Origin: an uncultured Muribaculaceae bacterium | GTDB lineage: Bacteria; Bacteroidota; Bacteroidia; Bacteroidales; UBA932 | Direction: 5' to 3' | Assembly: GCA_964475015.1 (NCBI GenBank) | Contig: CAYYVA010000002.1 | Coordinates: forward strand, 26,221-90,220 | Length of the DNA stretch: 64,000 nt | In this document: positions 1-64,000 of the stretch, in pieces | Layout of the letters: each line of letters starts with the position of its first letter | How positions within the stretch are numbered: position 1 is the first letter of the stretch | The notes under the pieces: model-generated | The model's input: the letters and a program-made list of their open reading frames with translations, nothing else | The model's database searches: none | What the model was told of the DNA's origin: nothing | Position numbers and translations under genes: made by a program

Positions 1-524
1 ATCCTTACGTCACCATTTGCATCCTTTGCATAGAGTGCTCCCTCCACAAGGTGCTCCTCAAACGGTGTCCTGTTCCCGTCCTCATATTTGTGGAACTGGA
101 TAAGTCCTTTAGGCATAGCGCCATAGTTCCATGCATTCTGGTGAAGTGTGAGGTTAAGGATTGCCTTTGCATCAAAGAAAGGGAACAATGTTATGTTCTC
201 AACAAATTTAGCGGCCGGTGAACCCTCCTTCAGCTTCTCTCCCGCGGCGAGCTTGTCGGCAGCCTCAAACAAATCCTTGAACATTCTGGTTGCAGCACCC
301 GATGCAGGTACGAATTTGCATACGTTGCCGCCATAATTCTCCGCTGCTGCAATATATTTTGCCTGGTCAGCCTCAGAAAGCACCTTTATACCCTTTGCCG
401 GAGTTGCGGCAGCCTCAATTGTAAGGTAAGGGAAACCCTTCTTGAAATTATCAAGCTGCGTCTGGAATGTCTCAACGGCAATACCGCGTGCCTGAATCTG
501 TTGTGTTTGTTGTTCAGATAACAT
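1..524 (-). CDS. DUF4301 family protein, N-terminal part (3' end runs off the window)
   Basis: My own minus-strand translation from the ATG at 524-522 stays open to position 1: MLSEQQTQQIQARGIAVETFQTQLDNFKKGFPYLTIEAAA...KFVPASGAATRMFKDLFE. The KFVPASGAxxRMFK block is typical of DUF4301. It is absent from the ORF track because it is edge-truncated. It overlaps the pdxB stop by 11 nt. Confidence 0.6.
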   Translation of the reverse strand, partial: MLSEQQTQQIQARGIAVETFQTQLDNFKKGFPYLTIEAAATPAKGIKVLSEADQAKYIAAAENYGGNVCKFVPASGAATRMFKDLFEAADKLAAGEKLKEGSPAAKFVENITLFPFFDAKAILNLTLHQNAWNYGAMPKGLIQFHKYEDGNRTPFEEHLVEGALYAKDANGDVR

Positions 525-1626
525 AAAATTCTCTCCTATAATTAAAATTTGCTCTTAACTTTTCAAAATCCTGCGGATTGGCCTTCAAATCCGCACAATG
601 TTCAAAGATAGGGAAAATATTTGAAAAATACCCATTTATCTCCTCCTGGGATTTCCCTTCCCTGCTGAAGAAATTGTTGTTCTTTTCCCGGGGCACAATT
701 GAGAACTCCTCCAGGTCCGGAATATTGAAATGCTTCCCAACGGCCCTTACGCTCATTACAGTCCCGTTCACTTTCCCCTCGTATGAGTATCCGGCAACAT
801 GCGGGGTTGCAATATCCGCCTGCGCAAGAAGATTGCGGTTGATCTCCGGTTCGTTGTTCCATACATCAAGCACAACACCTCTGAATTTATGGATATTGGC
901 TTCCAGAGCAGCCTCATCCACAACCTCTCCCCTCGAAGAGTTGATGAAAATTGCCCCCTCCTTCATTCTGGAGAAGAACTCCTCCCCTGCCATTCCCCGG
1001 TTTGTTGGGTTAAGGTCTGTATGCATGGTGATTATATCGCAGTTCTCCAGAAGATACTCCAGCGAATAATAATCCTTGAAATCCTTCAGTTGCAGGTTCC
1101 CGCTGTTGAACGCTAATGTCTGCTCCCTCTCCTTTGCCGGATCACACCTTAACACCTCAAATCCCATATACTCACCCATATTGGCAACCCTGCCCCCAAC
1201 ATTTCCTACCCCTATCACACCAAGTTTCAACACGGGTACAGTGTCACCCGTGACACGACTACAATGTAAGTCGTGACACGATTGTAGAGAAAATCCCTTC
1301 TTCTCCGCCAGAGCATAAAGTGCCGTGAATACGTACTGCATCACACCACCGGCATTGCATCCGGCGGCATTGGAAACTGTAATCCCTGCAGAAGCACAAT
1401 AAGGGAGGTCTATATGGTCCATCCCTATGGTTGCAGTTGCAATCATCTTTACCGATGTGCCGCTTAGCAGTAAGGCATTGCACCTGGTCCTTGTCCTTAT
1501 TACAAGGGCATCCGCATCCTTGATGTTTTCATTGGTAAAATCCCTTCCGGGGAGGTACAGGACATCCGCGTACGGTTCAAATACTCCCTGTATGAAGGGA
1601 ATGTCCCTGTCAACAATAATCTTCAT
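514..1626 (-). CDS. pdxB: 4-phosphoerythronate dehydrogenase
   Basis: 370 aa. The N-terminus MKIIVDRDIPF...VIRTRTRCN...ATIGMDHIDL and the D-2-hydroxyacid dehydrogenase NAD fold (GVIGVGNVG) fit PdxB. Confidence 0.8.
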   Translation of the reverse strand: MKIIVDRDIPFIQGVFEPYADVLYLPGRDFTNENIKDADALVIRTRTRCNALLLSGTSVKMIATATIGMDHIDLPYCASAGITVSNAAGCNAGGVMQYVFTALYALAEKKGFSLQSCHDLHCSRVTGDTVPVLKLGVIGVGNVGGRVANMGEYMGFEVLRCDPAKEREQTLAFNSGNLQLKDFKDYYSLEYLLENCDIITMHTDLNPTNRGMAGEEFFSRMKEGAIFINSSRGEVVDEAALEANIHKFRGVVLDVWNNEPEINRNLLAQADIATPHVAGYSYEGKVNGTVMSVRAVGKHFNIPDLEEFSIVPREKNNNFFSREGKSQEEINGYFSNIFPIFEHCADLKANPQDFEKLRANFNYRREFYVI

Positions 1627-1628
1627 GA

Positions 1629-2387
1629 TCAGAATATCATCTTAATGCTGAAACTGCTCTTTCCGGCAACCTTTCCCTGGATATAGTATTCAAGGTTCTC
1701 CCCCTCCTCACGCTTTACACGGTAAAGTTCAATTTTCTGACCTGGCATAACCTCAGAATCATAATTGATGAGCATCTCCTTCAGCTGCCTCTCCCCTGCA
1801 ACTTCATAGTCAACGGCGTCAAGAGCCCATACTGCATATTTTACATTGTTCACATGACCGTTTGTGTCAATGTCGCTCCAGACAGTCTTGTGGGTATGTA
1901 CCAGCTGAGGTTCAATATCCTTTGGAAATGTAACCTTGTCTGCAGGCTCTGCAATTGCATGCCCCATTTCTTCGTTGCTGAAGTTCTCCGCAAGATATGT
2001 ATTGCGTACCATTCGTCGGGAAGCAAGGTCAATTATGAGCCATGATGTGGTTGCTGTCACAAGCTGCTCCCCTGTTTCAGATTCCAGGACAAAATCCCTC
2101 AGGTAGAAGATTCTGTTGGCCCCTTTGTGCCAGGTTTTGAGGTTTATTGTGTCCCTCCATTTTGGATTTCTATGGAAAATTACCCTTGTCCTGGAGAGTA
2201 CCCAGGCGGTATTCGATGCTATCATGTCGTCATAGCCAAAGCCCAGGCCTGAAGCGTCACGCCCGGCAGCCTCCTGCATGAGGTCGAGCATGGCGGTTGG
2301 ACGGAAATTGTGGTTTGCATCCGCTTCATAGCATGAAACGATGCGCTTTTCTGAATATTTTTCTCTCATATCTTCAATTATATCCAT
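1629..2387 (-). CDS. acyl-ACP thioesterase
   Basis: 252 aa with the double hot-dog pattern of the FatA/B-like family (YEADANHNFRPTAMLDLMQEAA...; second half DIDTNGHVNNVKY). Confidence 0.8.
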   Translation of the reverse strand: MDIIEDMREKYSEKRIVSCYEADANHNFRPTAMLDLMQEAAGRDASGLGFGYDDMIASNTAWVLSRTRVIFHRNPKWRDTINLKTWHKGANRIFYLRDFVLESETGEQLVTATTSWLIIDLASRRMVRNTYLAENFSNEEMGHAIAEPADKVTFPKDIEPQLVHTHKTVWSDIDTNGHVNNVKYAVWALDAVDYEVAGERQLKEMLINYDSEVMPGQKIELYRVKREEGENLEYYIQGKVAGKSSFSIKMIF

Positions 2388-2469
2388 GCAAAGTTAACCC
2401 AAAATACACAAAATTGGGCGTCCGGAAACACTTTAAAGAAAAAATATAGTGCTATATTTGCAGCCGCTT

Positions 2470-2799
2470 ATGAAAAGGGTTATAAAATATATGAGGCTTG
2501 TGGCCGCAATTTATATGGCATTGTATTTTTTATGCAATGCTGCCCTTATCCATAACCATATCATAGACGGGCACAACATATCACATGCCCACATATTCAA
2601 AGGAGCACAGCATACAGCAGATGAGGCTGACCTGATAAGCCTGCTAAACATTACCCCTGCAGAGAGTGCAGAGTGTGCATTTGTCCCTGAATTTACAGTT
2701 GCCTGGCAGGATGAGATTCACTCAGTTGCCACAGCCTGCATCACCGGCTTCAAGGCAGACGCAGTTTCCCTCCGCGCCCCACCTTCAATCCAGCTCTAA
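2470..2799 (+). CDS. hypothetical small membrane protein, His-rich, upstream of a TonB receptor
   Basis: ORF 2449..2799; the first ATG is at 2470. It has one hydrophobic segment followed by HNHIIDGHNISHAH. I recognise no family. Confidence 0.35.
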   Translation: MKRVIKYMRLVAAIYMALYFLCNAALIHNHIIDGHNISHAHIFKGAQHTADEADLISLLNITPAESAECAFVPEFTVAWQDEIHSVATACITGFKADAVSLRAPPSIQL

Positions 2800-2869
2800 A
2801 AAAATTGTTTCTTCCCGACAGAATATGCGGGAGAATGGAATCTAATGTGCAACAGAACTGAATTGAGAA

Positions 2870-5151
2870 ATGAGAAGAATATACCTTGCAATAATTGCAT
2901 TGCTTGCACTTTGTGTGCAGGCCGGTGCACAATCATCAGACCCACATATCATAGGCCATGTAATTGACAAGAAGACACAGGAGCATGTGCCATACGTAAC
3001 CATAAGGCTTGTAGGAACCACCCATGTTACCACTACTGATGACACAGGACATTACAAGCTTACCACAATTCCTGATGGAAACTACATGTTTGAGGCCTCT
3101 TCAGTTGGCTACATTACTGCCACACAGTCTGTAACCATAAAGTCAAACTCCACAATAACCGTGAACTTTACCATTGAGGAGGATGCCCTTCTCCTTGAGC
3201 AGGTGGTTGTTACAGGTAACAGGAGCGAGACAAAGAAAAGGCACAGCGCTACCCTTGTGAATGTTGTAAACAGGGAGATATTTGAACTTGTAAGCGCCTC
3301 TTCCCTTGCAGACGGCCTCAATTTCCAGCCGGGTGTAAGAGTTGAGAATGACTGCCAGAACTGCGGTTTTACACAGGTGAGGATTAACGGACTTGACGGC
3401 CACTATTCACAGATTCTGATGAACTCAAAACCGGTATTCTCGGCACTTGCGGGCGTGTATGGACTTGAGCATATCCCTGCAACAATGATTGACCGTGTGG
3501 AGGTGATGAGGGGCGGCGGTTCCGCACTCTTCGGTTCGGTACAATAAACATCATCACCAAGGATCCTGTGACAAACAGCGCTGAGGTAAGCCATACACTC
3601 ACATCAATTGGCATGAGCGGCGCATTGGACAACAATACCACAGCAAATGCCTCTATTGTGAATGACAACGGCAAATCAGGGCTCTTCATCTACGGACAGG
3701 CCCGTGAGAGGGATCACTATGATGATAACGGTGACGGATTTTGCGAGATTGGTACAATCAATGCCAAGACACTTGGAATCAACTCATTCTATAATATTAC
3801 AGACAACTCAAAGATACGTGCGGAGTACAGCACCACAAATGAGTACAGGCGCGGAGGTGACCAGCTTGACGTACCGCCACACCAGGCCCTCATTGCTGAA
3901 CAGACAGACCATAGCATACATGCAGGAAACATTACCTATGATGTATGGTCAAAGGATTACAGGAACAAGTTCAATGTGTATGGTGCTTTGAGGGATACCA
4001 AAAGGGACAGCTATTACGGCAGTAACATGGATCCAAATGCATACGGAAGCACCCATGACCTTGTGGTTGTTGCGGGCGGCCAGTATGTACACAAGTTCAT
4101 CAACCTTTGGTTCATGCCGGCAGAGCTTACCGGAGGAGTTGAGTACAACTACAACTATCTGAATGATGTTACTGTTGGTTATGACCATGATGTAACCCAG
4201 AAGATTAACATCTACTCTGCATTCATGCAGAATGAGTGGCGTACGGACAAATGGGGGTTCCTTGTGGGTGCCCGCATTGACAAGCACTCCCTTATTGACC
4301 ATGCAATTGTATCTCCAAGGGCAAACATCAGGTTCAACCCTTCAAACAAGCTGAACTTCAGGCTCTCATATTCTACAGGATTCCGTGCCCCACAGGCATT
4401 TGACGAAGATTTCCATATTGCAATCGTTGGAGGCGAGAGGGTTGTTACAGTTCTTGCCGATGACCTCAAGCAGGAGAGTTCAAACAGCTTCAGCTTCTCA
4501 ACCGACTGGTACCATACTTTCGGGAATGTGCAGAGCAACATCATGCTGGAGCTCTTCCATACAGATTTGAAGGATGTGTTTACAATCAGGATGCTTGAGG
4601 AATTTGACCAGAAAGGGAACCAGGTACAGGAGCGCTATAACGGTAGCGGTGCAACCGTAACCGGAATGAATCTGGAGGGAAAGGCTGTATTCAGCAAGGC
4701 TTTCATGGCCCAGGCCGGCCTTACATGGCAGCAGAGCCGCTACAAGGAGCCAGCAGAGTGGAGCGAGAACCCTGAGGTGCCTGCAGTAAAGAGGATGTTC
4801 CGCACACCGGACCTCTACGGCTACTTCACAATGCAGTTCACCCCAACCAAGACATTCTCAATGTCACTTACCGGTACATATTCAGGTGAGATGCTCGTTC
4901 AGCACATGGAGAGCTCAGGCACACCAATAGATGTTGCAGTTGAGACACCTTCATTCTTTGATGCGAACCTGAAGATATCCAAGGATTTCAAGATTTTCCC
5001 GGGAGTCGGCTTGCAGATAAACGGCGGATTGATGAACATCTTCAATTCATTCCAGGATGACTTTGACAAGGGAGTTGACCGCGATTCAGGCTACATCTAC
5101 GGCCCTATGATGCCAAGAAGCCTCTACTTCGGTGTAAAACTGAGCCTGTAA
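2870..5151 (+). pseudogene. TonB-dependent receptor (CarboxypepD_reg + plug + barrel) split by a frameshift near 3536-3541
   Basis: ORF 2870..3547 ends ...RGGGSALFGSVQ*. A different frame continues GTINIITKDPVTNSAEV... into ORF 3568..5151. Together they rebuild the conserved plug-end motif GSALxGS..G.INIITK. The C-terminus ends in a barrel-type FGVKLSL. Confidence 0.75.
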
Positions 5152-5163
5152 GCTCATCCATAA

Positions 5164-5416
5164 CCGGCATATTCTTTTTACACATTTCATACAATCATCT
5201 GTAAAAACAAGTGTCTTCGCTCAGTGTCGGTTCAGGCTGCTTTTGAGAATAATTTATCTTGACGGCAAACTCCTCCTTTTAGCCATTCTCCGAATGTCTA
5301 ACGTCGTCAGACAAGTGCCGTCACGGGACGATAAATTATTCTCAACGCTTATCGCCTGATCTCCATTCGCTCAGACACTTGTTTACATCTGATTATAGGT
5401 ATATGTAATATGCCGG
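5164..5416. repeat. about 250-bp imperfect palindrome (long hairpin or MITE-like element) between convergent genes
   Basis: Paired arms: 5164-5173/5407-5416 (ccggcatatt), 5200-5216/5373-5387, 5245-5258/5330-5343 (gagaataatttatc), 5260-5267/5316-5323 (tgacggca). Confidence 0.6.
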
Positions 5417-5707
5417 CTATTTGAGGACAAGTTTCTTTACAGCAGTTGTGCTGAGGAGGCTATTGATTTGGGATATTATATCTTCTTTACGGTAATAGAG
5501 CTGTGTGCGGACAATGGATGATGAGATGGTGCAGTAAAGTATTCCGTCCTTGAAGAACTTGTTTGTGGTGGCCTTTGCTCCGGCCTCCCCCACAACAATA
5601 TCCCATGTCTGGAAAATGCGGACCCTCTGGAGCCCCTCCTCAAGATGAGCCTCCTTAATATATTCCTTTATTATTGCTGAAATCAGCTGGGTATTCTCCC
5701 TCCTCAT
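5417..5707 (-). CDS. DUF721 (DciA-like) domain protein
   Basis: 96 aa, immediately downstream of recF, which is the usual position for this family. The sequence pattern ...W..VVGE.....T....F.DG.L is consistent. Confidence 0.7.
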   Translation of the reverse strand: MRRENTQLISAIIKEYIKEAHLEEGLQRVRIFQTWDIVVGEAGAKATTNKFFKDGILYCTISSSIVRTQLYYRKEDIISQINSLLSTTAVKKLVLK

Positions 5708-5709
5708 CG

Positions 5710-6804
5710 CTAAAGGGTTTTATAGATTCCGCCGGCCACCTCAAAGGAACGGCACTCATTCGTAAACCTCTCCACAATGGAGGCCATTCTCACCTTGTTG
5801 CTGTCTGAGATGAAAATCTGCCCGAAATGGTCACCTGCCACAAGGCTCAACAGATACTCCACGCGCTGCATGTCAAGCTTGTCAAACACATCGTCCAGAA
5901 GAAGGATAGGAGCAACATCGTGCAGGTCTTTCATGATATCAAACTGGGCAAGCTTCAGTGCTACAAGGAAGCTCTTCTGCTGCCCCTGCGAGCCGCACTT
6001 CTTTAGTGGCATCCCGTTAAGGGAAAACTCTATGTCATCCTTATGTACACCCGCAGAGGTAAATTTAAGGAAAGAATCCTTTTCCCGACAATTTTTCAGA
6101 ATCTCATCCAGGGCACCTTCCTGCAAATCAGAAATATACTGCATCTGCACCTCTTCCTTACATCCGCTCAGGGCAGCGTAATACCCCTTGACCTTCTCCA
6201 GAAGCCCTTTGCAGAGCTCATCCCTTTTCCTGAAAATGTAATCTGCATGAACGGACATCTGGAAATCGATTGTATCAAGAAGTTCCCATGAAATGGAAAG
6301 CATCTTGAGCAGCTTGTTCCTCTGCATCAGGAGCTGGTTATATGACTGCATCCTCTTGAGATACTCCTTGTCTATCTGTGAGAGAATCAGCGTAAGGAAC
6401 TTCCTTCTCTCCTCCCCCGAACCGTTCACAAGCACGGTGTCAGCAGGAGATACCATAACAATAGGATAAAGTCCGATATGTTCTGAAATCCTCTTGTAGG
6501 CCTTGGTATTCTTCTTGACGGTCTTCTCACCCTCCCTCTTCACTCCAATGCTGATGGAATCCTCCGTATTATCATCAAGCATGTATGAACCGTTCAATGC
6601 TGCCGCATCCTCACCGAACTTGAAAGTATAGGCATCGGTGCTTGAGAAGAAGCTCTTGGTCATGGAAAGGTAATAGATGGCATCCAGCAGATTGGTCTTC
6701 CCCTCCCCGTTATTGCCGGAAATGCAGTTGATCTTCCTGGAAAAATCCAGATGAGTCTCAGATATATTCTTGAAATTATTTACAGATATCCTCTTCAAAT
6801 ACAT
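5710..6804 (-). CDS. recF: DNA replication/repair protein RecF
   Basis: Start chosen at MYLKRISVNNFKN. Walker A is GNNGEGKTNLLDAIYY and the signature region is GSQGQQKSF..LLLDDVFDKLD. A TATATTTG box at 6812-6819 (minus) lies just upstream, so the longer ORF-track start at 6885 is unlikely. Confidence 0.9.
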   Translation of the reverse strand: MYLKRISVNNFKNISETHLDFSRKINCISGNNGEGKTNLLDAIYYLSMTKSFFSSTDAYTFKFGEDAAALNGSYMLDDNTEDSISIGVKREGEKTVKKNTKAYKRISEHIGLYPIVMVSPADTVLVNGSGEERRKFLTLILSQIDKEYLKRMQSYNQLLMQRNKLLKMLSISWELLDTIDFQMSVHADYIFRKRDELCKGLLEKVKGYYAALSGCKEEVQMQYISDLQEGALDEILKNCREKDSFLKFTSAGVHKDDIEFSLNGMPLKKCGSQGQQKSFLVALKLAQFDIMKDLHDVAPILLLDDVFDKLDMQRVEYLLSLVAGDHFGQIFISDSNKVRMASIVERFTNECRSFEVAGGIYKTL

Positions 6805-6874
6805 AACAGCGCAAATATACCTAAAAGTTTCAAAGAATTGTGCGAAATAAACTTTGCCATTAATTAAAATATTG

Positions 6875-6882
6875 TAAATTTG
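6875..6882 (+). promoter_or_regulatory. Bacteroidetes-type -7 box TAAATTTG
   Basis: Matches TAnnTTTG, 38 nt upstream of the ATG at 6921. Confidence 0.4.
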
Positions 6883-6920
6883 CACCCTGCAAAAATTTAG
6901 GATAATAATAACTTATAAAT

Positions 6921-7595
6921 ATGGCGAACAACAAGAAAAACCAGGAGCCTGAAGTTAATGTAGGCGAGGCTCTGTCAAAGACTGAGAAGTTCTTTACCAC
7001 TTACAAGAACCACATTGTTTACGGTTCAATCGGTGTGATTGCAGTTGTTGCAATAGCACTTCTTTACCACAACTTTGTAACCCTCCCTAAGCAGCAGGAG
7101 GCAATGGCACAGACATTCACAGCTGAGCAGTACTTCAGGAACGGTGATTTTGAGAAGGCTCTCAACGGTGACGGCAATGCACTCGGCTTCAACCAGATCA
7201 TCAGCGATTACGGTACTAAGTCAGGCGAGGCTGTATATTTCTATGCAGGTGTATGTAACCTCCAGCTCGGAAACTTCGGCGAGGCAATCAGCAACCTCAA
7301 GAAATATAACGGCAGTGATGAGATCATTGCTGCAAGGGCACTTGCATGTATCGGTGATGCATACGCTGCACAGAATGATCTTGCTTCTGCTGTAAACAAC
7401 TACAAGGCTGCAGCTGCAAAGGCTGACAACCTTCTTGCTGCAGGCTACCTTCTTAAGGCCGGCATCATTGCAGAGGAGATGGGCAAGCCAGCTGAGGCAC
7501 TTGCATTCTACAAGGAGATTCAGGAGAAATATGCAAATTCACCTGAGGGCTACGAGATCAACAAATATATCTCACGTATTGAGAACGCAAAATAA
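6921..7595 (+). CDS. tetratricopeptide-repeat membrane-anchored protein
   Basis: 224 aa with an N-terminal TM segment (IVYGSIGVIAVVAIALL) followed by TPR-like Ala/Tyr-rich repeats. Confidence 0.6.
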   Translation: MANNKKNQEPEVNVGEALSKTEKFFTTYKNHIVYGSIGVIAVVAIALLYHNFVTLPKQQEAMAQTFTAEQYFRNGDFEKALNGDGNALGFNQIISDYGTKSGEAVYFYAGVCNLQLGNFGEAISNLKKYNGSDEIIAARALACIGDAYAAQNDLASAVNNYKAAAAKADNLLAAGYLLKAGIIAEEMGKPAEALAFYKEIQEKYANSPEGYEINKYISRIENAK

Positions 7596-7603
7596 TTTGA
7601 ATC

Positions 7604-8332
7604 ATGGGAAGAGCGTTTGAGTTCAGAAAAGAGAGGAAACTGAAGCGTTGGGGCAACATGGCCCGCGTCTTCACAAGACTTGGCAAAGAGATTACAATCT
7701 GCGCAAAATCAGGTGGTCCTGATCCTGATACCAACCCAAGGTTGCGTACACTTATCCAGACTGCAAAAAGTGAGAACATGCCTAAGGACAATATCGACAG
7801 GGCAATCAAGCGTGCAGTTGAGAAGGATACAGCAGATTATAAGGAGATTGTATACGAGGGCTATGCACCTCACGGCATTGCAGTGCTTGTAGAGACTGCA
7901 ACCGACAACAACAACAGGACCGTTGCAAACGTAAGGAGCTATTTCAACAAGTTCGGCGGTTCATTAGGCACATCAGGAAGCGTTGACTTCATGTTTGAGC
8001 GCAAATGCGTCTTCAAGACAGTTGCAAAAGAGGGGCTTGACATGGAGGAGCTGGAGCTTGAGATGATTGACTATGGCGTAGATGAGATTTTCCTTGACGA
8101 GGAGGAGAATGTGATTGTAATCTACGGCGCATTCGAGTCTTTCGGTGAGATCCAGAAGTATCTTGAGGGGAACGGTTTTGAGATCAAGTCGGGACAGTTT
8201 GAGAGAATCCCTACTTCAGAGCCGAAGAAGCTCTCTGCTGAGGAGAAGGCAGACGTTGAGAAGCTTCTTGCAAAGCTTGAGGAAGATGATGATGTCCAGA
8301 ATGTTTACCACACAATGGACATGGCTGAATAA
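7604..8332 (+). CDS. YebC/PmpR family transcriptional regulator
   Basis: MGRAFEFRKERKLKRWGNMARVFTRLGKEI... is the typical YebC N-terminus; 242 aa. Confidence 0.9.
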   Translation: MGRAFEFRKERKLKRWGNMARVFTRLGKEITICAKSGGPDPDTNPRLRTLIQTAKSENMPKDNIDRAIKRAVEKDTADYKEIVYEGYAPHGIAVLVETATDNNNRTVANVRSYFNKFGGSLGTSGSVDFMFERKCVFKTVAKEGLDMEELELEMIDYGVDEIFLDEEENVIVIYGAFESFGEIQKYLEGNGFEIKSGQFERIPTSEPKKLSAEEKADVEKLLAKLEEDDDVQNVYHTMDMAE

Positions 8333-8365
8333 TAGAGTCCAATGACTATTTTCCAATGCCGTATG

Positions 8366-8400
8366 GGTTGTTCCATACGGCATTATTTTTTGTATTTTTT
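8366..8400 (+). terminator. rho-independent terminator
   Basis: Stem aatgccgtatgg / ccatacggcatt followed by a T-run. Confidence 0.6.
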
Positions 8401-8425
8401 GGTGGCTATTAATTTAAATATTTAC

Positions 8426-8433
8426 TACATTTG
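8426..8433 (+). promoter_or_regulatory. -7 box TACATTTG for the mce-mmd operon
   Basis: TAnnTTTG, 44 nt upstream of the ATG at 8478. Confidence 0.4.
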
Positions 8434-8477
8434 CAAGATAATATGCACATATATTAACTACTTAAAAACATATTGAT

Positions 8478-8891
8478 ATGGAACTGACACATATTGAGCA
8501 CATTGGTATTGCAGTTAAATCATTGGAGACTGCAATTCCTTACTACGAGGAGAAACTTGGTCTTAAATGCTACGCAATTGAGGAAGTTGCTGACCAGAAA
8601 GTTAAAACTGCATTCTTCAAGATAGGCCAGACCAAACTTGAGCTTCTTGAGAGCACATCTCCAGAGGGAACCATTGCCAAATTCATTGAGAAGAAAGGCG
8701 AGGGCGTACACCACATTGCATTTGCAACCAACGGCGTACAGAAATCACTTGACGAGCTTGCTGCAAAAGATGTACAGCTGATAGACAAGGCTCCTAGAAA
8801 AGGTGCTGAGGGTCTCAACATCGCATTCCTTCATCCAAAATCAACTTGCGGCGTTCTTACTGAGCTTTGCGAGGATCCATCAAAAATGTAA
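8478..8891 (+). CDS. mce: methylmalonyl-CoA epimerase (VOC family)
   Basis: 137 aa with HIGIAV...GEGVHHIAF... glyoxalase-fold motifs. It is the first gene of the decarboxylase operon. Confidence 0.8.
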   Translation: MELTHIEHIGIAVKSLETAIPYYEEKLGLKCYAIEEVADQKVKTAFFKIGQTKLELLESTSPEGTIAKFIEKKGEGVHHIAFATNGVQKSLDELAAKDVQLIDKAPRKGAEGLNIAFLHPKSTCGVLTELCEDPSKM

Positions 8892-8925
8892 TTATCCAAA
8901 ATTAACTTAACATAAAGATTATAAA

Positions 8926-10479
8926 ATGAGCCATCAACTCGAACAAGTAAAAGCGCTGATTTCTCTACGTGAGAAGGCACGCATTGGCGGTGGTCAGAAA
9001 AGAATTGACTCACAGCACGAAAAAGGCAAATATACTGCTCGTGAAAGAATCAACATGCTTCTTGATGAGGGAAGCTTTGAGGAGTTTGACATGTTTGTAA
9101 CACACCGTTGTACAAACTTCGGTATGGAGAAGAACGTATTCCTCGGTGACGGTGTTGTAACCGGTAGAGGTACAATCGACGGCCGTATGGTTTACGTATT
9201 CGCACAGGACTTTACAGTATTCGGAGGTTCACTTTCTGAGAGCTTCGCAATGAAGATCTGTAAGGTAATGGACAAAGGTATGAGAATGGGTGCACCTGTT
9301 ATCGGTCTCAACGACTCAGGTGGAGCACGTATCCAGGAGGGTGTAAACGCTCTTGCAGGTTACACTGAAATCTTCCAGAGAAACATCCTTGCTTCAGGTG
9401 TGATCCCTCAGATTTCTGCAATCTTCGGCCCTTGTGCAGGTGGTGCTGTATATTCTCCAGCCCTTACTGACTTCAACATCATGACCAGAGGTACAAGCTA
9501 CATGTTCCTTACAGGTCCTAAGGTTGTAAAATCAGTAACAGGTGAGGACGTTACCCAGGAGCAGCTCGGCGGTGCAAGCGTACACGCTTCAAAGAGCGGT
9601 GTTGCACACTTTGCTGTTGACAACGAGGAGGAGGGTATTGAGGTTATCAAGGCTTTGATGAGCTACATCCCTAACAACAACCTTGAGGAGGCTCCATACG
9701 TTGAGACAAATGACCCTATCGACAGACTTGAGGATTCATTGAATGACATCATTCCTGATGACCCTAACAAACCATACGATGTATACGAGGTAATCGGCGC
9801 AATCGTTGATGAGGGCAAGTTCCTTGAGGTTCACAAAGATTACGCAAAGAACATTGTTGTTGGTTTCGCAAGATTCAACGGCCAGTCAGTAGGTATCGTT
9901 GCAAACCAGCCTAAGGCTCTTGCAGGTGTTCTTGACAACAACTCTTCAAGAAAGGCTGCACGTTTCGTACGTTTCTGCGACGCATTCAACATTCCACTGG
10001 TAACACTTGTTGACGTTCCTGGCTTCTTGCCTGGTACACAGCAGGAGTACGGCGGAATCATCCTTCACGGTGCAAAACTTCTATATGCTTACGGTGAGGC
10101 TACTGTTCCAAAAGTTACAGTTGTTCTCAGAAAGGCATACGGTGGTGCATACTGTGTGATGAGCTCTAAACACTTGAGAGGTGACATCAACTACGCTTGG
10201 CCTACAGCTGAGATTGCAGTAATGGGTCCTTCAGGTGCAATTGAGGTTCTTTACGGCAAAGAGATGAAAGAGGCTGCAGATCCTAAGGCATTCGCCAAAG
10301 AGAAGGAGCAGGAGTACAGGGATGCATTCGCAAACCCTTACAATGCTGCAAAATACGGTTACATTGATGATATCATCGAGCCAAGGAACACCCGTTTCCG
10401 TATTATCCGCGCACTTCAGGAGCTTCAGACCAAGAAACTTACAAATCCTGCCAAGAAGCACGATAACCTTCCTCTATAA
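8926..10479 (+). CDS. mmdA: methylmalonyl-CoA decarboxylase alpha subunit / acyl-CoA carboxyltransferase
   Basis: 517 aa of the carboxyltransferase family ([22 protein letters not shown]...; FGGSLSE; [16 protein letters not shown]). Confidence 0.9.
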
Positions 10480-10495
10480 TTAAAACAACAGAAAG

Positions 10496-11482
10496 ATGAA
10501 GAAATTTTATAAATTGACTTTGCTGTTGGGAGTTCTATTCTGTGCTTCAACCATGTACGCCCAGAACATTTCCGATATGCGCCTCAATGAGGTACTCGTT
10601 ACCAATACTGAGGGGTTTGAGGATGACTATGGCTACAGGAACGGCTGGTTTGAGCTTTTCAACACATCATACGGTACTGTAAATATTGCGGGCTGCTACC
10701 TTACAACAGACCCCAATAACCTTACAATGTACATGATCCCTAAAGGGGACGTACTTACTGCCATCCCTCCTCGCCAGCACATCCTTTTTTGGGCTGACGG
10801 CATTAAAGAGAGAGGCACTTTCCATGTAAACTTCAAGCTTGACGATGCAAAAGAGGTGTTGTTTGTATCTACAGACGGCAAGACCATCGTTGACAGGGTT
10901 GCCATCCCTCAGCTGGATACCAACCAGTCATACGCAAGAAAAGTTGACGGAGAGGGCAGCAACAAGAAAGAAAGCATCATCTACAAATCAATGTACAAGA
11001 ACATGGTAGCCAAAGCTAATGCAGCGGATACCGAGACTGTTGAGGGTTGGATCAAGACTTATGTACCTACCCCAAGCACAAACAACCTCACTTTGGACGG
11101 TGAGTCAAAGGCTTCTTTGATGCAGGAGGTTGACCCATTCGGTCTCTTCCTTACTTTCACTGCAATGTTTGTTACATTCCTGTCATTGATTATCCTCTAC
11201 ATCATCTTCAAGAGAATCGGCAAGTTCCATATCAAGAAGAAATCAGAGAATGCTGTCAAGGCTATGGAGGGTACTGCCAACAGTGCTAAAGCTGACACTT
11301 CAGGACAGGTTTCTGCCGAGACTTACGCTGCAGTTTCAATGGCCATCCATTTGTTCATGCAGGACAATGAGGCTCATGATTTTGAGGAGACAGTGCTTAC
11401 TATCAATAAGGTATCAAAATCTTACTCTCCATGGAGCTCTAAGATCTACACATTGAGAGAAACACCACAGTTGAAAAAATAA
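10496..11482 (+). CDS. lamin-tail-domain protein fused to an OadG-like membrane segment (putative decarboxylase gamma/delta subunit)
   Basis: Signal peptide, then an LTD-like block (RLNEVLV...GWFELFN...CYLT), then a TM segment (GLFLTFTAMFVTFLSLIILYIIF). It occupies the position of the small subunit in the mmd operon. Confidence 0.55.
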   Translation: MKKFYKLTLLLGVLFCASTMYAQNISDMRLNEVLVTNTEGFEDDYGYRNGWFELFNTSYGTVNIAGCYLTTDPNNLTMYMIPKGDVLTAIPPRQHILFWADGIKERGTFHVNFKLDDAKEVLFVSTDGKTIVDRVAIPQLDTNQSYARKVDGEGSNKKESIIYKSMYKNMVAKANAADTETVEGWIKTYVPTPSTNNLTLDGESKASLMQEVDPFGLFLTFTAMFVTFLSLIILYIIFKRIGKFHIKKKSENAVKAMEGTANSAKADTSGQVSAETYAAVSMAIHLFMQDNEAHDFEETVLTINKVSKSYSPWSSKIYTLRETPQLKK

Positions 11483-11501
11483 CATTTAAAAGAGAACAAT
11501 A

Positions 11502-11939
11502 ATGAAAGAATATAAATTGAAAATTAACGGTAATGACTATGCAGTAACCGTTAACGAGGTAGATGGCTCAATGGCTGAGGTGGAGGTAAACGGAACTCCA
11601 TTCAAGGTTGAGTTTGAGAAACCAATCAAGAAGGCAGCTCCAGCTGCAAAACCAATGGCTCCTAAGGCAACCCCTGCAGGTGCCCCTGAGGTTAAAGTAT
11701 CAAAACCAGCTGCTGCAGGCGGTGCAGGCCAGACTGTATCTTCACCACTTCCAGGCGTTATCCTTGAGATTTCTGTTAAGGTTGGTGATACAGTTAAGAG
11801 AGGCCAGAAAGTAATGGTTCTTGAGGCCATGAAGATGGAGAACGTAATTGAGTCTACAGCAGACGGTACAGTTACAGCAATTAAAGTTGAAAAAGGTGAT
11901 TCAGTACTTGAGGGTGCTCCACTTGTAATAATCGGTTAA
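11502..11939 (+). CDS. mmdC: biotin carboxyl carrier subunit
   Basis: 145 aa with an Ala/Pro linker and the biotinylation motif LEAMKMEN. Confidence 0.85.
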   Translation: MKEYKLKINGNDYAVTVNEVDGSMAEVEVNGTPFKVEFEKPIKKAAPAAKPMAPKATPAGAPEVKVSKPAAAGGAGQTVSSPLPGVILEISVKVGDTVKRGQKVMVLEAMKMENVIESTADGTVTAIKVEKGDSVLEGAPLVIIG

Positions 11940-11941
11940 TT

Positions 11942-13093
11942 ATGGTTTTTGAAGCTAGCATATTAGATAATCTGCAACAGTTCTTCCTATATACAGGATT
12001 CGCTAACGTGACTATCGGCCACGTAATCATGATATTGGTAGGATTGTTCTTCATGTACCTGGCCATCACTAAGGACTGGGAGCCTATGCTTCTTATCCCT
12101 ATCGGCTTTGGTATCGTGATTGGAAACATTCCTTTGTTTCCAGGTCTTCAGGTAGGTGTTTACGAGCAGGGCTCAGTTCTCAACATCCTTTATCAGGGTG
12201 TGGTTCAGGGCTGGTATCCACCTCTAATCTTTATGGGTATCGGAGCAATGACAGACTTCTCTGCGTTGATTTCAAACCCTAAACTTCTCCTTATCGGTGC
12301 TGCTGCACAGTTCGGTATCTTCGGTGCCTACATTGCAGCTTTGACATTGGGCTTCGGTCCAGCAGAGGCAGGTGCTATCGGTATCATCGGTGGTGCAGAC
12401 GGTCCTACAGCAATCTTCCTTGCAGGTAGACTTGCTCCGGATCTCCTTGGTGCAATTGCAGTGTCAGCATACTCTTACATGGCGTTGGTACCGGTTATCC
12501 AGCCTCCTGTAATGAGGCTCCTCACAACCAACAAGGAGCGCCTTATCAGGATGAAGGCTCCAAGAGCCGTATCTCCTACAGAAAAGAAGCTCTTCCCTAT
12601 CGTAGGTTTCCTTCTTACAGCATTCATCGTACCTTCAGGTATTCCACTCTTGGGTATGCTGTTCTTCGGTAACCTTATCAAGGAGTCAGGTGTAACAAAA
12701 CGTCTTGCAAACACAGCAAGCGGTCCGCTAATTGACGTTGTAACCATCCTTATCGGTCTTACCGTAGGTGCTTCAACACAGGCAGACAAATTCTTGCAGT
12801 GGAGCTCTGTCAAGATCTTCATCCTCGGTGCATTCTCATTCATCGTGGCTACTTTTGCAGGTGTATTGTTCGTGAAGTTCTTCAACCTCTTCCTCAAGGA
12901 GGGCAACAAAATCAACCCGCTTATCGGTAACGCAGGTGTTTCTGCCGTTCCTGATGCAGCACGTGTATCAAACAACATCGGTCTTGAGTATGACAAGACA
13001 AACTATCTGTTGATGCATGCTATGGGTCCTAACGTTGCTGGTGTTATCGGTAGTGCAGTTGCAGCAGGTATCCTTCTTGCATTCCTTGCATAA
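11942..13093 (+). CDS. mmdB: Na+-translocating decarboxylase beta subunit
   Basis: 383 aa, polytopic, OadB/MmdB-like (GIGAMTDFS..., NAGVSAVPDAARV). Confidence 0.9.
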   Translation: MVFEASILDNLQQFFLYTGFANVTIGHVIMILVGLFFMYLAITKDWEPMLLIPIGFGIVIGNIPLFPGLQVGVYEQGSVLNILYQGVVQGWYPPLIFMGIGAMTDFSALISNPKLLLIGAAAQFGIFGAYIAALTLGFGPAEAGAIGIIGGADGPTAIFLAGRLAPDLLGAIAVSAYSYMALVPVIQPPVMRLLTTNKERLIRMKAPRAVSPTEKKLFPIVGFLLTAFIVPSGIPLLGMLFFGNLIKESGVTKRLANTASGPLIDVVTILIGLTVGASTQADKFLQWSSVKIFILGAFSFIVATFAGVLFVKFFNLFLKEGNKINPLIGNAGVSAVPDAARVSNNIGLEYDKTNYLLMHAMGPNVAGVIGSAVAAGILLAFLA

Positions 13094-13112
13094 CCTGATA
13101 CATTATACTATG

Positions 13113-13146
13113 AAAACCGGGCTTGAAACAGTCCGGTTTTTTTTGT
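13113..13146 (+). terminator. rho-independent terminator
   Basis: aaaaccgggc...gtccggtttt followed by a T-run. Confidence 0.6.
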
Positions 13147-13362
13147 TTCAGGCAGTTGGTCCGGGTGGATAATTTACTCTCAGGCGATAATGCCGGGGAG
13201 GGAAAAAAGGGAAAATTTGTCGGGAGTAGGAAAATGGGACATTTCAGACAACTATTTGACAAAATTTAGTGTTATAAATGCAGATGTACGGCAAAGTTTG
13301 TGCATAAAATTCATTAACTTTATACCCGTTATTTTCCAATAAAAATATAGGAGACAACATAT

Positions 13363-13974
13363 ATGCAGAACAAGTTACAGGAACTTACAGACAAACTCTA
13401 CAATGAGGGGCTGCAGAAAGGGAAGCAGGAGGCCGAGCAGATGAAGGCCAATGCGAAGAAAGAGGCAGCCGAAATTATTGCCCAGGCAAAGGAGCAGGCA
13501 CAGGAAATTCTTGCCAAGGCCCAGGCTGATGCAGCGGAACTCAATTCCAAGACCATGAATGATGTGAAGATGGCTTCACAGCAGGCATTTACAGCAGTAA
13601 GGAAGGAGATTGAGAACGCAATCATTGCCAAGGCAGTTTCAGCACCGGTAAAGGATGCCACAAAAGACACAGATTTCCTAAAGGAGATCATCAAGGCCAT
13701 TGTTGCCGCTTTCAACCCTGCCAACACAGATCCTGTAGCTCTTGAGCTTATACTCCCTGCAGAGAAGCAGCAGGAACTGGATTCATTTGCAAAGGAGAGC
13801 ATTTCTAAAATCTGCTCTGCAGGAATTGACGTGAAGTTCAGCAAATCCGTACAGGGAGGATTCAGGATCTCCCCTAAGGATGGAGGATATATGCTCAGCT
13901 TCACCGACAAGGATTTTGAGAACATAATAGCAGAATATCTGAGGCCGAAGACCAAAGCCCTCCTATTCGGATAA
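13363..13974 (+). CDS. atpE: V-type ATP synthase subunit E
   Basis: 203 aa, coiled-coil, rich in K/E/A/Q. It is the first gene of the V-ATPase operon. Confidence 0.7.
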   Translation: MQNKLQELTDKLYNEGLQKGKQEAEQMKANAKKEAAEIIAQAKEQAQEILAKAQADAAELNSKTMNDVKMASQQAFTAVRKEIENAIIAKAVSAPVKDATKDTDFLKEIIKAIVAAFNPANTDPVALELILPAEKQQELDSFAKESISKICSAGIDVKFSKSVQGGFRISPKDGGYMLSFTDKDFENIIAEYLRPKTKALLFG

Positions 13975-13985
13975 CAGACGGGACA

Positions 13986-14600
13986 ATGGGAAATTATCAC
14001 TATATAATTGCCGGATTGCCTGAGCTTGTCCTTGATGCAGACAACAAGGGTTTCTCATACGATGCTGTGAGGGAATCAATCTATTCCAGCAGCGAAGATG
14101 GGGACCGCCGCCTGATTGAGTGGTTTGACTTCGGGTCTGACGAGGATAACCTCAATTCCCATTTCTACAGGGCAGCATTCAGGAGCCGCTGCAGGTTCAT
14201 AAAGCTATGGTTTGCCCTTGACCTTGAAATCAGGAACCGCAAGGTGGATTTTGTTGCGGGAAAGCTGGAAAGGGACGGAGAATCCTACAAGGTATGCCCC
14301 GGCAGCAACGGAGATCTTGAATTGTCTGAAGAGCAGCTCCAGAAACTCCAGGAAATATTCGCCAACAGGAATATCCTTGAGAAGGAGCAGCAGCTGGACA
14401 GGTTCAAATGGGATTTCCTCACACAAATGAACGGTTACGGTGAGTTCAACATGGATGTCATACTCTGTTTCCTTGCAAAAGGGAAGCTGATTGACAGATG
14501 GAACAAGCTGGACCGCAAGACAGGTGAAGAGATGTTCCGCAAGCTTGTGGATGAAGTGAGGGGGACATTCAACGGAATTGGAAACAAGAAAATGGATTAA
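13986..14600 (+). CDS. DUF2764 protein (V-ATPase accessory/C-like subunit)
   Basis: 204 aa beginning YHYIIAGLPELVLD. Its position between E and A is typical of Bacteroidetes V-ATPase operons. Confidence 0.6.
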   Translation: MGNYHYIIAGLPELVLDADNKGFSYDAVRESIYSSSEDGDRRLIEWFDFGSDEDNLNSHFYRAAFRSRCRFIKLWFALDLEIRNRKVDFVAGKLERDGESYKVCPGSNGDLELSEEQLQKLQEIFANRNILEKEQQLDRFKWDFLTQMNGYGEFNMDVILCFLAKGKLIDRWNKLDRKTGEEMFRKLVDEVRGTFNGIGNKKMD

Positions 14601-14604
14601 ATAT

Positions 14605-16356
14605 ATGAGTACCACAGGAAAAGTTACAGGCATCATTGCCAACCTGGTTACAGTGGAGGTGAATGGTCCTGTTGCACAGAATGAGATATGCTACATAAAG
14701 CTTGGCGACACCAGGCTTATGGCAGAGGTCATAAAGGTGAACGGCAAGTCCGCTTCCGTTCAGGTTTATGAGAGTACCCGTGGCGTAAGGAAAGGGAACG
14801 ATGTGGAGTTTATGGGCTACATGCTTGAGGCTACACTTGGCCCGGGCCTCCTTTCCAGCAACTACGACGGTCTGCAGAACAACCTCTCAACCATGACAGG
14901 AGTATTCCTGCAGAGGGGTGAATATACATCTCCTATAGACATGGAGAAGGAGTGGGAGTTCTCCCCTATCGCCAAGGCTGGTGACAAGGTTGTTGCAGCT
15001 GACTGGCTGGGTGAGGTAAAGGAGGGTTGGCTTCCTCATAAGATTATGGTTCCTTTCAGCTTCAAGGGTGAATATACAGTAAAATCTGTAGTGCCGCAGG
15101 GAAGCTATAAGGCTTCAGAGACAATTGCAGTTGTAACTGATGCCGAGGGTGAAGACCATAATGTAACCATGGTACAGAAATGGCCTGTAAAGGTTGCAAT
15201 TGGAGGATACAGGGAGAAACCAAGGCCATACAGGATTATGGAGACAGGTGTAAGGTGCATTGACACCCTCAATCCAATGGCTGAGGGTGGTACAGGCTTC
15301 ATTCCAGGACCTTTCGGATGCGGCAAGACAGTTCTCCAGCACGCAATTGCAAAACAGGGCGAGGCAGATGTAATCATCATGGCAGCCTGCGGTGAGCGTG
15401 CGAATGAGGTTGTGGAGATTTTTGCCGAGTTCCCTGAGCTTATTGATGCCAGGACTGGACGCAAGTTGAGCGAGCGTACAACAATCATCTGCAACACATC
15501 AAACATGCCTGTTGCAGCCCGTGAGGCTTCTGTATATACTGCAATGACTATTGGTGAGTACTACAGGGCAATGGGCCTCAAGGTGCTTCTCCTTGCAGAT
15601 TCAACTTCCCGATGGGCACAGGCACTCAGGGAGATGAGTAACCGTATGGAGGAGCTTCCGGGAGCAGACGCATTCCCTGTTGACCTCCCTGCAATCATCT
15701 CTAACTTCTACGCAAGGGCAGGCATTGTAACCCTGAACAACGGGGAGACAGGATCAGTTACCTTCATAGGAACCGTATCCCCTGCGGGCGGTAACCTTAA
15801 GGAGCCTGTTACAGAATCAACCAAGAAGGCAGCAAGATGCTTCTACGCCTTGAGCCAGAACCGTGCGGACCGCAAGAGATACCCTGCAGTTGACCCAATA
15901 GATTCATACTCAAAATACCTTGAATATCCGGAGATTGCAGAATACCTCAATTCAAAGGTGGACCCTCAGTGGGTTGAAAAGGTTAACAAAGCTAAGAACT
16001 ATATCCTCAGGGGCAAGGAGGCTTACGAGCAGATAAACATCCTCGGTGATGACGGTGTGCCTATGGAGTACCACAACAGATACTGGAAGAGCGAGCTCAT
16101 AGACTTCATCATCCTCCAGCAGGATGCATTTGATGCAATTGACAGCTCTACCCCTATGGAGCGCCAGGAGTTCATGCTCAACAAGGTACTTGAGGTTTGT
16201 GACGCACCTGTTGACTTTGACAGCTTTGAGGAGTGCAGCGCACACTACAAGAATGTGATTAACATAATGCGCCAGATGAACTACTCGGAGTTCAGGAGCG
16301 CAGACTTTGAAAAATATCTTGAGCAACTAAATAAAGTGACAACCCATGACAACTAA
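14605..16356 (+). CDS. atpA: V-type ATP synthase subunit A
   Basis: Start at MSTTGKVTGI, just after the upstream stop at 14600. Walker A is GPFGCGKTV. Confidence 0.9.
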   Translation: MSTTGKVTGIIANLVTVEVNGPVAQNEICYIKLGDTRLMAEVIKVNGKSASVQVYESTRGVRKGNDVEFMGYMLEATLGPGLLSSNYDGLQNNLSTMTGVFLQRGEYTSPIDMEKEWEFSPIAKAGDKVVAADWLGEVKEGWLPHKIMVPFSFKGEYTVKSVVPQGSYKASETIAVVTDAEGEDHNVTMVQKWPVKVAIGGYREKPRPYRIMETGVRCIDTLNPMAEGGTGFIPGPFGCGKTVLQHAIAKQGEADVIIMAACGERANEVVEIFAEFPELIDARTGRKLSERTTIICNTSNMPVAAREASVYTAMTIGEYYRAMGLKVLLLADSTSRWAQALREMSNRMEELPGADAFPVDLPAIISNFYARAGIVTLNNGETGSVTFIGTVSPAGGNLKEPVTESTKKAARCFYALSQNRADRKRYPAVDPIDSYSKYLEYPEIAEYLNSKVDPQWVEKVNKAKNYILRGKEAYEQINILGDDGVPMEYHNRYWKSELIDFIILQQDAFDAIDSSTPMERQEFMLNKVLEVCDAPVDFDSFEECSAHYKNVINIMRQMNYSEFRSADFEKYLEQLNKVTTHDN

Positions 16357-17668
16357 AGCATTTCAAAGAATATACACCCAGTTGGAGGCCATCACCAAGG
16401 CTACAGTGGCATTGAAGGCACAGGGTGTATCCAACGATGAGCTTGCTACCGTAGATGGAAGGTTGGCTCAGGTTGTAAAGATTAAGGGAGACCTTGTAAC
16501 CCTGCAGGTATTTTCAGGTACAGAGGGTATCCCTACAGACTCTGAAGTGATCTTCTTTGGCGAGGCCCCATCACTCCATGTAAGTGAGCAGCTGGCAGGA
16601 AGATTCTTCAACGCATACGGAGAGCCTATAGACAACGGCCCTGCGGTGGACGGTGAAAAGAGGTTCATCGGAGGTCCGAGCGTTAACCCATACAGGAGAA
16701 AGCAGCCTTCACAGCTTATTCCTACCGGAATTGCAGGAATTGACCTTAACAATACACTGGTTTCCGGCCAGAAGATCCCTTTCTTTGCAAACGCAGACCA
16801 GCCATACAACCAGGTGATGGCAAATGTGGCACTCAGGGCTGATGTAGACAAAATTATCCTTGGCGGAATGGGACTTACAAATGATGACTACCTCTACTTC
16901 AAGCAGATGTTTGAGAATGCAGGTGCCCTTAACAAGATCATCAGCTTTGTGAACACCACAGAGCAGCCTCCTGTAGAGCGCCTCCTTATCCCGGACATGG
17001 CCCTTACAGCGGCTGAGTATTTTGCAGTGGACAAGAATGAGAAGGTGCTTGTGCTCCTTACAGACATGACCCTCTACGCAGATGCCCTCTCAATTGTGAG
17101 CAACCGTATGGACCAGATCCCTTCAAAGGACTCTATGCCCGGCTCCCTCTACTCAGACCTTGCAAAAATCTACGAGAAGGCTGTACAGCTTCCCGACGGG
17201 GGTTCAATCACCATCATAGCTGTGACAACCCTGAACGACGGAGACATCACCCACGCCATTCCGGACAACACCGGATACATCACAGAGGGGCAGCTCTTCC
17301 TCAGGACAGATACAGATACAGGAAAGGTAATCATTGACCCGTTCCGTTCACTCTCACGTCTGAAACAGCTGGTAATAGGCAAGCAGACAAGGGAAGACCA
17401 CGGCCAGGTGATGAACACAGGTGTACGCCTCTACGCAGATGCGGCCAACGCCAAGACAAAGCTGGAGAACGGTTTTGACCTGAGCGACTATGACCTCCGC
17501 TGCCTTGACTACGCAAAGGACTACTCAAACAAGCTCCTTGCAATTGACGTGAACATAAAGATAGACCAGATGCTGGATACAGCCTGGGACCTCTTTGGCA
17601 AATACTTCAAGCCTGAAGAGCTTGGAATCAAACAGAACCTTGTTGACAAATACTGGAAAGGCAACTGA
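16346..17668 (+). CDS. atpB: V-type ATP synthase subunit B
   Basis: 440 aa of the non-catalytic B subunit family. It overlaps the end of atpA. Confidence 0.9.
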   Translation: MTTKAFQRIYTQLEAITKATVALKAQGVSNDELATVDGRLAQVVKIKGDLVTLQVFSGTEGIPTDSEVIFFGEAPSLHVSEQLAGRFFNAYGEPIDNGPAVDGEKRFIGGPSVNPYRRKQPSQLIPTGIAGIDLNNTLVSGQKIPFFANADQPYNQVMANVALRADVDKIILGGMGLTNDDYLYFKQMFENAGALNKIISFVNTTEQPPVERLLIPDMALTAAEYFAVDKNEKVLVLLTDMTLYADALSIVSNRMDQIPSKDSMPGSLYSDLAKIYEKAVQLPDGGSITIIAVTTLNDGDITHAIPDNTGYITEGQLFLRTDTDTGKVIIDPFRSLSRLKQLVIGKQTREDHGQVMNTGVRLYADAANAKTKLENGFDLSDYDLRCLDYAKDYSNKLLAIDVNIKIDQMLDTAWDLFGKYFKPEELGIKQNLVDKYWKGN

Positions 17669-17670
17669 TT

Positions 17671-18282
17671 ATGGCAATCAAATTCCAATATAACAAGACA
17701 TCACTCAACGAGCTGAACAAGCAGCTCAAGATAAGGAAGAACGCCCTCCCTACCCTCAAGAACAAGGAGAGCGCCCTCCGTCTTGAGGTAAAGCGCGCCA
17801 AGGCCACAAGTGATGCCCTAATGGAAAAACTTGATGCCTCGCTGAAAGCCTACGAATACATTGCAGCCCTCTGGAACGAGTTCCAGCCCGGGCTTATAGC
17901 AGTAAAGGATGTGATACTCAAGACCGAGAAGATTGCCGGAGTGAAGACCCCTGCCCTCGTGGAGGTTCTCTATCAGGTAAATGAGTTTGACATCTTCCGC
18001 AAGCCGCTCTGGTATTCAGATGGTGTGGAGATTCTCCAGCAGCTTGCCCAGATAGGTATAGAATCTGAAATCTACAGGGAAAAGATGAGGATTCTGGACT
18101 TTACCAGGAAAAAGACCACCCAGAAGGTGAACCTCTACGAAAAGGTACAGATTCCCGGCTACCAGGAGGCAATAAGGAAAATAAAGAGATACATGGAAGA
18201 TGAGGAGAATCTTTCAAAGGCATCCCAGAAGATAGTGAAAACCCGACACTTAATTGAAGAGGAGGAGGAGAACAATGATTAA
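17671..18282 (+). CDS. atpD: V-type ATP synthase subunit D
   Basis: 203 aa; N-terminus ...TSLNELNKQLKIRKNALPTLKNKESALR. Confidence 0.8.
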   Translation: MAIKFQYNKTSLNELNKQLKIRKNALPTLKNKESALRLEVKRAKATSDALMEKLDASLKAYEYIAALWNEFQPGLIAVKDVILKTEKIAGVKTPALVEVLYQVNEFDIFRKPLWYSDGVEILQQLAQIGIESEIYREKMRILDFTRKKTTQKVNLYEKVQIPGYQEAIRKIKRYMEDEENLSKASQKIVKTRHLIEEEEENND

Positions 18283-20059
18283 GAAAATGACAAAATACTC
18301 TTTTGTGGTATTCCACAGGGAGGTGGAGGATTTTCTGAGGAATCTCCAGGAGATTGGTGTTGTAGACATTACAAGGCAGAAACGGGCAATTGACTCATAC
18401 TCAATGGAGAAATTTGAGGAGATTGCCAGATATAATGCCGCGGCAAGCGCCCTCAAGAGGATAAAGGATGAGGCCTTGAAGAAAAAGGAGGAGATTCCTG
18501 CAGGCAAGCCTCTGGAGAGTGACCTGCTGGGCCTCTATACCGCTTCAGTTGCAGAGAAGGAAGTCCTCAAGAACAGGATATATGTACTTAAGGGGGAACT
18601 CGCAGATGCCCTCCCTTGGGGAGCCTTTACCCAGGAGAACCTTGATTCTATCGGGAAGCTGGGCCTTACCCCATATTTCTATGTGGCCTCAGCCCAGAAA
18701 TATAACAGGGAGTGGGAAAGCCTCTACCCTATCCAGATACTGGGGGAACAGGGGGGCAAGATCTACTTTGCAGCCCTCTCTGAAGATGGCACAAGGCCTT
18801 CAATCCCTCTTCCCGACAGCAAATTCCCTTCAGTTTCAGCTGATGTGCTCCAGCAGCAGCTTGAAGAGCTTGAGCTGAAGGCTGCCAGCGTGCAGCAGAC
18901 GCTCCTTGCCCTTACAAACTGCGTTGAAGACCTGAATGCACAGAAGGAGAACCTATTTACAGATCTGGACCGCTACCTTGCAAGTGAAGCATCTGTAAAG
19001 AAGGCGGATGAGACAATTGTAATCTTTGAGGCATTTGCCCCAACTGAGATTGATACCGCTGTGGTACAGTTCATTGAGGAAAACAATGTATATTACCTCA
19101 AGGAGTTGGCCAGGAATGAGGACAACCCTCCTGTGAAGCTCAAGAACAACTTCTTTGCAAGGCTGTATGAACCTATCGGTGAGCTGTATATGCTTCCTAA
19201 ATATGGTGAACTTGACCTCACTCCGTTCTACGCCCCATTCTATATGCTCTTCTTCGGCTTCTGCCTTGGAGACATGGGCTACGGACTGGTAATGATGCTT
19301 GTGGGTACATTTGCCGCACTCAAGCTCCCTAAGTTTGCAGACTACGGCAAGCTGATAATATGGCTGGGACTGGGTACAATAATCATCCCTGCATTGGGAG
19401 GTACGGTGTTCGGTGCCAAGATATATGAGCTGGTGAAACTGCCTTCAAACATTACAGACCTGTTCTTCAATGACATGCAGATGTTCTGGTTTGCAATATT
19501 GTTCGGTATATTCCACATTATAGTTGCAAGGCTCATACATTGCATCTACAATATTGTAAAGGGGAACTGGAATACAGGCCTCAATGCTCTCGGATGGGCA
19601 ATTTCAATTGCTTGGGCAACCCTGGCATACGCCTCATCAGAGGCAGGGTTCACCTACGCCGGATGGCTCAACTACATTGGAATGGCCGGCCTGCTCCTTA
19701 TAATAGTATGCGGCTCAGATGCAAAGAATCCTATTGTAAGGCTGTTCAAGGGTACATTCTCCCTGTATGATTCAACCGGAGTGTTCGGTGACGTGCTTTC
19801 ATACATCAGGCTCTTCGGACTTGCAACATCGGGAGGAATCCTTGGATTCGTGGTTAATTCAATTGCCCTTACACTCGGTGAGCTCCCTTACATAGGATGG
19901 CTCCTTATGGGTGTGATGCTCATATTCGGACACATATTTGTAATGCTCCTTTCAAGCCTCGGTGCATTTGTGCATCCTCTCCGCCTCACATTCATTGAGT
20001 TCTACAAGAATGCGGGGTTTGAGGGTGGCGGAAGGCCCTACAACCCATTGAAGAAATGA
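18275..20059 (+). CDS. atpI: V-type ATP synthase subunit I
   Basis: Start at MIKKMTKYSF, overlapping the atpD stop. It has a soluble N-terminal half and a polytopic C-terminal half. Confidence 0.8.
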   Translation: MIKKMTKYSFVVFHREVEDFLRNLQEIGVVDITRQKRAIDSYSMEKFEEIARYNAAASALKRIKDEALKKKEEIPAGKPLESDLLGLYTASVAEKEVLKNRIYVLKGELADALPWGAFTQENLDSIGKLGLTPYFYVASAQKYNREWESLYPIQILGEQGGKIYFAALSEDGTRPSIPLPDSKFPSVSADVLQQQLEELELKAASVQQTLLALTNCVEDLNAQKENLFTDLDRYLASEASVKKADETIVIFEAFAPTEIDTAVVQFIEENNVYYLKELARNEDNPPVKLKNNFFARLYEPIGELYMLPKYGELDLTPFYAPFYMLFFGFCLGDMGYGLVMMLVGTFAALKLPKFADYGKLIIWLGLGTIIIPALGGTVFGAKIYELVKLPSNITDLFFNDMQMFWFAILFGIFHIIVARLIHCIYNIVKGNWNTGLNALGWAISIAWATLAYASSEAGFTYAGWLNYIGMAGLLLIIVCGSDAKNPIVRLFKGTFSLYDSTGVFGDVLSYIRLFGLATSGGILGFVVNSIALTLGELPYIGWLLMGVMLIFGHIFVMLLSSLGAFVHPLRLTFIEFYKNAGFEGGGRPYNPLKK

Positions 20060-20117
20060 AGCTCCCGATGATTTGTCGGGAAGAAAAAATAAGATTTATA
20101 ACAATTTAAAATTTTAA

Positions 20118-20579
<462 letters not shown>

Positions 20580-20584
20580 TTTAT

Positions 20585-20711
20585 CGTTGTCCTTTTTTAC
20601 AAAAGGCTGAAAGATAAGACCTTAGAAAAAACAGGAGTGATGGATGACCTTCACTCCTGTTTTTTAATTATCACATTATGAGGTTATTGTAAAAAAGGAC
20701 AACGTAAAAAA
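20585..20711. repeat. repeat pair A: 18-bp inverted repeat cgttgtccttttttacaa / ttgtaaaaaaggacaacg flanking a bidirectional terminator
   Basis: Arms at 20585-20602 and 20687-20704; the right copy extends to 20720. It belongs to the same family as 31081-31215. Confidence 0.85.
20626..20665. terminator. bidirectional rho-independent terminator
   Basis: A-run, stem acaggagtga / tcactcctgt, then a T-run. It lies between the convergent atpK and S24-like genes. Confidence 0.7.
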
Positions 20712-21148
20712 ATAAAAAGCAAATACCTCCGTACCGGACGGAAGAAGTGCCATAATCCGGAGAGGAGTTTCCAGCTGAAGGAGCTTGTGGGGATGATGCG
20801 GAAGCTTAAACCGTTGCGGTGCCTGTGGACTTCAACGGCCTTGGCAATGATGTCCTGCCTTGTGCAGGTTTCATGGGATGCATATATTCCGTCTCCTTGG
20901 ATTGTATAAGTGTCTCCATCAATGGAAATGATTCTGTGGAGGACATGGTTTCCCCTGTAGCGGAAGAGGACTGTATCAAGTTTCTGTAGGGTTGTGTCAG
21001 GTGTTACGGCAGAAAGGAGCACCTTGTCTTTCCCGTTGCGGATGAATGGGAACATTGAAGTCCCTTTCAATGGGATGAGGACAGAGTTGCCTTGGGAGAG
21101 TTCCTGCTCTACCTGCCGGAAGTATATGTCATTTGCAATCTGTTTCAT
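20684..21148 (-). CDS. S24/S26-type (LexA / signal-peptidase-like) serine peptidase domain protein
   Basis: 154 aa with a GTSMFPF motif (the GxSMxP nucleophile region). There is no HTH domain. The last ~11 codons (LFIFLRCPFLQ) are encoded by repeat copy 20686-20718. ATGA overlap with the upstream gene. Confidence 0.6.
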   Translation of the reverse strand: MKQIANDIYFRQVEQELSQGNSVLIPLKGTSMFPFIRNGKDKVLLSAVTPDTTLQKLDTVLFRYRGNHVLHRIISIDGDTYTIQGDGIYASHETCTRQDIIAKAVEVHRHRNGLSFRIIPTSSFSWKLLSGLWHFFRPVRRYLLFIFLRCPFLQ

Positions 21149-22008
21149 TTGGCACCCAGTACTGTTTTGAATGACAGTTCAGCTGCTGCCGCATCAGGAA
21201 GGCATTCCAAGTGGTAGCAAGGGACTACTGCGAGTATTTCTGAGAGAGTACAGCTGATATGCGAGTAGATCCTTTCGTCATAGGCAAATTCTGGCGGGCA
21301 GGATGGATGCAGGGCAGCAAATCCTTTTATTACGTGCAGTTTCTGAATCTTATTATATGGTGCCTGGGACAGCCTCACACACCCTGTCAAAGGGTATCTT
21401 TCCGGCCTGTAGCAAGGTGTCTTGCCGCTCCAGGGGCTTCCATAAGCCCAAGGAGTACCATCTATTACACGTACAATTGGGCTGTCATCATTCAAAAGGG
21501 AGGCTCCCGGGATATTCTCTCTCCATAATCTCGTATGTGTGCTTTTTCCCGTTCCGCTTTCCCCAAGGAAAATTACCGCCCTGCCATCAGAAACAATGCA
21601 GCTGCTGTGGATTGCCACCGTACCGTGCCTGTAGGTCATAAGCCCGAAACCCACCCAAAGGGCAAACCTTACAAGCCTTACAGAGAGGTTCCCGTGCAGA
21701 AATACCTTGTCATCACCCTCATTGCACCAAAGGAGGAGCTGCTCCTCATCAGCCGGCTTCTGCCTGAGGAAAAAGCCGGTGGAAGTGATTCCAAACTCTC
21801 CGAGCACATCCTCAAATTCAAATGAATATTGCACCCCGGCAAGTTTTGGCAATTCCCCGGAATAGTAAAAAGAAAACTCCTCTGAGGCTTCCTGCCGGGC
21901 AAATGGCCTGAATCCTGCAATGGAATCAAGCACACCGCACAATTCTGTTCCATGCACGGCAAATTCATGGTCTGCAATCCTATATCTTCTCGTCTCCATT
22001 CTCCTCAA
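21145..22008 (-). CDS. HPr-kinase-like / PEPCK-like P-loop protein
   Basis: 287 aa with the P-loop FLGESGTGKSTHT followed by LLNDD, resembling the HprK C-terminal domain. Confidence 0.55.
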   Translation of the reverse strand: MRRMETRRYRIADHEFAVHGTELCGVLDSIAGFRPFARQEASEEFSFYYSGELPKLAGVQYSFEFEDVLGEFGITSTGFFLRQKPADEEQLLLWCNEGDDKVFLHGNLSVRLVRFALWVGFGLMTYRHGTVAIHSSCIVSDGRAVIFLGESGTGKSTHTRLWRENIPGASLLNDDSPIVRVIDGTPWAYGSPWSGKTPCYRPERYPLTGCVRLSQAPYNKIQKLHVIKGFAALHPSCPPEFAYDERIYSHISCTLSEILAVVPCYHLECLPDAAAAELSFKTVLGAK

Positions 22009-23617
22009 GATTTATTATCCTGCTGCAATAAGAGAGGGTACTCTCCCTGTGGGCAATTGAAAGTATTGTAAGCCCCTCACACTCATCCCTCAATTTATCC
22101 AGCATCATATTAATTTCCTTTTCAGTTGCATTATCCAATGCGGAGGTGGCCTCATCCAGCAGAAGCACAGATGCCCCCTTGTACAGGGCCCTTGCTATCC
22201 CAATCCTCTGCTTTTGTCCTCCCGACAGCTTGCCGCCCGATTCCCCCAGGGTTGCATCAATTCCCCCCTCAAGGGAAGCTGCCCAATCCTTCAGGGAAAC
22301 CATTTCAAGGATCTTGTGGATCCTGGCCCTGTCGAGAAGAGGATATCCCAAAGCAATGTTTTCTGCGAGGGTGCCATTGAAGATGAAGACCTCCTGCGGA
22401 ACATAACCGATCTGGGAGAGCCATGATTTCCTGTTGCCGGGATGCAAAGGGGTGTCATCTACCAGAACTTCACCGGTTGAGGGCTTAAGGAATCCCAGGA
22501 TAAGGTTGAAGAGGGTTGTCTTGCCAACTCCGCTGTATCCGCTGAAGCCCACATATTCCCCCTTGTCTATGGTAAAGTCTGCAAATTCAATAGGCTGGTC
22601 ATTATATTTGAAGGTTAGTCCCCTACCCTTTATGCAGGTATTGAAACTTAACTTTTCCTCATCTGGTTCTGCCTGGTCCGATACTTCCCTCATCCCCTCC
22701 TCAATGGTCTCCAGGGAAGGCAATGAATTCTGGATCTGTGTGTAACCTCCAAGGATACCCCTCACTGCCGGGAGGAGCCTGAAGGCAGCAACTGCAAAAA
22801 GGCCAATGAGCATGCCGGCATTATTGCCGCCCATAATTACCATAACGGCCAGACCTATTATCACTGCAGCCTCTGAGAGGAATATGGGAAATTTCTGGAT
22901 TGTGATAATCTTTATCCTGTTCTCGCTCACTTTATCAACCCCTTCAAGGAAACTCTTCTGTAGCTGCGGGAATGCACCGTTTACCTCAAGTTCCTGGTAT
23001 CCGCGGAAAGTGTCGGCCACAATTCTGGCCTGTTGTCTCTTTGCATGAAATTCTTCCCTGCCATATTCAGCGGCCTTGTTCCTGATGAAAAAGATGTAGA
23101 ATACAATGAATGGGATGAAGCAGATGTAGAGCACCGCTATTGTCCTCCAGTCATAGATGAGCAGGGCTATTGAGACCAGAATTATCAGGAGACCGTCGCC
23201 TGCCATTCTGAGCATTGGGGAAAGGATTCCCTCGCTGAAAGTGTAGGACATATAGTTTACGGCATGCCCCAGGTTACTGTAGCCCTGTTCCCTGATGTAC
23301 AGGAGACCGTTGTTGTAATACCTGAAGTAGAGGCTGAAGCTCAGTCTCTTGTATAGGGAAAGAAGATATCTGCTCTGGTATCTGCCGAACAAAGTTGAAA
23401 GGAGGCTCTTGATTACTATTACAGTAAAGGCAAATATTGCAAAATAAACTGCAGCCTTTCTATTTTCTCCCCCTTCAAGGAGATAATATAGGACCGGGAG
23501 CAATGAGGCCAGACCAATGAAATCAAGCAGGGAATTGATGAAGACAGTGCATGCCACTTTCAACCCCTTCTTCTTTTCACTGGGAAGCAAAAGATTTATG
23601 ATTCTACGGTATATCAT
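21980..23617 (-). CDS. ABC exporter, fused permease and ATPase
   Basis: Start moved to MIYRRIINLL (ATG 23617-23615, forming an ATGA overlap with the upstream stop). Walker A is GYSGVGKTT, the signature is LSGGQKQR and Walker B is LLLDEATSALD. Confidence 0.85.
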   Translation of the reverse strand: MIYRRIINLLLPSEKKKGLKVACTVFINSLLDFIGLASLLPVLYYLLEGGENRKAAVYFAIFAFTVIVIKSLLSTLFGRYQSRYLLSLYKRLSFSLYFRYYNNGLLYIREQGYSNLGHAVNYMSYTFSEGILSPMLRMAGDGLLIILVSIALLIYDWRTIAVLYICFIPFIVFYIFFIRNKAAEYGREEFHAKRQQARIVADTFRGYQELEVNGAFPQLQKSFLEGVDKVSENRIKIITIQKFPIFLSEAAVIIGLAVMVIMGGNNAGMLIGLFAVAAFRLLPAVRGILGGYTQIQNSLPSLETIEEGMREVSDQAEPDEEKLSFNTCIKGRGLTFKYNDQPIEFADFTIDKGEYVGFSGYSGVGKTTLFNLILGFLKPSTGEVLVDDTPLHPGNRKSWLSQIGYVPQEVFIFNGTLAENIALGYPLLDRARIHKILEMVSLKDWAASLEGGIDATLGESGGKLSGGQKQRIGIARALYKGASVLLLDEATSALDNATEKEINMMLDKLRDECEGLTILSIAHRESTLSYCSRIINLEENGDEKI

Positions 23618-24735
23618 TTCTCTCCACGGGTAAGGATTGTTGCAGGAAATCTCAGATGCCAGATTATTGACTGGCGGAGCAGGTACCACCTTGAGGCTCC
23701 GAGGGTATATTCTCGGAGTCTGCTTGAATGTATAACCCTTATGAACTTGTAGAATACTACAGCTATAGGGTTACTGTAAGGAACTTTTGTCTTGTATTTG
23801 GGATGTAACATCTCCTGGAGCATAAGCTCTGAAAGCTCCTTATAATCCTGCGGCAGCCTGCTTATGTCCACATCTGTACCCAGATACTTGTTGCATAGGT
23901 GTGTGAATGCTGCAATTGACCTGAGGAAGGACGGTTCTGTAATTTCATCGGGAAGATGAATGCCGTTCCTCTTGATATGGTTTGCCCAATCATACAGATG
24001 ATGCAGGGCCAACCCGGCTCCAAAATGCTGGAATGAGTGGTAAGCCAGGAATAGTGTGTTGAACCTTGCAGATGGTACAGGTATGCTGCACTCCCCATCC
24101 AGAAGGGTTGCCTTCTGTGGCTCAAGCACCTTGAAGAGGATATTATTGAGCTGGGTGAGGAATTTGGGATTTACCTCAATGTTTACAAACCATTTGTGAT
24201 TCTCAACCGGTATCCCCTTGAAATAGAAATTGCTGTGCTTCTCAGAATGGCTGTAATCAACCTCAATCCCCTGCTGGGCCATAAGCTCGTTGGCAAGCTT
24301 GTTCGCATAGTCATGGGACATTTTTGAGATGTCTGCAGAGTATGTGTAGATATCAATGTCTCCCCCTTCCCTATGAGACGGCTTGTTATAGGAAGATGCC
24401 AGCCCAACACCCTTCATCTGCACCACTTCTATTCCATTCTTCTGATAGAAATCCAATAGCTCTGCAGCTGTCCTGCAATACCTTTGGTGCTTAGCCTCAT
24501 ACTTCTCCACATTCAATGCCCACTGGAACTTCAGCTGCTTGGACGGATGCAGTTCCTTGGGGAGAAGCATCAGACCGTCCCAAGCAAGCGCCAGCACCCC
24601 ATGCCTTGCCGCAGTATCATAGCATTCCTGCCATTCTGCAGGTGTTGCCTGCCGGAAACAATCCTGCTGCGGCACCTCATTGTGCAGGGATCCCTTCAAG
24701 AGGGCAAACAATATTAGATCTCCTTTTACAAGCAT
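23614..24735 (-). CDS. nucleotidyltransferase family protein (PF14907-like 'uncharacterised NTase')
   Basis: 373 aa with ...MKGVGLASSY..PSHREGGDIDIYTY..., the typical GD[IL]D motif of this family. Confidence 0.6.
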   Translation of the reverse strand: MLVKGDLILFALLKGSLHNEVPQQDCFRQATPAEWQECYDTAARHGVLALAWDGLMLLPKELHPSKQLKFQWALNVEKYEAKHQRYCRTAAELLDFYQKNGIEVVQMKGVGLASSYNKPSHREGGDIDIYTYSADISKMSHDYANKLANELMAQQGIEVDYSHSEKHSNFYFKGIPVENHKWFVNIEVNPKFLTQLNNILFKVLEPQKATLLDGECSIPVPSARFNTLFLAYHSFQHFGAGLALHHLYDWANHIKRNGIHLPDEITEPSFLRSIAAFTHLCNKYLGTDVDISRLPQDYKELSELMLQEMLHPKYKTKVPYSNPIAVVFYKFIRVIHSSRLREYTLGASRWYLLRQSIIWHLRFPATILTRGEK

Positions 24736-24755
24736 GGATTACAATCAATTGTATG

Positions 24756-24763
24756 CAAATATA
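24756..24763 (-). promoter_or_regulatory. candidate internal -7 box TATATTTG between btuB-like and the NTase gene
   Basis: The minus strand reads TATATTTG, 20 nt upstream of the ATG at 24735. Confidence 0.35.
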
Positions 24764-24770
24764 GTAACAA

Positions 24771-26840
24771 TCATCTGAACTTCGGCTTCACCCCTATGAA
24801 CAGTTCGAAATTTGTTCCCGGCATGGGACGGCTCAGTACAGAAAGATAATCTTCGTCAAAGAGGTTGTTCACCGTACCCTTGAGGGATATTTCAGCAAAA
24901 CTGAAATCCAGAATCCTTTCCAGTGTGATGTTGCTCATATAGTAGCTTGGCAATTTGCCAGAGAGGGAAATGTCGTTGCTGGACATTGTGTATCTGGGGC
25001 TGTAATGGCACCATTTATAAAGGAATGACCAGTTTCTCCAGTATAGTCTGCCGTTTACAGTTGCCGAATACTCAGGTACATACGGGAGTTGTTTACCTAC
25101 AGATTTGTCTGCAGGGCTAACAGGTTCCCCCTCGTTGATTGAAGGTGTCCAGGAGAGGGTTCCCTGAAGATCAAGCTTCCACTGTGGAGAAAACACAACA
25201 GAAAATTCACCGTTCCCTTCCACACCGTAGGCATGTACCCTCTTGATATTGCGGGGTGAGAAGAATCCTTTGGTTGTCGGGAGCCATATAATCCAGTTAT
25301 CTATGTATGAATCAAACCAGGAGGCTCCGGCTTTTATGGCACACTTCTCCCCCATTTTCACCTCCATGCTCAGGCCAGCATCATAAGTAAACCCCTCCTC
25401 TGGCTTCAGCTGCGGGTTACCTCCTGGAAGGAAGTACATATCATTAAGGGTTGGATAGCGGTAGTTACTTGAAACTGAAGCTTTTGCCACAAGATTCAGT
25501 TTTTCAGAAAGAACTCCATCAAGGAATAGTGCCGGAATTAGTGGTGTCCACACCTCCCCATACATCTCCTCCCTCAGCACAACAGATACCCCAATCCTCT
25601 CCAAAGGGCGCCATTTTGCAGATATGCTTCCCGACAGTTCCACTCTTCCCTTGTCATACCCAACTACAGCCTTGTTCCCCTCCTGCAGGATAATGTTCTT
25701 GTCTGCACTCTCCACAAAATGTTGGTGAAGGGAGAGATTCCCCGTAAAATACCACTCCTTCTTGGGTGTATATTCGCCGTTTACCTGCCCGTAGATGGTA
25801 TTCACCTTACTCCTGGAACGGGTCATTGGGGTAAGGATTCCATTACCGGCATCCCTTTTATAATCATAAGCCATCCAGGTATTTATATACCCTGCCTTGG
25901 CTCCTCCTTTCCATTTTTCTGCAAAATGGTCCCAGGTGAGGATACTCCTGAGAGTATGCTCTCGCTGCCGGTTCTCAAAATCTGTATCCTCAGCATAATC
26001 TGTAGTGAGCATCGCCAATTCCCTGTTGGAATTTATATACCACAGGTTCATCCCAAAGCGGTCCCCTTTACCGGTATTGTAATAGGCCTCCTGCAGGAAA
26101 TGCATATCCTTATAGGCCCCGCTGCGGTTCCTCTCCACCGGATAGTACTGCCCAACCAGCTTGTTGTCCTCATATATGTTCTCCTTTTTATCATGGTTAA
26201 TATACTTATAGTCATTTGGAGATGAAGAATATACAAACCTGGTAGATGTCTGCCACCTCTCATTTCCCCAGCTGAGCCTCAGGAACTCATCATAGGTGCT
26301 GAACGAGCCTATTCCTTGAATATACTGTAGTCCGAACCCCTCCTGCTGTGCAGGTTTTGTGGAGAGCTTGATGGCACCGCCGAGCCCTCCTCCAGTTTCG
26401 TTTACGGAAGAGGTTCCATGCAGCAGCTGGGCATCATCAATGAAATAGGAAGGTATGGTTGAAAAATCAGTCATTCCCAGCATGGGACTGTTGATTTTCA
26501 TGTCATTCCATGTAACCTGGGTATGTGAAGGGGATGTACCCCTGAAAGAAACTGTTGAGAGGGTTGCCCTGCCATAGCTTTTAACAAATACCGGAGCATT
26601 GTAGGTGAGTACATCTGCCATTGAGAGTGAAATGTTCTCCTTTAGCTCCAGAGAATCAAAGGCTGTCTTCTGTATACCTATCTCCTTCATTGGGCGCTTG
26701 GCAACCACACTCACCTCATCTAACCTGAAGTGCCATTTATGGGTTGTATCCCTCTCCTGGGCAAATATTCCTCTTCCCGACAAGATTATGAGCATTGCCA
26801 ACAAAAACTGTCGGGATACTGATGTACAAATATATTTCAT
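24771..26840 (-). CDS. btuB: TonB-dependent receptor, BtuB-like
   Basis: Start at MKYICTS (ATG 26840). It has plug and barrel regions and a terminal F. It is the fourth gene behind a cobalamin riboswitch and is adjacent to a beta-propeller lipoprotein, as in Bacteroides B12 loci. Confidence 0.7.
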   Translation of the reverse strand: MKYICTSVSRQFLLAMLIILSGRGIFAQERDTTHKWHFRLDEVSVVAKRPMKEIGIQKTAFDSLELKENISLSMADVLTYNAPVFVKSYGRATLSTVSFRGTSPSHTQVTWNDMKINSPMLGMTDFSTIPSYFIDDAQLLHGTSSVNETGGGLGGAIKLSTKPAQQEGFGLQYIQGIGSFSTYDEFLRLSWGNERWQTSTRFVYSSSPNDYKYINHDKKENIYEDNKLVGQYYPVERNRSGAYKDMHFLQEAYYNTGKGDRFGMNLWYINSNRELAMLTTDYAEDTDFENRQREHTLRSILTWDHFAEKWKGGAKAGYINTWMAYDYKRDAGNGILTPMTRSRSKVNTIYGQVNGEYTPKKEWYFTGNLSLHQHFVESADKNIILQEGNKAVVGYDKGRVELSGSISAKWRPLERIGVSVVLREEMYGEVWTPLIPALFLDGVLSEKLNLVAKASVSSNYRYPTLNDMYFLPGGNPQLKPEEGFTYDAGLSMEVKMGEKCAIKAGASWFDSYIDNWIIWLPTTKGFFSPRNIKRVHAYGVEGNGEFSVVFSPQWKLDLQGTLSWTPSINEGEPVSPADKSVGKQLPYVPEYSATVNGRLYWRNWSFLYKWCHYSPRYTMSSNDISLSGKLPSYYMSNITLERILDFSFAEISLKGTVNNLFDEDYLSVLSRPMPGTNFELFIGVKPKFR

Positions 26841-26853
26841 GATTCTGATCAAA

Positions 26854-27927
26854 TTATTTCCAGCAGAATGCACCTGGAATAATACCTACATAAAAACTGT
26901 CAAGCTTCTCCCCTTTTGCAGAGTATCTGAGAATCATCCCCTGCTGCTGATAATCAATGGCATCTGCAATATACACATCTCCATTATAAGGGGAAACTGT
27001 AAGGCCGTAATAGATAGTGCCTGCCGCATTGAGGAAAGGCTCATCAGGAAGATTCTCAGCATCAACTGACATCTCCCAGATATCATCATTTATCCAGTAG
27101 AGCATGCTCCTGTCTCCGTTGAGCTGAACCTCAGAAGGTGCATCCCCGAACTTGAACCTGAACTGCTTCTCAATAGTGAATGTTTCTGCATCAATGCAGT
27201 ACAGGGAGGGTGCTTCATGGCCATAAGGGCTTCCCTCATAGCCGCCGTCTGTAACTGTCCACATCTTGTTGTTCTTATCCAGTACAAGGGAGGTTGGCTG
27301 TATTCCCACAACAAGTTCATCTGCAACAGTATCAGTTTCAGTATCAATCTTTAGTATCCTGTTCTGGTATGACCAGCAGTTTACATAAACATATTTCCCG
27401 TACTGTACCATCTGTTCCGTGGATCCCTGCTCCATTGTCATGTTGGGGCATTGGATATAGCCGGTAATCTGGAAAGTCATTGGATTGATAATAAATATCC
27501 TGTTGTCCCAGATCTGGGTGACATACGCCTTTTCATCTGAGAGGAAATGGATATATCTCGGCGAGGTGAAATTGGTAATCCTTCCAATTTCCTTGCAGGT
27601 ATTTATATCTACTGCAAATATCACATGGGAATTGTTAACCACAATCCATCCTATGGAATCCCTTATGGACATGGACTGCGCCACATCTCCCAGCTTCATC
27701 TGGTTGACACGGTAAAACACCTCATTTTCAATGGTTTTATCATCGGGATTATAAAAAGAGAGGGTAGCATTTCCATACTGGAAATTTCCCTCATTGGTAA
27801 TGTAAAGGCCATGGGGAGGGAAATCAATTCTTTCCTGTTCTCCCAAGTCCCATTTCATGCAAGCAGTTGCTCCAGCCAACAGGAGCAACTGCAGAACATA
27901 CTTAAAAATAACCAATATTATATGCAT
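26854..27927 (-). CDS. YncE-like beta-propeller lipoprotein, BtuG-like candidate
   Basis: 357 aa with a lipobox LLLAGATAC and repeated propeller-like blades. It sits immediately upstream of the btuB-like gene. Confidence 0.5.
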   Translation of the reverse strand: MHIILVIFKYVLQLLLLAGATACMKWDLGEQERIDFPPHGLYITNEGNFQYGNATLSFYNPDDKTIENEVFYRVNQMKLGDVAQSMSIRDSIGWIVVNNSHVIFAVDINTCKEIGRITNFTSPRYIHFLSDEKAYVTQIWDNRIFIINPMTFQITGYIQCPNMTMEQGSTEQMVQYGKYVYVNCWSYQNRILKIDTETDTVADELVVGIQPTSLVLDKNNKMWTVTDGGYEGSPYGHEAPSLYCIDAETFTIEKQFRFKFGDAPSEVQLNGDRSMLYWINDDIWEMSVDAENLPDEPFLNAAGTIYYGLTVSPYNGDVYIADAIDYQQQGMILRYSAKGEKLDSFYVGIIPGAFCWK

Positions 27928-28883
27928 CAGTTGGCTTGATTTAACATACTGTAATCATAAAATCCGAATACCTCAGTTGAGTTCTCTCCCAACCAGCCGC
28001 TCTTTGTATTGAGGGCTGTCTGAACCTTTATGAAATCAACGAACTTCAGTTCAACCACATTTCCATTTGAATCTGTAGCATTTGAAAAATCAAGGAAATT
28101 ACATGACCTGAGTTCCTCTGAGGTACCGCTGTAAAAATCAGTAGGGCTATAGTTATCTGCATAACCCCAGTCATACTCCGGCTGTACCCAATATGTGCCG
28201 TTTCCAGACTGGTCATAATTCATGGCATGAAGGCAGGTGCCTTTCAAGGTATAGCTGTCCTCCTTTATCCATAACGGATAATAATACTCCTGGTTGTGAT
28301 AGGTTTTCAGATAGTCTATCTCACCACTGGCACCCGTATTATCAGTCCATTGTACAGGCATTCCGGGCCCTGACGGCCTGTAATAGGTAACCTCATAGTT
28401 TTGGATTGTCCCTTCGTTGCCTGTCTCACACCCCTTAAGTTCATACCAGGTGTCGTCGGGAAGGGAATTGCCGTTTTCATCCTGCATTACCCATACAATT
28501 CCCGGCTCAGAAGAGCCCTTGAAAGAGTTGCCCCTTATTGCAAGGTCATAGCCGGGAACATTATCTATGCTGTGGTCAAACCCAACTGTAAGATACCCTC
28601 CAAAACCTCCAAGAGAAACGAACAGATTGTCCTGCATCCTTTTGTGTGCATAATCTGCCGCCGCCTGGGGAGTTGTCTCATTTCCTGTAAAACCACCTGT
28701 CTTTGTTTCATTGATAAACTGCCCCGGAGCAGGCATATACTCATAAACCTTGTTCCACGCAGCTTGAGAAGTTTCAGTCTTGGCCCTGTAAAAATCATCT
28801 ACAGTGGTACCGATCACCTCATCCTTGTTACAGGATGAGGCAACCAATACTACCGCCATCATATATAAAAATTGTTTTTTCAT
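27927..28883 (-). CDS. cell-surface lipoprotein of B12 locus
   Basis: Start at MKKQFLYMMAVVLVASSC (lipobox), ATG at 28883. There is a 1-nt overlap with the downstream start. Confidence 0.5.
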   Translation of the reverse strand: MKKQFLYMMAVVLVASSCNKDEVIGTTVDDFYRAKTETSQAAWNKVYEYMPAPGQFINETKTGGFTGNETTPQAAADYAHKRMQDNLFVSLGGFGGYLTVGFDHSIDNVPGYDLAIRGNSFKGSSEPGIVWVMQDENGNSLPDDTWYELKGCETGNEGTIQNYEVTYYRPSGPGMPVQWTDNTGASGEIDYLKTYHNQEYYYPLWIKEDSYTLKGTCLHAMNYDQSGNGTYWVQPEYDWGYADNYSPTDFYSGTSEELRSCNFLDFSNATDSNGNVVELKFVDFIKVQTALNTKSGWLGENSTEVFGFYDYSMLNQAN

Positions 28884-28896
28884 CTGATATGAATTG

Positions 28897-30486
28897 TTAG
28901 AAACGGACAGCGAGGTCATCATACGCAAAATATGAAGGTTGGCTATATCCATAGCTATTATCACTAGTACCTAGGATGTTGAATTCAACCTTTACAACCG
29001 CTCCCAGACTGCTCAAATCCCATTTTGTCCATTCTGTGACAATGTTGTCAGGGCCATTGCACAGATAGATATCACAGGTTGTTGCATTACCATCCAGATC
29101 GTAACCGGTTGCGGTGACCTTACTCCAATCATTAGGTCCAATCTTGACGGTAAGGCCATTACCATCCATATAGCAGCTGATTGCATAACATGAATTGTTT
29201 ACGTACATATGGTCAATCACTCTTTCAACATTATCTTTAAAATAAATGTATGGAAGCACTTCTGTCTTATTATAGTCTGAACCATCAATATAGCCATAGT
29301 GGATTCCAAAGTTTTTAGAATTGCCATTTCCACCGGTCAGAGTTTCTCCATACACTTCACCGGTTCCATAGACACACTGCTGATGCTCATAGGTGCCATA
29401 TGTAGTATAATCTTCAGATGCATAATGAGATACTATATGACCTCCTCCCCAATACACTCTTGAACCATAGTTTACAGGGAACTCTGAGGCAATGAATGTA
29501 TTATTGTAATCATACCAATTATAATCACAACCTCTCATTTCACCATTGAATCCCATATCTCCATATGTAAGCGGCCCTCCATATTCAGGAGAATCAATCA
29601 AAGCAGTCCAAACTGAAACGAAGTGGTCATAATATGAATCTGTAGAGCTTTCATATCCTGTAATTGAATACCTGTCAAACATTGTATGGTTATCTTCAAA
29701 TGTAAGGGTACGGAGTACATATTCTTTCAGAGCAACACCTGAAAGGTCTGCATCTATCTTATATGTCTTTCCGGCTTCAAGTGTCTTTGAAGAGAGTGTC
29801 TGCTCGTAATATCTTGTATCATTACCAATTGCAAACTGATATGTGACCGTTGCACTTGATACGGTTCCAGGATATACAACCATGACTGCGTCAGCTCCGG
29901 TTGTAGGTGATGAGATGTTGGTCTTGAGCTCTATAATGCTCCTTCCGTCAGTAACTGTAAAACCTGAACCGCCAAAAGTGGCGCTTCCTGCAATTATGTC
30001 TTTACCTGAATGAATCCTGATTGATTTAAGGACAGCACCGGATGGGAGTGACTTTAAATTGAACCAAATATATGCAGTAGCATGATTCAATACAAAAGTG
30101 CCGTCTTGAATCTCTGCATATCCAAAATCACCATTCTCACCCAAAGATTTTGATGCATCCTGCACCACAGGAATCCAGGCAGCAGTTGGTGATTCACCGG
30201 TCATATTATAATATACTGTACCTGCCGGCTCAGATGTGAATGTGAATGTTGCACCGCCATGAGAATGAATTTCAGCAGCAGAACTCTCTTTAGTTCCGCT
30301 CCATATCTTGTCTCCTTCACTCCATACAAATGGTATAGAGTTGGCTCCTGGAGTGCCAAAATCTGTTTTTGTTAGGGTATTTGAATAACCTGTAATGGTA
30401 TAACTGTCGGGAAGAATGATTGACTCTTCTTTGGTGCAGCCCATAAGAATTAGAGCAAGCGCCAAAACAAATAATATCTTTTTCAT
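28897..30486 (-). CDS. surface lipoprotein with a DUF4465-like C-terminal domain, BtuH-like candidate
   Basis: 529 aa with lipobox LILMGC. The C-terminal pattern LTFED...YW.GG...W.KWDLSSLGAVVKVEFNILGTSDNSYGYSQPSYFAYDDLAV is DUF4465-like. It is the first gene after the riboswitch. Confidence 0.5.
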   Translation of the reverse strand: MKKILFVLALALILMGCTKEESIILPDSYTITGYSNTLTKTDFGTPGANSIPFVWSEGDKIWSGTKESSAAEIHSHGGATFTFTSEPAGTVYYNMTGESPTAAWIPVVQDASKSLGENGDFGYAEIQDGTFVLNHATAYIWFNLKSLPSGAVLKSIRIHSGKDIIAGSATFGGSGFTVTDGRSIIELKTNISSPTTGADAVMVVYPGTVSSATVTYQFAIGNDTRYYEQTLSSKTLEAGKTYKIDADLSGVALKEYVLRTLTFEDNHTMFDRYSITGYESSTDSYYDHFVSVWTALIDSPEYGGPLTYGDMGFNGEMRGCDYNWYDYNNTFIASEFPVNYGSRVYWGGGHIVSHYASEDYTTYGTYEHQQCVYGTGEVYGETLTGGNGNSKNFGIHYGYIDGSDYNKTEVLPYIYFKDNVERVIDHMYVNNSCYAISCYMDGNGLTVKIGPNDWSKVTATGYDLDGNATTCDIYLCNGPDNIVTEWTKWDLSSLGAVVKVEFNILGTSDNSYGYSQPSYFAYDDLAVRF

Positions 30487-30625
30487 GATTCTGATTGTTA
30501 AGTTATTGAATAATGGCCCATGGATCTAAAGGTGATACACCTGATCCGCCGCTTGTTGCAAATCCTTTTTCAACTTCAATTTCAATTACCTAAACTTCAG
30601 GTTGTACATAGATTGGTTTTTCCAT

Positions 30626-30688
30626 AAAAAAACGTGTTTTAAGTTGTTAATGTTACCTGAACCGGGGTACAGTAAAACTCAAAACACG
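30626..30688 (-). terminator. riboswitch expression-platform terminator
   Basis: On the minus strand: stem cgtgttttgagtt / aacttaaaacacg (1 mismatch) followed by U7. Confidence 0.5.
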
Positions 30689-30852
30689 CCTTTACGGATA
30701 CTTATATGCTTAGTAAGAATGTAGGAAAAGTCAATTGTAAATGATACAATACGACAAGCCGGCTGACCTACTCTCCTCTCTGCAATTTGTAATACGGATA
30801 AAAACTGTTTTGATTTTCACCCGTAACCTGCAGGCTCAATCGTATAATGCAA

Positions 30853-31032
30853 AGTGGCAGGTCTTCTGACTTATTCCATTTGCCGAGCCTTCCCAGCGCC
30901 AAGCGCCAGTGGCAAAGAGTCCGGCAAATTCAAATTCCTTGAGGAATGGAATTCACAGCAACAGGTATTGTCCCGGATTCACACCGGATTCCCTATTCTC
31001 CCGCTGGAGAGTAATGCTCCATTAGGAACCAT
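30853..31032 (-). promoter_or_regulatory. cobalamin (B12) riboswitch
   Basis: The minus strand reads ...AATAGGGAATCCGGTGTGAATCCGGGAC...GCCACTG...GGGAAGGC...AGTCAGAAGACCTGCCA. These are the conserved core and B12-box of the cobalamin riboswitch class. Confidence 0.85.
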
Positions 31033-31040
31033 TTGCAATG

Positions 31041-31072
31041 CAAAGCTAAACAACATATTTTTTAATTGCAAA
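31041..31072 (-). promoter_or_regulatory. candidate promoter of the B12 operon (-33 TTTG, -7 TAGCTTTG)
   Basis: Minus strand: TTTG, 19 nt, TAGCTTTG, ending about 7 nt before the start of the riboswitch. Confidence 0.4.
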
Positions 31073-31080
31073 TTATTTTA

Positions 31081-31215
31081 TTTTTACGTTGTCCTTTTTT
31101 ACAATTACCTGATTGTTAGAAGTATATAAATTCAAAACATTTGAAATACACTCAAGCGTTATATATAACCGCCAATAATTCAACAGATTAGAAAAAAGGA
31201 CAACGTAAAAAATAA
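31081..31215. repeat. repeat pair B: inverted copies of the same AAAAAAGGACAACG-core repeat, 87 bp apart
   Basis: 31081-31105 is the exact reverse complement of 20686-20710 (25/25). 31192-31212 is an exact direct copy of 20691-20711 (21/21). Confidence 0.9.
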
Positions 31216-31223
31216 AAAATAGC

Positions 31224-31231
31224 TAAATTTG
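31224..31231 (+). promoter_or_regulatory. -7 box TAAATTTG for the PqqD gene
   Basis: TAnnTTTG, 25 nt upstream of the ATG at 31257. Confidence 0.4.
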
Positions 31232-31256
31232 CCCGGTAATAAATAATTTTACAATT

Positions 31257-31529
31257 ATGAAAATAGACAGCAAATACATAATGAGGGAGATAGCCGGTGA
31301 GAAGGTTGTGGTAAGACAAGGGACCCACGGTGTGGATATGACCAGGATAATTTCCTTCAATGAAAGTGCCGCGGCACTCTGGGAGGAGTTCTGCAAGAAG
31401 GAGTTTACAGCAGAGGATGCAGCGGGATTTTTGAAGGATAGGTATGGGATAAATAAGGAAATGGCTGCCAATGATGCCAATTTGTGGATAAACAAACTGA
31501 CAGATTGCGGTGCAATATTAAATTCTTAA
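31257..31529 (+). CDS. PqqD family protein (RiPP recognition element type)
   Basis: 90 aa: KYIMREIAGEKVVV...ISFNESAAALWEEF...FTAEDAAGFLKDRYGI..EMAANDANLWINKL, the typical PqqD/RRE pattern. Confidence 0.75.
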   Translation: MKIDSKYIMREIAGEKVVVRQGTHGVDMTRIISFNESAAALWEEFCKKEFTAEDAAGFLKDRYGINKEMAANDANLWINKLTDCGAILNS

Positions 31530-31569
31530 TAATCGTCAGATTATCTTTTGCCGGATTAATTTTTGGAAT

Positions 31570-31577
31570 TATATTTG
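31570..31577 (+). promoter_or_regulatory. -7 box TATATTTG
   Basis: 38 nt upstream of the small ORF at 31616. Confidence 0.4.
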
Positions 31578-31615
31578 CAGTATAAATAGTTAAATATCTA
31601 AATCTTATATGTATT

Positions 31616-31780
31616 ATGGCAATGTCGATTAAAATGATTCCTGTGTTGAAAGGGCAATGTGCGGTGGATTTCGTATCTGCGGCAGATGCCAATAGTCAGA
31701 ACCAGACGCCCAGGCTTACTGATCAGGAAGCCGAAAGGATCAAGGATGTAATAAAGAAATCAAAGTCATTCAAATTCTAG
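31616..31780 (+). CDS. 54-aa ORF, candidate antitoxin (alternatively a peptide precursor)
   Basis: My own translation: MAMSIKMIPVLKGQCAVDFVSAADANSQNQTPRLTDQEAERIKDVIKKSKSFKF. It is below the ORF-track cutoff, lies 11 nt upstream of the GNAT gene and has its own promoter box. Confidence 0.4.
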   Translation: MAMSIKMIPVLKGQCAVDFVSAADANSQNQTPRLTDQEAERIKDVIKKSKSFKF

Positions 31781-31791
31781 AATTTATCGGG

Positions 31792-32385
31792 ATGACAAAC
31801 AGATTTTCTTTGTATGACAGTTGTGTAATGATACAATTGTCAGATGAGGTTATTGCAAATTGTGATAAGTTCAATTGCGGCAATGCAGACCTTGATGATT
31901 TCTTCATGAATGATGCCAAGAAATATGCAGACGAGCTTATGGGGAAAACATATTGCTGGATAACTGAAAGCAAACCACATAAGATTGTTGCTCTATTTAC
32001 ACTGGCTAATGACAGCATCAAAACAACTTATTTAGGCTCATCTGCAAAAAACAGGCTGAATCGTCCTATAGATAATCCTAAAAGAGGAAGAAGTTATCCG
32101 GCTGCTCTTATAGGCAGGATTGGAATTAATTCTGAATTTCAAGGACAACAAATAGGGAGTCAGTTAATAGGTTTTATAAAAGACTGGTTTAGAGCGGAAG
32201 ACAATAAAACCGGATGTAGATTTCTTGTAGTAGATGCTTATAATAATCCAAGGACTTTAAAGTTTTACGAAAGAAACGGTTTTAAATTTTTACATAAGAC
32301 AGAAGATGAGGAGAAAGTATATTATCATATAAAGGATAATGACATTACAACTCGGCTCATGTACTTTGACCTTAAAAATAAATAA
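31792..32385 (+). CDS. GNAT family N-acetyltransferase, TacT/AtaT-like toxin candidate
   Basis: 197 aa with FNCGNADLDDFF near the N-terminus, RIGINSEFQGQQIG (acetyl-CoA loop) and VVDAYNNPRTLKFYERNGF. Confidence 0.7.
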   Translation: MTNRFSLYDSCVMIQLSDEVIANCDKFNCGNADLDDFFMNDAKKYADELMGKTYCWITESKPHKIVALFTLANDSIKTTYLGSSAKNRLNRPIDNPKRGRSYPAALIGRIGINSEFQGQQIGSQLIGFIKDWFRAEDNKTGCRFLVVDAYNNPRTLKFYERNGFKFLHKTEDEEKVYYHIKDNDITTRLMYFDLKNK

Positions 32386-32387
32386 AT

Positions 32388-33614
32388 ATGTTTTCATTCA
32401 GGACAACTTCATTGTTTGAGCAGCCGGATCTGGTGCTGCAGAGGGGTAAACTGGGAGTGCTGTGCAACCAGACAGCATGGGACCCTGAGAGAGGGGAATA
32501 TCTGTTTGAGAGTGTGGCACGCAGGGGCAGACTCACAAAGGTTTTCATGCCGGAGCACGGCCTGTTCGGCGAGCTTCAGGACCAGGTGAAGCTGAACAGC
32601 GGTGATGCCTACAGCAGGCTGCTGGAGGGTGTGGAGTTCATATCCCTTTATGGCAGCAAGGAGGAATCATTGGCTGCAAGCCTCAAGGATTTGCAGGAGA
32701 TTGATGCCCTCATCATTGAGCTTCAGGATGTGGGATGCAGATATTACACATATCTCTCAACCATATTCAACCTGTTCAAGGTGCTTAAGGCAAACGAGAT
32801 GGATTTGCCTGTATATATTATTGACCGCATCAATCCGGCAGGCAGACAGGTTGAGGGTACAGCCCTCAGGGCAGGCTATAGGTCATTCATAGGCATTGAA
32901 GGGATAGTGCACAGGCACGGCCTTACTATTGGTGAGATTTCATATATGCTTTATAATGAGATTAATGCCAAATTCCCGCTGCATATAATATCATATAAAG
33001 CCTCTGCAGTGAACAGGGAGCTTATGCCTTGGAGCATTCCCCCTTCACCAAACTTCCCGGGCCTTTTCACAGCCCACTTCTACAGCGGCCAGTGCCTCTG
33101 GGAGGGGACAAATGTGAGCGAGGGAAGAGGTACCACCCGCCCGTTTGAGATGTTCGGGGCACCATACATGGAAAATCTGCAAGGATACTGCAAGGAGCAT
33201 AGCCTGCAGGGGTGGAATGACAAGAACTCCCCTATTGCAGACGAAGGCATCTGGGTAAGGTGGCTCAGGTTTATCCCAACTTTCCACAAATGGAATGATG
33301 AGTGCTGCTTCGGTTTCCAGTTCATTCCAAATCCAAACATGCAGTACCACGCATTGGCACACAACTTGAGGGTAATGAGGTTCCTGCACGATACTTGCCC
33401 CGAGTTTGAATTCCGCCCGGGCAAATATGAGGCAGGAAATGACAAGACAGCCATTGAACTGCTGCTGGGAGACAAGGAGCTGATTGACTTTGTGGCAGGA
33501 AATGGGGATTGGCACGATATTAAGGAGCATATAAAGGTAGAGGAGCAGAAATGGATCAGAAAAGCCAAGAAGGCACTGCTATATGAGGAGGACCAGCTTT
33601 TCAGGATCAAATAA
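32388..33614 (+). CDS. DUF1343 family protein (NamZ-like exo-beta-N-acetylmuramidase)
   Basis: 408 aa with LGVLCNQTAW...VFMPEHGLFGE... as in DUF1343. Confidence 0.75.
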   Translation: MFSFRTTSLFEQPDLVLQRGKLGVLCNQTAWDPERGEYLFESVARRGRLTKVFMPEHGLFGELQDQVKLNSGDAYSRLLEGVEFISLYGSKEESLAASLKDLQEIDALIIELQDVGCRYYTYLSTIFNLFKVLKANEMDLPVYIIDRINPAGRQVEGTALRAGYRSFIGIEGIVHRHGLTIGEISYMLYNEINAKFPLHIISYKASAVNRELMPWSIPPSPNFPGLFTAHFYSGQCLWEGTNVSEGRGTTRPFEMFGAPYMENLQGYCKEHSLQGWNDKNSPIADEGIWVRWLRFIPTFHKWNDECCFGFQFIPNPNMQYHALAHNLRVMRFLHDTCPEFEFRPGKYEAGNDKTAIELLLGDKELIDFVAGNGDWHDIKEHIKVEEQKWIRKAKKALLYEEDQLFRIK

Positions 33615-33653
33615 ATCTGCTTCCCGATAAATAATCAATTAAATTTTGACACT

Positions 33654-34406
33654 ATGGCAAATCCGGTACTGAACCAGGAAATTTTCAGAAAACAGAATTA
33701 TGCATACGCTAACACTGGCGTAATGACAGTTGGAGGAACAGCAACAAAGACACTGCTGCTGTTGCTGATGGTAATTGCAGGTGCAGCATACACCTGGAAG
33801 CTTTACTATAATGCAGTAAATCCGCAATCCATTACAGGATGGATGTTCGGTGGCCTCATTGCGGCATTTGTAATGGCAATGATAATCTCATTCAAGCCTA
33901 AGATGGCCCAGTTCCTCTCCCCTGTATATGCAGCGGCTGAAGGTCTTGCACTGGGTGGCATCTCAGCAATCTTCAACGAGCAGTTTGCCCTTACTGCCCC
34001 CAACATTGTGATAAATGCAGTAGCCCTTACATTGGTTACAGCCCTTGTGATGCTTACAGTGTATAGAAGCGGCCTCATAAAGGTAAACGGCACATTCATG
34101 AAGGTACTTACAATAGCACTCATCTCAATAATGGTGTTCTATGTGGGAAGCTGGATAGTATCACTCTTTGGTGTTAACCTCAGCATGCTCCACAACAGCA
34201 GCCCGCTTAGCATTGGCATCAGCCTTGTGATTGTTGCCGTAGCAGCCTTCAGCCTCCTTATGGACTATGAGTTCATCCGCCAGGCTTCAGATGCAGGTGC
34301 CCCAAAATACATGGAGTGGTACGGTGCTTTCGGCCTTACAGTAACCCTTGTATGGCTCTATCTGGAGCTTCTGAAGCTTCTTGCAAAGTTCTCAAACAGG
34401 GAATAA
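33654..34406 (+). CDS. Bax inhibitor-1/YccA-like membrane protein
   Basis: 250 aa with about 7 TM segments and an N-terminal soluble tail. Confidence 0.55.
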   Translation: MANPVLNQEIFRKQNYAYANTGVMTVGGTATKTLLLLLMVIAGAAYTWKLYYNAVNPQSITGWMFGGLIAAFVMAMIISFKPKMAQFLSPVYAAAEGLALGGISAIFNEQFALTAPNIVINAVALTLVTALVMLTVYRSGLIKVNGTFMKVLTIALISIMVFYVGSWIVSLFGVNLSMLHNSSPLSIGISLVIVAVAAFSLLMDYEFIRQASDAGAPKYMEWYGAFGLTVTLVWLYLELLKLLAKFSNRE

Positions 34407-34461
34407 TGGCAGAATGAATGAATTTTAGTGCAATAAATTTTGCAATCACAAATTGAATTGT

Positions 34462-34469
34462 TACATTTG
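34462..34469 (+). promoter_or_regulatory. -7 box TACATTTG
   Basis: 35 nt upstream of the rpmE2 ATG. Confidence 0.4.
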
Positions 34470-34504
34470 CGCGCTGAAAATTAACATTTAAACACAATAA
34501 AGAA

Positions 34505-34750
34505 ATGAAAAAAGGTATTCATCCCGATAGCTACCGTCTTGTAGCTTTCAAGGATATGTCAAACGACGTTGTATTCATTACACGTTCATGTGTAAACACA
34601 AAAGAGACAATTGATATTGACGGCGTAACTTACCCTGTAATGAAACTTGAGATCTCAAACACTTCTCACCCATTCTACACTGGTAAGATGAAGCTTGTTG
34701 ATACTGCAGGTAGGGTTGACAAGTTCTACAGCCGTTACAAGAAGAAATAA
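34505..34750 (+). CDS. rpmE2: 50S ribosomal protein L31 type B
   Basis: MKKGIHPDSY...HPFYTGK...DTAGRVDKF; it lacks the CxxC motif. Confidence 0.9.
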   Translation: MKKGIHPDSYRLVAFKDMSNDVVFITRSCVNTKETIDIDGVTYPVMKLEISNTSHPFYTGKMKLVDTAGRVDKFYSRYKKK

Positions 34751-34770
34751 TCTGGTTTTGCAGAATTTTA

Positions 34771-34808
34771 AAAGAGGGTGACCCAAAAGGGTTGCCCTCT
34801 TACTTTTT
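34771..34808 (+). terminator. rho-independent terminator
   Basis: Stem agagggtgaccc / gggttgccctct followed by a T-rich tail. Confidence 0.55.
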
Positions 34809-35179
34809 GTACTATACCCACTCCTTTTCTCACCTTCCTTCCACATCAATGTTCCCCAAAATGGCCTTCGGTATGGCTAGCAATCTATTCCATCTGAGCC
34901 TAATTTCCTAACTCACAGATGCCCCAGTTTGTCCACGAGGAGGCATCTGTTCAAACAGACGGAAATTTGACGGCTCATCTGCAATGATTGCCTACGCCCC
35001 TCAGGATATTTTGTGGCCCATTGCTGTTGCAGTACGGTAAGGATGAGAATGTGTATTTGTGAAAAAAGATAGCTATTCTTTTGATTGACAAGAGAATAGC
35101 TATTATTTGTCTGAAAAATATTTACTATCTTTAAACTACCACATAAAAAGTTAATAACCCTTTCCAAGACAAAACGAGT

Positions 35180-35392
35180 ATGGCAAAAGTAATACATAAA
35201 TCTTACAATCAAAACGATTCTCTTCTACTTCCTCCATCATTGGGCGAGCTTATTCCACTTTCTCATCCTGTACGCATTGTAAGTGACATCCTTGACAAGT
35301 TTGACATCAGTGTCATTGAAGCCACTTATAAAGGTGGTGGCACCAGCAGTTTCAATCCCCGCATGTTGCTGAAAGTTGTTGTGTACGTATAG
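35180..35392 (+). mobile_element. IS1182-family transposase, N-terminal 70-aa fragment only (IS remnant)
   Basis: ...LLLPPSLGELIPLSHPVRIVSDILDKFDIS...YKGGGTSSFNPRMLLKVVVY is the conserved N-terminus of IS1182-type transposases. The ORF stops after 70 aa and unrelated AT-rich DNA follows. Confidence 0.65.
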
Positions 35393-35610
35393 TCACATTC
35401 AATAGCAATATACGCCATGAAAAACGAGCATAGTAGAACAAATTAGAGATACGCTTCTATCCTTTGTTCGAATAATAAGGAAAAGATGGCAACCCATTGC
35501 TCTATGCTTTTGGGTCACCATCTTTTTTGCACATAAAGGGAAAATCATTGGAAAATTCAATAATATTTTATATTATTGCAAAAATTACTAACCCCTTAAA
35601 ATCATCTGTC

Positions 35611-35817
35611 ATGAAAAAGAGGTTTCTATCTATTCTTGGAGCACTTCTGCTCATCTCAATTTCTGCAATTGCAGCAGAGTACCATTACGGTTTTATTACC
35701 ACCTGTGGTGTTACAGGCTACAAAACATTTGCTTACGAATTAACTGACGCTGAAGTTTTATTCTGGTCAGATTATTTTGAAGCAAAGTATTGTAGAGAAA
35801 GTATGCCAATTGAGTAA
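35611..35817 (+). CDS. small secreted protein (68 aa, signal peptide, 2 Cys in the mature part)
   Basis: Internal ATG at 35611: MKKRFLSILGALLLISISAIAAEYHYGFITTCGV...KYCRESMPIE. Confidence 0.4.
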   Translation: MKKRFLSILGALLLISISAIAAEYHYGFITTCGVTGYKTFAYELTDAEVLFWSDYFEAKYCRESMPIE

Positions 35818-35829
35818 ACAATAATCACG

Positions 35830-36645
35830 ATGAAAAAATTCATTATTGTTTCTCTTATGAGTTTTATATCTCTTGCCCTTAGTGGGCAAGAGATATTGGA
35901 TAATACCGTCAACTTCAGGGCAGAATACAAATTTTACTTTAAGAAAGATTCTACTATCAGAGGGTATTATTCAGATATTATGTACTTGGATGTATGTAAT
36001 AGCGGACACTCATTGTTTTATAGCAGAAATACCCAATATAGGGACTCCATTGCACATGCACTTTTATCTGCTGGAATGGATACATATTCAATTATGGAGA
36101 AACTAAGATCCTATCCAGATGGAGAGAAATGGGTATTGGACAAGAACTATAAAGAACAAATATTCAAGCTGTCAAAAAGATTTATAACTGAGATATATCA
36201 TACAGAAAGCAAACTTAATGTCCCAAATTGGGAGATTCATCCAGATACACTTACCGTAAATGGGGTTCTTTGCAATAAGGCAACATGCAATATTGGCGGA
36301 AGATTATGGAAAGTATGGTTTGCAACAGAAATTCCTGTGAATGAAGGCCCTTGGCTTTTATGGGGTCTCCCTGGGCTTGTATTGAAAGCAGAGGAAGCAA
36401 ACGGATACTTTAAATTTGAATGCCTTGATTACGGAAAATTTAATGATCCTCCACAGATATTCCTTGCAGTATTGGATATGCCCCGACAGAAAAAGCTGTC
36501 ATTAAAAGATTTTATAAAAGCCGACATCCTCTTCAACGAGGATTCAGATACATTTTTAGAAATGTACATGGGTGTGTATTCAACCTACGGAGACAAGTCT
36601 CCAAAAGAGAAATACATACCACTATTTTCTCCTGATTACAAGTAG
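35830..36645 (+). CDS. GLPGLI family protein
   Basis: 271 aa with a signal peptide and the motif LWGLPGLVLKAEE. Confidence 0.75.
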   Translation: MKKFIIVSLMSFISLALSGQEILDNTVNFRAEYKFYFKKDSTIRGYYSDIMYLDVCNSGHSLFYSRNTQYRDSIAHALLSAGMDTYSIMEKLRSYPDGEKWVLDKNYKEQIFKLSKRFITEIYHTESKLNVPNWEIHPDTLTVNGVLCNKATCNIGGRLWKVWFATEIPVNEGPWLLWGLPGLVLKAEEANGYFKFECLDYGKFNDPPQIFLAVLDMPRQKKLSLKDFIKADILFNEDSDTFLEMYMGVYSTYGDKSPKEKYIPLFSPDYK

Positions 36646-36653
36646 CTGAACCT

Positions 36654-39260
36654 ATGAAAAGAAGCATTGTTACTATAATATTTCTGATGTTTATCGGGAA
36701 TATAATGCTCTCACAGAGTAAAATCAGTGGGACAATAACCGATGCTTTTACTAAGGAGCCTGTTCCATCAGCAATTGTGTATGTTTATAATGGAAATAAA
36801 CTCACCTGTTACACAGTTGCTGATTCCAAAGGAATGTATTCAATAGCTCCAAAAGGGGAATATAGCCATATTGTGTTTTATCAAATGGGATATAATCAGA
36901 GTAAGGTCACTTTTTCTTCCCAGCCTCAGGTTGATATAATAAAGAATGTATCTCTTACAGAAAGTGTACAAATGCTTAAGAGCATAACGGTAAAACCGGT
37001 AGCTGTAAAAATTGATGCAGATACTGTCACTTATGATATCTCCACATTCAAAAAGAGGGAAGACAAAACTTTGGCACAAGTATTAAACAGATTGCCTAAT
37101 GTTAAAGTCACATCTAATGGCGGAGTGACTATAAACGGCCAACAGATAAACAAACTGTATATAGAAGATATGGATCTGTTGGGTGGCAGATACGGCATTG
37201 CCATCAGAAATATTAGGGCAGATGATATAGCATCAATAAATGTATATCATAACCACCAGCCTGTCAAGGCCTTAAAACAGGTTGAAATAAGCAATGGCCA
37301 TGCATTGAACATCAAACTTAAAGAAAAAGCAAAAAGCAAATGGCTTCTATCAATTGGGTTACAGGCTGGAGCTTCATCTGAGAATGAAATGCTTTATTCT
37401 GCGAAATTCAATGCCATGAATTTTTCCTCTGAAAGCCAGACTATAATAACTGCAAAAACCGACAATACAGGAGAAGATATTATAACAGAAACTGCACTTC
37501 ATAATATTAAACCGGGAGTATATTCTTTAGATGAATTTAAATATGGCATAAAAGACCTGTTCTATGTTCATTCTTCTCTTTTACCTATTGACAAGAATCT
37601 GTATTATAACAACAACTCAAATGCAGCAACAATAAGCAGCCTTAAAAAGATAAACAAGGAGAACGACATTAAAGGCACTCTTGTCATTACTACAGACAGG
37701 ATTGATGACAATATTGATATTAGCAAAGTGTTTTATCCAAAAGATGAAGATGCCATTTATATTGCAGACAGTTCTCATTTACATAAAAACAATGTAGCCA
37801 TAAGTGGTGATATTACCTATACTTCAAATAAAGACAAACGATATATTGAAAATATCTTGAAGTACAGGGTGTATTTTGATGATGCTTCCGGGAAAATTTG
37901 GGGCTCAGGCAACAATTATACCCAAAATTATGAACTCCCAAAATACTCTATTTCCAATGATATTGAAATTATAGCAAATAGATTTGGTAAAAAGGCTTTA
38001 CGGCTGAATGCAAAATTTATATTTACAAACCAAGACCAGCAAATGGTTGTTGGACACAAGGAGCATGTGGAGGGATTTGAGAATAAGACATTTGTACAGG
38101 AAATTAATTCCAAATCCTTTGAAGGAGACATGTTTGCCAAATTGTCCAAAAGAAAAAACAGTATCACCTATTCTTTGACCCCTGGAATAAAATTGGGAAA
38201 TAACAATTATAAATCCATATTCAGCCCAAAATCTGACAGTACCTTCAATGACATCAAGCTATTCACAATACAGCCTTATTTGAGGCCTGAAATTGTAATG
38301 AATAACCACAAATTAAATATAAATTTACATTTTCCGCTCACAATAAGATACGATATCCTCTCAAGCAAGAATAACTTCTATCTTCTTTACAGTCCCTTGC
38401 TTGCAATAAAATATAAGATAGGAAATGATCTTACATTAAACATCAGAGGTACCGCCAATAATAATATTGGTGGCATTGAGTACATGGCCAATAACTACAT
38501 ATATACCGGCTATAGAGATTTTAAGGCATATAATGAATTAGAAAATAGAGAATTATTCAATATAAGCGGAGGATTTTCGTACAATAATCTTGGGAAATTC
38601 TTCAGCTGCAGTTTAACAGGAATTTTCAGCGGTATAAATTCTAACCTGATGCCTTGGGAAACTGTCTTGAAAGATTTGACTTATCTTGTATATGAAAAGG
38701 GTAAAAGCCATAGCAGGCAAAAGAGTCTGATAATTAATGCAAGGAAACTGTTTGGAATTAACAAGTTCTCAATAGAGGGTAATGTTGTAATAAGCAATGA
38801 TAATGGCCAACAGTATCTGCAAGGGAAACCATATAACTATAAAACCGATGGGATATCATCAGAAATAAATCTGCAATATTCTCCAAATGACTATGTAACT
38901 TTTACTTATTCAGGTAATTATTCTTCTAATTCATTTACGGATGAATCTATAGAAAGCAAAATAAAGAGCTATACAAATAAAGGCTCTCTTGTTATATACC
39001 CCATCAAGCAGATTGAACTAAAAGGAAGCATCAATCATTTTAGACAAAGTCACAAAGGGAGTAAAAATATATCTCTAATGTTCGTTAATTTGTCTGCCGG
39101 ATATAAACTCAGTAAAAGGATTGAATTGTGGATTAAAATGCAAAATATCACTAATGAGAATTACTATCAATATACTTACTTTACTGAAGCATCAACAATA
39201 ACCAGAAGAGTGGCCCTGAGAGGTGCTGAATACTTAGGTGGGGTATCAGTAGATTTCTAA
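36654..39260 (+). CDS. outer-membrane beta-barrel protein with a CarboxypepD_reg-like N-terminal domain (TonB-receptor-like)
   Basis: 868 aa with ISGTITDAFTKEPVPSAIVYV (Cna-B/CarbopepD_reg), then a plug-like region, a long barrel and a terminal F. Confidence 0.65.
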   Translation: MKRSIVTIIFLMFIGNIMLSQSKISGTITDAFTKEPVPSAIVYVYNGNKLTCYTVADSKGMYSIAPKGEYSHIVFYQMGYNQSKVTFSSQPQVDIIKNVSLTESVQMLKSITVKPVAVKIDADTVTYDISTFKKREDKTLAQVLNRLPNVKVTSNGGVTINGQQINKLYIEDMDLLGGRYGIAIRNIRADDIASINVYHNHQPVKALKQVEISNGHALNIKLKEKAKSKWLLSIGLQAGASSENEMLYSAKFNAMNFSSESQTIITAKTDNTGEDIITETALHNIKPGVYSLDEFKYGIKDLFYVHSSLLPIDKNLYYNNNSNAATISSLKKINKENDIKGTLVITTDRIDDNIDISKVFYPKDEDAIYIADSSHLHKNNVAISGDITYTSNKDKRYIENILKYRVYFDDASGKIWGSGNNYTQNYELPKYSISNDIEIIANRFGKKALRLNAKFIFTNQDQQMVVGHKEHVEGFENKTFVQEINSKSFEGDMFAKLSKRKNSITYSLTPGIKLGNNNYKSIFSPKSDSTFNDIKLFTIQPYLRPEIVMNNHKLNINLHFPLTIRYDILSSKNNFYLLYSPLLAIKYKIGNDLTLNIRGTANNNIGGIEYMANNYIYTGYRDFKAYNELENRELFNISGGFSYNNLGKFFSCSLTGIFSGINSNLMPWETVLKDLTYLVYEKGKSHSRQKSLIINARKLFGINKFSIEGNVVISNDNGQQYLQGKPYNYKTDGISSEINLQYSPNDYVTFTYSGNYSSNSFTDESIESKIKSYTNKGSLVIYPIKQIELKGSINHFRQSHKGSKNISLMFVNLSAGYKLSKRIELWIKMQNITNENYYQYTYFTEASTITRRVALRGAEYLGGVSVDF

Positions 39261-39277
39261 ATAAATTCTGTTTTGCA

Positions 39278-39285
39278 TATCTTTG
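39278..39285 (+). promoter_or_regulatory. -7 box TATCTTTG
   Basis: 6 nt upstream of the ATG at 39292, which would give a near-leaderless mRNA. Confidence 0.3.
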
Positions 39286-39291
39286 CGTATT

Positions 39292-40116
39292 ATGGAAAAT
39301 AATATGCATATCTTACAGCAATTGGCTGCACAATACAATAACGAAAAGTATTTCCAGGGGGATCCCATCATTTTCCCAAAGCATTTTGCAAGGCTGATGC
39401 AGGGCAAGGAGGGGATTCCGGGGCTTGGTAATGCCGGTACCTGCAAGGATGTTGCAGAAGGCTGTGGGGTGGAAAGTGGCGGAGAGAATCTGTCGGGAAG
39501 GAAATATACCCTGCAGGATGTGGAGATTGCAGCTGTGATTGCCGCGCATCTGGCCTGGGGCCGGAGGGATATGATTGTGAGGGACTGCAAGAGGGCCTTT
39601 GATGAAATGGGGTGGGAACCATACAGGTATGTTATGGCCGGAAGCTACAGGGATGAGGATGCGAGCCTCCACCGCACCATAAAATGGAGTGAATTTGCAG
39701 CAATATGCGGCAGGCTCAGGGAGTTTTACAGCAAGAATGAAACCCTTGAGGCCCTTACTCCCGACGGGTTCCGTGTAAAAGTTTATGGGCAGAAAAGTGA
39801 CCCTAAGGCAGCCAACAAGAAAATCCACATGCTCCGCCGTTGGATGGTACGCAATGACGGGATTGTGGACCTGGGGCTCTGGAAAGGGATCACACCGGCA
39901 GAACTGGTGATTCCATTGGATGTACACGTACACAGGAGTTCCCTGAATCTTGGAGTGACCTCCCGCAACAGCGCAGACATCACCACTGCTCATGAAATAA
40001 CTGAATTTTTAAAGGAAGCATTCCCCGGAGACCCTTGCAAAGGGGACTTTGCATTGTTTGCATACGCTGCTACACTTAGGGAAGAAAAGGAAAAATCAAA
40101 TAAAGTACAGATATGA
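39292..40116 (+). CDS. TIGR02757 (DUF2400) family protein
   Basis: Start at MENNMHIL. It contains ...YFQGDPIIFPKHF...AAVIAAHLAWGRRDMI... The ORF-track TTG start overlaps the promoter box. Confidence 0.65.
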   Translation: MENNMHILQQLAAQYNNEKYFQGDPIIFPKHFARLMQGKEGIPGLGNAGTCKDVAEGCGVESGGENLSGRKYTLQDVEIAAVIAAHLAWGRRDMIVRDCKRAFDEMGWEPYRYVMAGSYRDEDASLHRTIKWSEFAAICGRLREFYSKNETLEALTPDGFRVKVYGQKSDPKAANKKIHMLRRWMVRNDGIVDLGLWKGITPAELVIPLDVHVHRSSLNLGVTSRNSADITTAHEITEFLKEAFPGDPCKGDFALFAYAATLREEKEKSNKVQI

Positions 40117-41666
40117 AAATGATAAAAGTAATGGCTGCAGCAGCATTCATGCTTGCAGCAACAGCCGCAACGGCACAAATCAAATTCTCTTCAAATTTTG
40201 AGAGCGGCTCAATGGAAAAGGCCGAACTTGTATCACAGGAGACAAAGAACGGCAAAGAGGTGATAACATACGATTTCTACAGCAGGTTTGACCCTGCAAA
40301 CCCTGCTCGCCCAACCCTTGCCCCAAGTGCAAGATGGTACTACTTCAAGATGACAGGTGTAAAGGACAAGGAGGTTATCCTGAACGTGAAGAACTCTGAT
40401 GCACGCCGCCCGTTCTACAGCTATGACAACAAGAACTGGACAAGGTTCTCTGCAGCTGAGTCTCCGGATGAGAAGACAATAATCAAGACCTATGACCAGG
40501 ATGAAGTGTATATAGCATACTACATCCCTTATACATACAGCCGCCTTTTGGGCAAAATCCAGGAGTGGGTAAAACATGATTGGGTTGACCTCAGTTCAAT
40601 AGGCCAGAGTGAGCACGGCAGGAACATGCCACTGCTTACCATCACCAACAAGAACGGCAAGGCAGACAAGAAAGTTGTTTATATCCACGGCCGAGTACAT
40701 ACCAGCGAAACACCTGGCAGCTGGCACCTTGAGAGGATGATTGATGTGCTCACATCAGACACCCCTTATGCAAATGCCCTGAGGGAAAATGTAATATATC
40801 ATATCCTCCCATTCACTAATCCCGACGGAGTAGTGGAAGGAAACAGCCGTTCAAATGCAAACGGTGTGAACATGGAGGTAAACTGGGATGACCCTGAGGA
40901 GGTTACAACCAAGGAGGTAAAGAACATGAGGGCATTCCTGAAGTCGCTCCTTGCACAGGGCAATGTGGATGTATTCCTCAACATGCACTCACAGAGCATG
41001 CACCAGGCAACATACTGGGTACACACTGCAGAGACTTCATCTGACTACTTCTACAAGAACCTTATGGTACTTGCCAATCTCACAATGAATGACAACCCTT
41101 ATTTTGCCAAGAGGGACCTCTGCTTCTCAAAGATGGGTTCAAGATATTGCGAAGGGTGGTTCTGGAACAACTCAGGAGAGAAGACTCTTGCAGTGACATT
41201 TGAGACCCCTTACACATATTACAGCCAGAACAAGGATGGCGAGTGGGTATCACTTGAGAACCTTAGGACCTTTGCAGACCACAATGTGCTTGCACTGGGA
41301 GATTACCTTGGCGAGGGAGCCCCTTACAGGATTATTATTGAGGAGCCTGCCGCTGCAGCCGGATTCCAGACATTGAAGGACAACAGCAAATTCTACAACG
41401 GTACAAGCTACCTGAAGGCCGTTAAGGATGGTGCTGCCGTAAAATATGTATTCAACGGAAAGAAAGAGGGTGTTGAAATTCCTGCAGGAAAATACGAAGT
41501 ATACAAATGGGCTGCAGGAGACAACCTAAAGGAGAGCAAGGCAGGTGAGAACGAGTGGGTTAAAGTTGGCGAACTGCAGCATAAAGGGGGCAAGAAGATC
41601 AGATATACCCATAAAGCTGCATCCGGAGAGCTTGTTGACAATATCCTCCTCAAGAGAGTTAACTGA
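40113..41666 (+). CDS. M14 family zinc carboxypeptidase
   Basis: Signal peptide, then HGRVHTSETPGS (HxxE zinc motif) and ...NMHSQ. Confidence 0.75.
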   Translation: MKMIKVMAAAAFMLAATAATAQIKFSSNFESGSMEKAELVSQETKNGKEVITYDFYSRFDPANPARPTLAPSARWYYFKMTGVKDKEVILNVKNSDARRPFYSYDNKNWTRFSAAESPDEKTIIKTYDQDEVYIAYYIPYTYSRLLGKIQEWVKHDWVDLSSIGQSEHGRNMPLLTITNKNGKADKKVVYIHGRVHTSETPGSWHLERMIDVLTSDTPYANALRENVIYHILPFTNPDGVVEGNSRSNANGVNMEVNWDDPEEVTTKEVKNMRAFLKSLLAQGNVDVFLNMHSQSMHQATYWVHTAETSSDYFYKNLMVLANLTMNDNPYFAKRDLCFSKMGSRYCEGWFWNNSGEKTLAVTFETPYTYYSQNKDGEWVSLENLRTFADHNVLALGDYLGEGAPYRIIIEEPAAAAGFQTLKDNSKFYNGTSYLKAVKDGAAVKYVFNGKKEGVEIPAGKYEVYKWAAGDNLKESKAGENEWVKVGELQHKGGKKIRYTHKAASGELVDNILLKRVN

Positions 41667-41672
41667 GAAAGC

Positions 41673-43100
41673 ATGCAGAACTATACAAAATATCTCAATT
41701 TCTTTGGAGTGACTGAGGAGGACCTCAGGGAACTTGTTGCAACCGCCCTCTCAAAGGGAGGTGAATATGCCGACATCTTCTTTGAGCATTCTGTAATCAA
41801 TGAGCTTACCCTCAGGGACGGGGAGGTGAATGCTGCCGGAACCCACATTGATTATGGTGTGGGAATAAGGGTTGTAAAGGGTGAAAAGACCGGGTACGCC
41901 TATTCTGAGATTACCACCATGCCCCTTATGAAGAAGGCTGCCCTCACAGCTGCCCAGATTGCTGAAGAGGCAACTGCTGTTGTGGATGCATCAAGGGAGG
42001 TAAAGCTCCTGAAGGGGGAAAACCTCTACCCTATCGGGAAGGATTGGGACAAGACAGGGATAGACTACAAGATCCCTCACCTGCAGAAATTGAATGAGAA
42101 GATATTTTCCAAGGATACAAGAACCACAAAAGTTATCGGGAAGATAGCGGACTCAAACACGCTTGTGCTGTTCTACAACTCTTTTGGAGAGGCCTTTACA
42201 GATGAGAGGCCTATGATAAATGTGGTGGCCAATTGTGTAATGGAAGATGGCAAGGGGAGGTCTGAGACAGGCGGTGTATCCAGAAGCTTCAGGATGGGGT
42301 TCGAACTCCTTACAGATGATCTTATGGAGGAGATTGCATCGGAGGTTGTATCCAAGACTGCATTCCTCTTCAATGCCTCACAGCCGAAAGGGGGTGCAAT
42401 GCCGGTTGTAATGGGTGCAGGCGGGAGCGGAATACTGCTTCATGAAGCTGTGGGACACGCCTTTGAAGCCGATTTCAACCGTAAGGGGACATCAATATTC
42501 TCAGACATGATGGGACAGCAGGTGTGCGCCGCAGGGATAAACATTGTGGATGACGGAACCCTTGCCGGGAACCGCGGCAGCTGCAATTTTGATGATGAAG
42601 GAATCCCCGGGCAGAAGACATACCTTGTAAAGGACGGAATACTCAATTCCTATCTGCATGACCGCATAAGTGCCAAATTCTATGGTGTTGCACCTACCGG
42701 AAACGGAAGGCGTGAATCATTCAGATATATGCCAATCCCCCGCATGAGGGCAACCTATATGGAGAACGGCACAATGGCCGAAGAGGAGCTCATTTCCCAG
42801 GTGAAGAAGGGAATATATGTAGACAACTTCAGCAACGGACAGGTGCAGATTGGCGCCGGAGACTTCACTTTCTATGTAAAGAGCGGCTGGCTCATTGAGA
42901 AAGGGAAGCTCACACAGCCTATAAAGGATGTGAATGTGATTGGCAACGGCCCGGAGGCCCTCAGGCAGATAACCGGAGTAGCAGACAACGGCAGGATGGA
43001 AAATGCCACCTGGACATGCGGAAAAGGGCAGTATGTACCCGTTTCATGCGGAATGCCGAGCATCCTGGTAAAAAAGCTTGTAGTAGGAGGAAGCAATTGA
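41673..43100 (+). CDS. tldD: TldD family metalloprotease
   Basis: 475 aa with LLHEAVGHAFEADF (HExxxH-like). Confidence 0.85.
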   Translation: MQNYTKYLNFFGVTEEDLRELVATALSKGGEYADIFFEHSVINELTLRDGEVNAAGTHIDYGVGIRVVKGEKTGYAYSEITTMPLMKKAALTAAQIAEEATAVVDASREVKLLKGENLYPIGKDWDKTGIDYKIPHLQKLNEKIFSKDTRTTKVIGKIADSNTLVLFYNSFGEAFTDERPMINVVANCVMEDGKGRSETGGVSRSFRMGFELLTDDLMEEIASEVVSKTAFLFNASQPKGGAMPVVMGAGGSGILLHEAVGHAFEADFNRKGTSIFSDMMGQQVCAAGINIVDDGTLAGNRGSCNFDDEGIPGQKTYLVKDGILNSYLHDRISAKFYGVAPTGNGRRESFRYMPIPRMRATYMENGTMAEEELISQVKKGIYVDNFSNGQVQIGAGDFTFYVKSGWLIEKGKLTQPIKDVNVIGNGPEALRQITGVADNGRMENATWTCGKGQYVPVSCGMPSILVKKLVVGGSN

Positions 43101-44455
43101 TGAAAACAAATAGAATTGATAATTCATTTGAGGTAGAGGCGGCCCAGAGGGCCTTGGACATGGTGATGAAACAGGGTGCACAGGCATGCCGCATTACCAT
43201 GAACCTGGGTATCCAGAACTCATTTTCAGCCCTTGACGGCAAACTTGAGAACCTGCAGAATGCCAACGACCGCAACCTCTACATACAGATAATCTCCAAC
43301 GGCAGATATGGAGCCTACTCCACCAACCGCCTGGAAAAGGAGGACCTTGAGAAATTCATAGGGGAAGCGGTAAGGACAAACTCATATCTTACTCCCGACG
43401 AATGCAGGACCCTCCCGCCCAAGGAGATATGCTGGTGGGGCAAGGAGGATGACCTGGACCAGTATGACCCATATATCCTTGAAATGGACCCTACCAGAAA
43501 AAGGGAGATTGCCTTTGAGGTAATGGAGGAGATTTACGGCAGGAACAAGAAGATTGTTTCCGTAAACACAGAGTACGGGGATATGCTGGAATACCAGTAT
43601 ATGGTGGATTCCCAGGGTTTTGAAGGGGATTCACTGCAGAGCAACTTTACAGTAAGTGCAGAGTGCTCGGTAAAGGGGCGCGGCAATGCCCGCAGTGAGG
43701 GATGGTGGTATGAATCATCACTCCACTACAAGGATTTCAGCTTTGCGGGGTGCGGAACAGCTGCACTTGAAAGGGCTCTTGAGAAATTGGGGCCCAAGGA
43801 GATGGCCGGAGGAGAAATGACAATGATAGTTGACAACACCTGTTCCAGCAGGCTCATCTCCCCAATCTTCCAGGCATTGAACGGCAGCAATATCCAGCAG
43901 CGCAACTCCTTCCTTATGGAAAAGAAGGGTGAAAAGGTATTCACGGAGAAATTCACCCTCATTGACAACCCCCACTGGAAAGGGATGTCGGGAAGCCGCT
44001 ACTTTGATGGGGACGGAATTGCAACGCACCCTATGGATATCATAAGGGAGGGTGTTGTGGAGAGCTATTTCATAAACACCTACTCGGCAAACAAGATGGG
44101 GTGCGCACCTACAATTGAGAGTGCATCGGTTCCGCACTTCTCACTTGAGGGGTTCCCTGAAGAGATGAGGAACCTTACATACAGGGATATGGTAAGGATA
44201 GCCGGAAAGGGTATTCTGGTAACCGGTTTCAACGGTGGAAACTGCAACGGGCTCACCGGCGATTTCTCATACGGAATAGAAGGATTCTATTTTGAGGGCG
44301 GAGAGATATTATTTCCTGTAAGGGAGATGAATATCAGCGGCAATATTATATCTTTGTGGCGCAATTTGGCAATGGTTGGAAATGATGCAAGAACCTGTTC
44401 AAGGTGGCTCATCCCTTCCCTTGCATTTGGAAACGTAAACTTTACAGGAATCTGA
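43100..44455 (+). CDS. pmbA: PmbA/TldE family protein
   Basis: Start at MKTNRIDNSF (TGATG overlap with tldD). It is a TldD/PmbA paralogue without the HExxxH motif. Confidence 0.8.
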   Translation: MKTNRIDNSFEVEAAQRALDMVMKQGAQACRITMNLGIQNSFSALDGKLENLQNANDRNLYIQIISNGRYGAYSTNRLEKEDLEKFIGEAVRTNSYLTPDECRTLPPKEICWWGKEDDLDQYDPYILEMDPTRKREIAFEVMEEIYGRNKKIVSVNTEYGDMLEYQYMVDSQGFEGDSLQSNFTVSAECSVKGRGNARSEGWWYESSLHYKDFSFAGCGTAALERALEKLGPKEMAGGEMTMIVDNTCSSRLISPIFQALNGSNIQQRNSFLMEKKGEKVFTEKFTLIDNPHWKGMSGSRYFDGDGIATHPMDIIREGVVESYFINTYSANKMGCAPTIESASVPHFSLEGFPEEMRNLTYRDMVRIAGKGILVTGFNGGNCNGLTGDFSYGIEGFYFEGGEILFPVREMNISGNIISLWRNLAMVGNDARTCSRWLIPSLAFGNVNFTGI

Positions 44456-44457
44456 TT

Positions 44458-45912
44458 ATGAAAAAAATGACAGGATGGCTTGCCATAATACCGGTAAGCG
44501 TTTTGGTAATACTTATTGTTATAGGTTCAATACTTTTTGGTGATGACCTTACAGCAGGCCCTTCGCAGATAGCACTTCTTGTTGCAACTGTAGTGGCAGC
44601 ACTCATTGCAATGTTCCGTCAGAAAATTTCCTGGGAGAAACTGGAAGAGGGCATTGCAGACAACTTCAGCAAATCGGGAGGAGTATTCTTCATCCTGCTG
44701 GCAATTGGGGCAATCACATCATCATGGATGATTTCCGGGGTAGTGCCTACACTCATCTATTATGGACTCAAACTTATAAACCCGTCCATTTTCCTGCTGG
44801 TGATTTTCATTTTCACTGCACTTATCTCGTTGATTCTTGGAAGTTCCTGGACAACTATTGGCACTATAGGAATAGCAATGCTCAGTGCCGGTGAAATTAT
44901 GGGGTTCGACAGCGGATGGCTTGCAGGTGCAATAATATCGGGAGCATATTTCGGAGATAAAGTTTCACCCCTTTCCGATACAACATATCTTTCGTCGGGA
45001 ATAGCAGGGGTAGACCTTTACAAACACGTAAAATATCTACTTACCACAAATATTCCTCTGCTGGTTCTGACTGGAATAATTTTTACCGTTGCAGGGTTCC
45101 TCATCCCTTCAAATGCAAACCTTGATGTGGCTGCAGAGAGTGCCCAGATTGCTTCAACCTTCAACATTTCATTGTGGCTGCTGCTTATTCCGGCTTCAAC
45201 AATCTTTATGATGTACAAGAAGGTTCCAGCATTCCTTACATTGTTTATCTCTGCAATACTAAGTTCAATAGTTGCAGTATTTGCACAGCCGCAGATTATT
45301 GCACAGATAGTTCCAGAAGGGGCTACTGTTGCACAGACATTCATTATTGCACCACTTAAAGTGCTTTCTATGCCAATTGAGGTGGTTACAGAGAGTCCTA
45401 TGCTTACAGAACTTGCCAGCACCAGCGGTATGGCAGGTATGCTCAATACCGTATGGCTTATAATGTGCGTATGTGCTTTTGGAGGTGTAATGGAAGCAGG
45501 AGGATACATTGGAGCAATTACAGAGGCTATGACAAAAGTGATAAAATCCCGCACAAGCCTTGTAGGAAGTACACTTGGTACATGTATCATCAGCAACCTT
45601 ACCCTTTCTGACCAGTATATGTCTATCATCATCCCCGGCAAGATGTTTGCTGACATATACAAGAAGGAGGGTTATGCACCTGAACTTCTGAGCCGTTCTC
45701 TGCAGGATTCCGCTACCGTAACATCAGTACTTATCCCGTGGAACTCATGCGCGGCAATGCAGAGCAGCGTACTGGGAATATCAACACTTACATATCTTCC
45801 ATACTGCTTCTTCAATATCCTCTCACCTATAGTATCATTGGCATTTACGGCAATCGGATACAAGATTACCCGCTGGGGCAAGCCTGTAACAGGAAAAGGG
45901 GCAACCAAGTAA
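44458..45912 (+). CDS. nhaC: Na+/H+ antiporter NhaC family
   Basis: Start at MKKMTGWLAI; polytopic, about 484 aa. Confidence 0.75.
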   Translation: MKKMTGWLAIIPVSVLVILIVIGSILFGDDLTAGPSQIALLVATVVAALIAMFRQKISWEKLEEGIADNFSKSGGVFFILLAIGAITSSWMISGVVPTLIYYGLKLINPSIFLLVIFIFTALISLILGSSWTTIGTIGIAMLSAGEIMGFDSGWLAGAIISGAYFGDKVSPLSDTTYLSSGIAGVDLYKHVKYLLTTNIPLLVLTGIIFTVAGFLIPSNANLDVAAESAQIASTFNISLWLLLIPASTIFMMYKKVPAFLTLFISAILSSIVAVFAQPQIIAQIVPEGATVAQTFIIAPLKVLSMPIEVVTESPMLTELASTSGMAGMLNTVWLIMCVCAFGGVMEAGGYIGAITEAMTKVIKSRTSLVGSTLGTCIISNLTLSDQYMSIIIPGKMFADIYKKEGYAPELLSRSLQDSATVTSVLIPWNSCAAMQSSVLGISTLTYLPYCFFNILSPIVSLAFTAIGYKITRWGKPVTGKGATK

Positions 45913-45971
45913 ATTTGGGATAATGGGAAATTTGAATCATTTTTGTAATTAATAAACTAAACATAAAGGAA

Positions 45972-46520
45972 ATGGAAATAAATCTTAACAAAGTAGTTTC
46001 GTTATCATATACATTGGAAGTTGATGGCGATGTTATTGAGACTGTATCAGCAGAGAAGCCAATGATGTTCATCTATGGAACAGGCTATCTTCTTCCTAAA
46101 TTTGAGGAGTACATTGCAGGCAAGAAAGTAGGTGACACCTTTGAGTTCACTCTTACAGAGGATGAGGGTTACGGCAAGGTTAACCCTGATGCAATTGTGG
46201 AGCTCCAAAAGAAGATGTTTGAGATTGACGGCAAGATTGAGGAGGGTCTCCTTACAGTTGGCAACGTGCTTCCTATGATGGATTCAGAGGGCAACAGGCT
46301 GAACGGTGCAATTGACGAGGTTAAGGAGGATACAATCATCATGAACTTCAACCACCCGCTTGCAGGTGCGGCACTTCACTTCACCGGTAAGGTTGAGGCT
46401 GTAAGGGAGGCTACTGAAACTGAACTTACAAACGGCCTTTTCAACGAGAAAGTGCAGCACTCATGCGGTGACAGCTGTGGTTCAGACTGCTCATCATGCG
46501 GTTGCGGCGGCTGCCACTAA
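45972..46520 (+). CDS. slyD: FKBP-type peptidyl-prolyl isomerase SlyD-like with a Cys-rich tail
   Basis: V.L.Y.L...G...E......P..FIYG, an IF-domain, and the C-terminus HSCGDSCGSDCSSCGCGGCH. Confidence 0.75.
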   Translation: MEINLNKVVSLSYTLEVDGDVIETVSAEKPMMFIYGTGYLLPKFEEYIAGKKVGDTFEFTLTEDEGYGKVNPDAIVELQKKMFEIDGKIEEGLLTVGNVLPMMDSEGNRLNGAIDEVKEDTIIMNFNHPLAGAALHFTGKVEAVREATETELTNGLFNEKVQHSCGDSCGSDCSSCGCGGCH

Positions 46521-46563
46521 GAAGACTCAGAAGAATGCAACAAAAGAAAGTGCATTCATATTG

Positions 46564-46670
46564 GAGATGAAATAAATAAACCAGGGACCTCATTCGACGG
46601 TTACGAGTTATCGCGAAGCGATGACGAAGTAGAGGAGACTGCGTCGTCCCTGGTTTATTTATTTCATCTC
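46564..46670. repeat. perfect 25-bp inverted repeat with a 57-nt spacer between convergent genes
   Basis: gagatgaaataaataaaccagggac (46564-46588) pairs with gtccctggtttatttatttcatctc (46646-46670). Confidence 0.85.
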
Positions 46671-46673
46671 TAT

Positions 46674-49600
46674 TTATAAGGATTTCTTCTGTTCCTTCCT
46701 CCTGGCCCTCTCCTGCTTTTCGTATGCCTTCTGGGCCTTTGACTTGCCCTTCAACAGACTTTTGAAAGAATTGAACTCCTTCTGATAGACAATACCTACG
46801 CCGCTCCTCTGGCTGTTGTTGTTGTCATTATATGTAGAATACTGGTCCTCTGCATGCGAGAACACATCCAGACGCACATTGCCAGGATTGTCCAGCTTTA
46901 TCTCCACATCAATGTTTCCTATCACATCCCTGCTGCTGTTGCCGTAAGGGTCATTGCCTATATTGCCGTTGATCACAACCCTGTTGTTGAACAGCTGGGT
47001 TGAAACAGCCACATCAAATATATCAGTACCCCGCTCTCCCGGCTGGTAGTTCAATCCAAGGTCAAGAGGGATTCCCAGCTGCTGGAAGATCATGTTGATC
47101 TGGTTGCTCAAGATTTCCGAGGCATTTGAATACAGCAGCGATGAGTTGTTTGCAATGCCGCTCTGCTCGTCGGGAATAAAGCCACCTGAAACCAGAAGGG
47201 CCATAAGCTGCTTCTGCACCTTGCCCTGGGTATTGAGGGCGCTCTCAACCCTTATCTTGGTTGTAGGGTCCAGGTCAGGGACATTTATTGAGAAGGTGAG
47301 CTGGGGGTTCATCATCTTCCCTTCCATACCAATAATGCAATCCACATTCCTCCTTGTTGAGACGCTGCTTGTATCGGCTATCAATGGGTTGATGGATGCC
47401 TTAGTGTGATATACAGCCTCCAGATTGAGGTTGGTATTGGTTATGTCCCCGTTGAAGTTTATGGTTCCTCCCGGCTGCAGGGTAAAGTCTTTTGCTGCAA
47501 AGCCGGCAAGTACAAACTTATAGCTTCCGTCTGTCACATGATAATCACCGAATATGTCAAAAATCTCCCTTGAAGGATTTATGTCAAGGTCAATTGTACC
47601 ATTGCCCTTGGCCTTTATCACATCACCTACAGATTTGTCAATCTCTATCATTATCTCAGCCGCAGGGGTGAGCCTTGCCTCCATGTTAACATCAAGCTGT
47701 GTCTCCCTCTTCACCACATTTGCACGGTTCACCGTAAGTGTATCATACGGGTCAATCCATCTGTCAGTTTCCGGCTCCACAAATGTAAGGAGGTTTGTCT
47801 GTGAAGCGTTTGCGGAACTTGAGAGCGGAATATGTATTACAGTATTCTTGTTTGAGACAACACCTATGTCAATCCCGATCCTTTCAAGCGGGCCCTTGAG
47901 GTGTACTGCACCTGTAGCAAAGGCGCTGCCATAGAAGAACTCATTGTCCTTCTCAGTTGTATTCAGGCACTGCATCCCTGTAAAGTCCACATTGATGTCA
48001 AGCGCAAGGTTCCTGAAATAATTGTATGTGAGGCTGCCGTTTACAGTACCCTTTGAGTTGAAGCTGTCATATATTGGAAGGTTCTTCAAGAAGATTCCTT
48101 TCTCTGTAAGTTCGAACGGGCCGTTCAGCCTGTATGGCACCTGGGTGAAGTCAAGCAGGAAGCCCAAATTGTTGAAACGGCACATTTCACCTGTAATGGA
48201 AAGCTTGTCAAGCTGCCCGGAGAGCTTCAATTCTCCCGACAGGCCTCCGCTTGTCCTTGAAACAAGCCCCTGCAGGAACGGCTCAAAATAGCAGACAGAG
48301 AGGTCTTCAAGTGAGGCGTTCATGCTCAGGTAAGAAGAATCAGGCCTGTAGTGGCCGGTTGCAGAGAAATGGGGCCTGCCGTCCAGATTGGATTTTACCA
48401 ATATGTTCAGCCGCTTGCCTGGAGCATCCCATTTGCTCATCATCTTGAGTGTACCAACCTTGTTGTTATATACGGAAACATCCTCGCCGTTGATGTCAAA
48501 GAACACTTTAGGGTCCCTGTAAAGGTCAGAAACAACCCCGTTACCGGAGAAATGCCCCTCAAGGTTGAATGACCTGGAAAGGAAAAGGTTGATGATTCCT
48601 ATATTGAAGTTCTTCAGGCTGAAATTCAATGTATCGGGATTATATCTTGAGATGTCTCCGTCAAGTGAGAATATCTGGTCATTGTTGGCAATATTGAAGT
48701 TGGAGACATTCACTGCGGAGTCTGCAATTGTAATGTGGGCCGGAGTAAATTTCCACTTCTCCCCTTTCAGGCTGATTGCAGAAGAGCCGTCAATCTCTAC
48801 ATCCATCTCCCTGCCAGGCTTGAAGAGTATCCCGGCAAGCAGTGATGCGCTGTTGTCTTCAGTAGAGTCGTTCCTGAAGTTGAACCCTGCCTTGAGGAGG
48901 TTAGTATCAGCCTTTATATTGATGGTGCTGCTGTCCATCCTCATGCCGGCAAACCTTATGTTCCTTGAGAAGAGCGTTGCAACTGAAGGCTTACCTTTCC
49001 CGGCAGTAAGATTCAGCCTTAAATTCTTGAGGAAATCTGCCCCGTTTGCCAGTCTGCCCGATTCCAGCCTTGCCTTAAGGTTATCCTTTCTGTCAATGGT
49101 AACCTTAACGGATGTACTGTCCATAATGTAGAGCCCCGGCATGATTGCCCTGCAGAGGTTCTGGGTGTTGAAGGTCTGGGCAGAGAAATTATACATGCCG
49201 TTGTTGGATTTAACGGTTGTATCCCTGTTGAACAGATTGTCCAGTTTTGAGAAAGCCGTAATGTCAGCAGCCTTTTTTATGAACATGTCTATAGGGCCTG
49301 GGCCGGAATAGCGTGCCTTGGCAAAAGGGGAATCAAGGGAAGCTGTAAAGATCTTGTTGGAATTCATGGAGAGAATCTTCACATTGCCCAACTTGTATTT
49401 GCCTGCAGAGGTCCTGTACTCAGCATTCTTTATCTCCACCTTTCCGGTAACATAGCTGTCCTTCACATGCGTAAAGTTGGCAGTTGTGGAGAAGCCCACC
49501 TCCTTGATGTCTGTACCGGTATTGATGTTCAGCGAATCAAGGTTCACATACGGAACCAGAGCCTTGAAATCATACTTGCTTTCAGTCTCCTTTGCAAAGG

Positions 49601-51221
49601 AGAAGAGTCCCTGGAATATGAAGTGAAGGTTAGGGTCATGACAAGAGATGCTTCCGTTGAAGAACTTGTCCGTATACCTTCCCTCAGCCATGATATGGGA
49701 ATAATCATACCCATTAAATCCGAACCTCCTTACATTTATGGTGTCAATCCTCACATCCATCCCCCTGCTGCCTGAACCGAAAAGGGCATTCACATCGGCC
49801 GAGAGGTCAAGCTTGCCCAGAAGCGGATTTGCCAATGCCTGCCCCATGTCAAAGTCAACAGCCGAAATTGCACCGTCAAACCTTACGCCGGTACCCGATT
49901 CATTCCTGAAGAGGAGGTCGAGATTAACGTTACCAACAGAAGATGTAATCTCACCATCAGCCACAAAGTCATCCAGCAGACCCATCAGGGAACCGGAAAA
50001 ATTATACTTCACAAAAGGGGAAAGCGAAGCAAGGAACTTGTTTTCAGGCGTATTGTTAATGGAAGCCACAATAGAGGCAATGTCTGCACATGTTGTTGAA
50101 CTCCTATTGACTTCCGCAATTGCCATGGTCCTGCTGACTTCTGGGAGGCCGGATACCCTTGCATCCAGCACAATATATGAAAGCCCGGATTCTGATGAGA
50201 CAGTAAGATTGTCTGTCTTGAAGTTCTTTACAGTTCCCCCTGCCTGCCCGTTAAGGTAAAATGCAAGGCTGCTTCCATACATGCTTGGGGCTATCTTCCC
50301 GATAGTCTTGAAGTTGAGGTATGACCCGTTGAAATCTATCCCCATCCGCACCTTTGAGGTAAAATCGGCAAGGTCCCTCGGGGAATCATACTTCATGTAG
50401 AAATACCTTGCGTCCAGGACAGAATAGCTGTCTGCAAGATAAATGTCACTTATGAGTGCCTCAGTACCGCATATCCTCGCCTTTCCGCTCAAGGTTGCCA
50501 GCTTGAGGCCGCTGTGGTCAATTCCAGAAACATTGTTGATTGATGCATGCAGAGTATCCTGCTTCAGGTGCACATCACTTATGTTCAAGCTTATATCCCT
50601 TACACTCAGATTGGAGAAATTGATGATGCTGTCCCCCTTGTCAACAAACTTGGAAGGATTGTTGAGTGTAAATCTGAAATCATTAACCCTCAAAGAGTTC
50701 GCAAGAAGGTCAATTGACCCTTTTGTGGTATCCTTCGGGGTATTCTTGTCCAGCCTGAAAATCCTGTCCAGATTGGTCATCTTGCCCTGCTCTGTCTGGA
50801 GGTTGAATACTCCGCCCTGTACTGAGACGGTCTTCAGCTTGATCTTTCCCCTTATCAGCTGAGAAGGGTCAAGGGTTACAGAGAGCTTGTTGCACGCAAG
50901 CAGGGTATCACTGTAATTGAAATTTGCCTTGAGGGAATCTATCAGAGGTGACTCTTCAGTTGAGACAATTGAAAAATCCTTAACTATCAGCTTGTTGAAA
51001 AAGACAAGATATACATTGCCTATGGACATCCTTCCGTCAATGCCATCAGATAGTGAAGATACCGCCTTCCGGGCAATGGAAGTCTGTATTGCCGGGAACT
51101 GGAACAAAATCAGCGATACCACCTGCAGCGAGACAAGCAGTACAAAAACGGCAACTGATATTTTTATGGACTTTTTGATAAAAATCTCCTTTAAGTATCT
51201 CCAAATGGCAAATTTAATCAA
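46674..51221 (-). CDS. tamB: translocation and assembly module protein TamB-like
   Basis: 1515 aa with an N-terminal TM anchor and a long beta-rich body ending in a DUF490-like region. It appears to use a TTG start. Confidence 0.75.
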   Translation of the reverse strand: MIKFAIWRYLKEIFIKKSIKISVAVFVLLVSLQVVSLILFQFPAIQTSIARKAVSSLSDGIDGRMSIGNVYLVFFNKLIVKDFSIVSTEESPLIDSLKANFNYSDTLLACNKLSVTLDPSQLIRGKIKLKTVSVQGGVFNLQTEQGKMTNLDRIFRLDKNTPKDTTKGSIDLLANSLRVNDFRFTLNNPSKFVDKGDSIINFSNLSVRDISLNISDVHLKQDTLHASINNVSGIDHSGLKLATLSGKARICGTEALISDIYLADSYSVLDARYFYMKYDSPRDLADFTSKVRMGIDFNGSYLNFKTIGKIAPSMYGSSLAFYLNGQAGGTVKNFKTDNLTVSSESGLSYIVLDARVSGLPEVSRTMAIAEVNRSSTTCADIASIVASINNTPENKFLASLSPFVKYNFSGSLMGLLDDFVADGEITSSVGNVNLDLLFRNESGTGVRFDGAISAVDFDMGQALANPLLGKLDLSADVNALFGSGSRGMDVRIDTINVRRFGFNGYDYSHIMAEGRYTDKFFNGSISCHDPNLHFIFQGLFSFAKETESKYDFKALVPYVNLDSLNINTGTDIKEVGFSTTANFTHVKDSYVTGKVEIKNAEYRTSAGKYKLGNVKILSMNSNKIFTASLDSPFAKARYSGPGPIDMFIKKAADITAFSKLDNLFNRDTTVKSNNGMYNFSAQTFNTQNLCRAIMPGLYIMDSTSVKVTIDRKDNLKARLESGRLANGADFLKNLRLNLTAGKGKPSVATLFSRNIRFAGMRMDSSTINIKADTNLLKAGFNFRNDSTEDNSASLLAGILFKPGREMDVEIDGSSAISLKGEKWKFTPAHITIADSAVNVSNFNIANNDQIFSLDGDISRYNPDTLNFSLKNFNIGIINLFLSRSFNLEGHFSGNGVVSDLYRDPKVFFDINGEDVSVYNNKVGTLKMMSKWDAPGKRLNILVKSNLDGRPHFSATGHYRPDSSYLSMNASLEDLSVCYFEPFLQGLVSRTSGGLSGELKLSGQLDKLSITGEMCRFNNLGFLLDFTQVPYRLNGPFELTEKGIFLKNLPIYDSFNSKGTVNGSLTYNYFRNLALDINVDFTGMQCLNTTEKDNEFFYGSAFATGAVHLKGPLERIGIDIGVVSNKNTVIHIPLSSSANASQTNLLTFVEPETDRWIDPYDTLTVNRANVVKRETQLDVNMEARLTPAAEIMIEIDKSVGDVIKAKGNGTIDLDINPSREIFDIFGDYHVTDGSYKFVLAGFAAKDFTLQPGGTINFNGDITNTNLNLEAVYHTKASINPLIADTSSVSTRRNVDCIIGMEGKMMNPQLTFSINVPDLDPTTKIRVESALNTQGKVQKQLMALLVSGGFIPDEQSGIANNSSLLYSNASEILSNQINMIFQQLGIPLDLGLNYQPGERGTDIFDVAVSTQLFNNRVVINGNIGNDPYGNSSRDVIGNIDVEIKLDNPGNVRLDVFSHAEDQYSTYNDNNNSQRSGVGIVYQKEFNSFKSLLKGKSKAQKAYEKQERARRKEQKKSL

Positions 51222-51230
51222 AATACTGAG

Positions 51231-51238
51231 TAACTTTG
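51231..51238 (+). promoter_or_regulatory. -7 box TAACTTTG
   Basis: 21 nt upstream of the tsaD ATG at 51260. Confidence 0.4.
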
Positions 51239-51259
51239 CAACAATTCACAAATATCTGT

Positions 51260-52285
51260 ATGAGTCTTTTAATTTTAGGTATAGAGTCATCTTGCGATGA
51301 TACATCGGCTTCAGTATTGAGGGATGAATATCTCCTCTCAAACGTAATGGCCAGCCAGGAAGTTCACAGAAACTACGGCGGTGTAATTCCGGAACTTGCT
51401 TCAAGGGCGCACCAGCAGAACATACTCCCGGTAGTTGACCAGGCCCTCAAACAGGCAGGGGTAACAATGAAAGATATAGATGCAATTGCATTTACACGCG
51501 GTCCCGGGCTGCTCGGTTCACTTCTGGTAGGTACATCATTTGCAAAAGGGCTCTCAATATCAACCGGAAAACCTCTTGTAGAGGTAAACCACCTGCAGGG
51601 TCACATCCTCTCCCACTTCATAAAGGAAGAGGGGAAAGAGAACAGATGCCCACAGTTCCCGTTCCTTACCCTGCTTGTATCAGGAGGCCACACCCAGATA
51701 GTAAAAGTTACCGATTACCTTAATTTTGAGGTGATAGGGCATACCATAGATGATGCAGTTGGAGAGGCATTTGACAAGTGCGCCAAGATGATGGGGCTCG
51801 GCTACCCCGGCGGTCCTATAGTGGACAAGCTTGCCAAGGAGGGTGACGCCACAAGATTCAAGTTCTCCAAACCGCACATTGCCGGGCTGGACTACAGCTT
51901 CAGCGGAATAAAGACCTCTCTGCTATACTTCCTGCGCGACCAGCTGAAGGAGAACGGAAACTTCATTGAAGAGAACAAGGCAGACATCTGCGCCTCATTC
52001 CAGAAACACCTGATAGACATCCTGATGGACAAGCTCCTGAAAGCGGTAAAGCAGACTGGGATCAGGCAGATTGCTATAGGAGGCGGTGTATCAGCCAACT
52101 CCGGGCTACGCAACAGGATATATGAGGAGGGGGTAAAAAGAGGCTGGACAACATTCATCCCTGAATTCAAGTTCACCACAGACAATGCGGCAATGATTGC
52201 CATGAGCGGCCTCTGCAAGTTCCGCCTTGGGATGACCTGCCCGATTGATGCCGCCCCAATATCCCGCGCAGCAGACATGAAGTAA
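51260..52285 (+). CDS. tsaD: tRNA N6-adenosine threonylcarbamoyltransferase
   Basis: MSLLILGIESSCDDTSASV..., LVSGGHTQ. Confidence 0.9.
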   Translation: MSLLILGIESSCDDTSASVLRDEYLLSNVMASQEVHRNYGGVIPELASRAHQQNILPVVDQALKQAGVTMKDIDAIAFTRGPGLLGSLLVGTSFAKGLSISTGKPLVEVNHLQGHILSHFIKEEGKENRCPQFPFLTLLVSGGHTQIVKVTDYLNFEVIGHTIDDAVGEAFDKCAKMMGLGYPGGPIVDKLAKEGDATRFKFSKPHIAGLDYSFSGIKTSLLYFLRDQLKENGNFIEENKADICASFQKHLIDILMDKLLKAVKQTGIRQIAIGGGVSANSGLRNRIYEEGVKRGWTTFIPEFKFTTDNAAMIAMSGLCKFRLGMTCPIDAAPISRAADMK

Positions 52286-52293
52286 AATATATG

Positions 52294-52340
52294 GAACCCG
52301 ATACACGAGTTTGCGCAGTGAATCTCGTGTACCGGGTTTC
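52294..52340 (+). terminator. stem-loop after tsaD (no U-tract)
   Basis: gaacccgatacacgag / ctcgtgtaccgggtttc form a 15-of-17 bp stem. Confidence 0.3.
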
Positions 52341-52354
52341 ACCGATTAAAACAA

Positions 52355-53938
52355 ATGAAAGAAGTTGAGATAATTTTCCCTGCAAGACACAACCCTTCTG
52401 AAAAGGATATTGTTGCAGCGTGCGAGAAGAGCTTGCGTGTGCGTCCGGGCACAGTCATAAGCCATGAGGTGCGCAAAAGGTCCCTTGATGCCCGCGGCGG
52501 GGAAATCAAATACAGATACAGGGTAAACGTATCCCTCAGGGGCGAAGCCCCAATTGAGCCATACAGGCTCCTGCCGTTCAGGGATGTGAAGGAGGCCGAA
52601 CCGGTAATTATTGTAGGGTGCGGCCCGGCAGGGCTTTTCGCCGCCCTCAAGCTCCTGCAGCTCGGTCTCAAGCCTATAATCCTGGAAAGGGGGAAGGATG
52701 TCCACCAGCGCAAGTTTGACATGGCCAAGCTCTCAAAGGACCAGATTGTGAACCCCAACTCAAACTACTGCTTTGGGGAGGGCGGCGCCGGCACATTCTC
52801 AGACGGAAAACTCTACACCCGCTCCACAAAGAAAGGGGACATAAGGGAGATTCTCAACCTGTTCGTCCATTTTGGAGCAGATCCCGCAATACTCATAGAA
52901 TCCCACGCCCACATCGGGAGTGACAAGCTTCCCCGTGTGATAGAAAATATGCGCAACAGCGTCATAGAACATGGCGGTGAGGTCCATTTCAATTCCCATG
53001 TAGTGGATTTTGTACAGACTACGGCCGGCTGGGATGCAGTTGTGGAAGAAGTCAATCTTCCCGATGAAGATACACGGGAAAATCTGTCGGGAAGAAAAAT
53101 ATACTCTGCAAAGAACATTATCCTTGCCACAGGGCACTCCGCAAGGGACATATATGAACTGTTCAATGCCAAGGGGTGGACAATAGAGCCGAAAGGGTTT
53201 GCCCTTGGCGTGAGGGTTGAGCATCCGCAGTCACTCATAAATAACATACAGTACCACGGCAAATACCAGCCATACCTCCCTGCTGCAGAATATTCACTTG
53301 TAACACAGGTAGATGGAAGAGGCGTTTTCTCATTCTGCATGTGCCCTGGAGGAATCCTGGTACCTGCTGCAACTTCAGAGGGTGAAATGGTCCTCAATGG
53401 AATGAGCAACTCAATGCGAAACTCAAAATGGGCAAACGCAGGTGTTGTTGTACAGATTAACCCGGAGGATGTTCCTGAATTCGCGGAACACGGTCCGCTT
53501 CAGGTGCTCCGTTTCCAGGAATCTGTTGAAAGGAAGATGTACAGTTTCAGCAACAGCATAAAGGCACCGGCCCAAAGGATGGAGGACTTCTCAAGAGGCA
53601 TTGTTTCCAAAGACCTTCCTGAAACATCATACAAGCCCGGTACAATATCAGCACCTCTGCATGAACTGCTTCCCCCATTTGTGGCACAGAGGCTCCAGAA
53701 GGCATTCCCTGAGTTCAACAAGAAGATGAGGGGATATTTCACCAACAAGGCACTTCTCCTTGCAGTAGAATCCCGCACCTCCTCACCGGTGAGGATACCG
53801 AGGGACAAGGAAACATTGCAACACCTTTCCCTTTCTGGAATTTACCCATGCGGTGAGGGAGCAGGTTACGCTGGAGGAATAGTCTCCTCTGCAATGGACG
53901 GAATCAACTGTGCCATGAAGATATATGAAAACAAATGA
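52355..53938 (+). CDS. FAD-dependent oxidoreductase (COG2509-like)
   Basis: 527 aa with the dinucleotide fold IIVGCGPAGLFAA and GEGGAGTFSDGKL. Confidence 0.7.
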   Translation: MKEVEIIFPARHNPSEKDIVAACEKSLRVRPGTVISHEVRKRSLDARGGEIKYRYRVNVSLRGEAPIEPYRLLPFRDVKEAEPVIIVGCGPAGLFAALKLLQLGLKPIILERGKDVHQRKFDMAKLSKDQIVNPNSNYCFGEGGAGTFSDGKLYTRSTKKGDIREILNLFVHFGADPAILIESHAHIGSDKLPRVIENMRNSVIEHGGEVHFNSHVVDFVQTTAGWDAVVEEVNLPDEDTRENLSGRKIYSAKNIILATGHSARDIYELFNAKGWTIEPKGFALGVRVEHPQSLINNIQYHGKYQPYLPAAEYSLVTQVDGRGVFSFCMCPGGILVPAATSEGEMVLNGMSNSMRNSKWANAGVVVQINPEDVPEFAEHGPLQVLRFQESVERKMYSFSNSIKAPAQRMEDFSRGIVSKDLPETSYKPGTISAPLHELLPPFVAQRLQKAFPEFNKKMRGYFTNKALLLAVESRTSSPVRIPRDKETLQHLSLSGIYPCGEGAGYAGGIVSSAMDGINCAMKIYENK

Positions 53939-53966
53939 GGAGAGCCGCAAAAGCTCTCCTTAACTT

Positions 53967-55256
53967 TTATATCACTTCTTCGCAGATCTCCCCAATCTTG
54001 TTCTTGTCGTAAGGCCTCTCAACCCGTATGTAGTTGCCGGTATAGCCGTACATCATGCCCCCTTTCTGGGTTGATTCAAAGAGTACCTGCTGTGTCGTTC
54101 CCTTGTGGCGGGAAACATATTCTTCATGCAGCTGGTCTGAAAGCGCGGTAAGGGCCTCCACTCTGGCTGTCTTGGTTGCCTCATGCACCTGGTTTGGCAT
54201 TGCTGCTGCAGGGGTATTTGCCCGTCGGGAATAAGGGAATACATGAATGAATGCGGGCTTGATTGTCTCCTTGAGGAAAGTGTAGCATTTCTGGAACTCC
54301 TCATCCGTCTCGCCTGGAAAGCCTACTATCACATCAATACCAAAGAAAACATCCCCCATAATGCGGCGTACCATGGCAATCTTCTCTGCAAACATGGTAG
54401 TATTGTAGCGGCGGCGCATCACCTTAAGCACCTCATCCGAACCGCACTGGAGCGGAATATGGAAATGGTTCTGGAACTTGGTGCCGCTGGCAATCCACTC
54501 GATGATATCCTCCCTGAGCAGGTTAGGCTCAATTGATGAAATCCTGTAGCGCTCTATTCCCGGCACCTCATTGAGAGCCTTGAGCAGATCAAGGAAATCC
54601 TCTCCCGTAGTGCGTCCGAAATCACCTGTATTCACACCTGTGAGGACAACCTCCTTTATACCTTTTGCCGCAATTGCCTCTGCTTCCTTTACCAATGTGA
54701 CAATCGGGAGGTTACGGCTCTTGCCCCTGGCAAGGGGAATTGTACAATAAGAACAATGGTAGTTACAGCCGTCCTGCACCTTCAGGAACGAGCGGGTACG
54801 CTCTCCATGCGAAAAGGCAGGGAAAATAGTCTCCACCTCATTGATGGCACAGGAATAAGACCTGGCTGTCCCAAGTTTTGAAGGAATTTCACTCACCAGC
54901 TGGAATACATCTCCCTTGCGGTCTGCACCCACTACAAGGTCAACCCCCTCTATCTCCATAATCTCCTGAGGCTTCAGCTGTGCATAACAGCCTGTAACCG
55001 CAATTACCGCATCCGGATTCTGCTTGTGCAGCTTGCGGATTGCCTGGCGGCACTTCTTGTCTGCATGCTCCGTTACGCTGCAGGTATTGATTACATATAT
55101 GTCTGCCGGCTTGCTCTGTGCAACCCTTTCGTAACCGTTGTCTATGAACTGCTGGGCTATTGTAGAGGTTTCAGAGAAGTTAAGCTTGCAACCTAATGTT
55201 ACAAAGGCTATGGTCTTTACGTTGTCCTTTTGTATATTTAATTGATTTTCAGCCAT
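53967..55256 (-). CDS. mtaB: tRNA t6A37 methylthiotransferase
   Basis: 429 aa with a UPF0004 N-domain (TLGCKLNFSE), the radical SAM motif CNYHCSYC and a TRAM-like C-terminus. Confidence 0.8.
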   Translation of the reverse strand: MAENQLNIQKDNVKTIAFVTLGCKLNFSETSTIAQQFIDNGYERVAQSKPADIYVINTCSVTEHADKKCRQAIRKLHKQNPDAVIAVTGCYAQLKPQEIMEIEGVDLVVGADRKGDVFQLVSEIPSKLGTARSYSCAINEVETIFPAFSHGERTRSFLKVQDGCNYHCSYCTIPLARGKSRNLPIVTLVKEAEAIAAKGIKEVVLTGVNTGDFGRTTGEDFLDLLKALNEVPGIERYRISSIEPNLLREDIIEWIASGTKFQNHFHIPLQCGSDEVLKVMRRRYNTTMFAEKIAMVRRIMGDVFFGIDVIVGFPGETDEEFQKCYTFLKETIKPAFIHVFPYSRRANTPAAAMPNQVHEATKTARVEALTALSDQLHEEYVSRHKGTTQQVLFESTQKGGMMYGYTGNYIRVERPYDKNKIGEICEEVI

Positions 55257-55266
55257 TCAAAAAAAA

Positions 55267-55620
55267 TTATAGATTCATTGTAACCCTTGATGCATAAACT
55301 TGTCCTCCAAGCGGCGGGTTCAGCTTGTCTATCTGTACCTGTGCATTTTCAATATACGGGAATTTCTCCTTCACCGCATCCAGAATCCTCCTTGCCACAT
55401 TCTCCAGCAGGTGTGACTTTATCTTCATCTCCCCTGCAATGATATTATATACCTCCTGGTAGTTGAGGGCATCCTCTATGTTGTCTGTCCTGGCAGGTAC
55501 GGAGAGGTCTGACTCTGCCCAGAAGTTTACCACAAACTTATTTCCTATCCTCTGTTCTTCCTCAAAACATCCATGATATGCGTAAAACTGCATACCTACA
55601 AGTTCAACTTTATTCATCAA
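55267..55620 (-). CDS. folB: dihydroneopterin aldolase
   Basis: 117 aa with FYAYHGCFEEEQRIGNKF. Confidence 0.8.
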   Translation of the reverse strand: MMNKVELVGMQFYAYHGCFEEEQRIGNKFVVNFWAESDLSVPARTDNIEDALNYQEVYNIIAGEMKIKSHLLENVARRILDAVKEKFPYIENAQVQIDKLNPPLGGQVYASRVTMNL

Positions 55621-55658
55621 CTATCTATATTATATTTTCCAATGTATTATCAATAAAC

Positions 55659-56375
55659 TTATGCTAGCAATATAAACACGCACGGCCGTTTTCCTATCTC
55701 AATGGGTGATTTTTTCCAGGCAGCAACACTTTTGGTGAGTATTGTCTGGGTAGGAAGGGTTATATCCGCTGCCACGCAGATGCGGGTTTTTGGTGAGCAG
55801 ACTGCAAGCAGGTCTGCAAAGAGCTGGCCGTTGCGGTACGGGGTCTCAATCATTATCTGGCTCTGGTTGAGTTGAGAAGAGACCTTCTCAATCAATTTTA
55901 TCTTGGCTTTCCTCTCATCCGGCTTTACAGGGAGATAGCCGGTAAAGGCAAAGCACTGGCCGTTGAGGCCGCTCCCCATAAGTGCAAGCATTAGTGATGA
56001 GGGGCCAACCAGTGGACACACCTCAATCCCGTATGCATGTGCAAGTGCAACCAGCTGGGCACCGGGATCTGCAACTGCAGGGAGCCCCGCTTCCGAAATA
56101 AGCCCCACATCGTTCCCCTCAAGGAGCACCTTCACATACCCCTCAATCTTGGCCTGTGGCGTGTGCTCATTGAGTTCATACATCTGCAGCTTTTCTATTG
56201 AGCCTTTCAGTCCGCCACGGGATAGATACCTGCGCACTGTCCTGAACTCTTCAACCACATAATGGTTTATATTCTTGAGCAGATCCAGCACATACGAAGG
56301 GATTACCTCGGCCGGATCATTCTCCCCCAGAGGAGACGGTATAAGATATAATTTTCCACTACTCATAGGGAACAA
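55659..56375 (-). CDS. SAM-dependent methyltransferase (tetrapyrrole-methylase fold, RsmI-related)
   Basis: 238 aa with LYLIPSPLGE... and SEAGLPAVADPG. Confidence 0.65.
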   Translation of the reverse strand: MFPMSSGKLYLIPSPLGENDPAEVIPSYVLDLLKNINHYVVEEFRTVRRYLSRGGLKGSIEKLQMYELNEHTPQAKIEGYVKVLLEGNDVGLISEAGLPAVADPGAQLVALAHAYGIEVCPLVGPSSLMLALMGSGLNGQCFAFTGYLPVKPDERKAKIKLIEKVSSQLNQSQIMIETPYRNGQLFADLLAVCSPKTRICVAADITLPTQTILTKSVAAWKKSPIEIGKRPCVFILLA

Positions 56376-56405
56376 AGGTAGGGAAAAAAATTCTACCTTT
56401 GCACT

Positions 56406-57197
56406 ATGGGAAAAATTACTTTTTTAGGTACAGGAACATCACAGGGGATACCGATGATTGGGTGCAGCTGCAAGGTGTGCACATCCTCCGACCCCAAGGA
56501 CAACAGGCTCAGGACTTCCGCCCTCGTTGAGCACAACGGGTTCAGGATACTCATAGACTGTGGCCCCGATTTCCGCCAGCAGATGCTCCGTGAGAACATC
56601 TCAGACCTGGATGCGGTAATCCTCACCCACCAGCACAAGGACCACACCGGAGGCCTTGATGACATAAGGGCATTCAACTACTTCAGGAAGGAGGCTTTCC
56701 CAATCTATGCGGAGGAGCTTGTACAGGAATCCCTGAAGATGGAATATTACTACGCCTTCTCTGAGTACAAATACCCCGGAGTGCCGGACTACATCCTCCA
56801 CACAATAGATGAAAAGCCATTCACTATAACCAAAAAGCTTCCCGACAATTCTACGGCAAGCCTGGAAATCACCCCAATAAGGGTATTCCACTACAAGCTC
56901 CCCATCCTGGGCTTCAGGATTGGGGACATGGCCTACATCACAGACGGAAGCAGCATCCCTGAAGGGGAACTTGCGAAGCTGAAAGGAGTGGAACTCTTCA
57001 TAATCAATACAGTGAGGCATGAAAAGCACATTTCCCACTTTTCACTTCCGGAAGCCCTTGAGGTGATAAGAAAAGTTGGAGCTCCACGCAGCTACCTTAC
57101 CCACATGTCCCACCAGCTTGGGACACATGAGGAGCTGTGTGCCACCCTCCCTAAAAAAGTTGAGCCCGCCTACGACGGACTCACACTTGAATTCTAG
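56406..57197 (+). CDS. MBL-fold metallo-hydrolase (PhnP-like)
   Basis: FLGTGTSQGIP...C.C..C... and LTHQHKDH. Confidence 0.75.
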   Translation: MGKITFLGTGTSQGIPMIGCSCKVCTSSDPKDNRLRTSALVEHNGFRILIDCGPDFRQQMLRENISDLDAVILTHQHKDHTGGLDDIRAFNYFRKEAFPIYAEELVQESLKMEYYYAFSEYKYPGVPDYILHTIDEKPFTITKKLPDNSTASLEITPIRVFHYKLPILGFRIGDMAYITDGSSIPEGELAKLKGVELFIINTVRHEKHISHFSLPEALEVIRKVGAPRSYLTHMSHQLGTHEELCATLPKKVEPAYDGLTLEF

Positions 57198-57208
57198 ATA
57201 TTTGGCTA

Positions 57209-58480
57209 TCACCCTATAACACCGCTGCCTATCATCTCCTCCTCACCAGGGGTGTACCATGCTGCAAACTGCCCTGCTGAAATACCCCTCTGCGGCTTGT
57301 CAAAAATAATGTATAGGCCGTCCTCCTCCCTGTAGAGGGTAGCCTGCTGGAGCGGCTGCCGGTAGCGTATCCTCACCATATATCTGCGCCTCTCCCCTAC
57401 CTGCATCTCAATGTCCTCCCTTATCCAGTGGATTTCAGGGTTTTCAATCTTTATCCCCCTGCGGTACAGGCCGGGATGTGAATGACCTTCACCCACATAT
57501 ATCACATTCTGCTCAATGTCAATTGAAATGATGAAGATTGATTCTCTATGGCCTCCTATGTTAAGTCCCTTTCTCTGGCCTATGGTATAGAATTGGGCAC
57601 CGGTATGTTTACCAATCACCTTTCCGTCTGCAGGGGTATATTTGTGCGGAGCGGCCAGGGCAGAGAGTTCTCCGAGTGAATAATCCTGGTAATCAGTCCC
57701 CAGCTTGCCTGAAACCGCCACCACATTGCCTTCAAGGTCTGCAACGCACTCCCCTGCCTTAAGTGCTGCAGCTGTATATGGCGCCCTCTCTTCTTCAGTA
57801 GCAAAGATCTCCACAACCTTCCCCTCCTTGGGCTTGAGCTTCTGCTGGAGGAAAACCGGCAGATCCACCTTCCCCACAAAGCAGATTCCCTGGGAATCCT
57901 TCTTCTCCGCACTTGGCAGGCCAGCCTCCTTGGCAAGGCGTCTCACTTCAGGCTTGTCAATGTCACCTATCGGGAAGAGGGCCTTTGAAAGCTGCTCCTG
58001 GGAGAGCTGGCAGAGGAAATAGCTCTGGTCCTTGTTCTTGTCATCACCTGCTAGTATCCTGTAAATCTTCTTCCCATCCCCGTCCACAAACTCATCCTTC
58101 TTGCAATAATGACCTGTAGCCACATAATCTACATTGAGCTCAAGCGCGCACTTGAGGAATGCATCAAACTTTATCTCCCTGTTACACAGCACATCAGGAT
58201 TTGGGGTACGCCCCTTCTCATACTCTGAGAACATATAATCCACAACCCTCTGGCGGTAAATGTCACTCAAATCCACAAAATGGAACGGTATCCCTATCTT
58301 CTTTGCAACCATCTCAGCAACAACCTTGTCCTCTTCCCACTCGCAATCGCCGTGTAGGGTACCGGTTGTATCGTGCCAGTTCTGCATGAAAAGGGCAACC
58401 ACATCATGCCCGGCCCTCTTGAGCAGAAGGGCGGCCACACTTGAATCAACGCCACCTGAAAGTCCAACTGCTATTCTCAT
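57209..58480 (-). CDS. mnmA: tRNA 2-thiouridine(34) synthase
   Basis: MRIAVGLSGGVDSSVAA (PP-loop)...YTIGQRKGL. At 423 aa it appears to carry an internal insertion. Confidence 0.85.
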   Translation of the reverse strand: MRIAVGLSGGVDSSVAALLLKRAGHDVVALFMQNWHDTTGTLHGDCEWEEDKVVAEMVAKKIGIPFHFVDLSDIYRQRVVDYMFSEYEKGRTPNPDVLCNREIKFDAFLKCALELNVDYVATGHYCKKDEFVDGDGKKIYRILAGDDKNKDQSYFLCQLSQEQLSKALFPIGDIDKPEVRRLAKEAGLPSAEKKDSQGICFVGKVDLPVFLQQKLKPKEGKVVEIFATEEERAPYTAAALKAGECVADLEGNVVAVSGKLGTDYQDYSLGELSALAAPHKYTPADGKVIGKHTGAQFYTIGQRKGLNIGGHRESIFIISIDIEQNVIYVGEGHSHPGLYRRGIKIENPEIHWIREDIEMQVGERRRYMVRIRYRQPLQQATLYREEDGLYIIFDKPQRGISAGQFAAWYTPGEEEMIGSGVIG

Positions 58481-58482
58481 AT

Positions 58483-59496
58483 CTATCTTATCTTTAATCT
58501 GTTCAACGCTGCCTGATACTCCCTTGCATTCCTGTTATGCTCAGAGAGTGTACGGGCAAACTTATGTGTGCCGTCCATATTGGAATTTGCACAGAAATAG
58601 AGGAAATTGTGCTTCTGGTAATCCAATACTGCATCTATCCCCTTTACCCCCGGAATTGTAATGGGCCCGGGAGGCAGACCTGCATGCTTGTAGGTGTTGT
58701 ACGGAGAATCCACCTCCAGATGCCTGAACAGTATCCTCCTGATTGAAGGGTCTCCAAGCGCAAACTTCACTGTAGGGTCCGCATCCAGCTTCATCCCCCT
58801 CTTCAGCCTGTTCATATAGACACCTGCCACCTTTGGCATCTCAGGAGTATAGTTTGTCTCCTCACACACAATTGAAGCGAGGATTGAAACCTCCACAGGT
58901 GAAAGCCCTATGGAATCGGCCTTGGCCCTCCTCTCACCGTTCCAGAACTTGTCATACTCCTTCTTCATCCTTCCAACCAGCTTCTCAGGGGTAATTGTCC
59001 AATATACCTCGTATGTATTGGGGATGAACATTGCCATGAAAGTCTCCTTCCCAAATCCGTTCTCCTCCCATACCTCAGGCTTGGAAAGATAATCCTTAAA
59101 TTCAGCTGAATCAGCCGCAAGCCTCCTTCCCAGTATTCCCGACAGCCTCTCAAGGCTCCTGATATTCCCGCTGAGGGTAAGCATCATGGGAGCCTCCCAG
59201 CCATGCTGCAGCATCCTCACAATATCCCTGTTCCTCTTGTCAGGGGTAATCTGATACCTTCCGGGCTTGAAGTTCTTCTCAAGGGAGGCCCTTTGGGCAA
59301 CCTTTTCAAATGACTCCATATTCCCAACGGCCTTTGAAAGGGAATCCAGCATTGCTCCGTAGGTGGAACCGGGCGGGATATATACCACACTCCTCACCCC
59401 CACACTTTTCCTGTACTCATCCAGATAGCGGGGGACAAATATTGCGGCTGCACCGCAAACTGCACCTACAAGTATCAAAAATACAATCTTCTTCAT
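58483..59496 (-). CDS. mltG: endolytic transglycosylase MltG
   Basis: 337 aa with an N-terminal TM segment and a YceG-like domain (ASIVCEETNY..., SPYNTYKHAGLPPGPI). Confidence 0.85.
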   Translation of the reverse strand: MKKIVFLILVGAVCGAAAIFVPRYLDEYRKSVGVRSVVYIPPGSTYGAMLDSLSKAVGNMESFEKVAQRASLEKNFKPGRYQITPDKRNRDIVRMLQHGWEAPMMLTLSGNIRSLERLSGILGRRLAADSAEFKDYLSKPEVWEENGFGKETFMAMFIPNTYEVYWTITPEKLVGRMKKEYDKFWNGERRAKADSIGLSPVEVSILASIVCEETNYTPEMPKVAGVYMNRLKRGMKLDADPTVKFALGDPSIRRILFRHLEVDSPYNTYKHAGLPPGPITIPGVKGIDAVLDYQKHNFLYFCANSNMDGTHKFARTLSEHNRNAREYQAALNRLKIR

Positions 59497-59498
59497 CT

Positions 59499-60368
59499 TC
59501 AGCGTAACTTGATTTCTGAACCAATAGCCAGTCCTTTAGCCTTTATACCAGGATTGAGCCTGTAAAGTTCATCCAGAGTGATTCCATTGTTCCTGGCTAT
59601 TGAATAGAGGGTATCCCCCTTCTTCACCACATGCACTGCCTGGGGCTCAGGGAGGGTTCCCTGAGGGGCCTTCACCGCTTCATCAAGTGTCTTTACAGTG
59701 TTCTGCGGGGTCTCTCCGGTAAATTCATAATACTTGAAGTTGGCCTTGCGGGCCTTCTCCGCTGCCCTGGCAGCCTTGCGCTCCAGCTTCTTCCTCTTCT
59801 TCTCTATCTTTGCAGCCTTCTTTTCCTGTCGGGAAGAAGACTTGAGCTGCTTGAAGGCCTCTCCGGTATCATATTTATACAGCTGGTACTCCTCTATAAT
59901 ATCAATCAAAAGCTTTGCATACTTTGGATTGGTGGCATATCCTGCCGCCTTGAGCCCATGGGCCCAACCTTTATAGTCTGTAATTGGAAGGTCAAACAGG
60001 GAATTGTACCTGCTGCCGGAAATCAGGAAATATGAATGGTCTGTAAATGAATCAATAGGGTCATTGTACTTTCTGAAGCATTCATTCTTCTTGTCATCAT
60101 CATGCTTGAATTTCTTTCCTATCCAACCGTTGTGGCACTTTATCCCAAAATGGTTGTTCGCCTTCCTGGCAAGGGTTGAATTTCCGTCGCCAGATTCCAG
60201 ACATGCCTGTGCAAGGGTTATGCTGGCAGGAATCTTGTGCCTGTGCATCTGCCTGATGGCAACATCCCTGTATTTCTCTATATATTGCTTCCTTGTAAGG
60301 TTCTGGGCACTTGCTGCAAATGCAATGCACAGCAAAATAAACTGGATTAATGCAACTCTTGTTCTCAT
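59499..60368 (-). CDS. glucosaminidase-domain protein with a C-terminal LysM
   Basis: IPASITLAQACLESG...HFGIKC, a Lys-rich linker, and LysM (HVVKKGDTLYSIA...). Confidence 0.75.
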   Translation of the reverse strand: MRTRVALIQFILLCIAFAASAQNLTRKQYIEKYRDVAIRQMHRHKIPASITLAQACLESGDGNSTLARKANNHFGIKCHNGWIGKKFKHDDDKKNECFRKYNDPIDSFTDHSYFLISGSRYNSLFDLPITDYKGWAHGLKAAGYATNPKYAKLLIDIIEEYQLYKYDTGEAFKQLKSSSRQEKKAAKIEKKRKKLERKAARAAEKARKANFKYYEFTGETPQNTVKTLDEAVKAPQGTLPEPQAVHVVKKGDTLYSIARNNGITLDELYRLNPGIKAKGLAIGSEIKLR

Positions 60369-60422
60369 AATACAAAGATAGCAATAAAAATAACTAACTT
60401 TAAGGCAGCAAACAGATATATC

Positions 60423-60875
60423 ATGTTCCAGGAATACAAATCAAAATCAGAACTGCCTCATCCGCATGGGATACTTCTTGAAGAGGCAATCCGTGCAACC
60501 GAATCATCTTACGCCCCATATTCAGGATTCAATGTAGGGGCCGCCGTACTGATGGAGAGCGGGGAGATTGTTACAGGCTCTAACCAGGAGAATTCATCAT
60601 ATCCTTCAGGGCTTTGTGCAGAGAGGGTAGCCCTGTTTTCAGCACACCACAGGTTTCCTGATGTACCCGTTGTTGCAATTGCCATTGCTGCCAGTACTGG
60701 AGGGAAAGTCACCTCAGAACCCGTGTGTCCGTGCGGTGCTTGCGTGCAGGTAATGGCTGAAAGCCAGAAAAGGGGCGGTCAGCCTATAAAGGTGATTATG
60801 GGTTCTGCCGGAAAGATACAGACAGTTGATTCAGTTGGAGAACTGCTTCCACATTCATTTTCATTTGGCAAATAA
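60423..60875 (+). CDS. cdd: cytidine deaminase
   Basis: CAERVALF and PCGACVQVM zinc motifs. Confidence 0.85.
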   Translation: MFQEYKSKSELPHPHGILLEEAIRATESSYAPYSGFNVGAAVLMESGEIVTGSNQENSSYPSGLCAERVALFSAHHRFPDVPVVAIAIAASTGGKVTSEPVCPCGACVQVMAESQKRGGQPIKVIMGSAGKIQTVDSVGELLPHSFSFGK

Positions 60876-60886
60876 ATAAATTTTCT

Positions 60887-60894
60887 TACCTTTG
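60887..60894 (+). promoter_or_regulatory. -7 box TACCTTTG for the SRP RNA
   Basis: It ends about 5 nt before the predicted 5' end of the RNA. Confidence 0.45.
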
Positions 60895-60898
60895 TGCC

Positions 60899-60996
60899 CG
60901 GGTAAGTCATATACGACCAGCTCCTGCAAAACTCCCCCAGGGCCGGAAGGCAGCAAGGGTATGCGGTTGTAGCGGTGCGATATATCAAGCTTACCC
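60899..60996 (+). ncRNA. ffs: signal recognition particle RNA (small/4.5S type)
   Basis: Terminal helix cgggtaag / cttaccc. The conserved domain IV core is CAGGGCCGGAAGGCAGCAAGGGT. A T7 run follows. Confidence 0.75.
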
Positions 60997-61001
60997 TTTT
61001 T

Positions 61002-62582
61002 TTATTTCCCCTTGCCAAGCTCTTCAACAGCCCGCAATATCTCCCTGTCATTGCCGTTGATGAACTCAATGAAGTTGTTGAAGCTATATACTGAACGGAT
61101 TATCAGCCCCTTGAAGTATCTCCTTATTTCATTCCCTGAAATGGCCATATCACCCTCATCAGGTTCAACACCCTTATCCCTGCAATAGGCCAGGAATGCA
61201 TCAATTTCACTGTCGGGAACTTCATATTTTGCCGCAAATTCCTTGAATGTGCCGTATTTCTTCAGTATGGAGAGCCTGTGCCTGTCTGAATACTCATTCA
61301 TATAGTCTGTAAGGAGCCCTTTCCTGAGAATCTCTCCATAGAACGGGGTATAATATGTGGTATCCTGCGGTATAAATATGTCAGGCATGATGCCTCCGCC
61401 GCCATATACCGGCCTGCCGAGCTTCCTTGTCATGAATACAAGAGAATCTGCAAGGTGTATGCTGTCACGGCTGAAATTCTCACCCCTGTTGAAACGCTCC
61501 ACCATCTGCTTGTAATATTCATCCTTCTTCCCCTGCTCGTACGGGCTCTGGATAACCCTGCCGCTTGGGGTATGGTACCTTGAGACTGTAAGCCTAAGGG
61601 CTGAACCGTCCTGAAGGGGGAGCTGCTGCTGCACAAGCCCCTTCCCGAAAGATCTTCTTCCAATTATCAATCCCCTGTCCCAGTCCTGGATCGCACCCGA
61701 TACAATCTCACTTGCCGAAGCGGAGTTTTCATCTATGAGCACTGCTACAGGGACATTCTTGAAGAGGCCGTTCCCGTTTGCATACTCATCCATCCTCTTC
61801 ACGGTACGCCCCTCGGTATATACAATCAGCTGACCCTGCTCCAGGAACTCGTTCGCTATCTGGATTGCAGCTATAAGGTAGCCGCCTGGATTCCCCCTCA
61901 GGTCAAGGATTATACCTTTTGGAACAACTTCCAGCTCCCTTAGTGCCATGAGCATCTCCTTGTAGGATGTGGCTGCAAATCTTGTAAGGCGCAGATATAC
62001 TATATCCTTCCCGATTGTATAATACGCATCAAGGCTGTTCAAGGGAATCTTGTCCCTGGTAATGAGGAACACAAGAGGTGAGGTTTCCCCTTTCCTGATC
62101 ACTTCCACCTCCACTTTTGTCCCCTTGGGGCCCCTGAGATATTTATGTACCCTCTCTATTGTAAGTCCTGTTCCGGAAATGAGTTCCCCGTCAACCTTGT
62201 TTATCTTGTCACCTGCCCTGATGCCCACCTTTTCAGACGGGCCGCCTGGAATTGTAGAGTTGATTGTGAGAGTATCATTTATAAGTGCAAACTCCACCCC
62301 TATTCCGTCAAAGTTCCCCTCCAAAGGCTCATTCATGGCCTTCATGTCCTTCGCAGAAATGTATGACGAATGCGGGTCAAGCTCCTTCATTATGGCAACA
62401 AGGGCATTGTCTGTAAGCTTGTCCATATTGGCTGTATCAAGGTACAGCCTGTTTATATAGAACAGTGTCTGCCCCAGCTTGTTTGCCTGCAATGATATGT
62501 CATTCTGCGCGAATGTGGAACCGGCTGCTGAAAAAATGGGAACCAGCAGCAGAAAAAGCTTCATGAGGGTGTTCTTGAACAT
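61002..62582 (-). CDS. S41 family C-terminal processing peptidase
   Basis: 526 aa with a PDZ domain, then LDLRGNPGG and SASASEI. Confidence 0.8.
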   Translation of the reverse strand: MFKNTLMKLFLLLVPIFSAAGSTFAQNDISLQANKLGQTLFYINRLYLDTANMDKLTDNALVAIMKELDPHSSYISAKDMKAMNEPLEGNFDGIGVEFALINDTLTINSTIPGGPSEKVGIRAGDKINKVDGELISGTGLTIERVHKYLRGPKGTKVEVEVIRKGETSPLVFLITRDKIPLNSLDAYYTIGKDIVYLRLTRFAATSYKEMLMALRELEVVPKGIILDLRGNPGGYLIAAIQIANEFLEQGQLIVYTEGRTVKRMDEYANGNGLFKNVPVAVLIDENSASASEIVSGAIQDWDRGLIIGRRSFGKGLVQQQLPLQDGSALRLTVSRYHTPSGRVIQSPYEQGKKDEYYKQMVERFNRGENFSRDSIHLADSLVFMTRKLGRPVYGGGGIMPDIFIPQDTTYYTPFYGEILRKGLLTDYMNEYSDRHRLSILKKYGTFKEFAAKYEVPDSEIDAFLAYCRDKGVEPDEGDMAISGNEIRRYFKGLIIRSVYSFNNFIEFINGNDREILRAVEELGKGK

Positions 62583-62588
62583 TTTGTA

Positions 62589-63560
62589 TCAGTCTTTAAA
62601 TTTCTCCAGTTCTATTTCAAATTTCATTCCTTCCTTTGCAAGATATGACTCAGGGAACACGGCCCTGGCCTCTTCAAGCATTGTATCCAGAGACTTGTAC
62701 CTTGAAGAGTAGTGTCCGAGTACGAGCTTTTTGGCACCCGCCTCTAATGCACAACAAGCGGCAGCTTCAGAAGTTGAATGGAATGTTGTTTTTGCAAGCC
62801 CGGAATATTCGTTTGTATAGGTTGAATCGTGGTATATGAGGTCTGCCCCCTTTACCCAACCGGCAAGCCTCTTGAAAGGGAGTGTATCTGTACAGTAGGC
62901 AAATGACCTCGGCTTGTAGGGGAGATATGTGAAGTCCCTGTTAAGTAGTGTCTGCTCATATTCAACCTCCCTCCCCTCTTCATCTGTGAAAGTGGCCGGG
63001 CGTACAAGGGCTTTCCCCTCCTTCAGGCGGGCTATTTCATACAATGAAAGCTTGTATGGCTCTATAAGATGCTTGTGTACATTAAGTTGCGGCTCCTTCT
63101 CCCTGAAGAGGAATCCGTATGTCTCCCCCCTGTGCACAAGCGGGAAGGCAAATGCCTCCACCTGTCGGGAATCATATATGAGCTGTGGTTCCCTGCATTT
63201 GATGGGGTGGAAATTTATGTTGTATTTTATCCCCTCCCCAAACTGCTCCATGAAGAACTCCAGAATCTTGCTGAATCCCTCCGGAGCATAGATGTTCAGG
63301 TCTCCCTGTCTTCCTCCCATAGCCATGGTGGAAAGGAGCCCGAAGAGGCCGAACAGATGGTCCCCATGAAGGTGTGAAATGAATATGTGGTCTATCTTGC
63401 CGAACGACACCCCGTACTTGCGCATCTGCATCTGCGCACCTTCTCCGCAGTCTATCAAGAACAAGCGCTCACGAACCGTAAGGATGTGAGCGCTTGGGTA
63501 TCTGTTGGCAGTGGGGAGGGCCGAAGCCGTCCCCATTGTCAGAAATGAAAATTCCATCAA
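62589..63560 (-). CDS. rnz: ribonuclease Z
   Basis: FLTMGTASALPT..., ISHLHGDHLFG. Confidence 0.85.
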   Translation of the reverse strand: MMEFSFLTMGTASALPTANRYPSAHILTVRERLFLIDCGEGAQMQMRKYGVSFGKIDHIFISHLHGDHLFGLFGLLSTMAMGGRQGDLNIYAPEGFSKILEFFMEQFGEGIKYNINFHPIKCREPQLIYDSRQVEAFAFPLVHRGETYGFLFREKEPQLNVHKHLIEPYKLSLYEIARLKEGKALVRPATFTDEEGREVEYEQTLLNRDFTYLPYKPRSFAYCTDTLPFKRLAGWVKGADLIYHDSTYTNEYSGLAKTTFHSTSEAAACCALEAGAKKLVLGHYSSRYKSLDTMLEEARAVFPESYLAKEGMKFEIELEKFKD

Positions 63561-64000
63561 TTATTTTGCAGATTTTTCCATCTCGCTTTTGAGAGCTGCA
63601 AGGGCATCAATGTCACCAAGAGTTGTCTTCTCTATGTTAGCCTTGATCTTCTTAACAGCCTTCTGGGTTGACTCAGCCTCAGCTGCCTTCTCCTTGTTCT
63701 CCTTAGCCTCTACCTCTTTCTTTGCATCCTCTGCAATTCTAGAGTGTGAAAGGATGATCTTCTTGTTGCCTTTGTTGAACTCAACAACCTTGAAGTCAAG
63801 TTTCTCCTCAGCTTTGGCAGTAGTACCGTCCTCTTTTACAAGAGCCTTTGCAGGAGCGAAGCCCTCGATTCCGTAAGAAAGAGCTACAGTTGCACCTTTC
63901 TCATTGAATGAAACTACAGTACCCTCGTGAACAGAACCTACTGTGAATACAGTCTCAAATACATCCCAAGGGTTCTCCTCAAGCTGTTTGTGACCGAGGC
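63561..64000 (-). CDS. rpsA: 30S ribosomal protein S1, C-terminal part (5' end outside the window)
   Basis: My own minus-strand translation: ...LGHKQLEENPWDVFETVFTVGSVHEGTVVSFNEKGATVAL..GIEGFAP...KIILSHSRI..., which is the last S1 repeat plus an acidic/Lys-rich tail. The stop is at 63561-63563. Confidence 0.8.
   Translation of the reverse strand, partial: LGHKQLEENPWDVFETVFTVGSVHEGTVVSFNEKGATVALSYGIEGFAPAKALVKEDGTTAKAEEKLDFKVVEFNKGNKKIILSHSRIAEDAKKEVEAKENKEKAAEAESTQKAVKKIKANIEKTTLGDIDALAALKSEMEKSAK

Follow-up and report, generated by a model that had tools for sequence, protein, structure and literature searches.

In an uncultured lineage of ruminant-gut Bacteroidales, a DNA word of 9–12 bases recurs on both strands about once per 1.5 kb, raising the question of what this word is and what maintains it. 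We analysed one stretch of 64 kb (the window), for which an earlier note had counted 15 copies of TGTCGGGAA, 21 of GTCGGGAA and 11 of TGTCGGGAAG. All three counts were reproduced; for the first, counted on both strands, dinucleotide shuffles gave 0.42 (maximum 3), and the expectation was 1.15 for the second and, under a third-order Markov model, 0.11 for the third; the listed coordinates were correct but for 56838, which is one base off and should read 56839. The word is real but wider than described there: it consists of a TCGGGA core with a YYR prefix and includes ATCGGGAAG (n = 10). The note had allowed that counts might not exceed a third-order Markov expectation; the 42 copies of YYRTCGGGA in the window are far above the 2.2 expected. 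Their density of 0.66 per kb compares with 0.080, 0.050 and 0.049 per kb in 1.37, 0.64 and 1.05 Mb of other Bacteroidales and viral DNA, and enrichment ranges from 19- to 100-fold.

For k = 7 to 11, the top over-represented k-mers of the window all derive from the word family. The full consensus is YYR-TCGGGA-R-K-A, with CTGTCGGGAAGA as the most frequent form; what had been taken for an A-rich 3′ flank is a preference for R-K-A (AGA or GTA) after TCGGGA. The heptamer TCGGGAA occurs 34 times, 30 of them preceded by YYR. Cores without this prefix lie at 4520..4526 (+; cttTCGGGAAt, made by three synonymous differences to L001, a relative at 92% DNA identity), 43988..43994 (+; prefix ATG, within one of the TGTCGGGAA copies), 61642..61648 (−) and 62008..62014 (−). 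The perfect form is 41-fold enriched, whereas one-off variants of the TCGGGA core number 19 against 17.7 expected. Similarity among copies ends at ~12 nt around the word, and no repeat-element body surrounds the copies in the window. All copies belong to a single asymmetric DNA word specific to this lineage.

Orientation is mixed (23 copies on the plus and 19 on the minus strand), as it is in every contig of the relatives, and neither strand nor transcription polarity was found in the window or in these contigs. By location, 14 copies are sense, 21 antisense and 7 intergenic; enrichment between genes is only ~2-fold, with 7 of the 42 copies in the 8% of the DNA that is intergenic. Intergenic copies lie at 2813..2821 (CTGTCGGGA-aga, −), 13217..13225 (TTGTCGGGA-gta, +), 33622..33630 (TTATCGGGA-agc, −) and, as an inverted pair, at 20063..20071 (TCATCGGGA-gct, −) and 20073..20081 (TTGTCGGGA-aga, +). 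At 31784..31792 (TTATCGGGA-tga, +) a copy overlaps the start codon of a GNAT gene. The AT-rich accessory island had been described as free of the word, but it contains a single A-form copy, TTATCGGGAAT, at 36691..36699 (TTATCGGGA-ata, +), and a further, intergenic copy stands at its edge (34522..34530, CTATCGGGA-tga, −); with 2 copies against ~3 expected from the mean density, depletion of the island is not significant. Copies are spaced a little more regularly than at random (coefficient of variation 0.82 versus 0.98, p = 0.10). The one clear terminator inspected lacks a copy, and no T runs follow the inverted word pairs in the window.

Sense copies lie in recF (6083..6091, TTGTCGGGA-aaa, −), where TGT CGG GAA corresponds to the synonymous TGC AGG GAA of L001, and in genes for V-ATPase I (18648..18656, CTATCGGGA-agc, +; I-G-K, kept in L001), an ABC transporter (22220..22228, CTGTCGGGA-gga, −), DUF2400 (39490..39498, CTGTCGGGA-agg, +), TldD/PmbA (42031..42039, CTATCGGGA-agg, +, and 42133..42141, TTATCGGGA-aga, +), a Na+/H+ antiporter (44992..45000, TCGTCGGGA-ata, +), TamB (48234..48242, CTGTCGGGA-gaa, −, and 50297..50305, CTATCGGGA-aga, −; the latter encodes I-G-K and is common to L083 and L085) and a YceG-like protein (59137..59145, CTGTCGGGA-ata, −). 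TonB-dependent receptor coding sequence carries sense copies at 25629..25637 (CTGTCGGGA-agc, −; L-S-G) and 26775..26783 (TTGTCGGGA-aga, −), the second forming an inverted pair with an antisense copy in the same gene (26808..26816, CTGTCGGGA-tac, +), and another antisense copy at 25274..25282 (TTGTCGGGA-gcc, +). In the FAD-dependent protein gene, an antisense left arm (53059..53067, TCATCGGGA-aga, −) and a sense right arm (53084..53092, CTGTCGGGA-aga, +) form a close inverted pair; the pair is kept in L083–L086, in L083, L084 and L086 despite changes in spacer length and sequence.

The remaining antisense copies are found in genes for an acyl-ACP thioesterase (2013..2021, TCGTCGGGA-agc, +), V-ATPase A (15607..15615, CCATCGGGA-agt, −; codons TCC CGA only in the window and L001), V-ATPase B (17191..17199, CCGTCGGGA-agc, −; L-P-D), V-ATPase I (18811..18819, CTGTCGGGA-aga, −; kept in L001), a nucleotidyltransferase (23945..23953, TCATCGGGA-aga, +; L-P-D, in L001 I-P-S), DUF5074 (27740..27748, TCATCGGGA-tta, +), DUF4465 (30404..30412, CTGTCGGGA-aga, +), DUF2400 (39759..39767, CCGTCGGGA-gta, −), an M14 peptidase (40820..40828, CCGTCGGGA-tta, −), a second TldD/PmbA protein (43393..43401, TCGTCGGGA-gta, −), TamB (47167..47175, TCGTCGGGA-ata, +; I-P-D, with CCC GAY only in the closer word-bearing relatives), a radical-SAM (MiaB-like) protein (54222..54230, CCGTCGGGA-ata, +; TCC CGA codons for the conserved Y-S-R-R only in word-bearing genomes), a metallo-beta-lactamase-fold protein (56840..56848, TTGTCGGGA-agc, −), an mnmA-like protein (57967..57975, CTATCGGGA-aga, +) and an S41 peptidase (61210..61218, CTGTCGGGA-act, +), as well as in the genes at 27927-28964 (28453..28461, TCGTCGGGA-agg, +), 59499-60368 (59826..59834, CTGTCGGGA-aga, +) and 62589-63560 (63162..63170, CTGTCGGGA-atc, +).

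Could protein motifs, codon usage, base composition or mobile-repeat remnants have produced the word incidentally? Some copies do fall in recurring peptides (L-P-D seven times, I-G-K and L-S-G five times each). Shuffle, Markov, codon and flank tests nevertheless refute this explanation, to which we give virtually no chance. Synonymous-codon shuffling of the coding DNA leaves 1.1 ± 1.1 copies of YYRTCGGGAA, whereas 27 are observed, and the rarest codons are recruited: TCG-GGA pairs take up 13 of the 63 TCG codons (expectation 1.6) and TCC-CGA pairs 6 of the 14 CGA codons (expectation 0.2). The word contains CG although the genome is CpG-depleted (rho 0.51). Coding copies span five to six frame/strand classes and many different peptides, confirming that they lie in different frames on both strands; a single repeated protein motif, which the earlier note had considered, does not account for them. 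All relatives conserve the peptides TSRW, PYSRRA and F[IV]PDEQSG, whereas word-forming codons are limited to word-bearing genomes; the same peptides occur without the word in ~75 other species and in one relative at 77.5% identity. Reading of the word takes place at the level of double-stranded DNA and depends on neither transcription nor translation, and a force acting on the DNA keeps its density near one copy per 1.5 kb.

The sequences examined all come from regions syntenic to this single 64-kb stretch, from which we extrapolate that the word probably occurs throughout the genome. Relatives at 92% and ~75% DNA identity bear out conservation in sister species: they carry the word, and frequently in the same places. 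Among aligned window sites, 19 of 28 are also sites in the ~75%-identity relatives, in which only about 10% of 9-mers are unchanged, as for a word inherited from a common ancestor and held at its positions. Of 10 window sites, L001 shares 5, a fraction that does not exceed the neutral retention of 0.52 and argues against strong per-site selection. In L002 (77.5% nucleotide identity) the word is absent, with none of the 7 aligned window sites present. The near clade uses YYRTCGGGA-RKA, and Candidatus Egerieousia-like genomes carry a weaker core, CTGTCGGGA, which is less dense and whose 3′ end is free, a dialect-like drift. The word is confined to a clade of genus or family rank; unrelated 7-mers are hyper-abundant in L062, L073/L079, L050 and L012.

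The word resembles the uptake tags of Neisseria and Haemophilus, and we tentatively favour, by analogy with these, a self tag of the DNA-uptake type that spreads through biased transfer. A sequence-specific protein would recognise the word, and DNA carrying it would gain a transmission advantage, the best-understood case being preferential uptake of self DNA in natural transformation (DUS in Neisseriaceae, USS in Pasteurellaceae). A mutation moving a site closer to the word would have a better chance of uptake by, and recombination into, other cells of the population, so that the word would accumulate wherever the protein code tolerates it and remain in place in descendant genomes. Its outer positions would drift into "dialects" as the receptor changes, and it would decay in lineages that lose the receptor. 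The sharp mismatch fall-off parallels DUS/USS, for which the drop from perfect to one-mismatch copies is 92-fold in H. influenzae and 82-fold in N. gonorrhoeae (Bakkali 2007, PMC1939737). The reading as an uptake signal or protein-binding word, put forward earlier, is partly supported: the statistical behaviour fits, but several observations speak against an uptake tag. About half of DUS/USS copies lie in terminators (bioRxiv 10.1101/2025.10.24.684340), whereas the word is absent from the one clear terminator inspected, is only ~2-fold enriched between genes and is missing from L002, DUS/USS being family-wide; a check for competence or pilin genes found none in the window, and the island depletion is not significant. 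Full-text searches returned neither the word nor uptake sequences or specificity in Bacteroidota, in agreement with the earlier statement that nothing of the kind is known for Bacteroidales; such a tag is not known to have been reported in this phylum before.

Three other DNA-level forces compete with the uptake tag. The word might be recognised by a DNA methyltransferase peculiar to the lineage, or by some other enzyme of modification or repair, e.g. one of asymmetric Type IIG or Type III-like specificity, the abundance of the word being kept by selection for, or drive linked to, modification, as proposed for the cyanobacterial word HIP1 (GCGATCGC). The degenerate Y-Y-R and R-K positions resemble an enzyme recognition sequence, and the patchiness (the word in the window clade and not in L002, unrelated 7-mers in the other genomes named above) fits a determinant gained and lost like a restriction-modification gene. 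Enrichment and positional conservation are of the size reported for HIP1 (PMC5861425). HIP1 is also reported to enhance transformation in a way that depends on methylation (bioRxiv 10.1101/2024.09.10.611283), so that modification and uptake may overlap. We consider an enzyme site improbable: HIP1 is palindromic and the word is not, and the window contains no methyltransferase gene. We know of no force by which methylation alone would raise a word 40-fold, and the sole repair drive known to us, very-short-patch repair, changes a single position. The window lacks the signature of such repair: in YYR context, neither TTGGGAA (2 versus 1.5 expected) nor TCAGGAA (4 versus 2.4 expected) is depleted.

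Binding sites of an abundant sequence-specific chromosome protein, one per 1–2 kb, with roles in nucleoid organisation, condensin loading, replication or repair and under ordinary per-site selection, are likewise rather unlikely. Within-clade positions conserved well above neutral retention, the slightly more regular spacing, the conserved inverted pair in the FAD-dependent protein gene and an asymmetric 9–12 bp site, which suits a monomeric DNA-binding domain, are consistent with such a protein. However, sites known to serve the nucleoid or segregation (parS, matS and those of Noc and SlmA) come in tens per genome, most of them palindromes; a housekeeping function would be expected to persist at 77.5% identity, where the word is absent, and sharing with L001 does not exceed neutral retention. 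The same absence weighs against a Chi-like recombination hotspot, AddAB being a slowly evolving housekeeping enzyme. This reading, in which the word would serve the lineage's AddAB helicase-nuclease, draws on the ~1 per 3 kb frequency of the GTCGGGAA form, which is like Chi spacing, on the asymmetry and G-rich 3′ end of the word and on the copy in recF. It also has room in that, as of 2010, no Chi sequence had yet been assigned to Bacteroides AddAB (PMC2887965). The Chi sites described in that paper, of 5 bp and 8 bp, are however shorter than a word of 9–12 nt with degenerate flanks. Orientation bias is lacking in the window and in the relatives' contigs, and the long intergenic gap near 31 kb contains a cobalamin riboswitch and thus gives no sign of an origin able to mask polarity. 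E. coli Chi is enriched only few-fold, far below the word. We regard a Chi-like role as very unlikely.

Compared with known systems, the word is like DUS (GCCGTCTGAA and dialects) and USS (AAGTGCGGT / ACAAGCGGT) in being asymmetric, 9–12 nt long, present about once per kb, equal on both strands and placed inside genes in several frames; all shape codon and amino-acid choice, fall off steeply at one mismatch, keep their positions among relatives and drift at outer positions as dialects. Unlike DUS/USS, which belong to Pseudomonadota and are unrelated in sequence, the word of this Bacteroidota lineage does not serve as inverted repeats in terminators, is only ~2-fold enriched between genes and is patchy among close relatives, not family-wide. 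HIP1 is likewise a hyper-abundant short word (15- to 300-fold) in coding and non-coding DNA, with positions conserved beyond neutral expectation and a proposed link to horizontal transfer; it is, however, a palindrome with known orphan methyltransferases, conserved across its phylum, whereas the word is asymmetric, has no known methyltransferase and is confined to its clade. Chi (GCTGGTGG in E. coli, AGCGG in B. subtilis) is also species-specific, asymmetric, over-represented, found once per few kb and able to lie inside genes, but it is 5–8 nt long, few-fold enriched and leading-strand biased, whereas the word is longer, 19- to 100-fold enriched and free of polarity.

We find the word to be a genuine signal of the DNA itself, specific to its lineage and kept up against codon bias. 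The earlier note had counted 15 copies of the 9-mer TGTCGGGAA and 21 copies of the 8-mer GTCGGGAA; we reproduced both counts on the two strands, for which dinucleotide-preserving shuffles yield 0.42 copies of the 9-mer (maximum 3) and 1.15 copies of the 8-mer are expected. The excess reported for the 10-mer TGTCGGGAAG was likewise upheld (11 copies compared with 0.11 expected from a third-order Markov model), and all but one of the positions given for these copies are exact, the copy placed at 56838 lying one base further on, at 56839. Written in degenerate form as YYRTCGGGA, where Y is a pyrimidine and R a purine, the word occurs 42 times in 64 kb (0.66 per kb), so that the excess persists under the third-order Markov test proposed at the outset, which predicts 2.2 copies. 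For each k between 7 and 11, the top over-represented k-mers of the window belong to this word family. Background densities of YYRTCGGGA amount to 0.080 per kb in 79 other Bacteroidales genome loci (1.37 Mb), 0.050 per kb in other metagenome loci (0.64 Mb) and 0.049 per kb in viral contigs (1.05 Mb). The viral contigs served solely as a background control: a scan with CTGTCGGGAAGAAA returned 120 loci with at most three copies each, including the seeded match, consistent with chance.

We aligned all 34 window copies of the core TCGGGAA to derive the anatomy of the word. Upstream of the core, a pyrimidine is found in 33 of 34 copies at position −3 and again in 33 of 34 at position −2, followed by a purine at position −1 in 32 of 34; the base after the core is G in 25 copies and T in 7. 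This alignment of flanks identifies ATCGGGAAG (10 copies, 0.41 expected) as the same word. Within the YYR context, TCGGGAG (7 vs 0.68 expected) and TCGGGAT (5 vs 0.55 expected) are enriched too; the other single changes in TCGGGA show no excess (19 vs 17.7 expected), and the perfect form is enriched 41-fold. The consensus YYR-TCGGGA-R-K-A therefore follows from the flank alignment together with the variant counts, with CTGTCGGGAAGA as its main form and a minor form ending in TCGGGAGTA. Its asymmetry is evident from YYRTCGGGARKA, which is not its own reverse complement. The drop from perfect to one-off copies is at least as steep as the 92-fold and 82-fold one-mismatch drops of H. influenzae and N. 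gonorrhoeae (Bakkali, PMC1939737), at counts too small to separate no excess of one-off forms from the ~1.4-fold excess that an uptake model of this type predicts here. Sequence similarity around the copies ends at about 12 nt, and the copies are therefore not fragments of a longer repeat. A REP/MITE-type repeat, with a structured and mostly intergenic unit of >20 nt, was rejected on the grounds of this ~12 nt conservation and of the intragenic location of 35 of the 42 copies.

The force that keeps the word acts on DNA, not on proteins. Fourteen copies lie in sense and 21 in antisense orientation within genes, and 7 are intergenic; the spread over frames and strands described in the earlier note is borne out by coding copies in all frame and strand combinations. 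The peptides beneath them are numerous and include L-P-D, I-G-K, L-S-G, S-R-R and C-R-E. We performed synonymous shuffles, in which codons are permuted within each gene and both the protein and the per-gene codon usage are kept. Coding YYRTCGGGAA is observed 27 times compared with 1.1 ± 1.1 in these shuffles, and coding TGTCGGGAA 13 times compared with 0.28. At 29 of the 208 peptide sites able to encode it (about 14%), RTCGGGAA is actually written. The codons drawn in by the word are the rarest ones: 13 of 63 TCG serine codons sit in TCG-GGA pairs (1.6 expected) and 6 of 14 CGA arginine codons in TCC-CGA pairs (0.2 expected). The peptide T-S-R-W of V-ATPase A is invariant in 12 species, and its spelling ACT TCC CGA TGG occurs only in the window and in L001, the locus of the nearest relative; Y-S-R-R in a MiaB-like gene is conserved in nearly all species compared, with TCC CGA CGR only in word-bearing genomes. 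All relatives share F-[IVL]-P-D-E-Q-S-G in TamB, and the word with CCC GAY is found only in the window and the closer contigs L083, L085 and L148. Where the window and L001 differ at a site, adjacent synonymous changes are seen (TGT CGG vs TGC AGG in recF; ACT TTC GGG vs ACA TTT GGC in a TonB-dependent receptor), and some differences are amino-acid replacements (L-P-D vs L-P-S or I-P-S). Protein motifs and codon usage are thus ruled out by the shuffles, by the spread over frames and by the counts of rare codons; a single repeated protein motif, raised in the earlier note as an explanation of all copies, fails to account for them, and composition and repeat elements are excluded as well. In these genomes, synonymous sites do not behave neutrally.

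L001 (MAG RGIG4631, JAFUMO01, roe deer rectum), the closest genome of the species-representative collection, shares 91.8% identity along 20 kb and hence belongs to another species; it carries 6 word copies in 21 kb (0.53 expected). The word is also borne by the metagenome contigs L083–L086, L100, L143, L147 and L148, with 81–89% identity in the FAD-dependent protein and about 75% in DNA. Seven contigs at 84–89% have 41–44% GC, 0.65 copies per kb and the same YYR and RKA flanks. Farther contigs (L088, L138, the group of L091, L093, L101 and L139, and L016, labelled Candidatus Egerieousia) carry a weaker core, CTGTCGGGA, whose density is 0.24–0.46 per kb (about 7 to 22 times the expected value) and whose 3′ end is free of constraint. 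L002 (MAG RGIG9123, JAGBHM01, 77.5% DNA identity) holds a single copy, and none of seven aligned window sites is a site there; in about 75 further species of the same broad group, the word is absent. The conservation in sister species that the earlier note proposed to look for is thus common to relatives at 92% and about 75% identity and does not extend to L002.

Positions are kept as well: of 28 window sites that align with word-bearing relatives of ~75% identity, 19 coincide with a site there, compared with ~10% of 9-mers remaining unchanged, and codon alignments concur. In the comparison with L001, the shared fraction is 5 of 10 for window sites and 5 of 6 for L001 sites, near the value for neutral retention (0.52), which indicates turnover alongside retention. 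All word-bearing loci obtained are syntenic with the window, and for this reason genome-wide occurrence is something that we infer; an exact-protein look-up for extending the genome returned only Logan contigs of 3.5 kb. In practical terms, the word is a lineage marker that could aid contig binning and the flagging of recently acquired DNA.

The window itself comes from an uncultured Bacteroidales bacterium and represents ordinary core chromosome, with recF, a methylmalonyl-CoA decarboxylase operon, a V-type ATPase operon, TldD/PmbA, TamB, tsaD and mnmA, a Bacteroidales small SRP RNA (60893–61000, plus strand, 106 bits) and a cobalamin riboswitch (30839–31048, minus strand, 89.7 bits). Downstream of the riboswitch lies a minus-strand B12-uptake operon (20684–30486) that includes a TonB-dependent receptor and DUF4465. 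Genes for competence, pilins or DNA methyltransferases are absent from the 64 kb. A TonB-dependent receptor is split over two plus-strand ORFs, 2870–3547 with CarboxypepD_reg and Plug and 3568–5151 with the beta-barrel; this is a frameshift, either a pseudogene or an assembly error. The segment at 34750–39500 is AT-rich (GC 35–39%), encodes a Porph_ging-family protein and a receptor-like protein with CarboxypepD_reg, and has no counterpart in the syntenic region of locus L003; it is probably an accessory island. It contains one word copy, with a second just outside, and the deficit relative to the ~3 copies expected from the mean density is not significant. An element of ~24 nt, TTGTAAAAAAGGACAACGTAAAAA, whose 11-nt core AAAGGACAACG has an expectation of 0.04 copies, occurs five times, at 20585 (−), 20695 (+), 31087 (−), 31196 (+) and 55220 (−). 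Its copies are mostly intergenic and form two divergent pairs ~110 bp apart in divergent-promoter regions, one of which adjoins the cobalamin riboswitch. Across the window, CpG is strongly (rho 0.51) and TpA moderately (0.74) depleted, and the word includes CG despite this CpG depletion. The palindrome TGCAATTGCA is weakly over-represented, with four loci giving 8 strand counts compared with about 0.9–1.5 expected.

Three close inverted pairs of the word are found at 20063/20073, 26775/26808 and 53059/53084 (extents 20063–20081, 26775–26816 and 53059–53092), with gaps of 1–24 nt and about one pair expected by chance. No T run follows any of the three, and two lie within genes; the one inside the gene for the FAD-dependent protein is kept in L083, L084 and L086 with spacers that vary in length and sequence. 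The only clear intrinsic terminator inspected, at about 13115–13145, holds no word copy, and the frequent placement in terminators that characterizes the uptake words of Neisseriaceae (DUS) and Pasteurellaceae (USS) is not seen. Copies are spaced slightly more evenly than random (coefficient of variation 0.82 vs 0.98, p = 0.10).

The phenomenon of hyper-abundant words seems to be recurrent in the same Bacteroidales group. We scanned same-group species for 7-mers with codon usage controlled, at a background z of 4.5–6. The scan yielded ATTGGCC in L062 (19 vs 2.2 expected, z = 11.3), GGAATAT in L073 (19 vs 2.4 expected, z = 10.7) and L079 (19 vs 4.7 expected, z = 6.5), CATTGAC in L050 (25 vs 4.4 expected, z = 9.8) and AGAGCGG in L012 (19 vs 2.8 expected, z = 9.6), all non-polar over whole loci and mutually unrelated; in most species scanned, no hyper-abundant 7-mer was found. 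CATTGAC of L050 resembles the MmeI-family site CRTTGAC, which we take to be coincidence. A dialect series AT[CT]G[GA] over L002, L053, L062 and L050 was rejected, as ATCGGT of L002 and ATCGGCC of L053 reach a z of at most 6.7, within or near background, and the remaining words are unrelated. If the words were functionally equivalent, their determinant would change quickly, or be gained and lost; such behaviour would suit a mobile determinant no less than a conserved uptake receptor.

We tentatively regard an uptake-type self tag as the likeliest explanation, one that biased transfer would spread. More doubtful is the wider proposal that a Bacteroidales clade of the ruminant gut prefers the uptake or exchange of YYRTCGGGARKA-bearing DNA and that its neighbours use equivalent, unrelated tags (ATTGGCC, GGAATAT, CATTGAC, AGAGCGG); if true, it would constitute the first sequence-specific self-DNA tag system outside Pseudomonadota and cyanobacteria, whose recognition determinant would be quick to switch and would divide up gene flow between species living together in the gut. 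A methylation-linked word in the manner of HIP1, the cyanobacterial iterated palindrome, is an unlikely reading, given that HIP1 is palindromic and the word asymmetric, and a binding site for a chromosome protein carries similarly little weight.

The orientation of the copies bears on the least probable reading, the recombination hotspot Chi, which we consider improbable. The 42 copies divide into 23 on the plus and 19 on the minus strand, where a 75% skew would give about 31:11, and orientation is mixed throughout the window and every relative's contig; this lack of polarity, and with it of a strong replichore bias, argues against a Chi- or KOPS-type word. An origin near 30.5–31.8 kb could have masked a polar pattern, as an early look at the 8-mer hinted at minus copies to the left and plus copies to the right, with the change of strand near 28 kb. 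The idea was dropped because 34, and then 42, copies show no switch and because the cobalamin riboswitch lies in the long stretch between genes near 31 kb; no origin-like feature was seen in the window. In favour of Chi, the sequence recognized by Bacteroides AddAB was unknown in 2010 (PMC2887965), leaving room for a non-polar Chi. Our literature search found no Bacteroides Chi sequence. Drive by very-short-patch repair was rejected, as neither C-to-T nor G-to-A neighbours of the core show depletion, and a repair drive on a single position is incapable of a 40-fold excess over nine constrained positions.

To our knowledge, hyper-abundant words inside genes are well documented in three bacterial groups only, Neisseriaceae, Pasteurellaceae and cyanobacteria, in two of which they mark self DNA for natural transformation; in Neisseria, the uptake receptor is the minor pilin ComP. 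A full-text literature search returned no relevant report of the word or of uptake sequences in Bacteroidota. Gut Bacteroidales are a dominant component of the microbiota of animal guts and are for the most part uncultured. Such a word in them would suggest that DNA is exchanged sequence-selectively or that another genome-wide recognition system exists, and the recogniser of the word could be sought by contrasting the gene content of word-bearing and word-free sister genomes.

The word shares with DUS and USS its length, asymmetry, density and strand symmetry, its placement inside genes, its sharpness and the retention of its positions, and its drift between lineages may correspond to their dialects. 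It differs from them in terminator usage, in demonstrated uptake and, apparently, in family-wide occurrence. DUS and USS are family-wide with dialects; the word is found in relatives at 92% and about 75% identity, in the weaker form CTGTCGGGA in Egerieousia-like contigs, and is missing in L002. With HIP1 it shares fold-enrichment and conservation, including that of position above neutral; unlike the asymmetric word, HIP1 is a palindrome with known methyltransferases. Judged from sequence alone, its behaviour places it in the class of hyper-abundant genomic words, beside both DUS/USS and HIP1 and filed under neither.

Follow-up and report, generated by a model that had tools for sequence, protein, structure and literature searches.

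Lasso RREs bind leaders of the YxxPxL type, and in pseudomycoidin the phosphate is elaborated by PsmN. The original prediction had likened to the accessory genes of phosphorylated lasso-peptide clusters a group of four overlapping minus-strand genes, with a PqqD/RRE gene nearby, in a 64,000-nucleotide stretch of DNA from an uncultured Muribaculaceae bacterium (contig CAYYVA010000002.1; this whole stretch is called the window below). Our analysis is in agreement with this likeness. The PqqD family profile gave the lasso RRE TfuB1 (E=3.7e-7) and then TbiB1 as best matches in the PDB, and the best Foldseek matches of the kinase-like protein model were ATP-PEPCK (E=1.5e-7) and HprK/P (E=3e-5). The predicted lack of a lasso cyclase, B2 protease, YcaO or LanM enzyme was borne out by a Pfam scan of every non-overlapping window ORF of at least 120 aa, four excepted, in which no Asn synthetase, transglutaminase-like, YcaO or LanM protein was found; the sole radical SAM protein among these ORFs, a class also said to be missing, is a MiaB-type tRNA enzyme (53967-55256). 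In the flanks of homologous loci, no cyclase, radical SAM, YcaO or other class-defining enzyme recurs. The reading to which we lean, with a little more confidence than doubt, is that the cassette carries out maturation and export in an RRE-dependent RiPP-like system common in gut Bacteroidales.

Table 1. Features of the cassette and of its surroundings in the window (positions are those of the window).
Feature	Position	Strand	Basis
Small S26-type Ser/His peptidase, putative leader peptidase	20684..21148	-	Conserved residues, AF2/Foldseek
PEPCK/HprK-fold P-loop protein, putative peptide kinase	21145..22008	-	AF2/Foldseek, PF27840 ScmC
ABC exporter, fused TMD-NBD	21980..23617	-	PF00005 and PF00664
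PF14907 nucleotidyltransferase (NTase)	23614..24735	-	PF14907 (NTP_transf_5), 141 bits, full-length domain
TATATTTG, promoter-like, 20 nt 5' of NTase ATG	24756..24763	-	Sequence read directly
TonB-dependent receptor, BtuB position	24771..26873	-	Plug and TonB_dep_Rec_b-barrel
DUF5074 beta-propeller-type lipoprotein, BtuG position	26854..27927	-	PF16819, 74.5 bits
Lipoprotein, BtuH position, no family match	27927..28862	-	Gene call of 311 aa on contig L090
Lipoprotein with C-terminal DUF4465 (BtuJ-type) B12-binding domain	28897..30486	-	PF14717, 118 bits, residues 345-525
Precursor-like small ORF, TAG-interrupted	30503..30625	-	Family HMM, E=8e-8, part after the stop
Strong hairpin, U7 run at its end, pairs with peptide ORF AUG	30621..30698	-	RNA fold
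Cobalamin riboswitch aptamer at the head of the minus-strand gene run	30839..31048	-	Rfam RF00174
PqqD-family RRE, displaced, divergent from riboswitch promoter region	31257..31529	+	PF05402, 35 bits

Independent gene calls on contig L001 reproduced all the overlaps of the cassette (4 nt between the NTase and ABC genes, 29 nt between the ABC and kinase-like genes and 4 nt between the kinase-like and peptidase genes), and none of the four window genes is truncated, their overlaps following the conserved pattern. The exporter ORF spans 21980-23689(-); its likeliest start is the ATG at 23617, which gives the 545 aa protein called on L001. Each of the motifs on which the original prediction relied (GDIDIY, GYSGVGKTT, LSGGQKQR, LLLDEATSALD, GESGTGKST and GTSMFPF) is present in the translations. 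The nucleotidyltransferase and the fused TMD-NBD exporter were both recovered by profile searches, the latter with 110 bits for ABC_tran (PF00005), and the ABC protein is assigned from its sequence to the exporter type (ABCB/PglK/MsbA).

The HPr-kinase-like nature of the P-loop protein was upheld at the level of the fold by its AF2 model (pLDDT 91) and failed at the level of the profile, PF07475 giving no match. A precomputed match to PF27840 ('ScmC') was found; the NCBIfam matches were weak (TIGR04352, 19 bits; TIGR04249, 17 bits) and the protein reached the curated cut-offs of no named kinase family. Its family counts 7,897 cluster representatives at E<=1e-3, and across 44 diverse sequences H134, S136, S151, G152, G154-T157 and N173-D175 are invariant, as are the Walker A and N-D-D motifs. 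The protein may be regarded as a putative peptide kinase. For the peptidase, announced as S24/S26-type, an S26 type with a Ser/His pair was retained and a LexA-like S24 type was discarded on the basis of residues and Foldseek. Profile matches were to S26/signal-peptidase families only and weak (16-28 bits, under the cut-offs), and the AF2 model (pLDDT 90) had SpsB signal peptidase I, LexA, SipA and SEC11 as best structural matches. Residues G29, S31, M32, P34, H71, R72, G85 and E93 are invariant in sets of 78 and 31 sequences, and D86 is nearly so (98% in the 78-sequence set). The protein has neither a signal peptide nor a TM anchor, no hydrophobic segment of TM length being present, and is predicted to be cytoplasmic. 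With its catalytic boxes (Ser, His-Arg, Gly-Asp) intact, it is the natural candidate for the leader peptidase, in whose place the original prediction had seen a serine peptidase.

A peptidase homologue was found at 83 of 89 loci, in nearly all of them directly beside the kinase-like gene, and in 80 other genomes the two genes are hardly ever apart; natural fusions of the two also occur (six representatives). Of the loci in these 80 genomes, about 60% have PqqD next to this pair, about 75% the exporter and 25% the NTase (20 of the 80 GTDB loci for the latter); the exporter is present at 67-69 and the NTase at 25 of the 89 loci. The linkage with PqqD, on which the original prediction had been staked, is recurrent, PqqD homologues lying directly within the cassette at 55 of the 89 loci. 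The system is widespread in gut Bacteroidales, with thousands of homologues in conserved order, and no description of it was found in the literature. In human-gut and GTDB contigs, the full order is peptide, fimbrillin-like lipoprotein, PqqD, NTase, ABC exporter, kinase-like protein and peptidase. The window differs from this complete form in that a riboswitch-controlled Btu-like block, headed by the peptide gene and its lipoprotein, separates these two from the NTase, and in that PqqD has been displaced across the promoter region. The lipoprotein gene directly 3' of the peptide gene is a regular component that had gone unnoticed in the original prediction; at 88 of 106 occurrences its start is no more than about 200 nt (typically 12-36 nt) from the peptide gene.

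The statement that the locus has no recognisable precursor did not stand. When intergenic ORFs were compared all against all without prior bias, the small ORF that recurred most belonged to a peptide family of 34-59 aa. Its members have a conserved part of the pattern Y-x-x-P-x-V-E-V-I-E-V-E-V-E-K-G-F-A-x-S and, behind it, an acidic, Gly/Trp-rich tail (median 13 aa) that is hypervariable and contains no Cys. One motif fits 182 of the 185 unique peptides; the Ser is present in 181 of these 182, and their tails come in 153 different forms. In an alignment of 15 sequences, the Y, P, E, G, A and S positions do not vary. The family comprises 2,147 sequence clusters in the protein collection, all unnamed; it has no Pfam or NCBIfam model and no paper on it was found. 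This architecture is compatible with a conserved leader and a variable core, and the YxxPxφ motif is the one bound by lasso B1 RREs. The existence of tail subfamilies with their own motifs (GNW, DDMPY, DWxxGTW) indicates that the tails are under selection. Ser/Thr is not conserved in the tails (30 of 153 contain none), which weakens the core as phosphorylation target. Among the 80 GTDB loci, a peptide gene lies within 10 kb at 10 of 20 NTase-positive versus 2 of 60 NTase-negative loci. Where 8 kb or more of sequence is available downstream of the peptide gene (12 loci), the whole cassette is present at 4, and two thirds of the well-covered peptide loci have none within 10 kb. Since NTase-negative cassettes mostly lack a detectable precursor within 10 kb and most well-covered peptide loci lack a cassette, action in trans must be assumed. 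The window copy reads MEKPIYVQPEV-TAG-VIEIEVEKGFATS-GGSGVSPLDPWAIIQ-TAA. Its in-frame TAG (30592-30590), shared by the independent assembly L090, occupies a position coding for E or Q in family members; TAG terminates 5 of 51 genes here and is thus not recoded, so that the window gene is probably a pseudogene.

A different explanation, which we hold to be unlikely, places the adjacent fimbrillin-like (type V pilin-like) surface lipoprotein at the centre, the peptide and the cassette serving its biogenesis or function. Once exported, the peptide might donate a beta-strand, act as a chaperone or bind the conserved N-domain as a ligand, or the lipoprotein might serve as its receptor or display platform; the conserved, amphipathic V-E-V-I-E-V-E-V-E would then be the functional part and not a disposable leader. 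The near-constancy of the lipoprotein gene speaks for this, as do a lipobox in 73 of 78 unique proteins, 61 of which form one homology cluster, matches of several to Pfam Mfa_like_1 with varied C-terminal domains, and the persistence of peptide-lipoprotein pairs where no cassette is nearby. Residues 1-246 of the window BtuJ-like protein belong to the same group (E=2e-20 with an HMM of N-domains from lipoproteins downstream of peptide genes elsewhere). SipA, a signal-peptidase homologue required in pilus assembly, has the highest query TM-score for the peptidase model, but the peptidase has retained the catalytic residues that SipA lacks. Moreover, the YxxP motif and the lasso-type RRE point to the conserved part as a recognition leader, and the tail subfamilies, each with motifs of its own, show selection on the tails. 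The ordinary RiPP model leaves the constant lipoprotein partner unexplained.

The original prediction also overlooked the riboswitch and the four B12-uptake genes upstream of the cassette. The aptamer matched RF00174 over its full length (89.7 bits; gathering score 31.5) and is also present in contig L090; the hairpin that follows (dG -30.5 kcal/mol, z = -4.7; 0 of 200 shuffles fold as well) is a candidate expression platform. DUF4465 is the BtuJ B12 binder, and the B. thetaiotaomicron order BtuJ-BtuH-BtuG-BtuB can be inferred from gene numbers quoted in the same paper (PMC13616437). The window receptor scored only 51 bits against TIGR01779 TonB-B12 (cut-off 600); the BtuH-position lipoprotein gave no Pfam match, and its L004 counterpart bears PKD_3/PKD domains. 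In the window lineage, the cassette follows B12 genes in two different arrangements: it begins only 35 nt after the Btu-like block here, with the same order in a 69%-identical relative, and about 30 nt after cbiA-cobO-cobQ-cobD-cbiB in L177, an 84%-identical relative. At an Alistipes locus, a riboswitch-controlled btu operon lies 3.5 kb from the cassette. The kinase-like protein and the NTase might accordingly have corrinoid intermediates as substrates, like PduX/CobU/CobY analogues (a kinase plus guanylyltransferase); corrinoids would then be what the ABC protein transports, and the cassette would belong to the B12 regulon. This is quite improbable. Outside the window lineage B12 genes are not beside the cassette, the TBDR/DUF5074/DUF4465 homologues are limited to that lineage and L035, the riboswitch is missing at 13 of 14 other loci scanned, that of L035 serves a converging operon beyond a tRNA gene, and 2 or 3 of about 80 lineages is close to chance expectation. 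In all three relatives a promoter-like element lies directly 5' of the NTase: TATATTTG fits the Bacteroides -7 consensus TAnnTTTG, and the equivalent site carries TACCTTTG in L177 and TATATTTG in L004 despite different upstream genes, making it a possible promoter of the cassette's own. The PqqD, peptide and peptidase partners and the kinase-like::peptidase fusions are left unexplained by a cobalamin function.

That a PglK/MsbA-like flippase, the NTase and the kinase handle a lipid-linked sugar or capsule component of the envelope is very improbable. In NCBIfam the ABC protein comes closest to PglK and MsbA, and its PDB match to PglK extends over the full length (E=6e-57), but all the NCBIfam scores are 3-4 fold under the family cut-offs; one relative is back-to-back with a capsule locus, but neither a glycosyltransferase nor a sugar-nucleotide gene recurs in the flanks. 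One paper mentioning PF14907 reportedly deals with phosphonate natural products and cell-surface decorations; the PqqD RRE, the catalytically intact peptidase and the co-located peptide family favour a peptide substrate. A decaying lasso-peptide cluster without present function, to which the lasso-type RRE, YxxP leader and kinase/NTase/ABC accessories without cyclase or B2 protease, the pseudogene and the displaced PqqD might point, is hardly credible in view of the thousands of homologues that keep the order, the invariant catalytic residues of the kinase-like protein and peptidase, their natural fusions, more than 2,100 intact precursor clusters and the four full-length window genes.

In the RRE-dependent RiPP-like system that we prefer, the lasso-B1-like PqqD would bind Y-x-x-P-x-φ in the conserved N-terminal part of the precursor, and the PEPCK/HprK-fold protein would phosphorylate a peptide hydroxyl using ATP, the candidate sites being the near-invariant Ser of G-F-A-x-S or a tail Ser/Thr. 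Where encoded, the PF14907 NTase could elaborate the peptide phosphate as PsmN does in pseudomycoidin. The peptidase, complexed with the kinase-like protein, would remove the leader in the cytoplasm; cleavage after A-x-S (-3/-1 rule) is a likely guess, and cleavage after G-F (F at -1, also a guess) would give the lasso leader spacing Y-17/P-14/φ-12. The product, short (about 8-25 aa), acidic and rich in Gly, Asp and Trp, would leave through the ABCB-type exporter and, beyond the inner membrane, probably act with the co-encoded surface lipoprotein.

In the window genome, the nonsense codon of the peptide gene has probably killed the local precursor, with the enzymes still intact, and owing to this stop codon and the separated PqqD the local system may not work. 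For the family as a whole, the cassette most likely trims, phosphorylates and exports small peptides.

Small same-strand ORFs lying beside the cassettes were clustered and one convincing family was obtained. With its HMM, the window and 15 distinct loci were found to hold members, and in an unbiased all-against-all comparison of 904 small ORFs from intergenic regions the same family came first. The original prediction had described the module as lacking a precursor, a view contradicted by these results: a conserved peptide family accompanies the NTase-containing cassettes, and a copy interrupted by a TAG codon is present in the window. The consensus reads M-x(3-20)-Y-E-A-P-x-V-E-V-I-E-V-E-V-E-K-G-F-A-x-S followed by a variable tail, and an alignment of 15 sequences shows no variation at Y, P, E, G, A and S. 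A profile search highlighted 2,147 clusters of 34-85 aa, all 'hypothetical' or unnamed and free of Pfam domains. One motif fits 182 of 185 unique peptides, its last position being Ser in 181 of the 182. There are 153 distinct tails, with medians of 13 aa for length and -2 for net charge. They are composed of G (20%), D (12%), P, E and N (∼8% each) and W (7%); Cys occurs in none of the 153, an aromatic residue in 145, and subfamilies carry their own motifs, e.g. G-E-x-G-N-W, D-D-M-P-Y or D-W-x-x-G-T-W. As read from the sequence, conservation of the N-terminal part and hypervariability of the C-terminal one give the classic layout of leader and core, and the gene content corresponds to that of a generic RiPP system, i.e. 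a gene-encoded precursor with conserved leader and variable core, co-located with RRE and processing genes. No Pfam or NCBIfam model was found for the six peptides scanned, the single hit being a chance-level match to the StsA sactipeptide leader (E = 0.019), and no published mention of 'EKGFA' in the sense of this peptide was found. Near cassettes without NTase, no second precursor family emerged, only antisense artefacts and an unrelated small-protein family. In a Prolixibacteraceae MAG (locus L068), four to five paralogous precursor genes surround one cassette having two NTase genes, and one copy stops right at G-F-A-D-S, without a tail.

The peptide gene is found at 10 kb or less in 10/20 NTase-positive GTDB loci, against 2/60 NTase-negative ones. 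When metagenomes were scanned from the peptide, many human-gut contigs presented the order peptide, large lipoprotein, PqqD, NTase, ABC, kinase-like, peptidase, one peptide recurring on 28 contigs and another on 13. Downstream sequence of 8 kb or more was available for 12 distinct peptide loci, 4 of which contain the whole cassette; the remaining peptide genes are remote from any cassette. Since these genes lie far from cassettes and L068 holds five copies, peptide and cassette are likely to act in trans. The immediate neighbour of the peptide is more constant: an ORF of at least 150 aa begins within ∼200 nt (typically 12-36 nt) 3' of the peptide gene in 88 of 106 occurrences. A lipobox-like signal was detected in 73 of the 78 unique downstream proteins, and one BLAST cluster holds 61. 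Several of these lipoproteins match Pfam Mfa_like_1 (fimbrillin-like) and their C-terminal domains vary (LRR_5, Fib_succ_major, DUF6055). Residues 1-246 of the DUF4465 protein of the window match the HMM of the partner-lipoprotein N-domains (E = 2e-20), so the gene directly following the window peptide ORF is the canonical partner, a lipoprotein whose C-terminal domain is here of BtuJ type. In two further contigs (L093/L094), a peptide gene and the gene of a 1,093-aa lipoprotein occur with no cassette nearby, in a setting resembling a mobile element (integrase, relaxase, MobC and restriction-modification genes).

The window peptide gene reads ATG GAA AAA CCA ATC TAT GTA CAA CCT GAA GTT TAG GTA ATT GAA ... 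CAA TAA, and its translation is MEKPIYVQPEV-stop-VIEIEVEKGFATSGGSGVSPLDPWAIIQ-stop. A sequencing error was ruled out, the TAG being found at the same codon in an independent assembly from another run (L090). Recoding was also ruled out, as TAG is an ordinary stop that ends 5 of 51 genes here, the ABC gene among them. Because the TAG replaces the E/Q of the family, recurs in the independent assembly and is an ordinary stop, the local precursor is most likely a recent pseudogene, all four enzymes being intact. The very stable hairpin covering its start is probably the riboswitch expression platform. Elsewhere in the window, an apparently split TonB-dependent receptor (2870-5151) is possibly a second disrupted gene of this genome.

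Features of the window and of the homologous loci compared with it
Feature	Sequence	Position	Strand	Remarks
Peptidase	window	20684-21148	-	S26/signal peptidase I only, 16-28 bits, below cut-offs
Kinase-like P-loop protein	window	21145-22008	-	HprK-related kinase A, 19 bits; ScmC, 17.5 bits; precomputed Pfam PF27840 'ScmC'
ABC exporter	window	21980-23689 (ORF)	-	ABC_tran, 110 bits, and ABC_membrane; real start most likely ATG at 23617 (21980-23617)
NTase	window	23614-24735	-	PF14907, 141 bits
TAnnTTTG box	window	24763-24756	-	TATATTTG; immediately 5' of NTase start; also L177 ∼7240 and L004 ∼7250
TonB-dependent receptor	window	24771-26873	-	followed after 35 nt by NTase gene
DUF5074 protein	window	26854-27927	-	after second lipoprotein
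Second lipoprotein (BtuH position)	window	27927-28862	-	after DUF4465 lipoprotein
DUF4465 lipoprotein (BtuJ type)	window	28897-30486	-	first gene after peptide ORF
Peptide ORF	window	30625-30503	-	YxxP small-ORF family
In-frame TAG	window	30592-30590	-	at E/Q position of the family
Hairpin	window	30621-30698	-	dG -30.5 kcal/mol, z = -4.7, U7 run; covers/sequesters AUG of peptide ORF
Cobalamin riboswitch	window	30839-31048	-	RF00174, 89.7 bits
PqqD	window	31257-31529	+	PF05402, 35 bits
54-aa ORF	window	31616-31780	+	after PqqD
GNAT acetyltransferase	window	31792-32385	+	followed by namZ
Apparently split TonB-dependent receptor, first part	window	2870-3547	+	CarboxypepD_reg and Plug
Apparently split TonB-dependent receptor, second part	window	3568-5151	+	beta-barrel
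TldD/PmbA metallopeptidase pair	window	41673-43100; 43016-44455	+; +	∼10 kb from PqqD, beside M14 carboxypeptidase
Bacteroidales small SRP RNA	window	60893-61000	+	RF04183, 106 bits
Precursor genes	L068	2905-3078; 6043-6195; 8041-8271; 14413-14592
Peptide and lipoprotein genes	L093/L094	4563-7988
cbiA-cobO-cobQ-cobD-cbiB	L177	1755-7235		cassette directly after

In the window, the four cassette genes close a longer series of genes on one strand, headed by the cobalamin riboswitch; PqqD is encoded on the opposite strand and diverges from the promoter region of the riboswitch. The proposed overlaps (NTase/ABC, 4 nt; ABC/kinase-like, 29 nt; kinase-like/peptidase, 4 nt) were reproduced by independent gene calls for a contig with an identical kinase-like protein, and all the motifs quoted in the original prediction were found in the translations. 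The reported absence of lasso cyclase, B2 protease, YcaO and LanM agrees with the Pfam scan, which covered all non-overlapping window ORFs of at least 120 aa except four. Neither an Asn-synthetase-like cyclase nor a transglutaminase-like B2 protease was found in the ORFs scanned, and neither recurs around the 80 GTDB loci described below. The sole radical SAM protein of the window is a MiaB-type enzyme, 30 kb away. The unrelated 54-aa ORF and the GNAT gene after PqqD have a toxin-antitoxin-type look, and the pair is not recurrent beside PqqD elsewhere. TldD/PmbA-type peptide processing is known from microcin B17 maturation; the window pair is probably housekeeping. The small SRP RNA places the window in the Bacteroidales.

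Homologues of the kinase-like protein number more than 8,000 in the 90% collection; at 50% identity there are 7,897 representatives. Annotation with HMMs of the window proteins covered 80 loci of GTDB species genomes, the majority Bacteroidales and one a Chloroflexi (Flexilinea), and nine further contigs brought the set to 89 loci. A peptidase homologue is present in 83 of the 89 and nearly always adjoins the kinase-like gene; the ABC exporter is found in 67-69, PqqD within the cassette in 55 and the NTase in 25. A homologue of the TonB-dependent receptor of the B12 block occurs in five loci, four of the window lineage (L001, L004-L006) and one of Alistipes (L035). The recurrent orders are PqqD-NTase-ABC-kinase-peptidase, PqqD-ABC-kinase-peptidase, ABC-kinase-peptidase in Alistipes, kinase-peptidase-PqqD-ABC in Prevotella and others and, without exporter, PqqD-kinase-peptidase::VanZ. 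Kinase-like and peptidase moieties are fused into a single polypeptide in six representatives (P0123, P0176, P0188, P0215, P0216 and P0238). Where the exporter is missing, the peptidase carries a VanZ-like C-terminal membrane domain (L021, L033, L041, L047, L049, L050, L052, L053, L058 and L084), PF04892 scoring above its cut-off in the three fusion loci tested. Clustering of all other flanking ORFs revealed no recurrent enzyme, lineage-specific synteny being the only signal. On the basis of these counts and of the flank clustering, the PqqD link and the missing core enzyme, both proposed from the window, are general properties of the module.

A PDB search with the single PqqD sequence gave no match. 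With a 34-sequence profile, the best solved relative was the lasso RRE TfuB1 (E = 3.7e-7), followed by TbiB1 and two other lasso PqqD chaperones at non-significant E-values (0.3-0.4). Lasso B1 proteins recognise Y(-17)-x-x-P(-14)-x-L(-12), a pattern that the invariant Y-x-x-P-x-φ of the peptides fits, so that binding is predicted. The AlphaFold model of the kinase-like protein (pLDDT 91) matched in Foldseek ATP-dependent PEPCK best (E = 1.5e-7) and also HPr kinase/phosphorylase (E = 3e-5); the PDB sequence search with its profile returned P-loop and PEPCK fragments only. In 44 diverse sequences, H134, S136, S151, G152, G154-T157, N173-D174-D175 and G190/S194-G195-K196 are invariant; conservation of the Walker A residues G149, E150 and T153 reaches 90% or more. 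Fold, Walker A and acidic motif of this putative kinase are those of the HPr kinase/phosphorylase superfamily. The ABC protein aligns over its full length with PglK and ABCB exporters.

The peptidase model (pLDDT 90) gave SpsB signal peptidase I, LexA/UmuD, SipA and human SEC11 as best fold matches. In sets of 78 and 31 sequences, G29, S31, M32, P34, H71, R72, G85 and E93 are invariant, D86 being invariant in the 31 and 98% conserved in the 78. S31 and H71 occupy the SM-x-P and (K/H)-R boxes of S26 enzymes; bacterial signal peptidases have Lys where this peptidase has His, and S26B has His. Since no signal peptide or TM-length hydrophobic segment was detected, with two short C-terminal helices only, the peptidase should act in the cytoplasm. 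A LexA-like autoproteolytic repressor was ruled out, in view of the missing HTH, the S26 boxes with His and the pairing with the kinase-like gene. The families originally proposed were right at the superfamily level, the peptidase being of the S26 rather than the LexA-like S24 type. The kinase-like protein has no PF07475 match, and the peptidase remains below the curated S26 models (TIGR02227, 28 vs 47 bits; PF10502, 16.5 vs 22.9 bits).

DUF4465 is the BtuJ B12-binding domain (PMC13616437), and the order riboswitch-BtuJ-BtuH-BtuG-BtuB of the window appears to mirror B. thetaiotaomicron Btu operon 2 (BtuJ2-BtuH2-BtuG2-BtuB2, B12 riboswitch), from the gene numbers in the same article. The window shows the succession riboswitch, DUF4465 lipoprotein, lipoprotein, propeller lipoprotein and TonB receptor, the second lipoprotein having PKD domains in the homologue of L004, a 69%-identical relative with the same order. 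Over genes 24771-30486, riboswitch and DUF4465 are clear; the receptor scores 51 vs 600 bits for the TonB-B12 equivalog, and the DUF5074 protein is a putative BtuG-type protein by gene order alone. Unlike Btu operon 2, the window has a BtuJ-like protein whose additional N-terminal domain is of the kind found in peptide-associated lipoproteins, a peptide (pseudo)gene precedes it, and the block is followed by the cassette instead of the btuFCD importer genes.

This location raises the question of whether the kinase-like protein and the NTase would act on corrinoids. Three related genomes put the cassette after B12 genes: in the window and L004 it lies 3' of the btuJHGB-like genes, and in the 84%-identical relative L177 directly after cbiA-cobO-cobQ-cobD-cbiB instead of a Btu block. 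The cobO gene of L177 is of the cobO-type adenosyltransferase kind. However, the riboswitch was not found in 13 other loci scanned, that of L035 belongs to a convergent operon located past a tRNA gene, and other lineages have no B12 genes at the cassette. Moreover, a TAnnTTTG box, a match to the Bacteroides -7 promoter consensus, lies just 5' of the NTase ATG in three relatives with differing upstream genes. As the box precedes the NTase whatever lies upstream, the cassette probably has its own, predicted, promoter. General B12 control of the cassette was ruled out by the riboswitch scan, and corrinoids as substrates have a low probability.

The system is rated as a variant of RRE-dependent peptide maturation, for which we infer the following steps. 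PqqD would hold the leader, the P-loop protein would phosphorylate the peptide, and the NTase, where present, would extend the phosphate by analogy with PsmK/PsmN of pseudomycoidin, a precedent cited in PMC7533575. The S26-type enzyme would remove the leader and the exporter would release the tail peptide to the periplasm. Cleavage after A-x-S would satisfy the -3/-1 rule of S26 enzymes and an alternative cut after G-F would give the exact lasso spacing Y-17/P-14/φ-12; the near-absolute Ser would be either P1 or the phospho-acceptor.

The paeninodin and pseudomycoidin clusters of Firmicutes consist of A, C, B1, B2 and D with an HprK-like kinase and a PF14907-type NTase. The likeness of the cassette to this accessory set, already pointed out in the original prediction, is supported: both possess a PqqD/B1-type RRE (nearest here to TfuB1), a precursor with Y-x-x-P-x-φ in its conserved N-terminal part, a P-loop protein of HprK/PEPCK fold, a PF14907 NTase and a TMD-NBD exporter. 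In contrast with lasso clusters, the cassette has an S26-type Ser/His peptidase in the protease place, its peptides lack the Thr at -2 and the conserved C-terminal Ser, a lipoprotein is a constant partner and the product is presumably linear. The cassette would work like a lasso-derived RRE/kinase/NTase/exporter set without lasso membership, because neither cyclase nor B2 protease is present.

PqqD-family proteins are also combined with a distant HprK-like P-loop protein in the HprK-related kinase A/PqqD (TIGR04352/TIGR04353) and SynChlorMet ScmC (TIGR04249, PF27840) cassettes. The window protein falls far below both models (TIGR04352, 19.2 bits vs cut-off 200; TIGR04249, 17.5 vs 125) and has no radical SAM ScmE/ScmF-type or SPASM partner; its precomputed PF27840 match is faint, that of many homologues unmarked. 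Beyond what these cassettes contain, the Bacteroidales one includes an exporter, an S26-type peptidase and the pair of peptide and lipoprotein genes. The cassette peptidase has the fold of type I signal peptidases (S26A, bacterial; S26B, archaeal and ER SEC11) and of the pilus-assembly homologue SipA, as well as the boxes G-x-S-M-x-P, H-R-φ and G-D. It differs in its length of ∼150 aa, the lack of a TM anchor, a presumably cytoplasmic location and, in certain genomes, fusion with the kinase-like protein or the VanZ-like domain. Literature searches for the cassette, PF14907/NTP_transf_5, or PqqD with HPr kinase, fimbrillin or Bacteroidales found no description, those for ScmC being swamped by unrelated acronyms, and a Bacteroidales RiPP-mining survey makes no mention of the cassette. 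Nothing found offers a precedent for three features: the peptidase of S26 type, the peptide family and its partnership with lipoproteins.

There is a fair chance that the system defines a new RiPP class. A more complete scheme is tentative and, taken as a whole, rather doubtful: in gut Bacteroidales of humans and animals, where the class would be abundant, short acidic Trp-containing peptides would be cut by a cytoplasmic enzyme of signal-peptidase type from a leader of the lasso-like YxxP kind, O-phosphorylated by a PEPCK/HprK-fold kinase, decorated in some cases by the PF14907 NTase, and exported. As dedicated partners (ligand, cofactor or signal), they would then serve fimbrillin-like surface lipoproteins of modular build, whose variable C-terminal domains would capture specific targets, vitamin B12 in the window lineage.

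The identification of the precursor makes the 'orphan' enzyme set testable, as regards the phosphorylated residue, the cut site of the S26-type enzyme and the role of the exported peptide. This enzyme may be the first S26-type leader peptidase, and the cassette may be the first lasso-derived RRE/kinase/NTase set operating without a cyclase. Cassette and peptide family are very common in gut Bacteroidales, as indicated by the number of kinase-like representatives, by a peptide family of over 2,100 clusters and by the dozens of contigs from human gut. The regular pairing of the peptide with fimbrillin-like surface lipoproteins, the B12-binding one included, suggests that in a dominant gut phylum small secreted peptides are linked with nutrient capture or adhesion.

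Follow-up and report, generated by a model that had tools for sequence, protein, structure and literature searches.

To our knowledge, small dispersed palindromic repeats such as REP/BIME/REPIN sequences, Correia elements and MITEs have been studied in depth in Proteobacteria, while accounts from gut Bacteroidales are scarce. Correia elements of Neisseria (CREE/NEMIS) are 100-160 bp long, have terminal inverted repeats of ~26 bp and TA-flanked ends, sit near promoters or terminators in intergenic regions, carry an IHF site and influence transcription; the interior is conserved among their copies, and they make a TA duplication. An IHF site also lies between the REPs of E. coli BIME-1/RIP. Bacteroidales invertons of the Mpi and Tsr types are invertible promoters, asymmetric and promoter-carrying, and Mpi of Bacteroides fragilis is a global invertase working at dispersed sites. 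Integron attC sites, with ends of the form RYYYAAC...GTTRRRY, belong to cassette arrays served by an integron integrase.

REP dimers with length-conserved, structured spacers, situated near gene 3' ends and supplying stop codons, have been documented (PMC3733652), and a Bacteroidetes-specific subclass of REP-associated tyrosine transposases (RAYTs), subclass 2.6, is associated with 'atypical secondary structures' (PMC6006769). The MITEs of Porphyromonas gingivalis (BrickBuilt) have identifiable parent insertion sequences, target-site duplications and conserved interiors, and are larger than the element described here (PMC4596501).

Here we analyse repeats at two sites in a 64-kb stretch of DNA, referred to as the window throughout. 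A preliminary description had offered three explanations for them: that they serve a large inversion as recombination sites, that they are operators bound by one common regulator, or that they are the ends of a MITE-like element family. The last proved essentially right, as the inverted pairs end a ~125-bp unit that recurs at no fewer than 19 unrelated intergenic sites. We consider it likely that the repeats in the window are the arms of a short, dispersed, non-coding element that is present there in two independent copies; an enzyme acting in trans would have spread it, and the host would have retained it. In our best reading, the element represents a new repeat family of the REPIN/BIME/Correia-like kind, that is, of the known class of small dispersed palindromic repeats.

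Results

Two elements in the window

Pattern searches of the window found AAAAAAGGACAACG four times exactly and once with one mismatch, where 0.03 occurrences are expected by chance for a 14-mer with up to one mismatch; for a 20-mer with up to three mismatches, the expectation is 0.00. Sequence reading and pattern search bore out the repeat relations noted before: 31081-31105 is the exact reverse complement of 20686-20710 (25 nt), 20691-20711 is identical to 31192-31212 (21 nt), and 20687-20704 reverse-complements 20585-20602 (18 nt). With a repeat finder, the arms extend to 41 nt at 88% identity (20678-20718 versus 31073-31113), and an inverted repeat of 34 nt at 85% was found inside the second site. 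The four repeats bound two separate ~125-bp elements, A (20582-20707) and B (31084-31208), as their terminal inverted repeats. The perfect 25-bp inverted repeat that had appeared to bracket 10.4 kb is formed by the two arms that face each other, the right one of element A and the left one of element B; it is a by-product of two neighbouring element copies and not a DNA switch. Element A comprises the following features:

20582..20707, no strand: element A, full copy, between the convergent V-ATPase K gene and a 154-aa gene
20580..20602, plus strand: left arm, TTTATCGTTGTCCTTTTTTACAA, beginning 1 nt past the stop codon of the K gene (20577-20579)
20626..20665, no strand: central A6-hairpin-T6, CAGGAGTG...CACTCCTG, from sequence and predicted fold
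20687..20709, minus strand: right arm, overlapping the final codons and stop codon of the 154-aa gene

In element A, the distance from core to core is 120 bp, the single-strand fold has a z-score of -11.1, and our covariance model R1 scores 82 bits (E ~1e-15; full model, both strands). Its centre looks like a bidirectional intrinsic terminator, as judged from the sequence; a simple terminator scan made no call there, probably because the loop exceeds the 8-nt limit of the scan. The 154-aa gene (20684-21148, minus strand), previously called S24-like, indeed has its 3' end supplied by the repeat: its last 11 codons (LFIFLRCPFLQ*) consist of A-run and arm sequence, and it stops inside the repeat. 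The gene weakly matches signal peptidase I (S26), below the curated cut-off, and a Pfam search with it gave no hit. Element B and its surroundings are as follows:

31084..31208, no strand: element B, full copy, between a divergent cobalamin-riboswitch operon and the PqqD gene
31084..31104, plus strand: left arm, TTACGTTGTCCTTTTTTACAA, from sequence reading and pattern search
31188..31208, minus strand: right arm, with 2 mismatches to the 20-mer consensus
31073..31220, no strand: possible full extent including T-run and A-run extensions, from the 34-nt inverted repeat
31224..31231, plus strand: canonical Bacteroidetes -7 box of the predicted PqqD promoter, TAAATTTG, 19 nt beyond the right arm
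30839..31048, minus strand: cobalamin riboswitch heading the B12-uptake operon, outside the element (Rfam RF00174, 89.7 bits)
55216..55252, plus strand: truncated copy of one arm and a hairpin-1-like stretch, forming the first ~13 codons of mtaB

Element B measures 119 bp from core to core and is AT-rich and weakly structured inside (fold z = -7.5; R1 scores of 81 and 59 bits). The PqqD -7 box lies outside the element and is also present in L010, a relative that lacks element B. The covariance model recovers exactly two full copies in the window, which also holds one fragment. This fragment is the partial copy reported earlier at the 5' end of mtaB (53967-55256, minus strand), where 55216-55237 has 2 mismatches to the 20-mer and a stretch of 54 nt is 72% identical to the left side of element B by repeat finder. 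It could instead be a chance coding match, since L054 also encodes QKDNV across an arm-like 18-mer.

A dispersed family in a narrow clade

Elements A and B belong to a multi-copy family found at unrelated intergenic sites, with a fixed length and a conserved, covarying cloverleaf fold. The family unit consists of TWW-CGTTGTCCTTTTKTACAA, ~83 nt and TTGTAMAAAAGGACAACG-WWA, nearly always 119 bp from core to core; in order, it comprises a 21-nt arm (TWW-CGTTGTCCTTTTKTACAA), followed by a small hairpin, the A-run/hairpin/T-run at the centre, another small hairpin and an arm complementary to the first. The conserved core spans ~125 bp, or ~150 bp with A/T-run extensions, and holds no ORF.

An arm-pair scan of 185,579 species genomes returned 19 loci, in only four metagenome-assembled genomes (MAGs): 12 in RGIG4631 and 4, 2 and 1 in three MAGs of Candidatus Egerieisoma. 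The length from core to core is exactly 119 bp in 14 of these 19 elements and 109-120 bp in the remainder. The covariance model added one degenerate copy at the MAG loci, bringing RGIG4631 to 12 exact copies and one degenerate one. Across ~150 kb of DNA flanking the MAG loci, arms occurred solely in pairs and never alone. Within the uncultured gut Bacteroidales, the family is specific to one narrow clade, represented by MAGs labelled Candidatus Egerieisoma and Bacteroidales RGIG4631 and by ruminant and ibex gut metagenomes. A viral scan yielded chance single arms only, and a plasmid search with one full element (that of L017) gave zero matches. Copy number is low, with 13 in the richest MAG and two per 64 kb in the window. 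A generic REP-like repeat at hundreds of unrelated intergenic sites, which the preliminary description had named as the case against its own interpretation, is largely what we see, although the copies number in the tens, as opposed to the hundreds of classical REP families.

Fold, covariation and interiors

As a single strand, the element folds into a cloverleaf made of an arm-arm stem, two small hairpins and the central A-run/hairpin/T-run, with z-scores from -10 to -20 in 15 of 22 copies. This fold is supported by covariation. In alignment A1, 73.6% of cells are paired, compared to 41-50% when partners are slid, and the covariation score of 0.249, versus ~0.1, was reached by none of 500 shuffles; arm position 16/111, for example, pairs as G:C in 11 copies and as U:A in another 11. 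The family centre looks, from its sequence, like a bidirectional terminator.

The earlier view of inverted pairs with unrelated interiors holds for the pairs, but not for the interiors, which share architecture, length and a weak consensus: their mean best ungapped identity is 0.47, compared to 0.32 for shuffled interiors. In one paralogue pair within a single genome, the interiors are 71% identical, and those of the orthologues L017 and L032 are 82% identical.

A conserved fold with compensatory changes would form in RNA too, many copies adjoin gene 3' ends, and REPs are known to work at the RNA level (PMC3733652). The unit might be transcribed and act either as a structured 3'-UTR module (arm, hairpin and terminator) or as the gene of a small RNA, where, for example, an RNA-binding protein or RNase would bind. 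We regard this as exceedingly unlikely: an Rfam search with the element gave no match, element scores are nearly equal on both strands, and copies between divergent genes would go untranscribed from known promoters. Moreover, the arm-arm stem could not form in RNA, because the central terminator would end the transcript ahead of the second arm.

Presence and absence among relatives

Presence of the element varies between close relatives, and some paralogues within the same genome are recent. Element B is missing at the orthologous position in L010 and L078, both 98% identical to the window directly beside it; in L010, 24 unrelated nt replace the ~150 nt of its possible full extent. The L001-type haplotype, 96.7% identical as far as the stop codon, has no element A. 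None of the relatives compared offered an empty site that was clean and bore a simple insertion footprint. At the orthologous locus of L015, L017, L032 and L045, the element is present in four of four genomes, with flanks 73-80% identical; arms and length are kept there and the interior is completely turned over. L017 and L045 are 98-100% identical across the element, compared to an average of ~80% in the surrounding DNA.

Target-site duplications were not detectable at element flanks. The triplets on either side co-vary in a way that prolongs the inverted repeat (TTA/TAA, TAT/ATA, TGA/TCA), unlike direct repeats, and direct matching of flanks is limited to palindromic TA or AT, in 14 of 25 copies.

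These comparisons also bear on the proposal that the 25-bp inverted repeat (20686-20710/31081-31105) is a site for programmed inversion of the 10.4-kb block of B12-uptake and peptide-export genes, to which we assign a negligible probability. The repeat, perfect over 25 bp and 88% identical over 41 nt, would suffice for rare homologous recombination, and the region is hypervariable: four haplotypes occur from the V-ATPase K gene to PqqD. However, all eight independent contigs across either junction (L003, L005, L006 and L009 at junction A; L011-L013 and L077 at junction B) have the window orientation, and the haplotypes differ by one replacement and one deletion, with no inversion. The deletion in L010, which lacks the block, ends at ~20740 and 30846, inside the block rather than at the repeats. 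The same arms, furthermore, occur at many loci without a partner 10 kb away, and the window encodes no invertase.

On a smaller scale, each inverted pair could be an inverton, with a site-specific recombinase acting in trans, in the manner of Mpi, to flip the ~84-bp interior. Its inverted-repeat architecture is what inverton finders target, and the element A interior of L010 aligns with that of the window far better when reverse-complemented (score 38 versus 19; shuffles at most 6), with arms and flanks collinear. This nevertheless seems very unlikely to us. The 26 elements contain no interior -7 box (TAnnTTTG on either strand), compared to 4.1 +/- 1.9 expected, and since the interior is nearly two-fold symmetric in the manner of a bidirectional terminator, flipping it would change little. 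Orientation is kept among the orthologues L017/L032/L045, L020/L049 and window/L005, leaving L010 as the sole flipped case. As the L010 interior is only ~70% identical to that of the window, although the more distant L005 retains ~96%, replacement by a paralogue is as likely here as inversion. A recombinase is, again, not encoded in the window, though a global invertase may act from a distant locus.

Element sides and neighbouring genes

All copies lie between genes, be these convergent, in tandem or divergent, with gaps of 0-90 bp to the adjacent ORFs, and stop codons adjoin or fall within the arms. The neighbours are unrelated housekeeping genes, among them those for peptidases, an FAD oxidase, HlyD, a SpoU methylase, a redoxin, a ROK kinase, AsnA and V-ATPase; in L026, two copies sit on either side of one peptidase gene. 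Operators of a shared regulator are accordingly unlikely, given that the neighbours are unrelated in function and that every second side of an element is turned towards a gene 3' end, and we rejected operator sites of one regulon, since the sites do not lie upstream of functionally related genes and many are at gene 3' ends.

On sides facing gene starts, a canonical -7 box lies within 45 nt in 12 of 24 cases, compared to none of 26 other sides, and 8 of these 12 boxes start 16-19 nt past the arm. Across 26 elements, the IHF-like consensus WATCARNNNNTTR was counted 12 times, versus 0.64 times in shuffles, and it takes up two fixed subterminal positions. Both observations would suit a boundary module that the host maintains and that is not mobile, and whose arms are a pair of binding sites for a host protein, for instance a nucleoid-associated or insulator protein or a global regulator. 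The 119-bp spacing would then phase the sites, the centre would terminate incoming transcription, and the arms would form the upstream (-33) part of outward promoters. At the L015/L017/L032/L045 locus, the invariance of arms and length despite interior turnover, and the element being the best-conserved stretch, point in the same direction. We consider this reading rather unlikely all the same, as the neighbours have no common function, about half of the sides face gene 3' ends, presence differs between very close strains, recent paralogues within one genome indicate spread by copying, and inspection of the sequence revealed no canonical -33 TTTG in the arm at the distance required.

Discussion

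For the dispersed element that we favour, spread would depend, now or formerly, on an enzyme that recognises the arms in trans. The preferred candidate would be a RAYT, an HUH tyrosine transposase, acting on folded single-stranded DNA; alternatively, a DDE transposase could bind the terminal repeats. We wholly infer this enzyme, since neither a transposase nor a RAYT or recombinase turned up in the window and a regular-expression search found no HUH/Y motif in 341 kb of retrieved DNA; in REP systems, a cognate single-copy RAYT is flanked by the repeats. A parent insertion sequence with the same terminal repeats was likewise absent from the 64-kb window and the relatives' loci examined. Following insertion, the host would retain and shape the element. 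Between convergent genes, its centre is predicted to work as a two-way transcription terminator, and an arm may even provide a gene's last codons and stop codon; between divergent genes, the interior would decay into AT-rich DNA, with arms ending 9-19 nt upstream of putative -7 boxes. The terminator and promoter roles are predictions from sequence.

The invariance of arms and length despite interior turnover exceeds what a decaying selfish element would show and points to selection on the arms and their spacing, for which a purely mobile element does not account. Tentatively, and as a speculation with fairly low chances, the element might be a portable, host-retained 'transcription-unit boundary cassette'. 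Its two-way-terminator centre would drift under retention of the cloverleaf and the 119 bp, its arms would form the upstream half of outward promoters at a fixed 16-19 nt from the -7 box, and a dedicated binding protein, either a domesticated Bacteroidota RAYT or an IHF-like host factor, would keep the arms invariant across species. If so, Bacteroidales would have their first described REPIN-RAYT-type partnership, or protein-bound insulator element.

Among described systems, the element compares with several. With Correia elements it shares size, terminal inverted repeats and intergenic setting, a comparison by function and architecture only, with no similarity in sequence expected; in contrast to them, its interiors differ greatly and its flanks co-vary as an inverted repeat instead of forming a TA duplication. 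The enriched IHF-like motif parallels the IHF site of BIME-1/RIP. Like Bacteroidales invertons, it has ~20-bp inverted repeats around a short segment at dispersed loci, with one orthologue flipped inside, but its interiors are quasi-symmetric and have no -7 box, and the arms share only AACGTA with what we take to be the Mpi consensus, ARACGTWCGT. An integron attC site was considered and rejected: the ends, CGTTGTCC...GGACAACG, have the opposite polarity (GTT...AAC) to the attC consensus, the copies are single and dispersed, and no integrase was found.

As in the REP/BIME/REPIN class (E. coli BIME/RIP, Pseudomonas REPINs, GTAG/CGTC dimers; PMC3733652), conserved short inverted arms enclose a less conserved spacer of fixed length. 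The family forms inverted doublets of characteristic spacing that are extragenic and adjoin gene 3' ends, and in REP doublets, too, spacers may hold stem-loops, the single-stranded unit folds into a hairpin, and an extragenic position near gene 3' ends at times supplies a stop codon. The arms have neither the GTAG nor the CGTC tag that REPs conserve at their 5' end (PMC3733652) and, on inspection, carry TWWCG as their tag. An arm by itself (TTGTCC-TTTT-KTACAA) is a weak palindrome of 4-6 pairs, whereas a REP unit is itself an imperfect palindrome, and the three-hairpin cloverleaf with its terminator-like centre is unlike REP doublets. The host, moreover, belongs to the Bacteroidales, where only 'atypical structures' beside subclass 2.6 RAYTs have been reported (PMC6006769). 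With the P. gingivalis MITEs, from the same phylum, the family shares short non-coding copies with terminal inverted repeats at multiple intergenic sites; it is dispersed and multi-copy, with insertion polymorphism between relatives, but the parent insertion sequence, target-site duplications, conserved interiors and larger size of those MITEs are not seen here (PMC4596501).

With its invariant arms, fixed length and fast-evolving but structure-preserving interiors, the family offers a clean case for study, which could reveal what allows such elements to persist and in which ways hosts put them to new use as terminators, gene ends and promoter-proximal DNA. There is also a practical side: pairs of elements make perfect long-range inverted repeats, which can lead PhaseFinder-type inverton or rearrangement finders, as well as human readers, to false switch calls, and assemblers may break contigs at them. 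In the window, the elements mark a hypervariable locus, at which the B12-uptake operon is present in some strains and absent in others.

Elements A and B are two copies of one repeat unit

The window derives from a Bacteroidales chromosome and holds a Bacteroidales small SRP RNA. A pattern search located AAAAAAGGACAACG at 20585(-), 20691(+), 31087(-) and 31192(+), with a chance expectation of 0.03, and a further copy with one mismatch at 55220(-); the 20-mer TACGTTGTCCTTTTKTACAA with up to three mismatches returned the identical five places (0.00 expected by chance). The 25-nt, 21-nt and 18-nt relations among the copies were exact when the sequence was read, and a repeat finder extended the arms to 34-41 nt at 85-88%. 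The four-copy repeat of the preliminary description, together with the relations stated for it, is thus present and non-random. The 25-bp inverted repeat said to bracket a 10.4-kb block is likewise exact, but it is merely the right arm of element A lying opposite the left arm of element B. Because an arm-pair scan shows paired arms at a near-constant spacing, with no single arms in the flanks of its loci, the window's four copies are the four ends of two elements. A search of the window with covariance model R1, built from 26 family members, found exactly two full copies, A and B (82 and 81 bits), and nothing else. Interiors had been called unrelated; their ungapped best-orientation identity averages 0.47, compared to 0.32 in shuffles, which contradicts this. 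The elements lie among the following features:

Element A, 20582-20707: between the V-ATPase K gene and a convergent gene for a 154-aa, weakly S26-like protein
20684-24735, minus strand: downstream part of the riboswitch operon, encoding NTP_transf_5, an ABC exporter, an HprK-related/ScmC-like protein and a weakly S26 signal-peptidase-like protein
Riboswitch operon: DUF4465, unassigned 345-aa ORF, DUF5074, TonB-dependent receptor, NTP_transf_5, ABC exporter, HprK/ScmC-like and 154-aa weakly S26-like genes
30839-31048, minus strand: cobalamin riboswitch, heading this operon
Element B, 31084-31208: between the riboswitch operon and the divergent PqqD-like gene
31178-31190: IHF-like consensus in element B
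31224-31231: TAAATTTG box of the PqqD-like gene, 19 nt past the right arm of B
31257-31529, plus strand: PqqD-like gene, divergent from the riboswitch operon

The genes of the operon's downstream part, taken with the PqqD-like gene, are reminiscent of RiPP-associated PqqD/HprK-related/nucleotidyltransferase cassettes; beneath a cobalamin riboswitch such a set is unusual.

As previously proposed for the 154-aa (S24-like) gene, its end is made of repeat sequence: the last 11 codons and the stop come from element A. Similarly, a truncated element copy supplies the first ~13 codons of mtaB. Here a chance coding match is possible, since QKDNV is likewise encoded across an 18-mer resembling an arm in an unrelated ORF of the fetched contig L054.

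Most copies fold into a conserved cloverleaf

The conserved unit reads T-W-W-CGTTGTCCTTTTKTACAA, interior, TTGTAMAAAAGGACAACG-W-W-A, often with a T-run extending one end and an A-run the opposite end. As single strands, most copies fold into a cloverleaf: the arms pair in a stem of ~21 bp, within which lie two small hairpins and, between them, a long central hairpin with an A-run and a T-run at its sides. Judged by its sequence, the central A-run/hairpin/T-run has the look of a bidirectional intrinsic terminator. Fold z lies between -10 and -20 in 15 of 22 copies; the remainder, element B among them, have AT-rich, weakly structured interiors. With the cloverleaf drawn by hand on the 26-sequence alignment, 73.6% of cells are paired, compared to 41-50% with slid partners, and the covariation score is 0.249 versus about 0.1, a value reached by none of 500 shuffles. 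Changes on both sides occur in all pairs of the central helix and in seven of the eight pairs of each small hairpin. At arm position 16/111, 11 elements have G:C and 11 others U:A, indicating that the two arms of each element co-vary. Interior identity is 71% in one same-genome paralogue pair and 82% between the orthologues L017 and L032, both from MAG contigs.

Two fixed subterminal positions, around 31 and 95 of alignment A1 (which comprises the 26 members), hold 12 occurrences of the IHF-like consensus WATCARNNNNTTR, compared to 0.64 expected; on the right side, the last three bases of the motif are the TTG of the arm. This enrichment is a lead only.

No sign of a large invertible segment

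The arrangement of the repeats had raised the possibility that they serve as recombination sites for a large DNA inversion. We therefore sought contigs whose encoded proteins include exact matches to the V-ATPase K subunit, PqqD or BaxI. Junctions A and B are each covered by four contigs, all in the orientation of the window, and no contig carries a flipped block, so that the 10.4-kb inversion was rejected. Three other haplotypes recovered in this look-up are a replacement or deletions, none an inversion.

Inversion of the interiors alone was a second possibility. In the related contig L010, the interior of element A aligns to that of the window with a score of 38 as reverse complement versus 19 directly (shuffles at most 6), indicating that a flip or a replacement occurred once. 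The L010 interior is only about 70% identical, and the more distant contig L005 keeps the interior nearly unchanged. Other orthologous pairs are collinear, and for a candidate second flip, L015 versus L017, both orientations score within the range of the shuffles. Routine flipping of interiors is thus unproven. The Bacteroidetes -7 promoter box is absent from the elements on both strands (0 versus 4.1 +/- 1.9 expected), which rules out that they are promoter invertons.

Gene context and adjoining promoters

Elements are always intergenic, 0-90 bp from the adjoining ORFs, in convergent, tandem and divergent settings. Their neighbours encode C69 and M28 peptidases, a mechanosensitive channel, an FAD oxidase, HlyD, a SpoU methylase, a redoxin, a ROK kinase and AsnA. 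Such unrelated housekeeping functions are evidence against a regulon, and the suggestion that the repeats are operators of a shared regulator is unlikely to hold. Stop codons often adjoin the core (TAA|CGTTG, TGA|CGTTG) or fall within the arm. The strong central hairpin is found at all four convergent sites, whereas three of four divergent sites carry the degenerate AT-rich type; this split fits selection for terminator function solely where it is required.

On sides facing an outward gene start, a TAnnTTTG box lies within 45 nt in 12 of 24 cases, compared to none of the 26 other sides. In eight of the 12 boxed sides, the box starts 16-19 nt past the arm (e.g. in L015, L017, L027, L032 and L065), so that by position the arm coincides with the place of a -33 element. 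The box itself is not part of the element, as the PqqD box is also present in L010, where element B is missing. In L010, just about 25 nt separate two divergent -7-like boxes, so the place where element B was inserted, or is kept, is exactly the gap between two back-to-back promoters.

Turnover and retention

Contig L010, with flanks 93.6-98% identical to the window, has kept element A; at the B site, 24 unrelated nucleotides stand in place of about 150 nt. Its deletion, from about 20740 to 30846 of the window, has its ends inside the block and away from the repeats. Contig L078 matches the window at 98.7% identity starting 3 nt ahead of the PqqD start codon; the DNA upstream of this point is wholly different, with another cobalamin-riboswitch-like leader, a cobalamin-biosynthesis-like gene and no element. 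The L001-type haplotype shows 96.7% identity up to the K stop codon; beyond it come a plain terminator and then a fimbrial operon, and element A is missing.

The interval from the V-ATPase K stop to the PqqD start (20580-31256) is hypervariable between strains, with flanks 94-99% identical. Four haplotypes occupy it: the riboswitch-controlled B12-uptake/export operon of the window, a fimbrial (DUF3575/DUF5119/Mfa-like) operon, a deletion that spares just the riboswitch and the remnant of a gene, and another kind of cobalamin-riboswitch-like leader, accompanied by a cobalamin-biosynthesis-like gene that directly adjoins PqqD.

In the Bacteroidales MAG RGIG4631, the interiors of three copies, two of them in contig L026 and the third in L028, closely resemble each other, and the L026 pair stands in opposite orientation on either side of a single peptidase gene; both observations are signs of recent copying. 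Around the elements, we found no direct repeat of at least 3 nt at any offset that could represent a target-site duplication; the flanking triplets change in concert, like a continuation of the inverted repeat.

At one orthologous locus, shared by L015 (RGIG4631), L017 (JAZTYE), L032 (JAZNUT) and L045 (metagenome), flanks are 73-80% identical, and each of the four contigs carries an element, 118-119 bp long, whose core arms are identical, even as the L015 interior is unrecognisably different from that of L017. L017 and L045 are 98-100% identical across the element, compared to ~80% on average over the rest of 1.6 kb; the window and L005 are 90.7% identical overall, and element A differs at just three positions. 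Judging by this retention in orthologues, arms, length and fold seem to be under constraint, which exceeds a "selfish and decaying" picture and is the least explained aspect of the family.

Distribution and relation to known repeat classes

We scanned one genome per species (185,579 species) with CGTTGTCCTTTT-N(80-110)-AAAAGGACAACG; the arm-pair pattern of the family, mismatches allowed, is TWWCGTTGTCCTTTT-N(80-110)-AAAAGGACAACGWWA. Only 19 loci in four MAGs were obtained: 12 come from RGIG4631 (roe deer rectum), and the others (4, 2 and 1) from three MAGs that bear the title Candidatus Egerieisoma. The core-to-core length is exactly 119 bp in 14 of the 19 elements (range 109-120). No single arms occur in ~150 kb of flanks around the MAG loci, and a search of the loci with R1 added one degenerate copy, in L026. 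A metagenome scan with one 18-mer arm gave 44 stretches, mostly single chance matches; six loci (L034, L045, L049, L059, L065 and L075) contain a full recognisable element, none with a transposase beside it. Plasmid BLAST with one full element gave no match, and a scan of viral contigs gave just four single arms, as chance matches. Rfam at gathering thresholds, run on the window and four loci, assigned the element to no family, a permissive Rfam search yielded generic hairpin matches only, and a literature search for the arm sequence and for MITE/REP in Bacteroidales found no description of the family.

Solo arms lie 5-6 nt upstream of start codons in contigs L037 (2166-2185, AAAAGGACAACGTCATTATG) and L048 (741-768, AAAAGGACAACGTTACAATG), meaning that truncated elements persist directly 5' of genes. 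Candidatus Egerieisoma, the title of the L014, L017, L020, L023 and L030-L032 records, is filed under Clostridiaceae (Bacillota) in NCBI taxonomy, in conflict with the Bacteroidales hallmarks of the window and the loci (small SRP RNA, TonB-dependent receptors, Mfa fimbriae); we use the genus label as a record title only.

No transposase or recombinase is among the 48 window ORFs annotated by Pfam (64 kb), and regular expressions detected no HUH/Y1 motifs in six frames of 341 kb. An attC/integron origin was rejected for the wrong end polarity and for dispersed single copies without arrays. TIRYT-type terminal repeats were rejected too, their consensus GGGG[AT][CG]A[CG] being unlike the arms. 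The proposal that the repeats are ends of a MITE-like family is borne out insofar as there is a dispersed unit with terminal inverted repeats at 19 loci; unlike classical MITEs, however, the family shows no visible target-site duplication and has no parent insertion sequence in the DNA searched. It differs from REPINs in lacking a GTAG or CGTC tag, with no RAYT in the DNA searched, and from invertons in lacking an internal promoter and, in the window, an invertase.

Its closest analogues are REP doublets (BIMEs, REPINs) and Correia-type MITEs. Some REP doublets have two stem-loops at the ends of a spacer, and they lie within 20 bp of gene 3' ends, sometimes providing stop codons (PMC3733652). 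Quentin et al. describe a RAYT subclass, 2.6, found mostly in Bacteroidetes, with 'atypical secondary structures' on its flanks that recur elsewhere in the genome (PMC6006769). Compared to REP doublets and RAYT systems, the present family has a low copy number, little palindromic character in the single arm, and a cloverleaf fold with a terminator-like core. The best explanation for A and B is that they are neighbouring copies of a structured repeat element of the REPIN/BIME/Correia kind that is new and restricted to one clade; they are neither a 10.4-kb invertible switch nor the operators of a regulon. That such elements form a host-retained boundary cassette, combining a two-way terminator with a promoter-upstream module and bound by a dedicated protein, is a speculative extension that we consider rather unlikely.

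Other features of the window

A TonB-dependent receptor is split into adjacent ORFs (2870-3547 and 3568-5151), with the CarboxypepD_reg and Plug domains in one and the beta-barrel in the other; a frameshift, a pseudogene or an assembly error may account for the split. Between the convergent genes for an FKBP-type isomerase and TamB, at 46564-46670, lies a perfect 25-bp inverted repeat (GAGATGAAATAAATAAACCAGGGAC ... GTCCCTGGTTTATTTATTTCATCTC, arms 57 nt apart) that has no sequence relationship to the element family. Another short repeat, TGTCGGGAAGA, is present in seven copies (2810, 18808, 20074, 26772, 30405, 53085 and 59827) versus 0.05 expected; at 2810, 20074 and 53085 a complementary TCCCGA half precedes it, giving a small hairpin followed by an A-run, and the other four copies lie inside coding regions.
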